Source of the DNA: Chiloscyllium plagiosum
Lineage: Eukaryota
DNA: 64,000 bases
Assembly (NCBI RefSeq): GCF_004010195.1
Contig: NC_057718.1
Coordinates: 69,144,346 to 69,208,345, forward strand
Direction: 5' to 3'
This document shows positions 1-64,000 of the stretch, piece by piece. A program made the translations under genes and the position numbers. Positions within the stretch are counted from its first letter, which is position 1. Every line of letters starts with the position of its first letter. A model generated the notes under the pieces. It made no database searches. It was not told the origin of the DNA and saw nothing but the letters and a program-made list of their open reading frames with translations.

Positions 1-733
1 GTTGGAGTAACCGGAATGCAAAGTACCGGGTTAATGGTAAGATTCTTGGTAGTGTAGATGAGCAGAGAGATCTCGGTGTCCAGGTACACAGATCCTTGAA
101 AGTTGCCACCCAGGTTGACAGGGTTGTTAAGAAGGCATACAGTGTTTTAGCTTTTATTAATAAGGGGATNNNNNNNNNNNNNNNNNNNNNNNNNNNNNNN
201 NNNNNNNNNNNNNNNNNNNNNNNNNNNNNNNNNNNNNNNNNNNNNNNNNNNNNNNNNNNNNNNNNNNNNNNNNNNNNNNNNNNNNNNNNTGCAGAGGAGA
301 TTTACTCGGATGTTGCCTGGTATGGAGGGAAGGTCTTACGAGGAAAAGCTGAGGGACTTGAGACTGTTTTCATCAGAGAGAAGAAGGTTGAGAGGTGACT
401 TAATAGAGACATATAAGATAATCAGAGGGTTAGATAGGGTGGACAGGGAGAGTCATTTTCCAAAAATGGTGACAGCGAGCACGAGGGGGCATAGCTTTAA
501 ATTGAGGGATGATAGATATAGGACAGATGTCAGAGGTAGTTTCTTTACTCAGACAGTAGTAAGGGTATGGAATGCTTTGCCTGCAACGGTAGTAGATTCA
601 TCAACTTTAAGTGCATTTAAGTCGTCATTGGACAAGCATATGGACGCACATGGAATAGTGTAGGTTAGATGGGCTTCAGATTGGTGTGACAGGTCGGCGC
701 AACATTCTATGTTCTATGTTATGTTCTATGTTA
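1..733 (+). mobile_element. CR1/HER1-type LINE, 3' fragment (end of RT plus 3' UTR), spans an assembly gap
   Basis: ORFs 96..398 and 310..663 give the CR1 ORF2 C-terminus (LFSSERRRLRGDLIETYKII...TRGHSFKL...FFTQTVVRVWNALP). Ends in a (TTCTATG)n tail at about 706-733. Confidence 0.93.
170..289. other. Assembly gap (120 N)
   Basis: Run of N. Confidence 1.
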
Positions 734-2344
734 TCCCTGTGTTGCAAGTAACTATCCACTCTTAACTCCAACTGCCGAAAACATGTTAAGAAGGAACCAG
801 GACAACAAAGGGCTTTCTCTCATCCTGAATGCTGGAATTCAATCATAGTTGAAAAGCATTGGAACTTCAACAAGCTTCCAAACTCAAGCATCATAAAATA
901 TTGACTGTTCAATTACCAACGCCAATGCTACTGGGAACCTTCCAGTGCAACAACAGCAACGCTCAACTATCTGCTCCTAGCCAACAATTCAGATGTTGAT
1001 ATACCTCCATGTTTTGTTTTTAATCTTTTATCTTGTACTCAATTTTTATTTCTAATTCATGTATGTTTATGTCTTGCATTACTAATTCTTCCTGCATTTA
1101 GTATTTAATAAATTAAAACTTCTTGTTATTCCAATTAAGTCTGGTTAAATTGGCTCCTTTTCAAGCAAGTTTATTTGGGTTTGGGAGAAAATTATCCTCA
1201 TGGGAAGGGATCGTTTCAAGTTCACTTTGTTACAACCACCCAAGGGGATGAGTGAATAAAGAAAGGGGATTAGTTCATCCCTTCTCATCAGGGAGCTTAA
1301 CAGATTGGCGTATCCTCTCTGGACCTACATGATTTGATGGGGTTCACTCTAGTCTATTGTAAAAAGGTAACAGAAATGTCAGTGAGCCACATTATTTTTC
1401 TCTTTCCTATACATTTGTTCCTTCACAGATATATATTGCAACATAACGTTTTGCACTGTACTGCCATATGTGTATTGCCAACATTTATGTAGCTGATGAC
1501 CTTCTTGACAGCTTCCTTGAACAAAGTAAAGCTATTTTGGATGTGGATATGCTCAGTATGTGTTCAATTTATCATGAAACCCATCCTACATACTTCCTTC
1601 ACTATAGTACTGTGTGTGACCTGACTGAATTATTGTTAAACATTTCATGGCTTTGATGTAGTGATATTGCACTGTTTTAATCTTTCTCCATGTTTCCAAA
1701 TCAATCAGGTTGCCTCTAGCTCTTTATGGATTTGTGTGCCAAATCAGATCATCATTTAGCAAATGGTCTTGTGCTGACAGAGATTTCTGCATTGGAATGC
1801 CAGGTATAGATTTGACATGTTGCTGAATGACAACGATTGATTGTTTGATGAACATGTTGGCAAAATCTATTTGAAATGTCCACTGAATGGTGAACTAACT
1901 ATTTTGGTTTCAATCCAAATTTTAGTTGAATTTCAGTTGGAAACTTTGTTCATATTTTACATTGTGCTATGAAGAAAATACCTTTGCTTGAATAGCACCT
2001 GGAGCACTATTCATTGTCAATGCCACAGTAAAAGCACTCATCCATCAGACTCATTGCTTAATAATGTTTCAGGTATCATATAACAGTATCTGAATCAAAT
2101 GCCTGCAGTTCCAAACTCAAGAAACCTGTTCATTCAGTTATTGAATAACAGAGGCCACTACCTAATATATTCAGTCAGTTGCTTCCATAACCTTGTCTGA
2201 GTTCGTCACAGAAACATAGAGATCTGCTGGAAATAGTTGCTTACTTTTTATTCAAATTTCTTATTTATCCCAGCTTCTCCAATCACCTTTTGGCTATACA
2301 TTACCTGTGGTTAAGCATCTATGTAACTAAGCTTAGAAAAAGCA

Positions 2345-2455
2345 CTCTTACTGCACAGTGATAGTGTCTCTTCCTCTGAGCCAGACATCCAGGATTCAAG
2401 GCCCACTTGCTTCAGAGGCATATTACAACATGCCCAAATAAGTTTATTAAAATAT
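2345..2455 (+). mobile_element. Old short tRNA-derived SINE-like repeat (copy 1)
   Basis: B-box-like GGATTCAAGGCCC. Aligns by eye with 2784-2887. Confidence 0.5.
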
Positions 2456-2783
2456 CTAGAAAAGGCCTGAAGGCCTGTATTTTTTTTTTAAATTCCCAAG
2501 GAAACATAAAACAAAAATGGCTAGGTTTTGCAATGCAAGCTTTGAAAAGTCAATCCCTTTTGACACAACTTTCCTTTATATATTTCAGAAAGCTAGGTAA
2601 ATGAAAGATAATACTGAAGTCAATCTTTACTAAGTCTTATGTTTACTTTATATTACAAGCTTACATACTTTTAAGTCAATAACCATAGTTTCAATATGTA
2701 TCACTTCATATGTACTCAAACAAAACTCCAGTTAATACCCACAACCTGCATAAAATTAAACAATTAATGTATAATTAGCAGAT

Positions 2784-2887
2784 TAGTGCTGCGATAATGT
2801 TCTTACCTTTCAGCCAGGAGACCTGGGTTCAAGTCTCACCTGCTCTACAGTGTGTTATAAAGTCTCTGAACAGATTCTTTAGAAAAT
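2784..2887 (+). mobile_element. Old short tRNA-derived SINE-like repeat (copy 2)
   Basis: B-box GGGTTCAAGTCTC. Colinear similarity to 2345-2455. Confidence 0.5.
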
Positions 2888-2937
2888 ACTTGCAATTAGC
2901 AAATTTCCTTCTATCTTTAAACAAAAAAAAGTGTTAA

Positions 2938-2981
2938 TACACACACACACATACACACAGACACACAGACACACACACACA
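2938..2981. repeat. Imperfect (CA)n microsatellite
   Basis: acacacacacacatacacacagacacacagacacacacacac. Confidence 0.95.
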
Positions 2982-3092
2982 ATCAACATTTCAAAACAAA
3001 TGAAACAAAATCTCCATAATTGTACAAAGTAATACATTGTGTGAATCATCTCACTTCTAAACTTCTCAATTTTTTGCACTATTGCATCTTGC

Positions 3093-4075
3093 TGTGGTAA
3101 CCTACTGGAAATCACGCCCCAGTATTAGTGGAATCATCACAAAATTAAAGATTTTATTAAAAAAATGCAAAATTCCCTGATTTTATTTGTCCTTTCGATC
3201 CAGGTTGACAGAGTGCAGACCAGGTTTCTGTGCTCAACAAGATATAGTATTTAACACAAATAAATAGATATTAACTACAGATAAACAATTATGAACCATC
3301 AACATATTTGGTCTTGCATAGTGCTGCGATAATGTTCTTACCTTTCAGTCAGGTTAAAACTAGTTGTTAAAACTCTAACACCCTTATAAACATTCCTCTA
3401 CAAATATGTACAGACAGGGAAAAAAAAGGAAGAGTAATTTGTGGAGGGAAAGACTTGGAAAGAAGTTCAGTGGTCTCTGTTCACAGGATTCACTGAGATG
3501 GTGCTTTTGGCTGTGTTGCTCCATGATTCTCCTTTTCTAGATACTTCCACTTGCTTTCAAAAGCTACAAGGTGGTTGGCTCATACTTATAAAATCTCTGG
3601 TTTAATGGTTAAGAGCCACAGCTTACAGCAATTGCTGAAGGAAAAAAAATAAAACTGACTATTTTTAGGCTTCAGATGCTTATTGCTGCAGAGCTCCTTT
3701 CACAAGCTCATTTCATTCCAGAGATTCAATTACTTTTGACTCAAACAAACATTCACAGCCACAAATTGTTCAGCTACCTAGAAGCCAGTCGGATAGTGTT
3801 GGTAGAAGGCCTTTCTCATTGGTAACTGGCTATTTGTTCACAAATCAAGCAGCTACTTATTTCTGACCAAATGTTTATTTGTACCCAGTCCCCTTAGCTC
3901 AAGCTTGTCCGTAACGAGATTTCCACGAGTGCTTGAACAAACAGCACTAACAATGAGTGCCAGGTTGCTTTTAAAATGTGCAACAATCCTTAGCTTTTAA
4001 GCCAGTTCTTTTCCAATGTCAGTTTGCAATCAAAAGTTCAGATAACAATAGAAAAAAGGTAGGGGAGTCTTTACA
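3093..4075. mobile_element. Possible solo LTR / LTR-like repeat
   Basis: TG...CA bounded, about 1 kb, non-coding. No clean TSD found. Confidence 0.25.
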
Positions 4076-4375
4076 GTACAAAAACGTATAAAACAGATTG
4101 TTAATCAATTTAATTTGAGATTTCTTTCTGTCCAATATTTATTTCAAGCTAGCAAGGTTAGTCTATAATTATCTCGTTCACCTTTTACATAGAATGTGCA
4201 CTACCCCAATAGATGATTATTTACATAATATTCAATGGGTTTCTAATCTTCAGTATGTCTTTCAATAAAGAATCTCACTTTAATTATTTGACAACTTAAA
4301 ATTTATATGCACTGCCTGTGCAAGAGCCAATGTTTCAGCAGTTGCATTACTTTTAACAACTCCTTATTTTCTTAG

Positions 4376-4459
4376 CTCCCCAAGCTAAAAGGCACCACTC
4401 CTATTTTCATCCATTAGAAAAATTACAAAAACAGCTGGACTTAAATTCCCATCAGGAAG
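4376..4459 (+). CDS. Candidate coding exon A of an unidentified gene (phase 1-1): PQAKRHHSYFHPLEKLQKQLDLNSHQE
   Basis: Acceptor ctccttattttcttag, donor GAAG|gtatgc, open frame, non-repeat sequence. Phase matches exon B. Confidence 0.4.
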
Positions 4460-4934
4460 GTATGCAAAGAGTCACCAAAAATGAGTAGCTCCATGTTCTT
4501 TGGATCACCTAAGGATATTAAATTAATTATGCATTTCCACTGATTTATATTTTTACATGTAACCCAACTTCGCAATCATAAGAACTTCTGTTTCGATTTT
4601 GCTTCTGAGACTGTCCTGTAGTCTTTATTCTCTAATCAGTTGAAGCTACGGCCTCTATTCATTTTTATGTTAGTATTGTGAGACCTCCCTTCCTTACTAG
4701 AAAAAGTTATTTCTTTATTGCCTGCTCATTTCCAAACAAAGAGTGACTTCTGGAACCACTATCAGCACTTGCATCGTGCTTTGGTACTCTTCCCCCTTAC
4801 CCATTTTGACAGTCTACAGGGTTTACTTGTTGGCTAACAAACTGATTAATCAACGAATGTTTAACTTTTCAGTAGTATTTCCTGCACAGCTGTCATTTCT
4901 CACCATTCACTTTACTTCTTTCGAATGTATAAAA

Positions 4935-6970
4935 CAATATAGAACAGTAAATGGCCCTTAGGCCCACCAAGCCTGCACTGATTCCTAATCCTTATTTAGA
5001 TCTGCTACATATTGCCTATATGCAGTTTCTGTCCTTCTGTTCACCTATCTATCCAGATAAACCTTAAATGTTGCTAATATGCCTGCTTTCAACATCTCCA
5101 CTGGTAGTGCTTTCCAGGTACCCACCAGCCTTTGTGGGAGAGATTTTCCCTGCACTTCTCCCCTAAACTTTCCTCCTCTTATCTTGAACCTGGTATCCTC
5201 TTGTAGTTGACATTTCCAACCTGGGAAAAGCCTTCTGACTATCCACCCTATCAACTCCTCGCTCAGCTTCCGTCTTTCCAGTGAAGACAATCCGAGTTTA
5301 TCCAACCTCTCCTCATAACTAAAAGCCTCCAGACCAGGCAACATTCTGTTAAAACTTCCCTGCATCCTCTTCAAAGCTTCTACGTTCTACTGGTAGTGTG
5401 GTTACCAGAACTGCACACGATATTCCAAGTGTAGCCGTAAGTTTTACACAGCTGTAACGTAACTTGCCAGTTTTTATATTTGATGCCCCACATGATGAAG
5501 GTAAGCATGCTGTATGCCTTCTTGGCCACCTTAATCAACTGGTGTTGCTACTTTCAGGGATCTGTGGACCTGTATATCTAGATCCCTCAGTATGTCAATT
5601 TTCCCTAATGGTCTTACCATTTAATGTATAATTTGCACCTGAATTTGGTCATCCAAAATGTATCACCTTACATTTGTCAGATTAAACTCTGCCATTTCTC
5701 CATTTTGAAAAACACTTTTCCACCACTACTGTCTATGATCAAACAATGATATGGAGGCGTTGTGATGGACGGAGGTGAACAAAGTTAAAAATCACAACAC
5801 CAGGTTTATTTGGAAGTACTAGCTTTCAGAGCACTGCTACTTCATCAGCTCCCTGATAAAGGAGCAGCACTCCGAAGTCTCATTCTGCTGTTGAGATTTT
5901 TAATTCTTTAATCAAGCCAGTTTTGTATCAGTCTCGCCAACTCACCAGGGTCCCCTAAGATTCCATATTTTGTACCAGCCTGCCAGGAGGTACCTTATCA
6001 AATGTTTTACTAAAGTCCATGTAGACAATATCTATTGTTCTTTCCTCATCATTCATTCTTGTCATCTCCTCAAAAATCTCATTCAAGTTAATGAGACCTA
6101 AACTTATTTGCACAAACCTGAGCTGCTGATTGCTAACAAGTCCATTCACTTCCAAATGTGAATAAATCCAGTCTCTCAGTATTTTCCCCACCACTGACAT
6201 CAGGCTCACTGGCCGGTAATTACCTGGATTACCTGTTTCCTTTTTTAAACAAAGAAAGGCCATTGGCTATTCTCCAGTGCTCTGCAACCTCACCTGATAG
6301 CAAAGAGAATGCAAAGATATCTGTTAAGCCCCTAGCTATTTTCCTTGTTTGCTTCCCACAGTATCCTGTGATCAATCCCATTTAGCCCTGGGGGTGTATC
6401 AACCTTAATATATTTTAAGACACCCAACACTTCCTCCTTCATTATGTTGACTTGCCTGAGAGTATTCGCACACCTTTCCCAAACCTGAATGTCCCTCTCT
6501 TTGGTGAATACTGGTGTATAGCACTCATTAAGGATCTCACCCATTTCCTTTGGGTTCCACACATAACCTCCCTCCTTTTAACCTTGACTGGGCCTTCTCT
6601 TTCCTAAGCTACCCTCTTGCTTCTAATGTATGTATAAAATGCCTTGTTATTTTCCTTAACTCTGTTGACCAAGGAGAATTCATAACTCCTTTTTGAGCTC
6701 CTTCCTACTTTCTCTATATTCTTCACAGCTTTTGTCTACTTTTATTTGCCTAAATATTAGGTATGCTTCCTTTTCTTTTTGAAGAAGCTGATCATTTCTG
6801 CTGTTATCCAAAGTTCCCTAATCCTGCCATTCTTATCCTTCATTTTTACAGAAATGTGCCTGCCTAATTTGGTCAAAGTTGGCCCTCCCCCAGTTTAACA
6901 CCTTCATTGGAGATCTATTCTTGTCCTTATCCATAAGCATCCAAAAACTTACAAAATTATGGTCACCACA
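4935..6970 (-). mobile_element. CR1 LINE, degenerate ORF2 fragments, interrupted by a PLE-derived insert
   Basis: Minus ORFs contain NPGNYRPVSLMSVVGK, VYMDFSKTFDKVP and SYEERLDKLGL. Confidence 0.9.
5752..5878. mobile_element. PLE-derived short element with two degenerate back-to-back hammerhead motifs
   Basis: Family sequence AAAGTTAAAAATCAC...GGAAGTACTAGCTTTC. Minus motif 5818-5848; plus motif ctgataaaggagcagcactccgaag at 5853-5877. Confidence 0.75.
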
Positions 6971-7189
6971 AGTACACCTAAACAGTTCCTTTGTGTTTTA
7001 CAATTTTTCCTGTGTCTAATGACCACCCATGCTACCACTTGATTTCTTGATCAATTATATTCTATTCCTCAGGGTTTTTTTTCAACAGAATATTAGAGAC
7101 TCAAAGTGCCTTGTTTGTTTCCATCAGCTGTTCAAAGACATGGATTTTGTAATTAATCTTGTTTAATCATGGCAAATGAAGTCTCATGT

Positions 7190-7480
7190 TCTTTATTCTT
7201 TCATGGGACGGGGACATTGCTAGCAAGGCAAGCACTTGTTGTCCATCCTTATTTACCTTTGAACTGAGTAAAGCTTTAGGTCATTTCAGAGAGTAATTAT
7301 GGGTCAATCATACTGTTGGTCTGGAGTCATACATAGGTCAGACTGGTAGATTTCCTTCCCTGAAGGAATCAGTGAACCAGATGCATTTTTTTTAAAGATC
7401 ATTTGTCATAGTCACCTTTATTGTGTCTAGTTTTCATATTCCAGATTTATTGTCTAAATTCAAATCCAATGCTGCCGGGG
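7190..7480 (-). mobile_element. Old shark SINE/LINE-tail repeat; related pieces at 19510-19610 and 52335-52500
   Basis: Shared motifs CTGGAGTCA.A..TAGGTCAGAC...TTCCCT.AAGG...GTGAACCAGATG...TTCCAGATTT...ATTCAAAT. Confidence 0.6.
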
Positions 7481-8075
7481 TGACATTTTATCTTGCCTCT
7501 GAATTCCTAGTTTAGAAAAAAAAATCATGGAATAAGGATCTTACTGCTTGGGCCAGCAGTTGTTTTTCATTTCTAGTTGCCGTAGTCCAGTAATATTATA
7601 ATTATGCCAAGAATCTCCACATTTTATTCCATATTTTAAGTATTAAGTTTGTCATACCCAAATACCTTGCAAGGGCAATTCCATTCCCTTTGACCCTCTA
7701 TTTTATAATACACTAGATCTCCTGAAATAAATTCTGTCCTGGATTGATTGATTGATTAATTGCTGATACAATGTCTCTGACCCCTTAATGTTTTCCTCAT
7801 GACCTTAGATTTGGATGGACATTTCGCTCCCTGCATGTAAAGCATCCAAATGTGCAGGAAGATAGAACTAATAGCAGCAGTTTCTAGAGCAGAATCTATT
7901 TCATATCACAGAAGAAAGTTTGGGATTCACACAAACATCAATTGTTATAGACATACTCTCCAACTATCTGGAATGAGTTATTGCATGAACTGCTTATGGT
8001 TGCAAACATGTAATTTGATTATTAGTAAAAATTGTATGCAGCATTTTGTTGATCGCTACGTGATTCTTTTCACAG

Positions 8076-8179
8076 AGCTCACTACTGAAAACTCTTTCAA
8101 CAGCGGTGTTTATGATGATAATGTTAACAGTTTCGAAAATTGTTCTCAGCAGCAAATTCCCTTTCATTATCAAACTGAG
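8076..8179 (+). CDS. Candidate coding exon B (phase 1-0): (E)LTTENSFNSGVYDDNVNSFENCSQQQIPFHYQTE
   Basis: Acceptor gtgattcttttcacag, donor GAG|gtaaag, retained CpGs. Lies within ORF 7850..8233. Confidence 0.45.
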
Positions 8180-8228
8180 GTAAAGATCAATCAGGTAGGT
8201 GTTGTCCCAATCCTTTCTTTATTAATTT

Positions 8229-8549
8229 CATAGAATCGCTACAGTATGGAAACAGGCCATTTGGCCCATCAAGTCCACACCAACCCTCGCACCACCCTAT
8301 CTTATCCTATCCCTGTAACTCTGTATTCTCCACTGCTAATACACCCAGCCTGCACACTACGAGCAATTTCGTACAGCCAATCTACCTAATCTGCACATCT
8401 TTGGACTGCGGGAGGAAACGAGAGCACCCAGAGGAAACTCACACAAACATGGGGAGAATGTGCTAACTCTACACAGACAGTGGCCAAGGGTGGAATCGAA
8501 CCTAGGTCCCTGGTGCAGCAGTGCTAACCATTGAGTTACTGTGCTGCCC
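8229..8549 (-). mobile_element. HE1-type tRNA-derived SINE
   Basis: Canonical body (GGAAACAGGCCATTTGGCCC...CACATCTTTGGACTG.GGGAGGAAAC...GGAATCGAACC...GTGCTAACCA). Confidence 0.9.
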
Positions 8550-8756
8550 CAATTTCTCTACAATTTGTCAATGATCAATGTTTTTAAAGTTCTTACTAAC
8601 ATTTTTGCTCAAATTAGATATTTTTGCTCAAAGGATCTAGAGTGTGACCCATAACCTTCTGAAATGGTTGTTTTCTTGTTGTTAGAACCCTTGCTGATTT
8701 TTCATAATTTTTATTTTTATTCTTTAATCAATTTTGAATTATGAGCTGGAAATGAC

Positions 8757-9310
8757 TGGTGGATGTTGTACAAGACACTGGTTAGGCTACTTTTGGAATA
8801 CTGCATGCAGTTTGGTCTCCTTCCTATCAGAAGGATGTTGCGAAACTTGAAAGGGTTCACAAAAGAGTTACAAGGCTGTTGCCAGGATTGGAGGATTTGA
8901 GCTATAGTGAGAGGCTGAACAAATTGGGGCTGTTTCCCCTGGAGCATCAGAAGTTGAGGGGTGACCTTTATAGATGTTTATAAAATGATGAGTGGCATGG
9001 ATAGGATAAATAGACAGGGTATTTTCCGTGGGGTGGGGAGTCCAGAACTAGAGGGCATAAGTTTAGGTGAGTGGGGAAAGATATAAAAGGGACCAGTGGG
9101 GCAACTTTTTCATGCAGCGGGTGGTGTGTGTATGGAATGAGCTGCCAGAGGAAGTAGTACAATTGCAGCTTTTAAAGGGCATCTGGATGGGTATATGAAT
9201 AGGAAGGGTGTGGAACATTATGGGCTTGGTACTGGCAAGTGGGACTAGATTAAGATATCTGGTTGACATGGACGAGTTGGACCAAAGAGTCTGTTTCCAT
9301 GCTGTACATT
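8757..9310 (+). mobile_element. CR1/HER1 LINE 3' fragment
   Basis: Encodes LYKTLVRLLLEYCMQFWSP-like sequence. Its 3' UTR end is shared with the HE1 tail. Confidence 0.9.
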
Positions 9311-10199
9311 TCTCTATTATCAGTGAAAGAGTTAATCTGGTTGCCAGATATGCAGATTGTATAACAAGAACAATTTAGGGCTGAATCTGAGCAATGTGGG
9401 CTACAATGAGATATATGGCAGAATCAACGAGAAATGTGGTGTTGCCCAAAATCACCTTGCTCCATCTTTTAGCCTTTTCACATGCTTTGTGGTGAAATTC
9501 TCACCAGACAACGGCAAAGCTTCTTGTTGACAATCCAACCCACTTGATCTAATTTCAGGTTCCAATATTCCTAAACACACCCAACAAACTAGAAGTTGGA
9601 AGACACCACATGGAAATCAGAGGAGGTACCTGGATAATTCACTTGCTCTAACCGATCTCCAGATTGGAAACCAGACAGCAACATTTCAGACCTCCTTGGG
9701 CAGTGGACACACACATACCATGTCATTGGCACCTGACATACATCAGCCTTTCAGAACCCTCATGACACATCTCCAACTCACTTACAGGACGTATCTGCAT
9801 TTCAGTGCTGAACCTCAGGCCGCTGCACTGGCAACCGTGATTGTAATGCTGCTGCTAAGACACTTTGCTCTCAAGGACATGCACTCAGCATATAAATTGG
9901 ACTAGGTTGCACTTGTAGGCTCTCTGCTTGCTGTCATACTGCTAACTCGTTGTGAGCTACTCGGATGCTCAAAACATCCCTGCCTGTAATGCTTGCCTTG
10001 CTCACCATTTTTGTGCTTCGCCACTCAGCCAGAGATAGTGAGCTCACATTACTGCTGTCTTGCCATTGATGTTTAGCACAGATGTAAAGCCAGGTAGCTT
10101 GTCATGGTGATCAATAGACCTCAATCAAGTCAAGTGGGATAATCATCACTTCGGATTCCTAGGACATTAAATCAAGGTTACCCTCCAATACTAAGCCTG

Positions 10200-10606
10200 T
10201 TGGGCTACTCAGAATCAGCTTGCCATCTTCTGAAGGAGTGAGGAGATAAATGACGGGCAGAACATCACATATTTGGGTTTTTCTGTTCTATTGTGGGTTG
10301 TTTTCCTCCTGGAATGAGAGAAAGAGGCAGATATTACAGGAGAGGCAAGTTAGTGGCGCAGATATTACTGTTGCTGGAGATGGGAAATGTCCCAAGTGAG
10401 TGACAAGGCTGCACAGATGACATATAGGGTTAGTGATGTCGGTAGTTAGGGTGAGTGAGAGTGAGTTGGGAAGATGTTGCAGGCAATAATGAGAGTGGTA
10501 GGGCATGAGCCTCGGTGGGAGGTGGATACAAAGCAGAGATAGGTGAGTGTGAGGTGTTAGGGAGAAAATGGTGGCACTTACTCTGGTCATTGACCTTCTT
10601 CATACT
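10200..10606 (-). pseudogene. Harbinger-type Myb/SANT-like ORF remnant with an intron
   Basis: Minus strand reads ...KKVNDQ|GTAAGT (donor at 10581), then acceptor ctttctctcattccag (10309) and THNRTEK..YLLTP. Same layout as 26250-27060. Confidence 0.55.
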
Positions 10607-10845
10607 TTTATTTATTCAGAGGACTGTGAATCTTTTGAATTCTCTACCACAGAGCACTGTGGCGGAAGCCCAGTCTTTGAGAATGTTTAAGGAAGATATT
10701 GATAGATTTCTGAGAAGAAAGGCATAGAGGGTTATGGGGTAGGTTTCAATCATTCAATTATTTAATCATCCATGATTATATGAAATAGTAGAGCAATGGA
10801 CTCAATGGACTGAATGGCATGCTCCTGTCCGATGTTTCCGATGTC
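10607..10845 (+). mobile_element. CR1 LINE 3' end fragment
   Basis: FIQRTVNLLNSLPQSTVAEAQSLRMFKEDIDRFL followed by a CR1 3' UTR. Confidence 0.8.
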
Positions 10846-11079
10846 CCTGTTTTTGATCCTTACATTCTTACGAAGAAACATAAGCATGGCATGAGAGACT
10901 TTGAATGGTTTTTGATGTGGGTGGACAGGGGGGTATAGTATGTGAGAGATGGATGTGATGGTGGAATTAGTTAGATTAGCAAAAGAAAACAATTTGAACA
11001 ACCTTTTATTTGAAGGATACTTTTTAAGCTAAAAATAATGATTCACTAGCCTTGAATGGAAGGGTTTTGAAAAAAATGC

Positions 11080-12497
11080 TTTTAGATCAATGGGATTCAG
11101 GGTGAGCTTGCCAACTGAATATATTATTAGTTTAATGGCAGGTGATAGAGGGTAATGGTGGAGGGTTGTTATTTGGACTGGAGGCCTTTCACCAGCAGTG
11201 TTCTACAGGGATCGGTTCTGAGTTCTAGATTAGATTAGATTAGATTACATTACAGTGTGGAAACAGGCCCTTCGGCCCAACAAGTCCACACCGACCCGCC
11301 GAAGCGAAACCCACCCATACATTACCCCTTACCTAACACTACGGGCAATTTAGCATGGCCAATTCACCTGACCTGCACATCTTTGGACTGTGGGAGGAAA
11401 CCGGAGCACCCGGAGGAAACCCACGCAGACACGGGGAGAACGTGCAAACTCCACACAGTTAGTCGCCTGAGGCAGGAATTGAACCCGGGTCTCCGGCGCT
11501 GTGAAACAGCAGTGCTAACCACTGTGCCACTGTGCCGCTCACAAACCTTCTCTCTTTTGTTTGTCATTTATATAAATGATTTGACTGAGAATATAGAAGG
11601 CATGGTTAGTAAGTTCATGGACAACACCAAAATTGGTGGTATAGTAGAGAGTGAAGAAGTTTTTCTAAGATTATAATGGGATCTTGATTAAATGTCAATG
11701 GGCTGAAGAATGGTATGTGGAGTTCAATCTGGATAAATGCAAGGTATTGCATTTTGGTATAACAAACAAGGGTAGGGCTTATACAGTTAATGGCAGGGTC
11801 TTGGATAGTGTTGGAGAACACAGGGACATAGGGGTGTAGGTACATAATTCTTTGAAGTTTTCATCACATATATACAGGCGGTTAAAAAGATGTTTGGCAA
11901 GCTTGCCTTCATTGCTCAGTCCTTTGAGTATAGGAGCTGGAAAGCCATGGTGAGGCTGTACAGGGCATTGATGAGACCTCTTCTGGAATACTGTGTCCAG
12001 TTCTGGTCACCCAGTTATAGGAAGGATATTATCAAGCTGGAGAGGATTCAGAAGAAATCTACTAGGATGTTGCTAGGTACAGAAGGTTTGAGTTATAAAG
12101 AAACTTATTTCACTAGAACGTAGAAAGTTGAGAGATGAACCTGATAGAAGTTTATAAAATAATGAGAGGTATAGATAGAGTCAGTGGTAGTTGTGTTTTG
12201 CTAGGATGGGAGATTTCTATTTAAGGGGCACATTTTTAAGTTGAGAGGGGAGTGATTTTTTAAAAAATCACATGAGAGACAAATTTTGTAAATAGAGGGC
12301 GGTTTGAGTGTGGAATGAACTTCCTGAGGAGGTGATGGATGTGCCTACAACTACAATGTTTAAAGGACATTTAGATAGGTACATGATTAGGAAAGGTTTG
12401 GAGGGATATGTTACGGGAGCATTCAGTTTAGTTTGGGATTATGTTCGGCATGGACTGGTTGGACTGAAGGGTCTGTTTCTGTGCTGTATGACTCTAT
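11080..12497 (+). mobile_element. CR1 LINE RT/3' fragment, split by a young HE1 SINE
   Basis: LFVIYINDL...SKFMDNTKIGG and RPLLEYCVQFWSP. Ends in an ATGACTCTATG tail. Confidence 0.9.
11226..11538 (-). mobile_element. Young full-length HE1 SINE with a (TAGAT)n tail
   Basis: CpG-rich, intact A/B-box region (minus strand GGTTCAATTCC), microsatellite tail. Confidence 0.95.
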
Positions 12498-13084
12498 GAA
12501 AAGAATACATCAATAATGGGAATGTCAATAGCCTATATCTTCCAGAGATTCTACAAATTATAATTCTAATGGACAAATCACTGAAAAACATAAAGAGCGA
12601 TAAGTTATAATGTTGCTACAAAATTTTGATCCTTAACATGGACAGTCATTCGATATGTTTATGAGTTTTGAAGTTGTTTATGATGATTATAATACCTGAA
12701 ATAATAACAAACAGATTTTAAGGAAACTGAGGTTTCATTTTTCAAATAATATTGGATCCATCAGATGTGAACCTCCTTTAATTCCAAAATAAAAAACAGT
12801 TCCCCATTAAACTTCCATATTCAATAACTATAAACAAGTCACAAGAGAACATAAGCTTGACAAAATGTATGCATATACTTCTAGGCCTGGTTTTACACAA
12901 ATAAATCTTTATGAAGATTCTTTGAGAGTGAAGAACGTTGATTCTGTCAAAGTCTTGTATCTTCAATTACTTTTGCATTAAATAAATTCATTTGACTGCA
13001 AATTATCTGTGGACTTCTGTTAATCTCTTCTATTAGCCTTGTTTATTTTTCATCAAACTACAGAGTTTTTAACCAAGTGAAGTG

Positions 13085-13665
13085 AACTAGGTTTGGGTGG
13101 GATACTCTTTGGAGAGTTGGTGCAAACTTGATGGGATGAATGACACTGTGGGGATTTTTTTGATTCTATGAGGTCTCCTTATCTAAGGAAGGACGTTCTG
13201 ACTATGAAGAGAGTGCAATACCATTAGAATGATTCCTGGGAAGGCAGGACTGAAATATGAAGCAAGACTGGATCAGTTAGGATGATATTCACTGGAGTTT
13301 AGAAGAATGAGGGGGGATCTTATTGAAACCTATAAAATTTCTAAAAGAACTAAATGGGGTAAACATGGGAATAACATTCCCAATGACTGGGTTGTTCAGA
13401 AACAGGGGCCAATCTAAGGATACAAGATTGGTCATTTAGGACTAAGATGAGGAGAAATTTATTCACCAAGAAACTGATGAACCTGTGGAATTCTCCTCTA
13501 CAGAAAGCTGATAGGGCCAAAACAATGAATGTTTTCAAAAAGGACCTAGTTATAGTTCTTGGGGCTAAAGGGTTCACTAGGTAAGGTGAGAAAATGGGAA
13601 TGGTGTACTGAGGCAGAGTAGATATGAAGGACCAAATGGCCTACTCCAGCTCCTATTTTCTATAC
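13085..13665 (+). mobile_element. HE1/HER1 tail fragment followed by a CR1 3' fragment
   Basis: GGGTGGGATACTCTTTGGAGAG tail, then LEFRRMRGDLIETYKI-like coding sequence and a GGCCTACTCC...CCTAT 3' UTR. Confidence 0.8.
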
Positions 13666-13832
13666 GTTTCTAAGTGGGGTGAAAACATTGCCTTTAATGT
13701 GTTTTTATTCTTATCACCTGATACTATTAAGACAATTGACAAGAAATATCACCTTGTTAAGGAAAGGAAATAATATCTGATTTGGTAAAATTAAAAGTGT
13801 AATGGCTTTCCAAAAATAATGCTTCATGTCAG

Positions 13833-13923
13833 CTTTCAGTTTTACCTTTTTCATATATGGTTAACTCAGCAGCACAAACCGAACTAAAGACTACATCCGC
13901 ACTTATAAAAGGATTTACTGCAG
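13833..13923 (+). CDS. Candidate coding exon C (phase 0-1): LSVLPFSYMVNSAAQTELKTTSALIKGFTA
   Basis: Donor CAG|gtattt. The acceptor gcttcatgtcag is weak and was chosen for phase fit. CpGs retained. Confidence 0.35.
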
Positions 13924-14569
13924 GTATTTTGCATGGATTTACAACTATTTTCAATGTGCTCAATGTATAGTCATCACTAACACAAGTACTACTTCTAAAC
14001 CATTTAAACTTCTGCTTTCACTACTTTGTGAATCCAAATAACATTTCAATCAAATTGCTCCCATGCTGTTGTAGTACAAGCACAATAAAACAAATCAGCA
14101 ACAAACTTAATCATCACAGTTTTAAAACTTGTAACCATTACATTTTGTTAGAAATCAGTATTAACTTCATCTTCTGTTTCAAAATTCTTGTGTCCAATGC
14201 CATTTTGCAGACGTTGCCTTGTTGCTTTGGGCAGTTCATTATATAGGGATGAATGTTGTTTGTTGGGGGTGGGCATATCATTGACCCCGTCCCCACAGAA
14301 ATGTCAGTTGTGAACCAATCAGCTCGTAAAAGAAAGGCTGTCCCACAGGAAGGCCTTGTCAAGCTGAAGATCAGACATCTGCCTCTCAATGAAAGGGAGT
14401 CCTGTCTGTCAGATCTGTAAAACCACAGCTTTTATAGGCTCATTAGTGTGCATTACAGGGACTACAATAAATAAGCATCTTTGGTACTGGGCAAGGGAAG
14501 TCCACAGTCTTTCAGATGAAGAGGGACTGGGAATGTGTCAAAAGGGATTAGAGGTGAGTTTTAAAAAAA

Positions 14570-14897
14570 ATAGAATGACTACAGTTTGGAAACAGGCCAT
14601 TTGGCCCAACAAGTCCACACCGATCTTCCAAAGATTATCCCACCCAGACCAATTCCCCTTTCCTACTACTCCACATTTCCCCTGACTAATGCATCCAACC
14701 TATACATGCCTGAACACTGGCCAACTTAGCATGGCCAATTCACTTAACCAGCACATCTTTGGACTGTGGGAGGAAACCCACACAGACACGGGGAGAATGT
14801 GCAAATTCCATACAACCAGTCACCCAAGGCTGGAATCAAACCCAGATCCCTGGTGCTGTGGGGCAGCAGTGCTAACCACTAAGTCACTGTGCCACCC
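14570..14897 (-). mobile_element. HE1 SINE
   Basis: Canonical HE1 body. Confidence 0.9.
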
Positions 14898-15065
14898 TAC
14901 TACAATGCTGGCAGCAAGGAAAGTGTTGTGGAGATGTGCAGATGCAAACACTTCCATGAGGTTTAAAACCAAGTAAACAAAGGACAGGTTTCAGAAGAAG
15001 AAGTTAACTTCAAACATCATGTTAATGGTAAAAGATAATCAGAAGTTGTATAACCTGAAAAACAT

Positions 15066-15192
15066 GTACCTGTTAGGGGAATGGGTCTGGGCGGGTACGC
15101 TTCGGCGAATCAGTGTGGACTTGTTGGGCCAAAGTGCCTGTTTCCACTCTGTAAATAATCTAATCTAATCTAATCTAATCTAATCTAATCTA
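15066..15192 (+). mobile_element. 5'-truncated HE1 SINE with a (TAATC)n tail
   Basis: GGGGAATGGGTCTGGGCGGG...GTTTCCACTCTGTAA followed by about 7 TAATC. Confidence 0.88.
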
Positions 15193-15734
15193 AACAAGTG
15201 CTGCTCGATATTTCAGTCCATGAAAGACCCTTACCCAGCATGTACCAATTCACCAATTCTGTGCTATGGCAGTATCACACTGCAGTGCCAACATGTAAGT
15301 ATAAATTGGTTGATAATGAAAAATAAACTTTTCACACAGTGTATAGTTAGGGTAGGGAATGTACTGCCTGGAAATGTGGTGGAGGAAGGTTAAATTGAGG
15401 TATTGAGGGGGCATTAGGTAATTATTTGGATAGATACAGCATGTGGGGATATCAGGAAAAGGCATCCAGAAATCAAGCCAGTGCAAATTGCACTAAACCA
15501 ACTGATCTTTGCACACAGGCAAGGTTTATGTGTGTAAAAAACTGCTTCTGAGCACTTTGTTTTTACTCTGTATTTTCATTCAGAAAAGTTTTGTAGCTGA
15601 CTTTTGAGTAGCATTAATCTACCTTTTTTTCCAAATTAGGTCTGTAGGAACTTGTTTGTTTCAGGCACCAAGAAAAATAATGTTTACTGCTGGGTACAAG
15701 ATTGTAACTTCCAGCCTTCTTTATATTTGCAACA

Positions 15735-16015
15735 TTACAATTACAATATTCAAAAGATATTTTGATAAATACTTGAATAAGAAAGGATTGGAGGGATTTG
15801 GGCTAGGAGCAGACAGATGGGCCTTCATTAGTTTGGGATTATATTCGGCAGGTTGGACCAAAGGGTGAATAGGGTTGAGAAACATATCAACCATGATTGA
15901 ATGGCAGAGCAGACTCGATGGGCTGAATGGCCTAATTTCTGCTCGTATGTCTTATGGTCTTTTGGTCTTATGGTCTGTTTCTGTGCTGTACGATTCTATG
16001 ACTCTATGACTATGA
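15735..16015 (+). mobile_element. Composite CR1 3' ends (one 3' UTR inserted into another)
   Basis: ITIFKRYFDKYL followed by two different tails (CTTATGGT repeats and CTATGA repeats). Confidence 0.7.
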
Positions 16016-16369
16016 CTTCACTGTTAGAAGTTCCTCCTAGCTTGAAAGTAGTTACATTTTATTTAGAAATGGGCTGAGTGACCTCCTTCCACACTGTAAC
16101 AATTTGGTGATTTCTGTGATGTTGGCTTCCCGAAATCTTTTACTTGGTTGATATCAATTGTCCGATCATAAGACCTCAAGTATGCACAGATCTCATTGAA
16201 GCCACAATTTATGATATTCAATCATACCCACTGAGGTGGAACAGCCCCTGCAGGATACTACTGAATCAGTCAAAGACTTTCTCAAGTTTGATCTGTTACA
16301 CTTTGACCAGAGATAGTGTGAACTGTTGCATTTAGCAACTATTGAAGATAAGCAACAATAGGAGTTTCC

Positions 16370-19300
16370 ATGTATATCTCCCATAAACTTTTCCCCTCTC
16401 ACTTTGAACTTGTGACCCCTAGTAATTGAGTCCTCCACCCTGGGAAAATGTTTCTTGTTATCCACCCTGTCAACACCTCTCATGATTTTGTAGGCCTCAA
16501 TCAGGATCCCCCCCACCGCAACCCAACCTCCTTCTTTCCAATGAAAATAATCCTAATCTACTCTACCTCTCCTCACAGCTAGCACTTTCCATACCAGGCA
16601 ACATCCTAGTGAACCGCCTCTGCACCCTCTCCAAAGCAGCCATATCCTTTTGGTAATGTGGCAGCCAGAACTGTATGCAATATTCCAAATGTGGCTGGAC
16701 CAAAGTCTTATAGAACTGTAACATGACTTGCCAACTCTTCTACTCAATACCCCGTCCGATGAAGGACAGCATGCCGTATACCTTCTTGACCACTGTGACC
16801 TGTGATGCCACCTTCAGGGAGCAATGGACCTGAACACCCAGATATCTCTATACATCAATTTTCCCCAGGGTTTTTCCATTTACCATATAGTCACTCTGGA
16901 TTTGCATCTTCCAAAATGCATCACTCACCTTTGTCCAGATTGAAGTCCATCTGCCATTTCTCTGCCCAACTCTCCAATCTATCTATATTCTGCTGTATTC
17001 TCTGATAGTCCCCTTCACTCTCTGTTACTATACCAATCTTAGTGTCAGCTGCAAACTTGTAATGAAGCAACCTACACCTTCCTCCAAATCATTTATGTAT
17101 ATCACAAACAACAGTGGTCCCAGCATGGTCCCTATGGGATACCAGTGGTCACAGGTCTCCATTTTGAGAAGCTCCCTTCCATTACTACTCTGTCTCTTGT
17201 TGCCCAACCAGTTCTCTATCCATCTGGCTAGAACACCCATGCGACTTCACCTTCTGCATCTACCCTGGGGAACTTAATCAAATGCCTTACTAAAGTCCAT
17301 GTATATGACATATACATCCCTTCCCTCATCAATCAACTTTGTCACCTTTCAAAGAATTCTATTAGTTTTGTAAGACATGACCTTCCCTGCACAAAACCAT
17401 GCTGTCAATCACTGATAAGCCCATTTTCTTCTAAATGGGTATATATCCTATCCTTTAGTAGCTTCTCCAGTAGCTTCCCTACCACTGACGTCAGGCTCAC
17501 AGCTCTGTAATCCCTGGATTATCCCTGCTACCCTTCTTAAACAAGGGGACAACATTAGCAATTCTCCAATCCTCCAGGACCTCCCCCATTTTCAAGGATG
17601 CTGCAAAGATATCTGTTAAAGCCCCAACTATTTCTTCTCTCACTTCCCTCAGTAACCTGTTATAGACCCCATCCTTTACTTCCTCCCTCCTTATGCCGAC
17701 TTGACCAAGAGTAAGCAAAGACCTATCCCTAACCTCAACATCCGTCATGTCCCTCTCCTTGGTAAATACTGATGCAAAGTACTCATTAAGAATCTCACCC
17801 ATTTTCTATGACTTCACGCATATCTTTCCTCCCGTGTCCTTGAGTGGGCCAACCCTTTCCCTCGTTACCCTCTTCCTCCTTATATATGAATAAAAGGCTT
17901 TGGGGTTTTCCTTAAACCTGCTCGCTAAGGATATCTCATGACCCCTTTTAGCCATCTTAATTCCTCATTTAAGATTGATCCGACATTCCCAATATTCTTC
18001 CAAAGCTTCATCTGACTTCAGTCGCTTAGACCTTATGTATGCATCCTTTTTCCTCTTAGGTAGTCTCACAATTTCACTTGTCATCCATGGTTCCCTAATC
18101 TTGCCATTTCTATCACTCATTTTCACAGGAACATTTCTCTTCTGAACTCTAATCAATCTCTCTTTAAAAGCCTTACACATATCGAATGTGGATTTCCCTT
18201 CAAGCAGCTGCTCCTAATCTACATTCCCCAGCTCCTGCCAAATTTTGGAACAGTTGGCCTTCCCCCAATTTAACACTCTTCGTTTAGGACCACTCTCAAC
18301 TTTGCCCATTATTATCCTAAAACTTATGGAATTGTGATCACTATTCCCAAAGTAATCCCCCACTGAGACTTTAATTACCTGGCCGGGCTCATTTCCTAAC
18401 ACCAGGTCCAGTATGGCCCCTTGACGAGTTGGACCCTCCTGGATACTCATTACAAATTTTGCTCCATCCAATCCTCTAACACTAAGTGAATGCCAGTCAA
18501 TGTTGGGAAAATTAAAATCCCCTCTTTACCACTACTCTGCTACTCCTACATCTTTCTATGATCTCTCTACATATTTGTACCTCTATCTCACACTTGCTTT
18601 TGGGATGCCTGTAGTACAGCCCCAACATTGTTACCGCACCCTTCCTATTTCTGAACTCTTCCCATATTGCCTCACTGCTTGAGTCCTCCATATTGCCCTC
18701 CTTCGGCACTGCTGTGATATCTTCTTTGACCAGTAATGCAACTCCTCCACACCTTTTACCTCCCTCTCTATCACGCCTGAAGCATCGATATCCTGGGATA
18801 TTTAGTTGCCAATCATGCCCTTCCCTCAACCAAGTCTCAGTAATAGCAATAACATCATACTCCCAGGTACTATTCCAAGCCCTAAGTTCATCTGCCTTAC
18901 CTACTATACTTCTTCCATTAAAACAAATGCACCTCAGACCACCAGTCCCTCTGCGTTCATCTGCCACTTCCTGCCTATTCTTCCCCTAAGTCACACTAAC
19001 TTCATTACCTAAGTTAAAAATCACACAACATCAAGTTATAGTCCAACAGGTTTAATTGGAAGCACCCTAGCTTTTATCAGGAGTGGCGCTCCGAAAGCTA
19101 GTGTGCTTCCAATTAAACCTGTTGAACTATAACCTGGTGTTGTGTGATTTTTAACTTTGTATATCCCAGTCCAACACCGGCAACTCCAAATCATGTTCAT
19201 TATCTAATTCTTTACAGGCTTTAGTTACTAACTTCTTCCTGTCCACTAACCTCCTCATTTGGTTCCCATCCTCCTCCCCAACAGTGTTAGCAAAAGCACC

Positions 19301-19410
19301 CCCAAGGACATTGGTTTCAGTCCGGCCCAGGTGTAGATCAGCCAATTTGTAACAGTCCCACCTCCCCCAGTGCCGGTCTCAATGTCCCAAAAATCTGAAC
19401 ACTTCCCTGT
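16370..19410 (-). mobile_element. Long CR1 LINE: ORF1 esterase end, APE endonuclease and RT, all disrupted
   Basis: ORF 18512..18967 has NGRSIVGKADEL...DVIAITETWL...GGVALLVK. LDLVLGNEP..SDHN and LFVIYINDL follow. ORF 19151..19345 has DLHLGRTETNVLGG. Confidence 0.93.
19013..19195. mobile_element. Palindromic PLE-derived mini-element inserted in CR1, with about 12-bp TSD
   Basis: Inverted arms of about 64 bp (19011-19074 and 19093-19157). Flanks ttcattacctaa and ttcattatctaa. Partial hammerhead CTCCGAAAGCTAGTG. Confidence 0.8.
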
Positions 19411-19739
19411 CATCAGATCAAGTTGCGTTAGGATTACATTGAAGTTTGAATTGTTAATCTAGTAAACACTGGTTTTGCATGTTTGTATAATTACCAAATG
19501 GACCTTTTTAAATTCATTCATGAGGTGTGGGCTTCATTGGCTGGGTCAATATATGTTACTTAATTCTTAGTCCTTAATTGAGAAGGAGTAATGAACTTCT
19601 TTCTTGAACTACTATTGCATTGTAACTATGGACAAACATATTTATCAGTTTGGGAATTTTTTTAATCTTTGAGGAAAGGGAGATCTTGCATTAGATCATG
19701 CAGAATGTGAGTATAAGTGTCATGCTCATTATTCATCAC

Positions 19740-20101
19740 TGTAACGTAGCATGTAGCCTGAGGATGTAAAGATCTCAGACTCCATTTTAACTTGGACCAT
19801 TTGAAACATGATACACTGAGGAACGCATATTGTTCTTTCTAACTGAATAGTCTAATAATAGCCCAGGCACCAAAGTGCCAGTGAATCTATTGTTTGTATA
19901 AAATAGTGAGCTGTAATGAACATTCAGATGGATTTTTTGACATCAAGTTATCCACATCCATATACTTATGTTAAGGGACATGTTATGAGAAACAAAGCAC
20001 ACATCAATTCAGCTTCTTCCTGCCCTCTTTAATTTTTTTACATTCAAGGCCACTTTAGTTTCCATAATTTTTCTACAGTCATGTCTGTTTGGACAGTTAC
20101 A
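19740..20101 (+). mobile_element. Possible solo LTR
   Basis: Inverted termini TGTAAC...GTTACA and an internal TATAAAA. No exact TSD. Confidence 0.3.
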
Positions 20102-21899
20102 GAAACATTTCTGTCTGAAAATTTTCAGACTGTAGAAATGCAGATTTTAGCTCAATTGATCAACACTGTCACAACTATATGGACAATTGACCTAAAAGGA
20201 TTTTCAGGGTTAAACTTTCCATTGTGGGAGAGGTCACTTTAACATCTCAATCATCCAGTCATTCTTTAAAACCTCAAGCAACTAACCTTGCTTTAGCCTT
20301 CGAAATTCTCTCTGCAGACATTTTCTGCACGTACTTACTCTTTCATTGGTCCACGAATAGTTTTTAACATGTCAGCCTCATAACCACTATTAGAAAAGTG
20401 TACTTACTTGTTTGCTTTTTAAAACAGACTTTGAGACAAAAAAAAGGCTACTACTGGTCACAGGATACAATTTTACTACAGTTCTTGGAGTTCCAGAAAT
20501 CATAAAACCAAAGCATAGACGCTTCTGGGGGTCTCATACCTTTCATTGTCTAGCCATTGCAATCAACAAACACAAAAGAACAGAAGACAGGACATGTTCC
20601 CAGCAAGGACTACTAACAAAGAAAGCTATTGGAGCTCATTATACCTGTCAAAGGTACTGTCCACCATGTATCTTATATAATGAATAATGGTTTTCACCAG
20701 GTTCATAGAAACCTATATAACCTGATTCATTCAATAGCCATGTTACATGACCAAAACCTTTCCAGTCACTGAAGTGTTTGTTTATAATTTTTGAAACCCT
20801 TCTACCTTAGCCTAACCAGTTTATGACACAATAGCCAGACTCTAGAGTAACAGTAAATTTGCCCCAAGTCTAAAGTCTGCTTTTAACTTTGGAACAGAGA
20901 ATAGCAAATAGTTTGATTCCAAGCTAATCGCTAACTCTACTTCAAGTATGAATAAACCTCCTTTGAAAACTTGTTTCTCCAGGAAAAATCCTTGTGTTTG
21001 CCTGTAAAATAGACCAACATTATCCTAATGCATCATCATCAATTTCAAAGAAATTATATGATGTTTTCCCCTTAGGGCCATTGGATATTAACACCAATAA
21101 AAGCCAGTACGCCATATGCCTTCCTCACCGCACTATTTACCTGGGTGATAACTTTCTGGATTCTGACAAACTTTCTGGATTCTGACAAACACCTAAATTA
21201 ATATTCATTTCTGTTTTTTATGTCATTCTTCATAGTAAACTCTTAATTTTTTGTGCTTTGAATGCTTGCATGTGGACATGTGTTGCGACAAACACCCCCA
21301 AGGTCTGTATGCACGAATAAACCATACCTCTGATTTAAGTCTATAGAGAGTTTGTTGCCAGTTGTTGTAAAATTGGACTTCAAACAGAGGCCTCAGGGGA
21401 AACACATCACAGCATTTTTTAAATGAGAGGAAAATAAATACCTCCATTTACAGATTGGACTATATCCTCTGACCATCTGAAATACACTGTTTGCAAGAAA
21501 TGTCTAGGACAGTATGGTCAACTTGCCAAGATTTTACGCATTGATCACTGCATAATTCCTTTCACAGTGGCCATTGTTAAAAGCTGTCAATTGTGGTTTT
21601 CATGACCATAACGTTCATGTTTTCATACATTTCTCTTAACTCAACATTAGCAAATTTCTCTCCATTATCAGCCAAAATGTAGCTGGAACCCCAAATTCAT
21701 GCTGTACTCATTTCTCCATGCTTCTTCTATAACTATCTCCACAATAAGACTTGCCATACGATGCAGTGCTGTCCTTTAATATTTTTTACATATCTCACAT
21801 TTTGCATTCTTCTCTTAAAAGGGCCTTGCATACGTTTTATCAGCCTCATCTGCATCCTTTAGCAGGAATTTTAATCTTTGACAGGAAGGGTGAGTGAAT

Positions 21900-22050
21900 T
21901 GTCCTTGTCACTTTAATAATATCTACCTGCTTTTCTCTTTGATTTTTATCATCTGCTGCCCGGTCATTAAACTCGATACATTAACTCTGTCTTCTCTTCA
22001 CAGATGCTGCCAGACCTGCTTAGTTTCTCCAGTAATTTTGTGTTTTGGTG
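21900..22050 (+). mobile_element. PLE-type 3' terminal fragment
   Basis: CTCTTCACAGATGCTGCCAGACCTGCTTAGTTTCTCCAG, as at 55160-55219. Confidence 0.65.
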
Positions 22051-22864
22051 TGCCTCTTTCCCCATAGTTTTTGCAGACTGAGCTGACAGACAGATTATTA
22101 TCCATCCTCAATGTGTTTGCCATATTAGCTGCTGGGACATTAAGTAGGTATGAGTTTACATAGCACACTACCATTCAGTGAGATGTATACCTCCTTGACT
22201 GAGAAGAGCTGACCAGCAAGACAAGCTGCCTGGTTGTCTGACTATGCTAATCAGCAATTCAAAGCTGTGGAAGACATTGATGGTATTATCCTACAGTTAG
22301 GTCTAAGTGAGTGAACACAAAAAAAACAAGCAAGCAGCCCTGAGATACAGCCTAGTCCAAGCCATGAGCTGGTTATGTGTCCATGTACTTGAAATATCCT
22401 TGCTGCAGGCATTCAATGCCAGTTGCCTCTATGCCCTGCAACTGAAGTCTGTGTTCCCAGATCACCCTATACATGTATCGGAGAAATGCCGAGATAATCT
22501 TGAGGATTTGGCAATTGCTGGATGACAATGCTTCTGCACAAGGACTGCAAGCATCTGCTGCTCATGGATCATGCCCTGGGCTGCACTTTGATTTACCATA
22601 AAATGGAGGCCATTTGGAGCAAGGGATGAGCTCAGTTTTCCATGTCTTGACATCTAGCTTGTCTGGCAAATATGATAAGATAGAAAGCTGAATATTAATC
22701 AGAAAAGTTGGGCCATTAATTGGTAACTCCCCATTGCCTAGTGAAAAACTCACTGCATCACTTGTGAAAAGCATAGAAGATGGTGCTAATGTTCCCAATG
22801 TTGACATTCACCTCACTGGACTTGTTCTCCAACTCTGCCACAAATCTTGCCACAATCTGTATTG

Positions 22865-24255
22865 CTCAAATCCCGAGAAGATTCTGCCCTTTATGTCTGT
22901 TTTTGCAAAGGAAGATACAAGAAATCTCTCAGAATTAGAGATCCAAGAGTTGAGGGAGAATAAGGAGTTGGAGGAAATTTATATGAATTTGAAGGTTGTA
23001 TGGGAGAAATTAATGGGGTTGAAAGTTGATTAGTCCCAGGTATCTGCATCCTAAAGGCTTGAAGGTGGTGCTATCAAGATAGTTGATGCTGTAAAGATTC
23101 TTCCAGATTGGAAGCTTGCATTGGTAACTGTCCAACTCCTGCCTATTTAGAAAGGACCAAGGGAAAACCAGACTGGTTAGCCTTACATCAATGGTAGGAA
23201 AAATGCTAGAATCTGTCACAAACGGTGTGACAAATGGGTACTTGGATAAAAGAAATGATCTGATTGGGCACATCATTGTGGATTTGCAAAGGGAAAATTG
23301 TGTTTGCCAAACCTATTGGAATTTATTGAATATGTCATTAAAAAATTGATAAAAGGAAGTTGAATTTTATTTTTTGATTTTCAGAAAGCTTTTGATAAGG
23401 CTCCCCACCAGCCCAACCCTGCCAAGAGGTTGTTCAACAAATTTAAAGCATATAGTACAGGAGGTAATATTGGATTGAGGACAGGCTAAGAGACAGGAAA
23501 CAGAGAATTGGAATAAATGGGTCATTCTCACATTGGCAGACTGAGACAAATGGGATATTGTAAGGATCAGTACTTTGACCCAGTTACTCACAATAAGTAA
23601 CAATGTAATATTACAAAATTTGCAGATGATACAAAGCTAACTTGGAATGTCCATTGTGAGGAAGATGTAAAATGTTTTCAAAAGTATTAAAAAGGCATAG
23701 TGATTGGGCAAGATCTTGGCAGATAGAGTACAAAATATCAAAAATACGGGGTTATCCACTTTGGTTGGAAGAGCAGATGTATAGAGTATTTCTTAAATGG
23801 TGAGAAGTTAGAAAGTACAAAGGAATTTATATTTCCTTGTCAATAAGTCACTGAAGCTAATATGCAGGTACAGCAAGTTATTAGGTAGGTTGATGGAATG
23901 TTAGCCTTCATCAGAAAATAATACTTCACTGTGAGTATTTATTTAATTGTATAAGAGCACAGTTAGATTGCATTTAGAGTACAGCTTGCATCATTGGTTT
24001 CCTTACATCAGGAAAGATATTATTGCCATGCAGGGATAGAACAAAGGTTTACCAGACTTGTTCCTAGGATAGCAGGATTATCCTATGAACATAGATTGGG
24101 CAAACTGAGGTTAACAAATTTTGATTATCAATGACATAAAAGGTTAAGAGAAGAGTGTGGGAAAAAGTCATTGAAGAGTTCAATCAGCCATGATTGTACT
24201 AAATAATGGATCAGACTTGACAGGCCGAATGGCCTACTCTACTTCTGATTTCCTA
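22865..24255 (+). mobile_element. Degenerate CR1 LINE ORF2
   Basis: Motifs DFQKAFDK, KFADDTKL and a CR1 3' UTR. Confidence 0.85.
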
Positions 24256-26249
24256 AAATAATGGCCAGTCAATCATCAGATTGAGGTACATTCTGGGATG
24301 TTATATTTTTGATACTCAGGGCCAATATAGACTAAATGACACAATTCTAAAGAGTGTGCAGAGTCAGGGAGACTTGGAGATTCTAATAAGGAGCTAAATG
24401 GAACCCACATCACTTAACAACCATCCCATAGTGGGTTGTGGTTTGGATACAGTGCTGCCACCAATCCTCCTCCTTCTGCTAGTCCAATGGGATGTTCAAT
24501 AGTCTGTGGTGGGAGATTGACCATGAATAAGTCTCAACAGAAGATGATTTAATCTTTCATAATAAGAAGAAGTTTATTACATCACAGCATATGTATATAG
24601 GTTACATAAATTCTTGGGCGTACTAACCATTACTAGTAGGAGGCATACAATACAAATAGGTGTCCAACAGAGTACAGAGTGCAACAAATTCTCCAACCAG
24701 AGATGTATGACATCATCAGATTGGGTGGAGCTCAGCATAGATCAATCATTGACTCTTTCAGAAGTGTTATAAAGCATATAGATCTTTACGGTGGTAGGGC
24801 ATATTTAAAGGAGTAGAAAAAAGAAGCTTACGGGGCATTTAAGCTTCAAAATAGAGGCTTTAAATAAAAAAGTAAGGAAACTGTTTGTAAAGCTCTGGTG
24901 AGATGACAGCTAGAGATTGGCTAAAATTTAGCTGTTGTAATGGGTGGCGCCCATCAATTACAGAACTGATGGGAAACCCTGCAAAACCATATCATCTCAA
25001 TGAGAGGCTTGAAACAATTTGGTAATCAGGAAATACCTAGACAACATTGAGCCTTTATTCATTCAAATGTCATTGAAAGCAGAAATCTCACCCTTACGAG
25101 CAGTCAGCTATTAAGATGCTGGGAGTTCTTGACCTGCATTCATCATTAGGAACAATCAGTGGAGGAAAGGCAGGAGCTGAGGGGAATGAATTTCCAGCAA
25201 AGAAATGGAGGCGGTTTCAAGTGCAAGAACAGAGCTTTGGCATTCAACAGCAATTCTCTTCCTGATGCTGTGAGCCTGAATTGGGCACTGAATTCCCATG
25301 ATTGAGGGAACCCACTGGCAAAGTTGTGACAGGCCAATGGGTGGTTTTTTGAAGGCATGAGAGAACTTTGTCAGGCTTGCTTAATTTTTCAAATGCCATT
25401 AGATTCTAGTGGACTGTCAGTAATTGGATTTAAGTAACCCATTATTAGTCTGATTCCCATCTTCCTGCGAGTGGGAGTTTCTGAATTCATCCTCTTCCCC
25501 CTCTCATTTGACAAGGAACACTTCTCTCCCATGTGATTCTCCAGGCCCACATATCAGGTTTGCATCCTCTAGCAAGCTCCACTAAATTACTCTGACTGTT
25601 CATTTCTGGTTACTACACTTTCTGAAATGATAGGGTCCTTGAGAGAGTTCTAAGAAATTTACCAGAATGGTAAAGTGAAGGAGTGAAGGAGTTTAGCTGG
25701 AGGTAACGTGGAGAGGCTGGAGTCGATTTTGCTTGGAGCAAAAGAGATTAGGGTGAGATTTTACAGAACATTATAAAATCATTACAGTTAGATGAGAAAA
25801 GATCTTCCCATTAGCTGATGGTTTTTAGCTTGGAGACATATTTCAGGTTTTGGACAAGAGGTGCATTGGAGATGAGATAAAGAATTATTTTACGAAATAA
25901 GGTATAATGACCTTGAGCTGACCTTGTACTTTTGACTAAGTGGGCGTTACATTAAGTTTGTTGCAGGGATTCTTGCCACAAGGTTGAGTGATTCCTATCA
26001 ATTTCATCAACTGTGAGTGGGAACTGCAATTAAGATGATGAAATTGATAGGAACCACTCAGCCTTCTGGCAAGAAAACATCTGATTTTCACCCTCTTGCT
26101 ATGCACTGTTTCCAGAAGAACTCGCCGTTCAGCCAGTATCCGCCTGAAAATGAGAATCCCTTGCATTTGTACCATCTTTGAAAGTCAGCAATGCAACTGG
26201 AGGAGTGCTCACATCTACAAGCAGCCATGTCAGACTTGGAGAGTGTGAG

Positions 26250-27060
26250 GAGAGGTGGCAGAGAACGTGAAATTGACCCTGTGTTTTTCCAGCAGTGACC
26301 TGGGAACTTTTGTGGATGGGTGGTCCACCAGTGATGTGTCATTCTCTTGAAGCGCAGGCAGAAGAAGCTATGTGACCAGTTTAGTAGGAAATTGCTACCC
26401 GGATCACTGCTGGCACAAGGGTTCAGAGGACTAGAATACAGTGTAGAGAGAAGGTCAATGATTTTCTCTGCTTTTCCAGGGTAAGTGAGACACTCTGTTC
26501 TCTGCTAATTCCCACTCACCCTGTCGCCACACCCACCTCCCACTAAAGTTCATGCTCTGACACCCCCTCTGTTGCTTGCAACACATAATAGAACATAGAA
26601 CATAGAAGAATACAGCGCAGTACAGGCCCTTCGGCCCTCGATGTTGCGCCGATCCAAGCCCACCTAACCTACACTAGCCCACTATCCTCCATATGCCTAT
26701 CCAATGCCCGCTTAAATGCCCATAATGAGGGAGAGTCCACCACTGCTACTGGCAGGGCATTCCATGAACTCACGACTCGCTGAGTAAAGAACCTACCCCT
26801 AAAATCTCATTATCTCGCTTGATCTCGTTATTGACCCTGTCATGCTTTAACATTACTAATTCTAAATGACCTCCCTAGTATATCCCCACTCCCTCAGAGC
26901 ACCTTAATGCCTTACTCCCACATTTACCAGATCTAACAGCTGTCTACCCACTTGCGTCGAACACATTACCCCCTTTTTGTCATTAGACGAAAAGGCACCC
27001 CATAAAAGGACAGAACAATGCAGGAGAGATGCATGGGGTGCCCGATATCTATGTCCTCAC
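26250..27060 (+). pseudogene. Harbinger-type Myb/SANT-like DNA-binding ORF remnant, two exons
   Basis: Exon 1 ends *EIATRITAGTRVQRTRIQCREKVNDFLCFSR|GTAAGT (26481). Acceptor at 26986, then EKAPHKRTE..GVPDIYVLTP. Stops and frameshifts present. Confidence 0.6.
26587..26803 (-). mobile_element. Young CR1 3' end with an (ATAGAAC)n tail, inside the Myb-remnant intron
   Basis: CpG-rich. Minus strand encodes FFTQRVVSSWNALP. Confidence 0.9.
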
Positions 27061-27225
27061 ACCTACCTCTTTGCTATCTCTGGAGAAGACTGGGACATAC
27101 ACCTGCCTTCTCACTGCCTCTGGAGAAGACTGGGACATACACCTGCCTCCTCACTGCCTCTGGAGAAGAGTGGGACATACAACTGCCTCCTTGCTGCCTC
27201 TAGAGAAGAGTGGGACATCTCCTGC
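27059..27225. repeat. 40-bp minisatellite, about 4 copies
   Basis: Unit tggagaagactgggacatacacctgcctyctcactgcctc starting at 27081, 27121, 27161 and 27201. Confidence 0.95.
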
Positions 27226-27819
27226 TAGGATGCAGAGGAATCCATGTCCCTCCAACCAAGGACCATTTGTCGCTCCACTGCAACTCACCAGGCAATGCAG
27301 GCTAAGGTCTGTACATATCCTTGACTAGTGACTATGTATGTCCAGAACAGCAACACTCCTACCCCACCCCTCCCAAATGGCATGATGGAGACAAAGGACT
27401 GTGTAATCTGCTCCCTTGAATTCAGAAGCATGGATCCACTCATCACCCCCACTCCCCACCCCCTGCACAACCACTCTATTTGGACACCTGATGGCGTCTG
27501 AAACCTTGGGTTGGAATGGAAGGCAGTACTTGACTAACAGTACCCCTGACTGTTAGTTCCCTTCATGGACTTCACTGAAGAATACTCTCCTAATAGTTTG
27601 GGACAAGGCTAACTGCTTGCTGCAAATGCACTGGGCTTGGCACAAACTCTGCAACAAAATGGTGCAGATGTGACACTGACATGGTACTCTGCCAAATGCA
27701 AAAAGTGTGAAACCCTGACTTGGGACTTCTGTGATGTGGAGGAGCTTGTGTTAGACTGGGGTGAACAAAGTTAAAAATTACACATCACCATATGATAGTC
27801 CAACAGGTTTATTTGGAAG

Positions 27820-27854
27820 TACTAGCTTTCGGAGTGCTGCTCCTTCATCAGATA
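27820..27854 (-). ncRNA. Minimal type-I hammerhead ribozyme motif
   Basis: UAU-CUGAUGA-A-GGAG cagca CUCC-GAA-AGCU-A-GUA. Confidence 0.7.
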
Positions 27855-28031
27855 GCTGTGGAGTAGGACCATAAGAGACAGAGTTTTTAGAAAAGTTTTG
27901 TGTCATGCAACTGAACTGATATATTGAACAAGCCTAGATTGCTGTCTAGGTTTGTTCGATACATCATTTCGGTTGTATAACACTGTAATCTTTTGCTATA
28001 AATTCTGTGCCTTATGGTCCAGCTCTACAAC

Positions 28032-28066
28032 CACCTGATGAAGGAGCAGCACTCCGAAAGCTAGTG
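28032..28066 (+). ncRNA. Minimal type-I hammerhead ribozyme motif (intact core)
   Basis: CAC-CUGAUGA-A-GGAG cagca CUCC-GAA-AGCU-A-GUG. Stem I CAC/GUG, stem II GGAG/CUCC, palindromic stem III AGCU, predicted cleavage after CUA. Confidence 0.8.
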
Positions 28067-29504
28067 CTTTCAATAAACCTGTTGGACTGTAGCCTGGTGT
28101 TGTGTGATTTTTAACTTTGGGACTGTTGAGCAGCATGGCCAGCGATTTGGTTCTGTGACTGTGCTAACTGACACTCCAAGACAGAGCAAGGCAAGGCATG
28201 CAAGCTATGGGCATATCGATAGGTACCAGGTCAATGCATACTAAGAAAGCAAATAATCTGCCCTGGATGACTGACTCATTCAGGCTGTGGGCCAAGTGCC
28301 TGATTTTCTTTGTTGATTGTTGATTTCTGGTTGCTGATATGCCATGTTATGCATGTCTGGATTTCCCAGGAGCACTGCTAGTACATTGGAGGGGTGTCAA
28401 GATGGTGGCAAATGTTGCTGAATTTCAGATGCCAATATCCACAAATGAAGGATGGTGCCCTAAGTTACTGTTTGCTTGTGAGTAACAGCGAAGCCATTCG
28501 GAGGAAGCGCTGAGCTGAACCCGGCAGGTACCCATGCTGGGTTTCCTTGATGGCTAATTTGTTGGGTGAGTTTGGTAAGATCAATAGCAGAATGATTACA
28601 AGATAAATTGGGCTTAAAAACAAGCTTAACAAGTATTAATCATGATCAATTGACAACTTGCTGCTTCCTGACGAGAATCTCACCAAGCTGCTTGGAAAAA
28701 TGTAAAGGTTGAAGCAGGATAATCTTGATTTCAGGATGAGTCTCGCCAATTCAGCCACACCTCTTTTTATAGCTCATGTTGCTTAGACTTGTAAGATTCC
28801 ACTCCTGGAATTGACTGCCCTCAATGGCAGTGGAAGTGGAAAAGATTATTGCTTTTAAACATAAATTGGATGAGCACTTTCACGACTGTGAGGATGGAGT
28901 GTGGGAATGGGACAGACTGGATTACACTAGAAAGCTGGTAATGGATTGAATAGCGTTCTCTGTTGCATAATGACTCAAAACTCCAATTTAATAATATCGC
29001 TGAAAATTTCACATCCTAACCTTTTCTGTTGTTGTAAAGTCTTCTTTTCTGAACCTTGTTGTTTTATTATTTGTAAATTTGTGCCTCTCACTGACTAGTG
29101 GAAATAGTCCCATAACCATTCAGAATTTTCAAACTCTCCTTTAGATGATCACTTTAACTTTCTCTTTTCTAGCTGAGAAGTTTAAACTTAGCTGAATGCA
29201 TTTGTTTGAATTGCGACTTGAATCATATATTTCACAGTCTATTTATTAAGTAATCTGAAAATGTTCTGAATTTTCCACTGCAAGTATCACAATATTCAGC
29301 AAGGAAACCCAGACATGATTCAAACAGACTGTCATGTCTTTTATCCTCCCAGGTACTATTACCTCAGGCCAATTTCCACATTATTTCAGTTGGATTTTTA
29401 TGTGGGTGAATTGCTCAAGCAGACAGAAAGTGACAACACATTTGTGCAGCTTTAAAAAGTAGGGAGGGAAACGTTTTTGACAAAGTAATATTTTTTAACT
29501 TCAG

Positions 29505-29608
29505 TCGAGACTGTTTTACCAAGTGAGGTATCTGAACTAATTGTAGAAAAATTCACGACGAGACGGCAGCACAAGTCCAACTGGAAGAGTGATTACAAGC
29601 TTTTTGAG
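29505..29608 (+). CDS. Candidate coding exon D (phase 1-0): (V)ETVLPSEVSELIVEKFTTRRQHKSNWKSDYKLFE
   Basis: Acceptor attttttaacttcag, donor GAG|gtattt, four CpGs, phase matches exon C. Caveat: it abuts or overlaps a Deu-SINE-like remnant. Confidence 0.35.
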
Positions 29609-30414
29609 GTATTTTAACCCCAGCTCATATTACCATTTCCTAGCCAAGATGTATTTTTTTACTAAGTCACATTGTGAGACCATGCTGATTTGTGCTTATG
29701 TTTCTTACATAAGAAGTGAATGACTACCCTTGTACCACAGAGCTGAGGCTAAAATACTTTCTCAGTGGAAGAGCCTGACATCCTGGGTCATCTTTATGAT
29801 GATGTGGCCTGGGAAACCTTTAGAGTTTTATGAATGCTGTTCCTAATTAAAAGCACAGAATTAGCCCTTAAATAATTCAAGCACTGTTTGACTCATGAGT
29901 TTGGTAAGGTTGAATATAACTCCGTTTCAGGGCTGACAGTGATTAGCTCACTAACTCCTGAATGAGAGGTCAGGATAGGTTCAGTCGTGCCAATGGTTGT
30001 AATTTGCAGAAGAGCTCTATTCCTCATCTCTCATATTGTTTTTTAATTCAACCAGTTACAGGGGCTTGTCAATTAAAGAAGAGCCTATTGCTAACAAATT
30101 AACAAGCAAAATATTGCAAGGAACATTAGCACATCAAATTAAAATTTTGTTTGGGTTACTGATGATGCACCTTAGCCCCTCAGATGTATGTACATCGTGG
30201 AAAACATCAAGTGTACCAGTGGACACCATGTGCTTCATCTTCACAGACACCTGGGTGCAAATGTGGCATCTAAGCAAAACAGATGAACCTCCCTGTGGCA
30301 CCTTGACCAGGCCTGGGGTTGTCCATAAGCAGGTTCTGATCTGCCTACTTCACTTCACACTTGGTGACAAAAGATCAGGGACGTGGTACTGCAGTGCAGC
30401 CAAACATTGAGAAA

Positions 30415-31108
30415 CTGTTTGGATGTGAATATAGGAGATATGATTAGTAAGTTTGCAGATGACACCAAAATAAAGTTAAAAATCACACAATAGTCTAACA
30501 GGTTTAATTGGAAGCACACTAGCTTTTGGAGCGACGCTCCTTCATCATCCGAATCATGACACCAAAATAGGTGGTGTAATGGACAGTAAAGAAGATTATT
30601 TCAGACTACAACAGGACCTTAATCAGATGGGCCAATGGGCTGAGGAGTAGCCGATGGAATTTAATTGGAAGATTTGAGTCATAACGAGAGGCTGAATAAG
30701 GTGGAGCTTTTGGCGATGGAGCATTAGAGGCTGAGGAATAACCTTACAGAAATTTATAAAATCATGAGGGGTTCAGACAGGGTGAATAGTCAAGGTCTTT
30801 TTCCTAGGGTGGGGAAGTCCAAAACTAGATGGCATAGGTTTAAAATGAGAGGGGAAAGATTTAAAAAGGACGTCAGGGGTTACATTTTCATGCAGAGGAT
30901 GGCGCATGCATGGAATGATCTGCCAGAGGAAGTGGTGGAGGTTGGTACAATTACAACATTTAAAGATATCTGGATGGGTATATGAATAGGAGGAGTTTAG
31001 AGGAATATGGACCAAATGTTGGCAAATGGGACTAGGTGAGGTTGGGATGTATGGTTGACGCGGACAAATTGGACCGAAGAGTCTGTTACTATGACTTTAT
31101 GACTGTAT
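30415..31108 (+). mobile_element. CR1/HER1 LINE fragment with an internal deletion
   Basis: SKFADDTKIGG, ORF 30764..30985 and a CR1 3' UTR. Confidence 0.9.
30473..30555 (-). mobile_element. 83-bp PLE-derived insert with a 14-bp TSD and degenerate hammerhead
   Basis: TSD atgacaccaaaata at 30459-30472 and 30556-30569. Minus strand UGAUGAAGGAGCGUCGCUCCAAAAGCUAGUG. Confidence 0.85.
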
Positions 31109-31158
31109 AACTAGTGAAACAGAGATTCCTCAGCTATTTTATTTCATTTTATCTTCAG

Positions 31159-31221
31159 CTACCATTGATTGGCATTCAGAACATTGCCAAACAATCCTTG
31201 ACTCTTCCTGTCAATGTCAAG
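31159..31221 (+). CDS. Candidate coding exon E (phase 0-0): LPLIGIQNIAKQSLTLPVNVK
   Basis: Strong acceptor ttttatttcattttatcttcag, moderate donor AAG|gtgatg. Confidence 0.22.
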
Positions 31222-31517
31222 GTGATGTCTGCTGTCTAACTGGACATTTTCCATCCATCTTGCACTCATAAGTCTTCAGCAGAACACTTGTCAACTGAGA
31301 CAACAAGTAAAATACTTACAATGCTAGAAATCCAAAATAAAAACAGAAATTGCTGGAGGTGCTGTAAAGGTCAGACTGCAAGATGATTGACATCGTCGTA
31401 TTATTCTTTTCTCCATGCATGCTGAATGATTTTATTTCCTACCAGCTGAGAGTTAGTGACAGTTTTAGGAAGATAGCTTGAAGGATCCCAAACTTTTTTT
31501 GAAGAAAGAATCTGCAG

Positions 31518-31790
31518 TTAGACTTTACAAACCTGGGGATAAATTTTGTACCTTTTGCGTGATGGAAGATGGTGGAAGAGGGTATAATTAGGGTGGGACG
31601 GGTCTTTGATTATGTTGGCTGTTTTCCCAAGGCAGTCAGAAGTGTAGACAGAGTCAATGGAAGGAAGGCTGGTTTTCGTAATGGACTGGGCTACATTCAC
31701 AACTCGCTATAATTTCTTGTGGTCTTGGACAAAACAGTTGTCATTCCAAACTGTGATGCATTCGAATGGATGCATCTATAAAAATTGTTA
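31518..31790 (-). mobile_element. Rex1/Babar-type LINE 3' fragment
   Basis: LPSIDSVYTSDCLGKTANIIKDPSHPNYTLFHHLPSRKRY, the typical DPSHP...LPSGRRY end of Rex1-like RTs. Confidence 0.75.
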
Positions 31791-32354
31791 AGAGACTTCT
31801 CAGTATCTCAGTACATGTGACAATAATGCATCAAATTAAATCTGATGCATCTTAATTAGAATGGTTTAGTCTCTCTCATTGGATCAGATAACACTCAAAT
31901 GTACCTGCAGGCTTTGCTATCAGCTTTGAAAATAGAGAAAATCCCCACCTTTACAACTAAAAATGGGGTCAGAGTCCTTGGGAATGGGTGCTCTCATGTT
32001 CTGTTTCACCTTCCTTCTCCAGAAGAATAGTCCATCAAAATTTGAGCCAATAATATGTCTTGTTTTGTCCATGTAATTGTAAGGACAGGAGTCCACTGAA
32101 TTAACATTGTGAATGTATTCAAACATTGTTTGCAATGACATCTTCATTTTAGAATAATTTTTCCACTCATTCAGATTGCTCATGCTTTTCACACAAACTT
32201 TAAATATTCTGATCAATATATTTATTGATATAAAACAACACAACTTATAAACCACTGCAAGTTTCTAATTCTAAGGGGAGTTTTAATTGTGAGAAGGTTT
32301 ATAAAATAGAACATCAGTTGGCCATTCCCTCCTTGAGATTCTGGGCAGCTGATA

Positions 32355-33685
32355 GCATGGATCTGACAAGGGAGTTGCAGAGGGAATGGTCTCTCTGAAA
32401 CGCTGATAGGGGTGGGGAAAGAAATGTCCCTGGTGGTAGGGTCTGTTTGTTGGTGGTGCAAGTGACAGAGGGTGAACGATGTGCATGGAGGTTGGTGGGG
32501 TGGAAGGTGAGGGTATTCTGTCCTTGTTTCATTTGGAGGAGTGGGGTTCAAGGGCGGAGGTGCGGGAAGTGGAGGTGATGCGCTGGAGGACATCATCAAC
32601 CACGTGAGAGGGGAAGATGCGGTCTTTGAAGAAGGAGGCCATCTGGGATTTTCTATGATGGAATTATCTATTCTCAATTCCTCCGTCTGTGCCCCATCTG
32701 TTCCCAGGATGACCAATTTCACCATAGAAAATCCCAGATGGCCACTGTCTAACTCCCTCATGAGATCCATGCCCTCCACCAGTCCTCACCCCTCTCCTGG
32801 CACCTTCTCCTGCCTCATCCTCTGCCTTTGGACCCTGTGACCACATGGGATTAGTGGAATTTCACCAGTTTCCTCATTTCCCTTCCCCCCACCTTATCCC
32901 AGTCCCAACCCTCCAACTTGGCACTGCCCTCTTGACCTGTCCATCGCCTTTCCCAGGAAGTTTTGCAGGAAGTGCAAAACTTGTGCCCCACACCTCCTCC
33001 CTCACCTCCGTCAAAGCCCCAAAGGATCCTTCCACATCAGATTAAAATTTACCTGTACCTTCAATAATGTCATCTTCTGCATCCGTTGCACCCGGTGGTC
33101 TCATCTACATCGGGGAGGCAGGGCGTCAACTTGTGGATTGTTTCAGAAAATACCTCTGGGACACCCGCACTAACCAACCCTACCACCCCACTTCAACTCC
33201 CCTTCCCACTCCACTGTGGACATGCAAGTCCTGGGTTACCTCTATCACCAAACCCCAATCACACGATGCCTGGAGGAAAAATGCCTCATCCTCTGCCTTG
33301 GGACCCTGTGACCACATGGGATTAGTGGAATTTCACCAGTTTCCTCATTTCCCTTCCCCCCACCTTATCCCAGTCCCAACCCTCCAACTTGGCACTGCCC
33401 TCTTGACCTGTCCATCGCCTTTCCCATCTATCCCCTTCATCCTCCTCTCCAACCTATCACTTTCTCCTCCACCTTCATCTACCTACTGCATTCCCAGCTG
33501 CCTTTCCCCCCAGCCCACGCCCCTCCCATTTATCCTTCAGTCCCCCGGTCCACAAGCCTCATCCTAATGAAGTGCTTATGCCTGAACTATCGATTCTCTT
33601 CCTCAGATGTTGCCTGACCTGCTGTGCTTTTCCAGCACCATACTCTTGACTCTGATCTCCAGCATCTGCAGTCCTCACTTTCTTC
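32355..33685 (+). mobile_element. Rearranged Penelope-like (Neptune-type) element with a GIY-YIG remnant and an inverted 5' part
   Basis: GLIYIGEAGRQLVDCFRKYL (ORF 33067..33567). The C-rich 3' region ends in a degenerate hammerhead at 33564. Segment 32355-32665 is inverted. Confidence 0.8.
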
Positions 33686-33753
33686 TTTAACACAGAATAA
33701 GGGCTACTGATTAAGGAATAGCATCCATAGGGACTTGTTTAGTTGAACAAAAC

Positions 33754-33886
33754 TATTCCCGATGAAGGCATTTTGCCCGAAACATTGATTTTCCTGCTCA
33801 TTGGATGCTGCCTGACCTGCTGTGCTTTTCCAGCACCACTCTAATCTAGACTCTGACCTCCAGCATTTGCAGTCCTCACTTTTGCC
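33754..33886 (+). mobile_element. 133-bp PLE-derived insert starting at a degenerate hammerhead, with a 14-bp TSD
   Basis: TSD tagttgaacaaaac at 33740-33753 and 33887-33900. Contains ccgatgaaggcattttgcccgaaacattg. Confidence 0.85.
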
Positions 33887-35587
33887 TAGTTGAACAAAAC
33901 AGTCTATTTTGTCTGAACAGAACTTTCTATGTAGTATTTTTGATGTAAGTTTATTGCTTGCATTTAATTAGCAGAAATTAGACTCAACACAAGTTGAGTT
34001 CCTATGATCCTCTGTGCTTGCTAGGAGAAAAAAAGAACACTAGAATCAGCTTAATCCAGATAACTGGCTACATCCTTGGTGAGTTAATCGCCATTGAGAG
34101 CTTTCATTAACAAATTTTAGTTGTAGGTCCTTGAGGAGTCATTAAAGAATAAATTGCATGAGGGCATTAATAGGCATCTTTTAAAGTTTTTTTTACTTTA
34201 CCAAGAAACTAACTACTGTATCCCAAAATAATTAACAAATGGTTCTTCCTTTTATATAGGTCTTTCTTAGTGATTTAAAGTCAAGTTACACAGAGAAGTT
34301 GCATTGACATTGTAATTAAGCAATACTTTTTCTCTGGTAGTAAATTCACTTCCATTAAATAGCACTGCATTTGCTATTCTTATATATATAAAGGATTAGT
34401 TTTGTAGCAAATTAATTGTTACAATTACTATATTTCAAAGTAATGCCCAGTTAGACTGTTCCATTACTGATTTTGTGGCCACTGATAAGCTGGAAAGATG
34501 AGAGAAACAAAATGCTTTTGAAACTGGTGTAATTTTGGGCACTATTTGCATTTGAGTCATTGATTGCAATCAGGATGGAAACTGTACTTCACTGTATTTA
34601 ATTTCCTTTTAAAATGATATTCTGCAACAGCTTGAAAAATGGATCAGCAGACTGAATTTTATTTGTGTAAAAAAAATCTATTTTTATTAGACTTATTGAC
34701 CTATGATTTGGCCAAATTTAAAATAATATTGTAAAAGAAAGAGCTAATAAAAGAAATTATACTGAACAAAGTCTAAAAAGTTAAGACTGAAGCCAAAATT
34801 TCCATCTGGTTCTTGTGGTGAGTGCCAAACAGTTACACCATTGCTGACAGGCCATTGGATTGAACAAAGCCAAAGTAATTTACAAAACAGCCACATAAAT
34901 TTCAAGAAGTGCCTGGATTAAAAGCTAAACTATTTATGTGGAAGAAATGAGCTCACAAATCAATGGAGAATGCACGTCTGCAACATGTTACGTTCATTAT
35001 GGAGATTTCAGTGTTCTGAACCAACAAAGGTGTCAACACTTTGGAGTAATGCAGCCTAGAACACATCCATGACATTGTGGAGTGATAGATGATGGGGGAG
35101 ATTTGGGCACACAGTGAGGCAGGGCAACATTGTTAAATTGTGATGAAGGAGGCAATTTGGTCAATTGTGACAACACTGGATCTGCATAGAGCAACCCAAT
35201 CAGGTCACATTTCCCTGCTCTATCCCGGTATACCTGCAAGCTTTTTTTCCCCTCAAGTGCGATTTCTTTTTTAAAGAATAAATTATTCGAATCATCTCTG
35301 GTTCAATTGACCTGTAGGTGGTGACGTTCAGGTCCTTCAACTTGCTACTCAAAAACCTTTAACAAATCCATCTAAATGCAGTGATTCTATGACAATCAAC
35401 TGTTCAGAAAGTATAGAGATGTTCCTGCAATCACTGATGTGTCTCAGATGGCCTATTGCCTCTCGAATGCCAGGGTAAAGAATATTAAAGAATAGATACA
35501 GAACATTTTGTGAGGGAAAGAAGAACAATCAGAATTCCCGGTTGGAACCGTTGACATTAGTAGGAAGACATTCCTACAGAATATTGT

Positions 35588-35920
35588 AGAATCCCTACGG
35601 TGTGGATACAGGCCATTTGGCCCATCGAGGCACAGCAGCCCTCTGAAGGGTATCCCAATCAGACCCTATCCCTATAAGCCCACCTTTCCCAAGGCTAACC
35701 CACCTAGCATGCACATGCCTGGACACCAGGAGCAATTTTGCATGACCAATCCACCTAACCTGCGCATTTTTGGACTGTGGGAGGAAACTAGAGCACCAAG
35801 AGGAAACTCATGCAGTCACGGGGAGAATGTGCAAGCTCCACATAGACAGTCACCCGAGGGTGGAGTCAAACCCATTTTCCTGGCACTGTGAGACAGCAGT
35901 GCTAGCCACTGTGTCACCCC
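35588..35920 (-). mobile_element. HE1 SINE
   Basis: Canonical HE1 body. Confidence 0.9.
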
Positions 35921-38408
35921 ATTATGTTGCTGGAGCTAGGGACAAAATTAAACAGTAGGACCTTCAAAATCAAAGCAATAAAGCAAATTTGTCTGGAGGT
36001 TTCAGACACATGGTACTTTAGGACCATTTCTCAGCCAAGATAAAGCTGTATGAGATTATCAAGGTGCACCTCAAAAAGCTAGGACCAAAGCTCACACAGA
36101 GTGTTAACTTGTACTTTGGGAGAGTTTAATTTGGTAGAGGATGGGGGGTGTGGGGAGTGGGAAGTGAGGGAGCAACCTACAGCAAGCATTAAACAGGAAA
36201 CATAAGGTGCACAAGGACATGGAGGAAAGAGCAACACCAGAGTGCTGACATTCCGTTAATCTGAAGATGATGCTTGTAAAGTCTTACTCCAAGGTAAAGG
36301 TGTGGTTGCATTCATTTTTAGAACTTTTTTTTACTCCAAGCTCACTGTGTACAATACAACAGTGCATAAACTATTATTCCTTCACTACAGTCTGTTCCTC
36401 ATCATGCCTATCATCATTTGGCAATGATATCAGCGATGATATAGTTTCCTCTTCACAAGTGAGGACTAAATCTTTAACTCCATGTTTCCCATCAAGTCTT
36501 TATCCCTCCAGTCTTTTTTATAAACACACATGTCCATCTCTGCCAAAGTCTCTGTTTTATGGGAGCAATTTTTTTGCTGGTTTCACTAACATTCTGATCA
36601 TGTATAGAGTTTTCTTATCGAAAATCTGTCTTCTCTTTTGAAAGTGTTGCTTCATGGTTGATTCTCTTATTGAGTGGAAATTCCATAGGCATGTACATCT
36701 ACCTGGGTAGTCCATCCTGGAAGCAGGTTTGTTTTGATAGATATCAAGTAATTTTTGTTGCACCTAATAGTACCACCTGTATTGTTCAAATATAATCTTG
36801 GTGTCTGAATCTTCCTGAGGACAGTGGCAGCTTGCTGTTGTCTCTGATCCAGACCATTTTCTGGCTTCAATACCAAGCAGTTTGTAGGTGTTTGACATTA
36901 ATTAGTAGCATCAACTTGGCCTGCTCGATACCTTTCTTCCATTTTCAGAATCATCAACCCTTGATGTCAATGTGTCTGCGAGGGAAAGGAGTTGGATTTT
37001 CAGCCTTTGCCCATCAGTAGTTCACATGGGGCTAGACTGCTCTGGAATAGAATGTAACAGTGGCTTCACACAGTCGGGTTAGTGTTTCTGTTCTTCTTTA
37101 GGTGATCTTTGGTTATGTGTATCTCTCTCTCAGCATACCCATTGGCCTGGAAGCATCTTTGGGATATTGAGACATGAACCAACCTGTAAAATTCTGCAAA
37201 GAACTTAAAATTTGCAATTGCAAGTCATGGTCCATTATCAAAGACAACAATGTCTTAAATGTGTTCAGAAAATCTTTATTATAAAGGCTCTGACAACTTC
37301 AGGTTAAGTGCTGTACATCTATCCAACAGGATATTAATCCATGACAGTGAAAAATCTTTACTTTTCAATTTAAAGTCCATGCCAATGCAGCCCTATGGCC
37401 CAGATGTGCAGGAGAAGGCCAGAAGTGATTCCTTCTGTATTTGTGACATAATTAGAAACAGTTTGTTTAATGATTGCATTATATGTGGATACCATGCTTT
37501 GTGCTGGTCCTGGCCAATCGATGATGCTAAAGTGTCAATGCTGCTCAATGTAGTCTTGTAAGACAGGATTGTTTCAGACATATGTTGGTCATTAGTCAAG
37601 GCAGCATATACAGATCTGCACATGTTACCCATTCTGCATCTGTGCTTGCCTGATTTCATCCAGCTTCTTTGCTGTCACAGGCAAGTATTCAATGTTCAGG
37701 CAAAGCTAAGCTTCACCTTCCTTAACAAATTTCATGTCTTCCTGTCAATAATGCATCAGCAGTAGTTTGATACTGAATGTACTCAGCATTGGATCACATT
37801 GGTTGGCTTCAATCTGAATGTTTTGATCTGAGGAAGTACCTTCATGATTTCCTTTGTATTTAACAACTCCAAGTGGCTTAGTGATTAGTTTCAATCTTGA
37901 ATTACAGTCCAAGAACATGGGCAAAAAACTTCTCGAACATCCATGTGGCTACAGGACTTCTTATCCAGAGATCTCTAACATCTGACATCAATTTGAGTCT
38001 GAGAGTGTGATGTGTAATAAATCCTATTCTTCTGAATCTGGAACGATCCTGCTTCATGTCCTATTGCCGAGGTATCCACTGCTATAATGGTAAGTAGGTC
38101 GGGATCATAGTGAGCTAAAATCTCAAAAGAGTTTGATGTCTCTGTTATGCCAGGTCTTGCTTTAAGAGATGCCTTAAAGATGAATTGATCTAAGCTAAGA
38201 GTGGCAGACATTTAATCACTTGATTGACAATTCCCTAAAACTCTCCTCTTTTTAGGAGTTTTATTTCCTGTTGGTCTATTGTGATTCTATTTGCTTGCAC
38301 AATCTAGCCTGAAAACATTATCGTGGGTTTTGATAACCCACACTACTCATTGAGTATTAAGACTGCACTTTGAAGTGCATTGAACACTTTTGATCACCTT
38401 CTGTTTTT

Positions 38409-38732
38409 CATAGGATCTCCATAATGTGGAAACAGGCTATTCAGCCCAAAACATCCACACCGACCTTCCAAAGACCATCCCAGCCAGACCCATCCCCCCC
38501 TGTAACCTTGCATTTTCCATGGTTAACACACCTAACCTACACATCCCTGAATACTATGGTCAATTTAGAATGACCAATTCAACTAGCTTGCACATCTTGA
38601 CTGTGGGAGGAAGCCAGAACACCTCGTGGAAACCCATGCAGATCAGGGAGAATGTGCAAACAGGGTGGAGTTGAAACCAGGTCTCTGGCACTGTGAGGCA
38701 GCTACGTTAACCACTGAGCCACTGTGCCACCC
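38409..38732 (-). mobile_element. HE1 SINE nested in the Gypsy element
   Basis: Canonical HE1 body. Confidence 0.88.
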
Positions 38733-39254
38733 TTTGATGAGCAATGGATCAAAATACTGTCTAGATGATCTACAATACCTTCTATTCGTTCCAATGTTTT
38801 ATATTGTTCTCTGGAATTGTCCTCTGTGTTTCACATAGACATGATTCTAAAACATAGGTAGTTGAAACAATATCATCCAAATTACATAAAGTTAAAATTG
38901 TCAAGTTTAAATCTAGCCTCCAAAGTCCACTATTTGCATTCAATTTTGTAGTAATGGTATTCTTTTCTCGTCTGCAGATTCCATTGTGTGTACTGCATGT
39001 TCTAGGGCCTTGTTCAGTTGAAAAAGTTTGATATAGACATTTGGATTTGGATCAGATTGATCAGGTACCAGACAAGAACATCATTTCGTAGATCTAGTAA
39101 CTGATTAAATAACTCTTTCTTGAAGCATTGTTTCATGTTTCACTTCTGATATTTTCAGATGGTTGTGGATCTTTTCTGAGAACAAACTGGCATCCACTCC
39201 AGATGAATATGAGTCTGAATTACTTGTTTTGCTGTTTATGTTTGACTTGGTCCA

Positions 39255-39669
39255 CTACTTTTGACCAGACCAAACCCCCTCAAAATATATTATAAAGGGT
39301 AGCTTTGACCCAACCTTTTCTTATTTTAAACTTATTTTAAAGGTAATTGTAAGGTGTTATGTTTCAGATATTCGACTTTAAGCAAAACACATCTTTCAAC
39401 TGTAATAGAGAGTGAAATAAAAACTTCCACATCTAGCTTAAAGACCTCAGCAACTGCAGAAAAGTAAAAATCTTGGTTCTGTGGGAGCTTGATCCCACTG
39501 AGTTAGCTTGTTTCTATTGTTCCCAATTAAAAAAACTCAAGGCCTCACAAACTGTTTATTTTATTGGTTTCGAGCTTGGTTTTGAGCAGACTGCTCGGAA
39601 CCTCTGTCTCAACCTTTCTTCATAACAAAAAGGATAAAATATACCTCTCAAAGCCATAGTATCATCACA
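39255..39669 (-). mobile_element. Possible solo-LTR-like repeat nested in the Gypsy element
   Basis: Minus strand begins TGTGATGATAC. Non-coding block interrupting pol. Confidence 0.3.
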
Positions 39670-39840
39670 CCACTTTTTAAAATTAAGTCATATTCTATAC
39701 ATGTTTTTCTGTGGGTCTGGAAAATGTGTAGTATTTCATGGATTTCCATGTCTCTTTTTTTTTGCTTTGATCTTCAGTTTGATCTTATTGTACCCTGAAT
39801 TCAAATAAATGAAGATTGCAATTAGAATTGGAACCACCAA

Positions 39841-40144
39841 CTGTGTGGAAACAGGTCCTTTGGCCCAACAAGTCCACACTGACCCTCCAAAGAGTATCCC
39901 ACCCAGACCCATTCCCCTACATTTCCGCTGACACATGCACCTAACCTATACATCCCTGAACACAATGGGCCATTTTAGCACGGCCAATTCACCTAACCTG
40001 CACATCTTTGGATTGTAGGAGGAAATCCACACAGACACAGGGAGAATGTGCAATCTCCACACAAACAATCACCCTCGGCTGTGTCCCTGATGCTGGGTCC
40101 CTGATGCTGTGAGGCAGCGGTGCTAACCACTGAACCACCTTGCC
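39841..40144 (-). mobile_element. HE1 SINE nested in the Gypsy element
   Basis: Canonical HE1 body. Confidence 0.9.
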
Positions 40145-40719
40145 TTTAAACTGAGCCATTCTATCTCACACTGAGACTGTTGCTCTTGTGTCCAGTTTGT
40201 AAATGTTACTGTGTCCTTTGGCCTCTTTATTATCACTCCAGTTTTTAAAAAATTCATTAATTTTCCCCAGGAAGGTTTTTTTTTCCATTACCAGTTCCTT
40301 AATTTCTTGGATAATGCTCGTCTTTGAAGTTTTTTTCTCTACTTTGAGGATAAGTATCTGTTGCAACAGCATACTAATTTAAAATAAATTGACTTTTCTG
40401 CATGCAAGGCACTCTGCGGTTTGAGCAGACATTCTTTATGCCTGTGAACCTTCTTCTTGCCACAGCAGAGACATGACAAATGGCATCTGGCACACTTTCC
40501 TTGTACTCCCGGGCTGCTGCCATGGTGCTTTTATTTATGCTGCTATATTGACACAACTCAAACTGTTTCTTCTTAGCGATTCCTCTCCATTTCTTAATAG
40601 TGACTTGATTTTATGCTTTACTGCTTTAATCAAAATTAGATCTACCATGGACTGCAGGAAGTCTAAAACACATTAATCTAAAACATCAACTATTCTATCT
40701 TGGATCACGTTGTCAACAA

Positions 40720-41412
40720 AGAATGAAAAACAAAGAAGAATACAGCATAGGAACTGGCCCTTCAGCCCTCCAAGCCTGCACTGACACATTTTTCCCTTCC
40801 ATATTAAAACTGTCTTCACTTACAGGATCCGTATCCCTCGATTTCCTTCCACTCATATATTCATCCAAATGCTATTGTGTCTGCTTCTTCCACCTCCTCT
40901 GGCAATGCATTCCAGGCACTCACCACCATTTGTGTGAAAAACATGCCTTGCACATCTCTTTTAAACATCCCCCTCGCACCTTGACCCTGTGTCCGCTAGT
41001 AATTGATCCCTCCACTCTGGGAAAAAGCCTCATACTACATTCCATTCTATCCATGCCATTCACAGTATTATATACTTCTATCAGGTTGCCCCTCAACCTC
41101 CTGCATTCCAGTGAAAACAAACCCAGTCTTCCAACCTTTCTTCATTGCTAAAATCCCCCATACCAGGCAACATTCTGGTAAACCTTTTCTGTATCCTCTC
41201 CAAAGCATCCACATCATTCTGGTTGGGTGGTGACCAGAACTGTATGCAATATTCCAAGTGCAGCCTAACTAAAATCTGCAGCATAACTTATCTATCCTTA
41301 TACTCAATGCTCCTTCCGATGGAGAAAATCATGCCATAGCCCTATTTTACAACCTTATCTACGTGAGCTGTCACTTTCAGTGATCTGTGGACCTGCACAA
41401 CCAGATCTCTCT
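40720..41412 (-). mobile_element. CR1 LINE 3' fragment nested in Gypsy gag
   Basis: LVRLHLEYCIQFWSP and FSLECRRLRGNLIEVY. Confidence 0.9.
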
Positions 41413-42072
41413 ACAGATCCTTTAGCCTTTCACAATTGCAATTGTATGCCAAGCTGTGAAGATTATTAATGAGGCAGTTGCAACCTTCCCTGTTTTCTGC
41501 CCCCTCTTGTTAAATCGTCTTATTGAATTCTATCAATGTACTGAATACTAAAGTAATAAAATAAAAAGTGCTAATTATGTTGCAGTCTCTTTGTTCACTC
41601 TTGTTCACATCATATCATCCATGGTGTCTCCTGTGTAAAGCCACGAATTGTCCTGAATTTGGTCAATCTTTGTTGCTTAACTCTGAAGCATTTCTGAAAT
41701 ACTTGGATTTCATTCTCCAATTTTTCCAACTTTCTGCCTGTTCATATCTGAATTGTTCAATTCATATCTGAATTGTTTGAAATGCCTCTGGAAATGGTGA
41801 CATTGCAATCATGTACTTTGGTACAGGGTTTATTTCTGCACTGCTACTCTGCTGGTCACTGGTCTGTTTCTATTTCGTGCTGTTACTCTGTTCCGTGTAT
41901 TCATTGGGAGTTTGCAATGAGGTTTCCTGATTGTACCAAATTTGCTTCAGATTTTCTAGTCATCAGGCTCTTTCAGGTCCCTTCAACTCTATCACCATCT
42001 GTTTTTGGAGAGTTGTGATCGGGACAATGTTTGTAAGATCTTACTTTAAAGATATGGCTAGATCTACAGCAC

Positions 42073-43660
42073 CATAGAACCATAAAAATGATACACAGTG
42101 CACAGAAGGGGGCCATTTGGTCTATTTTGCTATGCTAACCCAAAGACACCCAGATACACTTTTTAATCTCATCTTCTTGCACATGGCCCATAGCCCTGCA
42201 GTTTATAGCGTTTAAGGTGCATATGTAGGGACGTTTTAAAAAACCTTGGGGTCTCTGCCTCCACCACCCAATTCCAGACAACCACCACCTTCTGCGTTTA
42301 TCTCATGATGCCTCCAATCCTCCTGCCACATAGCTTGAATGCTTTACTCACATTTTTCAGAATTGAACTTTTCAGAGTATCACTTTTCTGCCCAATCTAC
42401 CAACCCATCTATGGAACACATGCTTTCATCAGTTATGGCCTAGAGTATAAGAGTAAGGAGGTAATGTTGACGTTGTTTGGAGTATTGGTTAGGCCACAGT
42501 TGGGGCATGGTGTGCAGTTCTGGTCATGTCCCCACATGAAAGATGTGATAGCCGTAGAGAGTATATAGAGGAGGTTTATTAGGAAGTTGCCTAGAATGGA
42601 GAAAATTAGCTACATGGAGACACTGGATAGGCTTGGACTCTTTCTTGAGAGCAAAGAAGACGGAGTGGGGGGCATGTATAAAATTATGACAGGTGTGTGG
42701 ACCAGGTGGATAGAGAGCAGCTGTTCCCCATGGTTGAGAGGTCAATCATGAGCGGGCTTAGTTTTAGGGTAGGAGACAGGAGATTCAGAGGGGATTTGGG
42801 AAGAATTGTTTTTACTCAGCAGGTGGTGGGAATTCTGAATGAACTGCCTGGGAAGGTAGTGGAGGCCGGAAACCTTACAACCTTTAAAAAAATTTGAATT
42901 ATCACTTGAGATATTATACCATTTAAGAATATGGGACAAGTCCAGGAAATTGGGATTGATGCACCTTTAGCGGAAGTTATGTTGGTGCTGACTCGATGGG
43001 CCGAAGGGCCTTTTCTGAGCTGTACAAATCTATGAATCTATATCATTCTGGTGTTTACAGCTATTCCCTACACTATCCACTAAGCGACCAATTTTTGTGT
43101 CATCTGCAAATTTCCCAATAGTGCTCCCCAGATTCAAGTCCAAATCATTAACGTATAAAACAATCAGTAGGGGCTCAGCACCGAGTCCTGCAGAACACCA
43201 CTTGCCCTTCCATTCGCAAGGGCAACCATTGACTGTTACTTTTAGTTTTCTGTTACTAAGACGACTCTGGATGCGATTTGACACATCACCCTGTATCACA
43301 TGGGCTTTTACCTTTTTGATCAGTCTGCCAAGTGAGACCTTGTCAATTGCTTTACCGATGTAGGCAACATGCACAGCACTACCCTCATTGATCCTCCTCA
43401 TCACTTCCTCAAAGAATTCAATTTTGTATTGCATAACTTCCCCTTAACAAAGCTATGCTGACAATCCCTGATTCGCTCACCATTTGACCACCACCGAATT
43501 AAGAATAATTGGCCTATGTTTTTTGGCATTTCTTTTGTACCTTTCTTAAGCAATGGAACTACGTTTGCATTCCTCCAGTTGTCTGGCAACTAACCTGTGT
43601 CTAGTGAAGATTGGAAAATAATCCCAAGGCTATTTCTTCCCTCACCCCCTTCAACATCCT
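42073..43660. mobile_element. Cluster of CR1 fragments (- 42073-42320; + 42410-43035; - 43040-43660)
   Basis: ORFs 42305..42568, 42697..42897 and 43030..43434 (GKFADDTKIG). Confidence 0.85.
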
Positions 43661-43874
43661 AAGAAACTCTTGCGACCTTTTAAAGCAATTATTTATTTAA
43701 ACCAAAATATCTATATACATTACATTCTGCATAAGGTCTAAGTTCTTTCACTGGAGTCTCATTATCATCATCATCATCATGTAATGATGACAGGAACAAT
43801 GATATAGCCTCTAAGTGTTTAGAAGTTAATACTTTGCTTCACAAGATAGATCAGAAATAGAGAGATCGCAGCAA

Positions 43875-44202
43875 GTTTTGAGAAGGTTTGTAGCTCAGGT
43901 TGAGATTCTGGATGTAGGTTTGCTCGCTGAGCTGGAAGATTCATTTCCAGATGTTTCATCACCCTACTAGGTAATATCTTCAATGGGCCTCTGGACGAAG
44001 GACTGCTGATAATTCCTGCTCTCTATTTATATGTTTGATGTCAGGAGATGACATCACCAACCCAAAGAGACCCAAACATATAAATAGAGAGCAGGAATTA
44101 TCAGCAGTGCTTCGCCTGGAGGCCCACGGAAGATATTACCTAGTAGGGTGATGAAACGTCTGGAAATGAACCTTCCAGCTAGGTGAGCAAACCTACATCC
44201 AT
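43875..44202. mobile_element. PLE-derived inverted-repeat element with two degenerate hammerheads
   Basis: Arms at about 43911-44036 and 44073-44200. Motifs CCA-cggaaga-UAUUACC..GGUGAU-GAAACGUC-UGG (44124-44163 +) and its mirror (43947-43986 -). Confidence 0.8.
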
Positions 44203-45784
44203 AGAGAGATCCAATACAGGAAATGAGAGCTTGAAGTGCATGATTACAAATGCACAGTGTGGTATGAAAAATTTGGTACACTGCAGATAAAAATAGCCAT
44301 ATAAAATTATGATGTGTTATTAAAGCATCCAACCACAACTCTCTGCTATTGAACTGGTTCAAACAAAAGGAGGAACTTAGTAAAAGAAATGTGTTAAAAA
44401 TGGTGCAATCTGAACTAAAAACATAAAGAGCTGGTAGTACCCATCACTTGTCTGATAGTATCTGCAGCGAGAGAAATTGAATTAATATTTCTAATCAAAT
44501 ATGACTCTTCTTTGGAAATTAACATTTAAGGTATACTCTTTAAATGCATTCAAAAAAGTGAAAGAAGGAGAAAAAGGAAAATGAAGATAAGCTCCTTCGG
44601 ATTCAAAGATAACATCTGTTAGGTTACACTTAAAGAACATCCAGGATCTATTACGCTGCTGTCTATGTAGTTTAGTACATTCGTAATTAACCATCATCCA
44701 CGAGGGAATGTAGACACCTCTCAATTTTCAATGCAATTCTGCACGCTACTGTCGTTTCTCATGTTCTCCACCTATTCTCCGCTGGTATTTCCTAATGTTT
44801 CACCATCTACTGTCACACTACCTTTTCCCTCCTGATCTATAAGTCCACAAGATACAGAGACATTGATTTACCTGCATCTCCCAAAGTGTAATTACATCCT
44901 TTCTATATTGTGTTGACAAAAGCTGACAACAGTTCTGTATTTCTAATCAAAGTTCTGTATTTCTCTTAAAACTTATACCGCAATTGATAAAGGCAAGTGT
45001 CCAATTGGCCTTCTTAACACCCGACTAACCTGTCCTGCAATCTTCAGGGATTTGTGCACAAGCACCCCAAGTTCCTTCTGTTCCTCTGAGCATGCCAGTG
45101 TCTTGCCATGCTTTGAATACTCTCTTGACTTGTTCCTTCTTCCAAAGTACGTCACGTCACATTTATCAGGGTTAAGTTCCATTTGCCACTGATCTGACTA
45201 GCCCATTTATATCCTTCCATAACCTAACACCTTCAACCACTTAGCCAATCTTAGTGTCATCCATAAACTTACTTATCATCTCTCTCACATTGTCATCCAC
45301 ATAATTTATGAATATCACAAACAATAAGGTACCCAGCATTGATTCCTCTTGTGCACCACTGAATACTGGCCTCTAGCCACACAAGCAGCCTTCTAACATC
45401 ACTCTTTATCTCTTACCATTACTTAAACACTTGGTCACCTCCACAAAAATGTCCATCAAATTTGTTTGGCCTGACTTGCCTCTGACACAGCCATGCTGAC
45501 TACCCCAATCAAACATTGCCTCTCTAAACAGAGATTAATTTTCTCCTTCATGATTTTATTCAATAGTTTCCCTATCTCTGATGTTAGACATACTGATCTG
45601 CAGTTTTCATGTCTATCTCTACCACCCTTTTTTAAAGTGGAACCACATCAGCTGTTCTCTAGTCATCTGATACATCCTCTATGCCCAGAGATGATTTGAA
45701 AATTTAGGTCAGCGTCCTTGGGATTTGTCTGCTTTAAAATCCACCAAAACATTCAACACCTCCTCACTTCTTATTATCAATCTC

Positions 45785-45928
45785 AGGCACCCCCCCATTT
45801 ATCTCTCCACCCTGGAGGCTTCCTGCCTCTGTTCCTGATGAAGGGCTTTTGCCCAAAACTTTGATTTTCCTGTTCCTTGGATGCTGCCTGAACTGCTGTG
45901 CTTTTCCAGCACCACTCTGATCTAAACT
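45785..45928 (+). mobile_element. PLE-derived short insert with a near-intact hammerhead
   Basis: UUC-CUGAUGA-A-GGGC uuuu GCCC-aAAAC (45832-45860), where G>A is consistent with CpG decay. Confidence 0.75.
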
Positions 45929-46291
45929 CAAGAACTTCACAGTCCATCTTTTTCACTTCTATACTTGATCCTCCATCTCTCGGGTAAAGACAGATGTGAA
46001 CTATTCATGTAACACACTACCATGTCCTCTGGCTTCATGCACAGATTTCCCCCTTGGTCACTAATAGGCTCTACTCTTTACCTGATTATTCTTTCCCCCT
46101 TCAAATGCTTGTGGAATATTTTGGGATTCTCCCTAATTTTACCTGCCAGCATTTTCTCATGCAACCTCTTTGTTCTGCTAATTGTTTTCTTGAGAATTCC
46201 TTGCATGCTAGGCTCTCCGTTATTTTGCTCCTTTTGTACCTGTTATATGCCCCTTTTTTCCTTTTAATCCAATCCCAAATATTCCTAGATG

Positions 46292-47135
46292 TAGAATCAT
46301 GGAGTCAACACGGAAACAGGCCTATCGGTCCAACTTGTCCATGCCGATCAGATATCCCAACCCAATCTAGTCCCATCTGCCAGCACCTGGCCCATATCCC
46401 TCCAAACCCTTCCTATTCATATACCCATCCAAATGCCTTTTTAAATATTGCAGTTGAACCAGCCTCCACCACTTCCTTTGGCAACTCATTCTATACACAT
46501 AGCACCCTCTGCGTGAAAAGGTTGCCCTCAGGTCTCTTTTATATCTTTCCCCTCTCACCCTAAACCTATGCCTTCTAGTTCTGAACTCCCCCACTCCAGG
46601 GAAAAGATTATGTCTATTTACCTTATCCATGCCCGTCATGATTTTATAAATCTCTATAAGGCCATCCCTCAGCCTCTGACACGTGAGGGAAAACAACCCC
46701 AGCTTATTCAACCTCTTCCTGTAGTTCAAATCCTTCAACCCTGGCAACATCCTTGTGAATCTTTTCTGAACCCTTTCAAGTTTCACAACATCCTTCCGAT
46801 AGGAAGGAGACCAGAATTGCATGCAATATTCCAACAGTGGCCTAACCAATGTCCCGTACAGCCGCAAAATGACCTCCCAACTCCTGTACTCAATATTCTG
46901 ACCAATAATGGAAAGCATACCAAATGCCTTCTTCACTATCCTAACTACATGTGACTCCACTTTCAAGGAGCTATGAACCTGCACTCCAAAGTCTCTTTGT
47001 TCAACCACACTCCCTAGGACTTTACCATTACGTATATAAGTCCTGCTAAGATTTGCTTTCCCAAAATGCAGCACCTCGCATTTATCTAAATTAAACTCCA
47101 TCTGCCACTCCTCCATCCATTGGCCTAGCTGATCA
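46292..47135 (-). mobile_element. Younger CR1/HER1 3' fragment nested in the older CR1
   Basis: 258-aa open frame 46367..47143 (WQMEFNLDKCEVLHFG...RPLLEYCMQFWSP). Confidence 0.95.
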
Positions 47136-47661
47136 TCATCCATGGTTCTCTGGGCTTGATACTCTAAGCTTTACCCTAAAGGGAATATGGTGGACCTATA
47201 CACCCTGTGTCAGTACCTTTTGAATATTTCTGAGTGTTCTGTTGTAAATTTACCCTAACCTAGCTGTACCCAGTCTATCTTGGACAGATCCTGCCTTATT
47301 TTAATAAAACTCTATTCGTCCAATCCAAAACCTTTTTTTTCCAGGCCATCTTTCTTCTTTTCCATAAGGAACTTAAAATTTACAGATGTGTGGCTATCAC
47401 TACAATGCTCTCCCACTGTTGCCTTGAACACCTGTCTGACTTCATTCACCGTAACTGCATCCAGCTCTGCACCGTCCCTAGTAGAACTATCACCATGCTG
47501 ACAAAAAAAACTCTCCGTATACATTTCAAGAAATCTGTCCCCTCTAAACTCTTTATATTATGATTATCCCAATTATTATTTGGTGGTTGAAATCCCGTAA
47601 TATAATTCCCTATTAGTGTTAGACACGCTTCAGTGAATTGACTACAGTCAGTGACTACAAT

Positions 47662-48004
47662 GGGTGGCATAGAGTCTCATTGATTAACCCTGCTGCCTCA
47701 CTACACCAGGGACCCAGGATTGATTCTGGTCTTGCATGACTGTGGAATTTGGATATTCTCCTGTTGTCTGCGTGGGTTTCCGCTGGGTGCTCTTCCATTC
47801 CTCCCATAGTCCAGAAATATATAGATTTGGTAGATTGGCCAAGCTAAATTGCCCAGTAGTGTCCAGGGATGTGCAGGCTAACTGGGTTAGCCTTGGTTAA
47901 TGCAGGAATACAGGGATGGTACAAGGAACTGGCTCTGGGTGGAATGTACTTTGGAGAGTCAATGCATGGTCAATGGGCTGAATGGCCGCTGTAGTGATTC
48001 AATG
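47662..48004 (+). mobile_element. HE1 SINE
   Basis: Canonical HE1 body, diverged. Confidence 0.85.
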
Positions 48005-48814
48005 ATTCATATTTGCTCCTCAATTGCCCACTGGTTGTTTGGATGCCTATATACAACACTAAAAGTGTGACAGCTCCCTTTTTATTCTGAATTCTATCCA
48101 CAAAGCCTCATTTGATGAACCCTCCAAGATATCATTCCTTCTTACTGCAGTAATTGATTTTCTAATAATGCAACACGGCCCTACTTTCAGGCCCTCCCTT
48201 ATCCTGCCTGAAGATTCCATACTCTGGAATGTTAAATTGTCAGTCTTGTCCCTCCCTCAATCATATTTCTGTGATGGCAACATCAGTGCAGTTCTATATG
48301 TAAATCCATACCATTAACTCATCTGTCCTACCACTAATACTCCTGGAATTAAAGTCGTCAGCCTCTTACTCCCTTGAGACGCTGCATGGCTGAACCTGCT
48401 CTGTCTTGCTTCCTTTTCTAAGTTATGCTGTGTTGTTATTGAACTAATGCAGTCTGTCACCTGCCCCTGCTAAACTAATTTAAACACTTTTACCAAGAGC
48501 ACGAGCAAACCCTTCAGCAAGGATATTTATCCCATTCTGGTTCCAGTGCAAACCATCCTTCGTGTGAAATCCACCTTCCCCAGAAAACGTCCAAGTATCC
48601 AAGAATTTAAATTTCTCCCTCCTGCACCAACTATTGGACCATGCATTCTTTTGTTGTATTCTCCCATTACTGTGTATGCTAGACTGTAACACTAGGAATA
48701 ATCCTGAAATTATAACCTTCAAAGCCCTGCTTCTTAATGTACTGCCAAGCTCCCTGAACTCTTAATGCAAGACCTCTTCCCTCAGTCTGCCTATGTCATT
48801 GGTACCAAATCCAA

Positions 48815-51800
48815 GGTAAAATCCAGGGCTCAACTCAAGATTCAGAATATCTCAGCTGGGCTGCAGAGAAACTTGTAGTGGGAGGGAAAAGATCCAGTTG
48901 TTATGGTCCACATAGATACCAACAATATTGACAGAGAGAGGAAAGAGGTTCAGCTGAGAGAATGTGAGCATCTCGATGGTAAATTGAAAGGCAGAACCAA
49001 AAAGATAATAATATCTGGATTGCTACCTGAGCTATGAGGTAATTGGCATACACTCAAAGATTGTTGTGGGAGAAATGGGTTCAAATTCATGGGACATTGG
49101 CACAAGTAATGGGGAAGGAAGGAATTATTCCAATGGAATGGGCTTCAGCTGAATCGTGTTAGGATTGAAGTCCTGTAGGATTGCCTAGATAGATATAGAT
49201 TGGGCTTTAAACTAAATAGTAGAGTGGTCCGTTCAATTGCATGGAAAATTAGAGAAAAAGTTCAAGGGGTGTTAGCAATTAAAAAGTTTCCAGAACAACT
49301 GTGGAAAGGGTCAGGAATTGAGTTTAGGCACAGCAGACAAAAGGGACAACTATGAGAAGGGGCAGTCAAAGCAAGTTTGAGAGTGTTGTACTTAAATGCA
49401 CACAACATATGAAACAAGGTTAATGAACTTGGAGGACAGATCGAAATTGCAGAGATATGGCTGCAAGGAGATTGGGGCTGGGAACTAAATATCCAAGGAT
49501 ATGCTTCCTAGCCAAAGGAGACAAATGGACAGAGGGACGGGTTGCCCTGTTAGTAAAAAATGAAATTAAATCACTAGCAAGTAGTGATCTAGGTGTACAA
49601 TCTGTATAGGTAGAGGTTGAGGAACTGCAAAGAAGACATTGGTAGAAGTTATTTACAGATCGAGCAGTAGTAAGAATGTGAGGCAGAAAATAACTCAAGA
49701 GATAGAAAAGACATATAAGAACAACACTATAAGCATGCAGGTACAGCAGGTAGTGAAGAAGGCTAATAGCATGCTGGCCTTCATAACAAGAGGGATTGAG
49801 TATAGAAGCAAAGAAGTCCTTCTGCAGCTGTACAGGGCCCTGGTGAGACCACACCTGGAGTACTGTGTGCAGTCCTGGGTTTCCGCTGATGGGTGAGTGT
49901 CGAACTAGAGGACACAGCTTAAAAATACGGGGTAGACCATTTAGGACAGAGATGAGGAGAAACTTCTTCAGCCAGTGAGTGGTGGCTGTGTGGAATGCTC
50001 TGCCCCAGAGGGCAGTGGAGGCCCAGTCTCTGGATTCATTTAAGAAAGTGTTGGATAGAGCTCTCAAGGATTGTGGAATCAAGGGTTATGGAGATAAGGC
50101 AGGAACAGGATATTGATTAAGGATGATCAGCCATGATCATATTGAATCGTGGTGCAGGCTCAAAGGGCAGAATGGCCTACTCCTGCACCTATTGTCTATT
50201 GTCTATAAGCATGGGGAACTTCAACATACAAGTGGACTGGATATATCAGGTTTGTACTGATCACAGGATGGTTTTCAGAGCAGCTTGTGGTTAGAATCCA
50301 CAAAGGAACAGGCAGTTTTGGATTTGGTGCTGTGTAATGAGGAAGGCATTTAAGCTTCTTCATTAGGAAGCTTCAGGTGAAGAAACCCCTAGGGAGAACT
50401 GTCTATAATATGGTAGAATTCGCCCTGCAGTTTGAGAGGGTAGCTTGAATCAAATGTAATGGTAACTACAAAGAAATGAGGGAGAAGTTGGCCAGAGTTG
50501 ATTGGAAGGGAAGGCTAATAGGAAAAATGGTGGAGCTGTAATGTTAAGGGTTTATGTGGGTTATTCAGGAGGTACAGCAGAAATTTATCCCAAGGAAGAA
50601 AGAGCATACTAAGGGAAGCATGAGGTAACAGTGACTGACAAAGGAAGTCAGGGACAGTACAAAAGCAAAAGAAAAAGTATATAATGTGGTGAAAACTAAT
50701 AGGAAGCCAGAGGATTGGGAAGTTTTTAATAAACTAACAGAGGAAAACTAAAAAAAGACAATTTAATATCCAAAATTCTTTTACATATATAAAAGGTAAG
50801 AGAGATGCAAGAGTGGACATTAAACCACTGGAAAATGAGGCTGGAGAAGTCATAATGGCAATAAAGAAATAGTGCAGGACCTAAAAAGGTATTTTGCAAC
50901 AGTTTTCACTGAGCAAGACACCAGCTGCACACCAAAAATCCAAGAGATTCATGGGCAGAGGTGAGTGAGTGGCCATCGCTAAAGAGAAGGTGTTTGGGAA
51001 GCAGAAAGGTCTGGAAAAAGATAAGTCAACTGGACCATATGGTCTAACCCAATGCTTCTGAAGCAGATAACTGAGGAGATTGTGGAGGCATTGACGATGA
51101 TTTTTTTAGGAATCACTGGAATCAGGGAGAGTCCCGGAGAACTGGAAAATGTAATACCCTGTTTAAGAAGGGAGGGAGGTAAAAGATGGGAAATAATAGG
51201 CTGGCTAGCCAAACCACAGTCATTGGTAAGGTTTGCAGAGTATTTGCAAGTGCATGGTAAAACACTACTGAGACAGCTTGGCTTCATCAAGCGGAAGTCA
51301 AGCTTGACAAATCTGTTAGCATTCTTTGAGGAGGTAATGAGCAAGTTAGACACAGGAGAGCCAATGAACATGAGCTATTTGGATTTTCAGAAGGCCTTTG
51401 ACAAGGTGCTACTCAAGAGGCTGCTAAATAAGAAAAGAACCCATGATGTTAGAGGCAGGCTATTGGCATGGATAGCACATTTGCTGACTGACAGAAAGCA
51501 GAGCATAGGGAGGAAAGAATCATTTTCAGGATGGCAGCCAGTCATGAGTTGAGTTCCACAGGCATCAGTGTTGGGACCACAACCATTAAATTTTATAATC
51601 TGGACAAAAGAACTGAGGGCATTGTTGCTACGTTTGCAGATGACACAAAGATAGGTGAAGGGACAGGTATTGCTGAGGAGCCAGAAGGACTGGACAGAGT
51701 AAGAGAATGAGTAAAGGTGAGCGATGGAATACAATGTGTACAAGTGTGTGATGTTATGTGCAACGAAGAATAGTGACATTATTTTCTAAATGGGGAAAGA

Positions 51801-52340
51801 CTTCAGAATTCTGAAGCATGAAGAAAGTTAGAAGTCCTAGTCCAAGATTCTCTTAAGGTTAACAACGGGTTCAGCTGACAGAAAGGCAAATGCAATGTTA
51901 GCATTCCTTTCAAGAGGGCTGGAATACAAGAGCAGGGATGTACTACTGAGACGACATAAGGCCCTGGTCAGACTACATTTGGAATATTGTGAGTAGTTTT
52001 GGGCCCCATATCTAAGGAAAGATGGGCTGGCTTTGGAGGGATTCCAGAGGAGACTTACAAGAATGATCCCAGGAATGAAGGGCTTGTCATATGAGGAATG
52101 TCTGAGGACTTTGGGGCTGTACTTGAAGGATGAGGAGAGATCTCATTGAAACTTACCGAATGCTTACAGGCCTGGATAGAGTGGATGTGGAGAATACATT
52201 TCCACTAGTAGGAGAGACTAGGTCATGGAGCACAGCTTCAGAGTAAAGGGGCAATGCTTTAGAACTGAAATGAGGAGGAATTTCTTCAGCCAGAGGTTGG
52301 CGAATCTGTAGAAATCATTTCTTCCAGAGGCTGTGGAGTC
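48815..52340 (+). mobile_element. Long degenerate CR1 LINE (ORF1 esterase, APE, RT)
   Basis: VVMVHIDTNNI esterase block (about 48900), LYLNA APE start (about 49385), LTNLLAFFEEV..DFQKAFDKV (ORF 51052..51552). Confidence 0.9.
49738..50202 (+). mobile_element. Younger CR1 3' fragment inserted into the older CR1, with an 11-bp TSD
   Basis: TSD ctataagcatg at 49727-49737 and 50203-50213. (CTATTGT)n tail. Confidence 0.9.
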
Positions 52341-52504
52341 AACCACGCTGACATCGGTCTAGAGTCACATGTAGATCAGACCCCTAAGGAAGACTGATAT
52401 CTTTCCCTAAAGGGGCATTTGTGAACAAAATGAGTTTTTGCAAAATTCAGTATTATTAATCCTTTAATTCCAGTATTTATTGAATTCAAATGCCACCATC
52501 TATT

Positions 52505-52778
52505 GTTAAAAATCACACAACACCAGGTTATAGTCAACAGGTTTAATTGGAAGCACACTAGCTTTCGGAGCGACGCTCCTTCATCAGGTGATAGTGGAGG
52601 GCTCGATCGTAACACAGAATTTATAGCAAAAATGTATAGCAAGAATTTATACGATCTTCTTCAGGCTCATGCTCGAAATGTTCGATTCTCCTGCTCCTTG
52701 GATGCTGCCTGACCTGCTGCGCTTTTCCAGCAACACATTTTCAGCTCTGATCTCCAGCATCTGCAGTCCTCACTTTTT
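52505..52778. mobile_element. Two fused PLE-derived ends in opposite orientation
   Basis: Family-1 arm 52505-52635 (minus-strand hammerhead) and family-2 tail 52663-52778 (plus). Confidence 0.8.
52556..52590 (-). ncRNA. Minimal type-I hammerhead ribozyme motif (intact core)
   Basis: CAC-CUGAUGA-A-GGAGC guc GCUCC-GAA-AGCU-A-GUG, with CpGs retained. Confidence 0.82.
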
Positions 52779-52832
52779 CTTTTAGTTAAATTAATTTGGT
52801 TCAGAATCTACAGTTACCATTTTGGCTTGCAG

Positions 52833-52887
52833 GAACCTAATTTAACTAAGTTACGCCAGACGTGTATGAAGCTGATAATTGAGAAGG
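52833..52887 (+). CDS. Weak candidate exon F (phase 0-1): EPNLTKLRQTCMKLIIEK
   Basis: Acceptor attttggcttgcag, donor AGG|gtacaa, two CpGs. Confidence 0.18.
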
Positions 52888-53459
52888 GTACAAAAGACTG
52901 AAGAGAGGGGTAACATGCAAAATGATGGTGAAGCTCTAGCAAGAACCAGTCTTGGACCTTCTACAATACTTCTTGTTTATAGTGAGCTGTAGCTTGAAAT
53001 TAGAATTAGAAATGACACTTGTAGTGCTGTAATACATTACAGCTTTAGATTTCATCTACATTCTTTCCTTATACATTCATAAGTGGTTGTTAAACTGTTA
53101 GTTGGCAATGTGTCAGCAAGAGAATTGAGAATTCAAAGTAAGGAAACATTTCCCCATAAGAGTTGAACACTGTCTTTAGATTTATGTTTGATGTACCTCT
53201 GGACCACTTAGATCTCTTTATTTAAATATTTACATCTAGCTTTTTCTTTAGTTAAAAAAAATTAAAGTGATTGAATGTTACTTAATGCAAACTTCTCACA
53301 CAGATTGCACATTAAGGAGAAACCGGATATATAGTCATGTCTCTTTTGAATTAGTATAAATAAAACTGGGGAGTGGGCAATCAACAAAGACATTCCACCA
53401 GGAATAGCAGATCTTTTGCAAGCAGCTTCAAACTGTGCCACATTGATTAAACCATTGTA

Positions 53460-53850
53460 ATAAAAGCAAAATACTGTCGATGAGAAAATCTGAAAAAAAA
53501 ACAGATAGTGCTCGGGAATCTCAGGTCTGGCAGTATCTGTGGACAGAGAACGAGAGGTAACATTTTGGATTTGATATGACTCCTTTTTAAAACTGAAAGC
53601 TGTTGGAATATGGTTCTTATGCTGTTGTCAGAGGGGGAGGAGGAGAGTGGGGAACAGATGGTGAGGACGCCCAGAATAAAAGGCAAAAGGAGTGTGCACG
53701 TGGTGGTAAAGAAGAGATATAAATGATAGGTTTGAAAGGAGAAAATGGTTCCACTCTGTTGAGAGGAAAGCAAACAAAACATAAAAATTACACAGTGGGT
53801 TTTGGTAGAGATGGGTGGTTCATATAAACAAAATGGAGGACAGAGGTCAT
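53460..53850 (-). mobile_element. PLE-type terminal fragment, degenerate
   Basis: AAAGCAAAATACTG...CAGGTCTGGCAGTATCTGTGGACAGAGAA, as at 55015. Confidence 0.6.
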
Positions 53851-53869
53851 GACAATGATCAAATCATTG

Positions 53870-54545
53870 AGTTGTGCTGTACAACTGCTGTTCTAAATAT
53901 GATATACTGAGAAGAGATAGCTGAAAATTAGGCAAAACCAGAAGCCACTGCAGACCATTGGCAGGTGCAGAATTATACTGAACAGCATTTATAATCTCAT
54001 GGCCTGGCATAATCCCCATTCTGCCATTAACATCAAACAGGGGATCAACCCTGGTTCAGGAGACTGTGTAGGAATGCATGCCAGGAGCAGCAGCATAAAT
54101 ATCCAATAATGCAATGACAGCTTCGTGAAGCTCCAAAGCAAGACTGTTTGCATGATTATTAACAGAAGCCAAATGTGATGGATAAAAGGGATCCCATAAT
54201 AGATGGATCAGATCAAAGCTCTACAATTCTGTCATAAACAATCATGAACAAAGTAGATAACTCATTGAAGTAACAGGATCCTTGTACATGCCCATATTCA
54301 ATGATGGGAAGAGAGGGGAAAGATGGGGATAAGGTCAAACCCTGTGCAACCATCTTCAGCCAGAAATGCTGAGTGCATGAACCATCCCAGCCCCCTCCTG
54401 TGGTCACAAGCATAATAGATGCTAATCCTCACACAATATGATTCACTCCACATCATACCACAAAATGACTGAAGATGTAGTCTGCAGCAACTGATATGGG
54501 CCTTGACAACCTCCTGGCTATGGCATTGAAGACTTGGACTGGATT
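53870..54545 (+). mobile_element. Old CR1-clade LINE internal fragment from a second family
   Basis: GGATCAGATCAAAGCTCT...ATCTTCAGCCAGAAATGC...ATGGGCCTTGACAAC (GPD-type motif). Confidence 0.6.
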
Positions 54546-55012
54546 TCTTCAATCCAATCAAATCCAATTTCTATCAAAAGAGATAGGAATGGAGGCAAAA
54601 TAGCAATGAAATTGCTGCTGAGTGCTGCAGCCAGAAATCCTTTTCTCTTTCTGTCAACTGCCATTTTCTCAAGAGCAAGAGAAATGGCAAGACTTGAACT
54701 GAACCACTCCTATTAACAATCTGATTGCCAGTGAAGTAGCCAGAGAGAAGCAGCTGTAGAGATTTATACCAGCTGCAAGGAAGGCAGGAATAATTTTTAA
54801 ACATGAATAAAATGATTTTGTCTCCTTCTGATTTTATCAGAAAATTATGGATGCATGATTTGCATCTGCTCAATAAGGTGAATGAGTGAGCTGTGATTGG
54901 AACATTAATTTCGAGTTAAACAGTCATAGAGTCACAGAGACTTACAGCACAGAAAAAGGCCCTTTGGCTCATTGTATCTGAGCCATTCAAAAACAACCTA
55001 TGCTATTCCAAT

Positions 55013-55224
55013 AAATAAAAGCAAATTACTGCGGATGCTGGAATCTGAAACCAAAAGTGAAAATGCTGGAAAATCTCAGCAGGTCTGGCAGCATCTGTAA
55101 GGAGAGAAAAGAGCTGACGTAAGCTTTGACAAAGGGTCAGTTATACTCGAAACGTCAGCTCTTTCTCTCCTTACAGATGCTGCCAGACCTGCTGAGATTT
55201 TCCAGCATTTTCTCTTTTGCTAGA
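55013..55224. mobile_element. Palindromic PLE-derived mini-element with a 10-bp TSD and variant hammerhead
   Basis: TSD ctattccaat at 55003-55012 and 55225-55234. Arms 55053-55120 and 55152-55219. Motif GCU-uUGACaA-AGGGU..ACUC-GAAACGUC-AGC. Confidence 0.85.
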
Positions 55225-55785
55225 CTATTCCAATCCTATTTTTCAGCCCTAGGCCCATTGCCTCATACGCCTTGGCATCACAGGTATACATCTAAATACT
55301 TCTTCAATGTTATGAGGGTTTCCGCATCTACCACCCTTACAGGCAATGAATTCTAGATTTTCACCCACTCTAGGTGAAAAAGCTTTTCGTCACATCTGTT
55401 TGAAACCTTCTGCCCCTTACCTTCCCTTAAATCTATGCTTTCGGTCATTGATGCTTCCATCAAATGGAAAAGTTTCTTCCTGTCTACCCAATCTATGCCC
55501 CTTGTACCTTTCTACATATCCTCGCTCAATCTCCTCTGCTATAAGGAAAATAACTCCTGTCTTTTCATAACTGAAACTTTCCAGGCCAGGCAACAGCCTG
55601 GTGAATCTCCTCTGCACTGTCTCTAGCACAATCACATTTTTCCTATCCTGTGGATTCCAGAACACACACAATTCTCTAGCTGTGGCCTAACAAATCTTTT
55701 ATACAGTTCAGCAGAACCTCCCTGCACTTAAGCGGTATATCTTGACTAATAAAGCAAGTATACCATATGTCTCTTTAAGCACTTT

Positions 55786-56110
55786 AGGGGCGGCAAATTG
55801 GCTCGCTCTGCTGCCTCACAGCACGTTGGACCTGGGTTCAATTCCCGCCTCGGGCAACTGTCTGTGTGGAGTTTGCACATTCTCCCCATGTCTGCGTGGG
55901 TTTCCTCTGGGTGCTCTGGTTTCTACAAACAATTGAAAGATGTGCATGTTAGGTGAATTGGCCATGCTAAATTCCCCACTCTGTTAGGTGCATTAGTCAG
56001 GGGTAAATATAGGATAGGGGAATGGGTCTGGGTGGGTTACTCTTCAGAGGGTTGGTGTGGATTTGTTGAGCCGAAGGGTCTGTTTCCATACTGTGTGAAA
56101 TCTAATCTAA
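55786..56110 (+). mobile_element. HE1 SINE
   Basis: B-box GGGTTCAATTCCC, canonical body and TCTAA tail. Confidence 0.92.
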
Positions 56111-56375
56111 ATCAATCCACTTGTCCTGAAAACTTCAGGGACGGGTGGACATTCACACCAAGGTTGCTCTGTTCCTCAGTGCTTCCCAGGCTCCTACCAT
56201 TCATCATATATTCATTTGTCTTGTTTCCCTGCCCAAGTGCATCATCCCATAATTATTCAGATTGAATTCCATTTATCACTGATCAGCTCATCTGTCCAGC
56301 CCATCTATATCCTCTCATAGTCAAAGTCTATCCTCCACCCTGCATATTTAACACCCCACCAATTTTTGTATCACA

Positions 56376-56710
56376 GAATCATATAGAGCAGAAGAAGGTC
56401 ATTTAGTCCCTTATGTCTACACCAACCCTCTGAAGAGCATTTAACCCAGACCCACCCCCCCAATCCACCCTATCCCTGTAACCCACAATTACCATGGCTA
56501 ATCCACCCAGCCTGCACATCCATGGAAACTATGAGGTAATTTAGCATGGCTTATCCATCAAACCTATACATTTTTTGGACTGGTAAAGGAAACAGAAATC
56601 CAGTGGGAACTCTCACAGACAGAGGACAAAAATGGAAACTCCACCCAAACAATCACCCAAAGTTAGTGCTATGAGACAGCAGTGCCAATTACTGTGCCAT
56701 CATGTCACCC
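56376..56710 (-). mobile_element. HE1 SINE, diverged
   Basis: Canonical HE1 body. Confidence 0.85.
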
Positions 56711-57592
56711 ATCATATTGCTGGTGTATCATCTGTGAATTTACAGATCAACCCTGCTACATTCAATTCTAAATGATTAATATAAACCACTGACATCAATG
56801 TCCCCAACATTTACCCTGTGGGAGCCCACTGGACGCAGACTTTCAGTTGAAAAATCACTCCTCAACCATCACTCTCTGCTTCCTGCTACTCAGCCAATTT
56901 TTGGATCTACTTTACTAGATTTACTTCAATCCCATGGCCTGTTACATTTGGTATCAGTCTCTAACAGAGTATTTGCCAAAATGTTACTTCTGTCAACTGG
57001 CAAGTATATATAAAATAAAACAAATGGGTGAAGTACATTTTACAGTATTTAAAGTCTGATGTAGTAAAATAATTAATTATTTCTATGTTATACAATTATT
57101 TTCAATAGTTTTGATGTTCTTAGCTTAAATATCTGTAGACATTAGCTGTTCTGAGGTTTTTTTGCTTAACTTTGGGATTTATGGGCTTTTAGTACACAAT
57201 CCAACTTTTGAATGGTTTTATTAAATATTTGACTATTCTCTCAAGAGTTAAATTGTTTAGGGAATTTATGAACCATTTGATGAATCCAGTTTTTATAATA
57301 AAAGTGACTAAAAGTCAAAAAAGGGTGCACCATTGCAGTAGGGAAACGTAAGGACTCAATTGTGTGTATACGAAGCAGCATGCAAGATACAGAGAGGATA
57401 ATAATCGTAAAACACAGCAACTCAACATATAAAAAAGAGATGATTGAGCAATGGAGGGCAAGGGGGAGCTGAACAACAGTCCCCACCATCCTGGTTTCAA
57501 TGGGAGATATGCATTTTTGTGTCTGATATGATGACATGGTATGCCTGAGACTCAGGGAGTAAAGTGGGGAGATGGACAATGAAATGTTTGAA

Positions 57593-57828
57593 TAAAGGCA
57601 AAACATTGCAGATGCTGGAAATCTGAAATAAACACAGGGAATGCTGGAGAGGTTCAGCAGGTCTGGAAGCATCTATGGAGAGAGAAACAGAAATGTTTTG
57701 AGACCGTCAAAACTCTTCTTCAGAACTTCTGAAGCAGAGTCATGCCAGTCTCAAAATGTTATCCTTATTTTTCTCTCTCAACAGATACTGCCAGACCTGC
57801 TGAGTTTCTCCCACATTCTCCATGTCTG
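57593..57828. mobile_element. Older palindromic PLE-derived mini-element
   Basis: Same architecture as 55013-55224. Degenerate core ctgaagcagagtc...gtctcaaaatgtt near 57728. Confidence 0.7.
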
Positions 57829-58215
57829 ATTGACTTCAATACATGTGTTGGGTGTGAATGTCGGGAAGATCAAAGTCAATGGAGTTGACCGAGATGGCAA
57901 CCAAGAAGGAAATATGAAGATTTGGGGGGTTTGCCAACTGAGAGGCTGAGTCTGTGATAACTATTTGCTTCCACATTTCATCATAATAACGAGTCCTCAA
58001 TGGAGATGAAAGTGGCCTTCATCACATTGGAGTGGATGGAATGAGTGTTTCATTCTATGAGAGAATAGACTCCACTTTCATGTGATGTAAGCCCTTTCAA
58101 ATGCTGAGAGTATTAAACAGACACCAGACAGTACGGGTAAGACATCTGGGATCACAAAATGACATGTAAACATTATATATTGATCTACTTTGTGAACTAA
58201 AATTCCTAGCTCCAG

Positions 58216-58270
58216 GCATTTTCGATCATATCATGCAATGTTACAAATCAATCCTACTAATGGCTGTGAG
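58216..58270 (+). CDS. Weak candidate exon G (phase 1-2): (G)IFDHIMQCYKSILLMAV
   Basis: Acceptor attcctagctccag, donor GAG|gtacaa. Phase matches exon F. Confidence 0.15.
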
Positions 58271-58306
58271 GTACAAGCAATAGGTTGCAGCTGGAAAAAA
58301 ATTAAC

Positions 58307-58492
58307 CTTGTTGCCAAAGCAGCAATTATCCTCCACAGTTAAATAGCCTGCATATGGTGCAGGACCTGTTCTCTTCACACCTGGTCCATAAAATATTGTG
58401 TAGCTCGAAGGATAGCTGTTAGCCTCTATATATTCGTTCTTAGCTTGCATGATGAAAAGTGACCATATATTTATAAATGTGACGACGTATTT
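58307..58492 (-). CDS. Candidate minus-strand exon (phase 0-0, 62 aa): KYVVTFINIWSLFIMQAKNEYIEANSYPSSYTIFYGPGVKRTGPAPYAGYLTVEDNCCFGNK
   Basis: Pyrimidine-rich acceptor ...tattctatacttctattatag, donor AAG|gttaat, 186 nt open, CpGs retained, non-repeat sequence. Confidence 0.25.
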
Positions 58493-59109
58493 CTATAATA
58501 GAAGTATAGAATATAAACAAAAGGAAATTATGGTAAACCTTTCTAAAAGCCTTCAATCGTAGGAGACCAGCTGTAAACTGCAAGATATCTGCCGGGAAGT
58601 CTTAGATAACCTGATGCACGAGTAGGCCATATTTCCTGAGGAGATACCTCTGATAGGGAATGACCCAATATTTCAAACTCTTCAAGGCAGTTGTAGCTTG
58701 ACTTTGGGTGGTTCTGATTTACTTTATTAGTTACCCAGGAAAAACTAGGAGTTGATTGTGGGGCATTAAAACCTAACACCTGGCTAATTATAAAACTGAA
58801 ATCTGTGTCCCCAGTTGACTCACTGCTAGAGACTGCAAGCATCCACAAAGACCCGCAATTCTCAAACTCCTGGTGCAACCATTCCGGTCAACCAAATTAA
58901 CTTAAAAGTACTGCAGATACCTGACACACTCCACAGACAGGCTCCTTTCCACTTTCACCCACTTGACGACCCTGCCTCCATTGACACTCAAATGACACAA
59001 CCCAACCCTGGACGACCCAATCAAATCCCAAGAGACACCTGCTCTGTAACCTTCCCCACTGTCATCTCAACTACGCCCCACCCCTTATCATAGTCACCCA
59101 ACTGACAAC

Positions 59110-60088
59110 ATTCAGTTACTAGTGGTGTACCGTAAGGATCTATTTTTGGTCCACGGTTGTTTGTCATTTTTATAAACAACCTGGATAAGGGCGTAGAAGG
59201 ATGGGTTAGTAAATTTGTGAATGCCACTAAGGTCAGTATAGTTGTGGACAGTGCTGAAGGATGTTGTAGGTTACAGAGGAACATAGATAAACTGCAGAGC
59301 TGGGCTGAGAGATGGCAAATGGAGTTTGATACAGAAAAGTGTGAGATTATTCACTTTGGAACGAGTAACAGGAATGCAGAATACTGGGCGAATGGCAAGA
59401 TTCTTGGTAGTGTAGATGAGCACAGAGATCTTGGTGTCCATGTACATAGATCCCTCAAAGTTGCCACTCACGTTGATAGGGCTGTTAAGAAGGCGTATGG
59501 TGTGTTAGCTTTTATTAGTACAGGGATTGAGTCTCGGAACCATGAGGTCATGCTGCAGCTGGACAAAACTCTGGTGCGGCCACACTTGGAGCATTGCGTG
59601 CAATTTTGGTCACCACATTATAGGAAGGATTTTGGAAAGGGTTCAGAGAAGATTTACGAGGATGTTGCCTGTTATGCAGGGAAGGTCTTACAGGGAAAGG
59701 TTGAGGGACCTGAGGCTGTTTTTGTTAGAGAGAAGGAGCTTGAGAAGTGACTTAATTGAGACATATAAGATAATTAGAGGGTTAGATAGGGTGGATAGTG
59801 AGATCCTTCTTCCTCCAATGGTGATGGCTAGCACAGGAGGGAATAGCTTCAAACTGAGGGGTCATAGATACAGGACAGGAAGTTTCTTTACTCAGAGAGT
59901 AGTAGGGGCGTGGAAGGCACTGCCTGCAATAGGTGTAGACTCGCCAACTTTATGGGCATTTAAATAGTCATTGGATAGACATATGGTCGAGAATGGTGTA
60001 GGTTAAATGGGCTTCAGGCTGGTTTTGCAGGGTGGCACAAAATCGAGGGCTGAAGGACCTGTACTGCACTGTAATATTCTACGTTCGA
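59110..60088 (+). mobile_element. CR1/HER1 LINE RT/3' fragment, same subfamily as 1-733
   Basis: ORFs 59157..59750 and 59527..59967. Colinear with 1-700. Confidence 0.95.
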
Positions 60089-60142
60089 ACATACACCAAG
60101 TAACACCCAACTCACCATCGACAGGAAATAAACACCACTCCC

Positions 60143-60280
60143 CATTCTAAAGGTCACTGGACTTGAAACATTAGACTTTATCTCTGCTTTCTTTCTACAG
60201 ATACTGCCAGATGTACTGAGTTTCTCTAGCAATTTTTTTTGTTTCAGATCTTCAGCATCCACAGTTCTTTGTTTTATTTT
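60143..60280 (+). mobile_element. PLE-type 3' terminal fragment
   Basis: ggtcactggacttgaaacatt...CAGATACTGCCAGA...CAGCATCCACAGTTCTTTG. Confidence 0.65.
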
Positions 60281-61511
60281 AATGTTTAGCTCACTGCCAT
60301 ATCTCTTCCAGTATTGCCTGCCTTAAAGACATTCTGCTATTTTCTCAAACATGATTTCCATTCTAATCTTTCTTCTTGTTAACCATCGTTATTGTTACTC
60401 TCACTCCTAATGTTTAACAAGGCATTTACCAAATCTCACTTCGACAGCCACATCTTATACCCAGTGAGTCCCTCCAATTCAAACACCCCACACGGATGAA
60501 TATTTTTGAATTCACCTAAGATCACTGCTACCTCCTTTCCCATAATTGCCCAGGCAACACACCATTCCTCAATTTAAAGGTTACAACTGAGAAGGTAAGT
60601 AAAAGAAATTTGTAATTTGTGCTTAAAGTAGCAGTTTATGGAGTTCTTAGGAAGGGGAATACTGTGCCTCAGCTGTGCTAAGAAGATGCACAAACAACTC
60701 TAGTCAAATCATGTTTTTTTTTGGTACTGCATGCTCAATGTATAAAAGCAATTCTCCTGCTATTGACCTCCTTGGTAATTTCCTTCCACTGCCTCCTTAT
60801 CAGCAGTTGATCAGATTCCTGCCTTGTGATTCTTTCCCTCTCCCAAATTGGTGCACCTGAGACTCCAGTGTGGTATCAGACAACCTTAATGTCTGTCCTC
60901 TCTCTCACCTTCAGGCACTTGAGTAATATGTTTTATACCGCAATTCTACACAGCATTGCAGAGGTGCTGGCTGCCTTTAAGTAGTAAGGATTCTTCCCTT
61001 TATCAGGGCCTCCTAAAAAGAATGCACTCAATGCACAGCTGGCAAACACAGATATTGAAATGAACAGGCTATACAAATTTCCCAAGCTGGTATGAATGAA
61101 GGTCAGAGAGGATTTCGAAGAAATGGGTCAAGTGCTGGCTAACTCCTTGGACTTAACTTTAATAGTTCACTGGGTCTGCAATAGATCTCTCAGACATAAA
61201 GGAGGCTAATGTACTCAATATCTTTATAAACAGAAGAAAAACTGAACCAAGTATCTACAGACATTATCGTGAGATATCATTGATAGGGAAGAGGCTTGAG
61301 GGAAACATTTGGAAAACAATTTGTCATATGTATGACTAATTGAACAGAGAAAGCAATATGCATCTTTAAATCCTCAACAAAGTGACTGTAAGCAAATTTT
61401 TTTTATGGATCGTGTGTTACCAACATCAAGGTGGCTGGTATAGATAGCTACTGTTTGTGCAAATAATGTCAGTGACATCACAACACAGTGACAAAAGATG
61501 TGCTTGTACAT

Positions 61512-61820
61512 ACAGCATGGTGGCTCAGTGGCTAGCACTGCTGCCTTACAGTGCCAGGCAACCCGGATTTGATTCCACCTATGGATGACTGTCTGTGTGG
61601 AGTTTGTACATTTACCCCATGTGTGCATGGGTTGCCTCTGGGTGCTTCAGTTTCCTCCTATAAGTTAGATGGATTGGCCATGCTAAATTGCCCATTGTGT
61701 CCAGGCATAATAGTTTAAATGGATTAGCCATGGGAAATGCAGCATTGCAAAGATAGGGGTGGCTTTGGGTGGGATGCTCTTCAGAGGGTCAAATGGCCTA
61801 CTTCTACAATGTAGGGATGC
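61512..61820 (+). mobile_element. HE1 SINE
   Basis: GGTGGCTCAGTGGCTAGCACTGCTGCC head and canonical body. Confidence 0.88.
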
Positions 61821-62419
61821 TATACATGGATGGCACCAATCCACTTGCAGCTACAGCATCATTAACAGTCTATTTAGACCACTCCAATCCCATCAATGCT
61901 TTCTTACTTCATGCACTGCTAGGACCATGCCCACTCCCAAGCTCTGCTCTCCTGCTCCACACTCTGTTCAGATTTACCCTACTACCAGCTCTGCTCCCAT
62001 GCTCTGCCAAGCTCTGCTCAGACCCTCTCTGTTCCCTTGCTTCACTTTCTGCTCAGACACAATCTATTCCCAGCACTGCTCGCAAGTTCCACACTCTGCT
62101 GAGACCCTACCCTCTCCCAGTTATACTCCCTTGCTCCAAACTCCACTCAGACATTCCCCACTCCAACTTTGCTCAACAGTCTGCCTAGACCTTCTCCTCA
62201 CTGGCTCTGGATCAGTCCGAGATCCCTGCCTCAATGTGGTAAGTGTTCCTGCTGCAGCCTTTCAATGCTAGTTGCCAGTATACCCTGCAATTTAAATATG
62301 TACTTCCTAAGCAGCCTGCATGTGTATTGGAGATGTTTCTCGATAGTCTTGATGGGATGTCAATGTCAGATGTCAATATCTCTGAATGAAGTGTGCTTGC
62401 AGCTTGTGTCCGTAGACAT

Positions 62420-63000
62420 ACTGGCCACACTGCCATACATTAAGGGTATACCAGAAATGGCCACCAGACTACTCCAACCCCTGGGTATCATAGTAGTCCA
62501 CAAAGTAACTACCACACTACGATAGCTACTAACAAGTATAACCAACAGGACCAACGTTATATACAAAAAACCATGTAAAGATCACCAAAAGCACAATATA
62601 GGGCAAACTGGAAGGAAATTACCTACCAGGGTACACGAACACCAACTAGCCACCAAGAGACATGACTAGCTGTCACTTGTACCCATACACTCGGACAGTG
62701 AAGATCACTAATTTGACTGGGACAACGGATCCATCCCAGGACAAGCCAAACAGAGGCTTGCATGGAAATTCCTGGAAGCTGGGCACTCAACCTGGAACTC
62801 CATTAACAAACATGTAGAGTTGGACCCTATATACCAACTATTAAGGAACAGCAACAAAATTGGAAATGACACCACCAACCCCAGCAGACCCAGACATCCA
62901 ATGCTTTACCAGAGGCACACTGATGATGTTACCTAGAATGGTGATGAAATGTCTGCGAACAAACCTACCAGGTCAGTGAGCAAGTCAACAACCTCATCCA
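62420..63000 (+). mobile_element. Penelope-type PLE 3' part: RT C-terminus/linker, GIY-YIG endonuclease and 3' hammerhead
   Basis: TLPYIKGIPEMATRLLQPLGI...TNVIYKKPCKDHQKHNIGQTGRKLPTRVHEHQLA, with in-frame stops. Confidence 0.88.
62918..62955 (+). ncRNA. Minimal hammerhead motif downstream of the GIY-YIG ORF
   Basis: CA-CUGAUGA-U-GUUACC uagaau GGUGAU-GAA-AUGU-C-UG. Confidence 0.7.
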
Positions 63001-63667
63001 ATGCTGATTTCTGTATTAGGATTTCTCAGTATCAAACTTATTTGGCAAGTTTGCTGAGATGGGAAGATTAATATTGATGAGGTGTGGCATTAATAAAGGT
63101 CATTAATAAGTTATAATTCCCCTTAAGTTGGCAACTCTCTGCTGCCTAGTGGGAAACCTTGCATGCAGGAAATGCATAAAAATGCAGCGAGATGCTCATG
63201 CATGAGATAGGCCTTGTCAAACTTCTCATTTGATTCTGGTACAAATCTTTCCATTGTTCATATCTTTCAGACATTAGATTCTGCCCATGGTTTTATTAGA
63301 GACTAATGTTTGAATGTTACATTACTTTAGCTCAGAATAACCAATATCTTTAGATACAAAATCTATCTAAAATTTATAATATAGTTATTTCCTTCTGAAA
63401 TAGGTTGGAAATCATACAATTCTCCAACCCATTTCCCTAGAGTATTGCAGAACTGGGCATATTACTTAAGTTAGTGCAGACCTAAGCAGGCTTACAGCTT
63501 ACACTGGGAGACTGGATATGGAGGCTAGCACTTTCTTTTCTGCAACCCACTCAATTCTCCATCCACATTAATTTATGAGCATTAATCCTGTAGAGATACT
63601 GCTGACTTCTGTGCACGTCCAGTATTGGTTTTTTTATGTAATTTATTAATATGGTTAATAGAAAAAG

Positions 63668-63735
63668 AAGGGCAGACAGGGCCTCAATTTAATATTTCAT
63701 CTGAAAGACAGTATCTAAAAATGCAGCATTTCTTC
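63668..63735 (-). mobile_element. Deu-domain SINE (SacSINE1-like) remnant
   Basis: Minus strand ATGCTGC...CTGTCTTTCAGATGAAATATTAAATTGAGGCCCTGTCTGCCC resembles the Deu-SINE central domain as I recall it. Confidence 0.55.
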
Positions 63736-64000
63736 TGGTAATCACATCATTTTGTTTGGTCTTAATTACATAAATGATGTAAGACTATAGTTTTGGTGAT
63801 TACTTCTTCTTTAAATTGTCTGTGGAAGTAGAACAGTGAGATAGGTGGTTTTGCCTCTAATTTGCTAATTAACCTGGCGATACAGTGCTTATGTTTCCCC
63901 TCATAACATAAGAAACTAGGCATTGATATAATGGTATTGAAGCATCCAATAGATGTTTATTACATTTAGAAATTAAACACTAACATTGCATTCACAGGCA

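Follow-up and report, generated by a model that had tools for sequence, protein, structure and literature searches.

The hammerhead motifs scattered through a 64-kb stretch of the genome of the shark Chiloscyllium plagiosum (the whole stretch analysed, hereafter the window) are, as far as their identity goes, almost certainly the pLTR hammerheads of three Neptune-type and one Poseidon-type lineages of Penelope-like element (PLE). All 22 sites in the window, the 17 listed in an earlier note and five more, are pieces of PLE terminal repeats, and most of the copies are decayed end pieces of 90-130 nt. The best overall explanation, which we regard as probable, is that the short copies of these pLTR hammerheads arose by internal priming on uncut RNA that was copied up to its start. 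The arrangement itself, hammerheads within Penelope-type end repeats, is already known and the basic finding alone is ordinary; the role of PLE hammerheads is described as unclear in the literature cited here, and the more than 100,000 near-identical copies make insertion ends a trace of the RNA templates copied in vivo. This trace would place the template start at the 5' edge of the ribozyme and shows no excess of ends at the cut site.

Hammerhead motifs in the window and the genome

Family profiles gave 22 hammerhead matches in the window (F1 8, F2 4, F3 3 and F4 7) and 0 in the reversed-sequence control. The described motif is present at every one of the 17 coordinates of the earlier note, and five matches lie beyond its list, at 19007-19092(-), 21962(+), 53495(-), 55049(-) and 57628(-). 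Nine other stretches of the genome hold 20-32 matches per 64 kb, so that the density is typical, as it is also on the genome-wide count of 166,601 intact-core matches against 356 in the control; the very large population of ribozyme motifs which the note had foreseen is thus borne out. Exact family matches across the genome number 18,923 for F1, 86,357 for F2, 1,553 for F3 and 607 for F4, with 0 control matches for each.

Most copies in the window are dead, being decayed or cut, a correction to the earlier note. Only 4 of the 22 keep the core, a stem I of at least 3 bp, a stem II of at least 4 bp and a palindromic helix III, with C3 positions at 27851(-), 28035(+), 52587(-) and 55126(+); the scoring covered 16 copies, of which three showed an offset slip, and the six matches outside it are without the core start. 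Ten of the 22 matches are arms of five head-to-head pairs, and insertion events are therefore fewer than motifs. Target-site duplications (TSDs) of 8-14 bp surround 6 of the 11 units tested, and a seventh, 8-bp, TSD-like match sits farther out and may be due to chance. The search for host exons came up empty, none of the 127 non-repeat ORFs of the window matching a host Pfam family, and the window holds no head-to-tail tandem array of hammerhead units, the arrangement by which a retrozyme would be recognised.

Within F1, the head-to-head pair at 5770..5876 has a minus arm that keeps its core with broken stems and a decayed plus arm, and both arms of the pair at 19007..19195 begin within the ribozyme, inside a 12-bp TSD with one mismatch. 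The arm at 27755..27865(-) is an intact minimal hammerhead that has its C3 at 27851, with 3 bp in stem I and 4 bp in stem II; its inverted partner at 28021..28121(+) is also intact (28035-28063), with an 8-bp TSD and a TATAAA 38 nt before C3. A solo unit at 30471..30547(-) begins at the core, has lost C3, has a mutated G12 and lies in a 14-bp TSD; the remaining copy, 52501..52640(-), holds an intact minimal hammerhead at 52559-52587, with 3 bp in stem I and 5 bp in stem II. Back to back with it is an F2 fragment that begins in stem II (52664..52777, +). The other F2 copies are a longer one at 33444..33680(+), with a pyrimidine-rich upstream part, a TTTATC box and a decayed core at 33564, a solo unit at 33754..33885(+) that opens at the 5' edge of stem I, extends through the whole tail and has a mutated core and a 14-bp TSD, and a copy at 45818..45917(+) in which G12 is mutated.

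F3 (Poseidon) is represented by a head-to-head pair at 43868..44204, with both cores decayed and an 11-bp TSD, and by a copy at 62745..63005(+) in which a C-terminal GIY-YIG remnant runs into a hammerhead at 62920 that keeps its core and shows CpG decay in helices II and III. F4 comprises two fragments absent from the earlier list, one beginning at stem II (21962..22045, +) and one old (53495..53572, -), a fragment with a decayed core (60149..60241, +), a decayed head-to-head pair at 57628..57826, and a pair at 55013..55223 with a 10-bp TSD, whose minus arm begins at the helix III palindrome and whose plus arm is intact at 55126-55156, with the U3-A8 variant of the core and a stem I of 4 bp.

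Motif structure and core variants

The motifs are minimal type I hammerheads of the kind published in 2014, with CUGANGA and GAAA-N-N-UH core segments and type I topology. The core that the earlier note took to be common to the families, including one extra base before stem II, stands, in that patterns with this base far exceed controls; the extra base and G10.1-C11.1 were built into the genome search patterns. Among 161 distinct intact motifs the extra base is A in 136, U in 23 and C in 2. Whilst the CUGANGA core likewise holds for the family patterns, the copy at 55126 has a U3-A8 core instead. The U3-A8 subfamily numbers 1,146 exact copies in the genome, and among the first 100 matches listed 93 are U3-A8, 7 are C3-A8 and 0 have G8; a general U3-A8 pattern has a high background, with 2,218 matches against 878 in the control. 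This subfamily represents a natural rescue of the core pair in a vertebrate.

The fold is under selection and its stems covary across families. Pairs 1-3 of stem I are formed in 88, 85 and 70% of the 161 distinct motifs, where shuffling reached at most 68, 52 and 52%, with C-G, U-A, A-U and G-C all seen and pair 5 unpaired; relatedness of copies inflates these counts, and the pair types nonetheless differ between lineages. Positions 15.2/16.2 are CG or GC, and thus palindromic, in 228 of 274 cases (CG 149, GC 79), a further 42 being CpG-decay products; the palindrome reads ACGU in F2, F3 and F4 and AGCU in F1, and the commonest F2 subfamilies carry a U-U mismatch at stem I pair 3. That the motifs are chance matches, or are conserved for some reason other than ribozyme activity, would agree with the failure of Rfam hammerhead models to match the window, at the gathering threshold or at E up to 1, and with weak monomer folds, which do not surpass those of shuffled sequences (z -0.35 to -0.76). 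It is nevertheless exceedingly improbable given the genome-wide excess over the control, the covariation together with the U3-A8 swap, and the occurrence of the same layout in two PLE clades. For annotation, Rfam misses all the hammerhead motifs of the window; what its models did score, below threshold and miRNA-like, lay on the inverted pairs.

A purge of intact cores by the host is unsupported, as non-CpG core positions diverge less than tail positions (F2 24/1,064 against 306/4,636; F1 16/344 against 118/1,517), while CpG sites decay at 13-29%. The low divergence of the core probably reflects conservation among source elements together with base composition.

The elements that carry the motifs

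The link between PLEs and hammerheads that had been proposed was confirmed for all four families by linkage to RT/GIY-YIG ORFs, F1, F2 and F4 lying downstream of Neptune-type genes and F3 downstream of Poseidon-type ones. Of 30 F1 loci, 23 have a sense hammerhead behind the ORF and 3 have a 5' copy joined to the start codon; one locus carries both repeats, and the ORF starts ~90 nt below the cut site. Of 20 F2 loci, 16 have a sense match behind the RT, and a GIY-YIG remnant followed by a hammerhead was found in 5 of 15 (F3) and 4 of 15 (F4) core-selected loci; one F4 copy has both RT and EN. A CX2-5CXXC linker precedes the GIY-YIG domain in F1, F2 and F4, and the F3 domain is without it; on this linker F1, F2 and F4 would belong to the Neptune clade and F3 to the Penelope/Poseidon clade. 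Protein relatives of F3 are named from Chiloscyllium, Hemiscyllium, Rhincodon and Stegostoma; the PDB yielded no relative of the Poseidon-type protein, and Pfam matches on genomic fragments were weak (2 of 5, below the cut-off).

The traits of EN+ PLE insertions are present, namely an optional 30-40-nt tail, inverted 5' copies and TSDs. The 3' ends are bimodal and ~37 nt apart, at about +55/+92 in F1, +60/+97 in F2 and +40/+76 in F3. Repeat-family clustering and profile cross-matches show that F2 and F4 share a 3' tail, and the view that flanks are unrelated between families fails for these two.

Where copies begin

The 5' ends of copies cluster 27-40 nt before the cut site in F1, F2 and F4. 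Among copies reaching this zone 59/87 in F2, 21/44 in F1 and 25/36 in F4 end within it, against 2/28, 3/23 and 0/11 in the next 20 nt (Fisher p 8e-9, 0.007 and 4e-5 respectively). The counts come from a 1.16-Mb sample, F1 and F2 being seeded on the tail; 235 tail matches in F2 were reduced to 143, with 15 dropped for gaps or sample edges and 77 as F4-like or less than 84% alike, and 64 rows were kept for F1, 23 of 30 for F3 and 66 of 83 for F4. The pile-up recurs in young copies and in bystander copies, and in independent contigs and reads the top 5' loose end is exactly -32, with unrelated flanks. In F3 the ends of short copies reach 15-17 nt above C3, with 0/28 in the next zone; the edge class is small (8/37, one at a gap excluded), and half of it, 4 copies, stops at stem I, not at TATA+30.

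Past cleavage might have left a peak of 5' ends at the cut site, but none was seen in any of the four families; within -4..+4 there is no excess in F2 (6/131), F1 (2/57) or F4 (2/53). An alignment artefact was ruled out as the source of the edge by simulated truncations, which gave 0/168 false calls. Splicing was also rejected, since F1 and F2 are without AG there, no such joint occurs in reads, and flanks are unshared (1 pair among 30 non-inverted F2 flanks). RNA reads of set X19 (2,018 aligned, in both orientations, from a library type unsuited to ends) mirror the DNA profile and show no spot where molecules begin or end, the cut site included; only 7 are 99% alike, and set X20 gave 0 aligned reads.

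A TATA-like box lies ~30 nt upstream of the edge, and is found in 18 of 22 long copies of F1, 9 of 10 of F3 and 13 of 14 of F2, counts that amount to about three subfamilies per family because the long reference copies are relatives. The F2 box is non-canonical (T/C-TTATC, not TATAAA), that of F4 is at -33..-35 from C3 and that of F3 is 12 nt farther upstream, and the outer edge tracks the box across families. This fits a model, which we judge somewhat likelier than its competitors taken together, in which the 5' edge of the ribozyme marks the start of the element RNA.

The edge could alternatively be a hotspot at which RT stops, folds back or switches template at the ribozyme on a long tandem RNA, which we think unlikely. 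Ends near the edge often adjoin an inverted copy (43/73 in F2, 18/28 in F1), short near-palindromes span it, 4 F3 copies end at stem I, and inverted pLTR junctions have elsewhere been put down, as a proposal, to self-priming (PMC3846280). Of 15 F1 copies with the ORF start that reach the zone 5 end at the edge and 10 extend farther upstream, so that in many cases the template reached beyond the proposed transcript. A block, however, would be expected at the near side, whereas stops rise toward the far (5') side and then fall ~tenfold; the 30/73 F2 ends with non-inverted flanks include only one pair alike, and the outer edge follows the TATA-like box across families.

A model for the RNA and the ribozyme

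Under the RNA-start model the pLTR would act as a TATA/initiator promoter, so that the RNA would begin with the ribozyme. RT would prime internally just below the ribozyme and copy uncut RNA to its start, giving solo copies of 90-130 nt. The priming site would occur twice in a full transcript, in the 5' and 3' repeats, and once in an RNA fired from a long 3' repeat into the flank; solo units would derive from priming at the site near the RNA start, and head-to-head pairs from priming on both DNA strands. If true, the model would explain why most PLE hammerheads are solo motifs. In the Anolis element RT initiates internally, a tail is present, and the ribozyme, which is assisted by protein, is dispensable for insertion, with no RNA ends at the cut site (PMC11167929, as far as its accessible text goes).

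Cleavage is predicted to require either a ribozyme dimer or the element protein. At the 5' copy it would take off the first 32-37 nt along with the cap, and at the 3' copy it would separate the ORF from its priming site; because of this the likeliest single role of the ribozyme, though at less than even odds, would be a brake or a late processing step, unneeded for making insertions. The full combination, in which the hammerhead comes first in a capped transcript, ~1 million fossils derive from uncut RNA primed in the 5' repeat, a dimer- or protein-gated brake removes the cap, and carpet sharks hold the densest ribozyme-motif population found in print, is put forward tentatively, as a reading with a reasonable chance that falls short of even.

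A different proposal has ribozymes cutting a precursor into unit RNAs that are ligated into circles for rolling reverse transcription (Cervera and De la Pena 2014). The fold is strongly conserved and covarying, partial tandems with long 5' repeats exist and a ligated circle would leave no cut-site end; yet the 5' edge would go unexplained, cut RNA that escaped ligation should leave cut-site ends, of which no excess is seen, and in the available text of PMC11167929 ribozyme mutants insert normally in vitro. We consider it doubtful as a general account, and it may still hold for rare full-length copies. A further reading, that the short units renew themselves independently as a SINE-like or non-LTR retrozyme family, would seem very unlikely. 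The units are uniform, have TSDs and reach very high copy number, and tandem retrozymes are reported in one chondrichthyan (bioRxiv 2026.07.22.740005, accessible part), but the units are ends of the same families' ORF-bearing elements, are without the upstream box, form no tandem array in the window and have ragged rather than fixed 5' ends.

Comparison with known systems

No published account of shark PLE hammerheads or of the 5' edge was found beyond the works cited here, in a search of mainly open literature; the comparisons below hold for the accessible parts of each source. The minimal hammerheads of metazoan PLEs (Cervera and De la Pena 2014, PMC4209133) are also type I, with a helix III confined to the palindromic 15.2/16.2, an extra base between positions 9 and 10.1, G10.1-C11.1, and several families per genome in mostly single or inverted copies; the U3-A8 variant occurs there too, in Schistosoma. 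The shark motifs differ in a stem I of 2-4 bp and in number, 107,000-167,000 against ~4,000 in coelacanth and ~9,000 in Xenopus, by differing methods. No shark was found in its text or one searchable supplement, and the mapping of copy ends done here was not met in that paper.

Anolis Poseidon PAc (Frangieh et al. 2024, PMC11167929) also has two RT start sites bounding a 30-40-nt tail, a ribozyme near the ORF start and no ends at the cut site. Its ORF starts inside the ribozyme, unlike that of shark F1, and a 5' pile-up of genomic copies is a shark feature not met in the PAc account. A layout different from that of edge and TATA-like box in the shark is reported for Drosophila Penelope, where the promoter is internal and a 75-bp intron lies 46 bp below the start (PMC2377424). 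Neptune and Penelope/Poseidon PLEs (Craig et al. 2021, PMC8557442; Arkhipova et al. 2013, PMC3846280) share RT followed by GIY-YIG, a cysteine linker confined to Neptune, partial tandems, inverted 5' copies, an optional tail and solo pLTRs, and a rotifer pLTR has a putative TATA box and initiator, as proposed for the shark pLTR. The shark solo units differ from the solo pLTRs of these accounts in that they resemble primary insertions, flanked by TSDs, more than products of deletion. The roughly 37,000 copies that count there as high for Naiads are outnumbered in the shark, which speaks against a benefit to proliferation from lacking a ribozyme.

Finally, non-LTR retrozymes (Cervera and De la Pena 2020, PMC7229834; bioRxiv 10.64898/2026.07.22.740005) also have type I hammerheads, are related to PLEs and reach very high copy number, 126,247 in the axolotl. 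They are tandem repeats of 170-400 nt that give circular RNAs, whereas the shark copies are dispersed, shorter and non-tandem, and are about ten times denser per megabase.

Motif copies in the window

The earlier note had listed hammerhead motifs of four families (F1 to F4) in this DNA, and 17 of the 17 sites checked carry the motifs described; its statement that the families are unrelated in their flanks fails for F2 and F4, which share a common tail, the 30-40-nt stretch bounded by two RT start sites. Profiles made from natural copies gave 22 matches in the window and 0 in the reversed sequence, ten of the matches being the arms of five head-to-head pairs. Only four copies retain core, both stems and helix III palindrome (27851(-), 28035(+), 52587(-) and 55126(+)), the others being cut short or mutated, frequently at core CpGs, and adjoining target-site duplications of 8-14 bp were found in 6 of 11 units tested. 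An Rfam search of the window gave no match to its motifs. Head-to-head pairs form long hairpins (19036-19132, 55063-55208, 44017-44093 and 57653-57805) that score weakly as miRNA precursors, and such hairpins are a possible source of double-stranded RNA across the genome.

The window also holds an abundant repeat of ~300 bp (families D2-D19; 8230-8548, 11241-11541, 14570-14898, 35586-35928, 38410-38733, 39829-40149 and 56377-56658) which is SINE-like and which we take to resemble the shark HE1-type SINE, and a tandem repeat with a 40-bp unit (27078-27225; 3.7 copies, 91% matches). An RNase H-like hit at 37978-38211 (-), weak and under the cut-off (PF17919, E 6e-4), is probably an LTR-retroelement remnant, as is probably a frame with zinc-knuckle-like and aspartic-protease-like motifs at a locus elsewhere in the genome (L062:9189-9887).

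Abundance in the genome

Exact family patterns with full stem II, each run with a control on the 3.56-Gb assembly, gave 18,923 matches for F1, 86,357 for F2, 1,553 for F3 and 607 for F4, with 0 for each control. A general core pattern in which stems were not required matched 166,601 times against 356 in the control, or 47 per Mb, which bears out the very large ribozyme-motif population suspected from the window; the window itself has 3 such matches, as expected from that density. Terminal repeats, tail-only pieces included, numbered 413 in 1.16 Mb of 8 contigs (355 per Mb), which extrapolates to roughly 1.1-1.3 million in the whole genome. Published hammerhead counts, made by other methods, are ~4,000 for coelacanth and ~9,000 for Xenopus (PMC4209133), and 126,247 for axolotl (PMC7229834), the genome of which is 28 Gb (bioRxiv 10.64898/2026.07.22.740005). 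The motif content of the window is thus typical for C. plagiosum and the abundance is exceptional.

Element identity

The link to Penelope-like elements (PLEs) holds for these families, all four being found behind PLE RT and/or GIY-YIG sequence. A Neptune-type ORF precedes F1 in 23/30 loci, one of which (L075) has both repeats, with the tail ending at the start codon; RT precedes F2 in 16/20 loci; GIY-YIG remnants precede F4 in 4/15 core-selected loci, and one sampled F4 copy sits behind RT and EN. F3 is preceded by GIY-YIG without linker (window example at ~62.8 kb), and its closest named relatives are in carpet sharks, those from Chiloscyllium being 88-92% identical. Clade names were assigned by the cysteine linker, a published criterion for Neptune versus Penelope/Poseidon (PMC8557442), and not by tree.

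In L178:130-741, and in further F3 copies, the Poseidon ORF terminates within the 3' ribozyme, where loop II supplies the stop codon. Poseidon endonuclease sequence is also included in Chiloscyllium punctatum database entries labelled as isoforms MAP3K7 X3 and NT5DC1 X3 (P0085, P0089), as either exonised copies or annotation artefacts. F2 copies lying within or against F1 elements (L099:3525-3860, L074:1098-1274, L097:3583-3690 and window 52501-52777) suggest that one PLE lineage inserts into repeats of another.

Selection on the ribozyme fold

Stem I pairs 1-3 are retained with differing base pairs among lineages, more than in any of 500 shuffles; in the same test pair 4 is borderline and pairing at pair 5 is not retained. 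Helix III is a palindrome, CG or GC. An F4 subfamily with the core pair U3-A8, a swap known from Schistosoma (PMC4209133), has 1,146 exact copies, and among 100 matches listed U3-A8 is found in 93 and G8 in none; its stem I (window 55126-55156; L244-L263) is 4 bp and self-complementary. Monomer folding showed nothing remarkable, as expected since such motifs are thought to need a partner. In the commonest F2 subfamilies stem I pair 3 is a U-U mismatch (26/45 distinct motifs), a sister subfamily having U-A, and the most abundant family may therefore have the weakest ribozyme. Core positions in copies decay no faster than the tail, which argues that selection acted on source elements; the same comparison gave no sign of a host purge of intact cores.

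Ends of copies and the start of the transcript

The 3' ends are bimodal with a spacing of ~37 nt, in keeping with an Anolis element reported to have a tail and two sites at which RT starts (PMC11167929). At the 5' side no excess of ends was found at the cut site, where a fossil of cleavage was sought (F2 6/131, F1 2/57, F4 2/53; F3 0/40, among the first 41 places listed, minus one). Ends instead become commoner as the 5' strand of stem I is approached, before a ~tenfold fall, with 59/87 (F2), 21/44 (F1) and 25/36 (F4) at 27 to 40 nt before the cut site and 2/28, 3/23 and 0/11, respectively, in the 20 nt beyond; in F2 the commonest end is 4 nt above core position C3. Short F3 copies extend to 15-17 nt above C3, with no ends in the zone that follows, again among the first 41 places listed, minus one. 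The pile-up is seen again in young and in bystander copies, and in public contigs and reads the commonest 5' loose end is at the same base as the commonest F2 end, with unrelated flanks. A pipeline artefact was ruled out by simulation.

F1, F2 and F4 carry a TATA-like box 33-40 nt above C3; in F3 the box sits 47-53 nt above it. Pol II usually starts ~30 nt below a TATA box, and the box plus 30 nt coincides with the outer 5' edge in every family; the F2 and F4 edge sequence resembles an initiator. A putative TATA box and initiator are reported in a rotifer pLTR (PMC3846280), and PLE transcripts are reported to begin within the upstream repeat. Together, the spacing, the initiator-like edge and the published starts make it likely that element RNA starts with the ribozyme, and solo units (90-130-nt terminal copies) would be made by internal priming at the tail close to the RNA start. 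Against this, 10/15 ORF-bearing F1 copies extend beyond the edge, 4 F3 copies stop at stem I and the box in F2 departs from the canonical form; the main rival is that stalling or folding back at the ribozyme produces the edge. RNA reads mirror the DNA profile in both orientations, a pattern in which neither a start nor a cut stands out but with which both are compatible.

Function and relation to known elements

The templates of insertions were, we infer, uncut at the nearest ribozyme, in agreement with the normal insertion in vitro reported for ribozyme mutants of the Anolis element (PMC11167929). Cutting an RNA headed by the ribozyme would take off its cap-bearing head or separate the priming site, and given that cost our best guess, tentative and held at rather less than even confidence, is that the ribozyme acts as a dimer- or protein-gated brake or in a late processing step. 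For full-length tandems a circle model may apply.

Neither the shark families nor their 5' edge turned up in a literature search; the edge offers a testable lead on ribozyme position within the element transcript. Retrozymes are reported in one chondrichthyan (bioRxiv 10.64898/2026.07.22.740005), and the motif class and its PLE link were described in 2014 (PMC4209133); the shark families belong to this known class of PLE hammerheads.

Follow-up and report, generated by a model that had tools for sequence, protein, structure and literature searches.

The sequence CAC-CUGAUGA-A-GGAG(CAGCA)CUCC-GAA-AGCU-A-GUG at 28032-28066 of the forward strand is very probably a minimal hammerhead ribozyme from the end repeat of a Penelope-like retrotransposon (PLE) that is present in very high numbers. 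It lies within an old fold-back insertion of 354 nt (27766-28119) that carries an antisense twin of the motif, and since base pairing between the two is predicted, cleavage by this copy is unlikely. All positions are those of the window, the whole stretch of 64 kb that was analyzed. We observe the motif itself, the two inverted arms around it with a tail on one side only, its copies in very large numbers through the genome, and, in other copies, the same end sequence linked to an open reading frame (ORF) of reverse transcriptase (RT) and GIY-YIG type.

All the conserved core positions (CUGANGA, GAA-A and U-H) are present, stems I and II are able to pair, an extra base precedes the G10.1-C11.1 pair, and the palindromic stem III region is AGCU (Table 1). 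The core, stems and palindrome are just as the initial annotation of this DNA had given them, and they stand well above chance. A descriptor that required the core together with a stem II of 4 bp and a stem I of 3 bp, with the palindrome not requested, gave three matches in the 64-kb window (+28032, -27854 and -52590), and in 100 Markov-1 control sequences the mean was 0.01 matches with a maximum of 1. A scan with type-I hammerhead models had been proposed; an Rfam scan of 24000-32000 gave 18 matches at E<=10, with the hammerhead families absent among them. A hairpin-ribozyme match at 28483-28526 was set aside as chance, since it scores 18 bits where the cut-off is 65 (E 9.9).

Table 1. Features of the fold-back insertion and of the hammerhead motif within it.
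Feature	Position	Strand	Basis or remark
Minimal type-I hammerhead motif	28032..28066	+	Right arm of fold-back; predicted cut 28063/28064
Stem I strands CAC / GTG	28032-34 / 28064-66	+	Sequence
Core CTGATGA, A, then GAA after CTCC	28035-41, 28042	+	Sequence
Stem II GGAG / CTCC, loop CAGCA	28043-46 / 28052-55	+	Sequence
Palindrome AGCT, then A	28059-28062, 28063	+	Sequence
Off-pathway hairpin GAAAGC/GCUUUC over core GAAA	28056..28071	+	Predicted, 6 bp, P(unpaired) 0.02
AATAAA poly(A) signal, 8 nt past cut site	28072..28077	+	GU/U-rich stretch 28096-28112 follows; use seen in other copies only
Right arm: 5'-truncated PLE end (pseudo-LTR), no tail	27945..28119	+	78-90% identity to ends of ORF-bearing L010, L016, L054, L060
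Left arm: copy inverted and 5'-truncated, 5' end extending ~7 nt further	27766..27944	-	82% identity to right arm
Second hammerhead motif, left arm, antisense to first, stem I UAU/GUA	27820..27854	-	Sequence, descriptor
AATAAA poly(A) signal, left arm	27808..27813	-	Reads of other copies aligned here end in poly(A) at 27795
AC-rich tail, ~33 nt, left arm only	27733..27765	-	Tail-like sequence in 41/99 copies by rough pattern
Possible degraded target-site duplication, left copy	27720..27732		10 letters match 28117-28126 with a 3-nt gap; by eye
Possible degraded target-site duplication, right copy	28117..28126		Overlaps element end by 3 nt; by eye

The motif belongs to a large family. In the 3.56-Gb assembly the exact 35-mer occurs 501 times, a pattern of the flanks only finds 8,610 family copies, and the full core with four stem II pairs and AGCUAG has 14,556 matches; the reversed controls gave 0 in each case. 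A second hammerhead repeat family, CUGA(A/U)GA-A-GGGC(N4)GCCC-GAA-ACGU-C, has 80,312 exact pattern matches in the genome (L181-L190). Here stem II is GGGC/GCCC, stem I is AUC/GAU or UUC/GAA and the palindrome is ACGU. It is likely another PLE family, judging from weak ORF matches in two of ten loci. Decayed copies of it lie in the window at 33560-33883, 45833-45929 and 52670-52782. With at least 14,556 core-intact copies of the first family and 80,312 matches to the second, any single locus carries little weight.

These counts bear on whether the motif could be a chance look-alike in a repeat and not a hammerhead by descent. The absence of an Rfam hammerhead match would fit that reading, as would the weak covariation within the family, where three of eight pairs have double changes and 67/500 shuffles equal this. 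The covariation score itself is matched by 2/500 shuffles, and RNAalifold on 45 copies (-2.7 kcal/mol) gives neither the hammerhead nor a convincing alternative. Against it stand the descriptor controls, the second family, which keeps the core with other stems and another palindrome, the appearance of a third architecture, and the palindromic stem III, present though not requested in 93% of 112 descriptor matches in a sample enriched for this family. Exchange of stems between families with the core kept is better evidence for a hammerhead by descent than covariation within one family. We regard the look-alike as largely refuted, with next to no probability left to it.

Longer copies of the family extend 5' into an ORF. 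A 130-aa piece of this ORF gave 29,031 candidates, of which 150 were scored. L054 has an open frame of 597 aa that matches RVT_1 (E=1e-7) and contains the motifs GTAMG, YIDDIF, CHGRRCKTC, VVYLI-C and YIGET, with the hammerhead ~280 nt downstream of the frame. The hammerhead-bearing end sequence is found 3' of the RT ORF in L054, L060 and L057. In L054 CHGRRCKTC provides a CX4CxxC linker, of the CX2-5CxxC type, between the RT and the endonuclease (EN). A GIY-YIG endonuclease after the RT is supported by the VVYLI-C...YIGET motifs and by the atlas neighbors of the L060 ORF (0.96-0.97), which carry PF26215 in 31-98% of members and, in three of the top four clusters, PF01541 (GIY-YIG) in 12-32% of members. 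Pfam called GIY-YIG on none of the ORFs tested, and a PDB search with the family ORF returned nothing useful. Going by its sequence motifs, the family is a canonical C-terminal-EN PLE with a Neptune/Nematis-type linker, a clade placement made by motif alone and not from a tree. The initial annotation had assigned the motif to the type-I minimal hammerheads of PLEs with a palindromic stem III, and the family ends, the RT and GIY-YIG motifs and the available portion of PMC4209133 bear this out. Further pieces of the family are present in the window at 5780-5876, 19008-19193, 30469-30547 and 52505-52631. Those at 19008-19193 and 5780-5876 are very short fold-backs in which the junction lies inside the hammerhead and no arm is intact.

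The insertion at 27766-28119 consists of two inverted arms that are 82% identical to each other, and the best paralogues are ~90% identical. At this locus tblastn detects no ORF remnant, a tandem pseudo-LTR is absent, and no tandem array covers the element. A head-to-head partner within 1.6 kb is found at 34/90 family loci and a same-strand partner at 9/90. In 46 head-to-head pairs the arms share 77% of subfamily letters, compared with 58% for random pairs, and the same variant of the poly(A) signal is common to both arms in 38/41 pairs where a fraction of 0.51 is expected. The sharing of subfamily letters indicates that a single template or subfamily usually supplied both arms, and rules out unrelated templates as their usual source. 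Priming of the fold-back on a natural hairpin was also ruled out, since no such hairpin occurs upstream of the junction in the family sequence. Positions 28030 and 28032 differ from their counterparts 27856 and 27854 in the other arm, and these are tightly linked family variants (9/0/5/85, p ~1e-9). Origin from a single template does not explain these linked differences well; they may reflect two templates or gene conversion.

We suggest that the protein of the element reverse-transcribed an RNA from its 3' end, stopping after ~175 nt, and that the inverted second copy would then have been made from the same or a near-identical template. Because the insert extends 55 nt past the cut site, that template was presumably uncut both at the hammerhead and at the poly(A) site. 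The ribozyme would be selected in active master elements, where it may cleave only as an AGCU dimer or with the element protein, and inserted copies would decay afterwards.

According to the initial annotation, the motif would be in sense orientation inside an intron if the + strand were a host pre-mRNA. The palindromic nature of the insertion means that one hammerhead is in the sense orientation whichever strand is read. The initial annotation had pointed out the sister copy at 27820-27854 and its UAU/GUA stem I, correctly, omitting that it lies on the minus strand. The change in stem I had been described as preserving pairing. This is so for the outer pair, C-G to U-A, for which the evidence is weak (the change co-occurs in 4/99 copies, p=0.013, ranking sixth among 231 column pairs), and the inner C to U leaves only a wobble.

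We have examined the likely fate of the RNA by equilibrium folding at 37 °C, a model that takes no account of Mg2+, proteins, ADAR editing and tertiary contacts. The fold of 27766-28119 has an energy of -228 kcal/mol (z=-25.6, with 0/100 shuffles as good). When the palindrome is folded as a whole, 32 of the motif's 35 bases are predicted to pair with those of the sister (P>=0.99). Stems I and II drop to P=0 whichever strand is folded, and on the + strand the hammerhead fold could be imposed only at a cost of 56.6 kcal/mol. On either strand the antisense arm would be made first, and the layout suggests that read-through RNA zips into a hairpin of ~170 bp. Whichever way the locus is read through, the ribozyme is expected to end up buried in double-stranded RNA. 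Cleavage of PLE minimal hammerheads as dimers through the palindromic stem III had been cited as background; the sister, being antisense, cannot be such a partner and is predicted to block folding, so that the nearby inverted twin is a blocker and not a dimer partner. A dimer needs a partner of the same sense, and no other descriptor-intact hammerhead lies on the + strand within the 64-kb window.

The 35-mer in isolation is predicted to form stems I and II (P 0.83-0.98). With its natural context of -30/+55 nt and without the sister, stem I falls to P=0 and the GAAA is paired, and stem I is likewise at P=0 in 46/46 core-intact natural copies folded with their flanks. The variant that forms the hairpin at 28056-28071 is found in 5/211 copies, the common variant in 94/211. 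The suggestion that 28032-28066 might still self-cleave is therefore not supported by the modeling, which predicts burial in double-stranded RNA and a hairpin over the GAAA. In the portion of PMC4209133 available, single minimal hammerheads gave no cleavage in the assay and dimers cleaved poorly in vitro. The corresponding portion of PMC11167929 describes a PLE hammerhead of Anolis that cleaves only with protein, cleavage not being needed for insertion and uncut RNA being the main template. The published assays and the folding agree in direction.

We looked for RNA from the locus in run X19, a fragmented polyA library that is unable to show a ribozyme cut. In a sample of ~2 in 100 of this polyA single-cell run there are no reads on the unique flanks 26871-27437 and 28572-29138. 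A total of 780 reads aligned, and since 97% of them continue in a manner unlike the window sequence, they come from other copies. The ends of the aligned reads do not pile up anywhere, and no splice joint is present among those listed from the X19 reads. Contigs from X1, which we only guess to be RNA, reach some of the unique bins with shallow coverage.

A working ribozyme would require that an RNA started inside the palindrome, for instance at a promoter of the element, lacked the antisense arm, and cleaved after CUA by trans-pairing with a second RNA of the family through AGCU or with the element protein. All the core bases, G10.1-C11.1 and the palindrome are there for it, the isolated 35-mer is predicted to fold as a hammerhead, and RNA of the family is present in the polyA library, so partners could exist; promoters in PLE pseudo-LTRs are described in the available part of PMC6765202. 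This is offset by the stem I probability of 0 in the natural context, the copy-specific 6-bp hairpin predicted to pair the GAAA, the poor in vitro cleavage by dimers of such ribozymes in what is available of PMC4209133, and the lack of X19 reads on the unique flanks, even though only ~2 in 100 of the run was sampled. We consider it quite improbable, and prefer the reading of an insertion that is not cleaved.

The family was then compared using 99 copies picked by their flanks only, corresponding to 90 loci from the first 100 of the 8,610 matches, all on contig C1. The core is kept in 50/99 copies, and the core, stems and palindrome together in 35/99. The initial annotation had implied that this copy is special; as 35/99 are equally intact, selection is not needed for the intactness of 28032-28066. 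An intact-looking core in a young-enough repeat requires none. The motif had moreover been called intact, which holds for the core, the four stem II pairs and the palindrome but not for a fifth stem II pair, C-G in 70/99 copies (the commonest state) and a broken C.A here. With this pair lost and a rare downstream variant forming the hairpin over GAAA, the copy is not pristine. Its CUA triplet, said to be less common, is the norm within the family (A17 in 91/99 copies); a literature search mainly outside subscription journals found nothing on point on CUA triplet rates.

The palindrome pairs are kept in most copies, A-U in 91/99 and G-C in 92/99, and the catalytic G12, which lies in a CpG, is altered in 23/99. 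Conservation of the core relative to its flanks had been put forward as a refuting test. In the 83/99 copies in register, the 10 non-CpG core columns are less varied than the downstream flank (30/830, 3.6%, against 159/2324, 6.8%, changed; p=0.0006), but the difference is gone when G12 is added (5.7% against 6.8%, p=0.27). The core is kept no better than other non-CpG motif columns (p 0.2-0.57).

A poly(A) signal lies beside the cut site in this family, and AATAAA and ATTAAA are the two main poly(A) signals. One or other hexamer is present in 171/180 readable copies (31/211 were unreadable), with AATAAA in 126 and ATTAAA in 75 of 211. On the left arm, 53 X19 reads terminate in poly(T) at 27795, which is 12 nt beyond AATAAA. 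Two groups of reads, of 42 and 23, could each be assigned to one genomic copy (L191 and L192), and from read lengths we infer that these are the poly(T) reads. Neither copy is A-rich after the poly(A) site, which makes true polyadenylation the likely source. The RNA of at least two other copies, L191 and L192, thus uses a poly(A) signal located 8-9 nt beyond the cut site. In the genome sequence neither of them has stem II (2 of 157 motif matches). We rejected the idea that polyadenylated RNAs come mainly from ribozyme-dead copies, because the 97% likeness filter explains the lack of stem II. It passes 22/99 full-length copies over 34 nt, 1/99 over 45 nt and 0/99 over 57 nt, so L191 and L192 say nothing on cleavage.

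The hammerhead and the poly(A) signal could together be a single 3'-end switch. Cutting would take away the signal and destroy the mRNA, polyadenylation would yield the mRNA, and RNA that reads through to the tail would serve as template for retrotransposition. The main variant at the signal exchanges AATAAA for ATTAAA, which suggests that it is under selection, but we hold the switch to be unlikely. If it were true, tens of thousands of cassettes could give host RNAs ribozyme-gated 3' ends, and the fold-back insertion would be a built-in off switch. A poly(A) signal in use beside the cut site allows a simple reporter test of this one idea. Among mostly non-subscription papers we found nothing on point concerning poly(A) signals beside PLE hammerheads.

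A host exon was sought in the window by a crude exon scan and by Pfam searches with the unmasked ORFs of >=52 aa (180 in all), an approach that misses shorter exons. None was found, and Pfam gave only sub-threshold matches. A Steroid_dh match at 905-1105 was rejected as a host exon, its translation being unlike one. The host might have retained the insertion for regulation within an intron or UTR, as ribozyme, poly(A) signal or double-stranded RNA hairpin. AATAAA on both strands, the strong hairpin and the poly(A) ends supplied by two other copies are in keeping with such a role. It is made very improbable by the 35/99 copies that are as intact with selection unneeded, by paralogues at ~90% and arms at 82% identity as in an old neutral copy, and by the failure to find a host exon among the 180 ORFs.

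Several other repeats occupy the window. The 293-nt palindrome at 43909-44201 belongs to another repeat family; its hammerhead-like cores are decayed, its stem II is longer, and several of the fetched loci contain related copies. At 25970-26075 a hairpin with 43-nt arms that are 91% complementary and a 20-nt loop has sub-threshold Rfam miRNA matches and is unmatched in the fetched loci; it may be what is left of a MITE, or else a miRNA-like hairpin. Two more palindromic repeats, from a different family and with arms 75-86% identical, lie at 55052-55219 and 57639-57818. A tandem repeat with a 40-bp unit (3.7 copies, 91% matches) is located at 27078-27225, and 32811-32955 and 33282-33426 form a direct duplication of 145 nt with 99% identity. 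The open frames 46367-47170 (-), 59136-59967 (+) and 151-705 (+) resemble decayed LINE reverse transcriptase ends, which we take to be CR1-like.

Taken as a whole, 28032-28066 is a real minimal hammerhead of the kind described in 2014, probably silent in an ordinary fold-back insertion. As far as the available portion goes, it resembles the metazoan PLE minimal hammerheads of Cervera & De la Pena (2014, PMC4209133) in its type-I topology and full core, the one extra base between A9 and G10.1, the G10.1-C11.1 pair, the palindromic 15.1-16.1 region, the thousands of dispersed truncated copies and the opposite-strand pairs, which there are 100-700 bp apart. It differs from the Schistosoma motifs in that source in having a stem I of 3 bp rather than 4-5 and a stem II of 4-5 bp rather than 7-8. 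Sharks are not named in the main text as available, and its supplementary alignments may list shark motifs. In a search of chiefly non-subscription papers we found nothing on point on shark PLE hammerheads.

The insertion is similar to the Neptune/Nematis-type units in the part of Craig et al. (2021, PMC8557442) available, in its 5' truncation, its adjacent inverted truncated copy and its one-sided tail of 30-40 nt, and the longer copies share the RT, CX2-5CxxC linker and GIY-YIG motifs; unlike those units, 27766-28119 has neither an ORF remnant nor a tandem pseudo-LTR. By this analogy, canonical C-terminal-EN PLEs usually insert in this form, an inverted truncated copy bearing a tail on one side only. 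The function of PLE hammerheads is still an open question in that portion of the source. Likeness extends to PAc / Poseidon_Ac of Anolis (Frangieh et al. 2024, PMC11167929, as available), which has a hammerhead upstream of an AC-rich end, two end points, with and without tail, and uncut RNA as template, as would be the case here. In contrast to Poseidon there, a Cys linker is present here, and protein-assisted cleavage is shown for Anolis. Finally, the non-LTR retrozymes in the available part of bioRxiv 10.64898/2026.07.22.740005 are also non-coding, with a type-I hammerhead and an origin in PLE pseudo-LTRs, and one chondrichthyan genome is reported among them; they are head-to-tail tandems with a hammerhead per unit, whereas the present locus is head-to-head.
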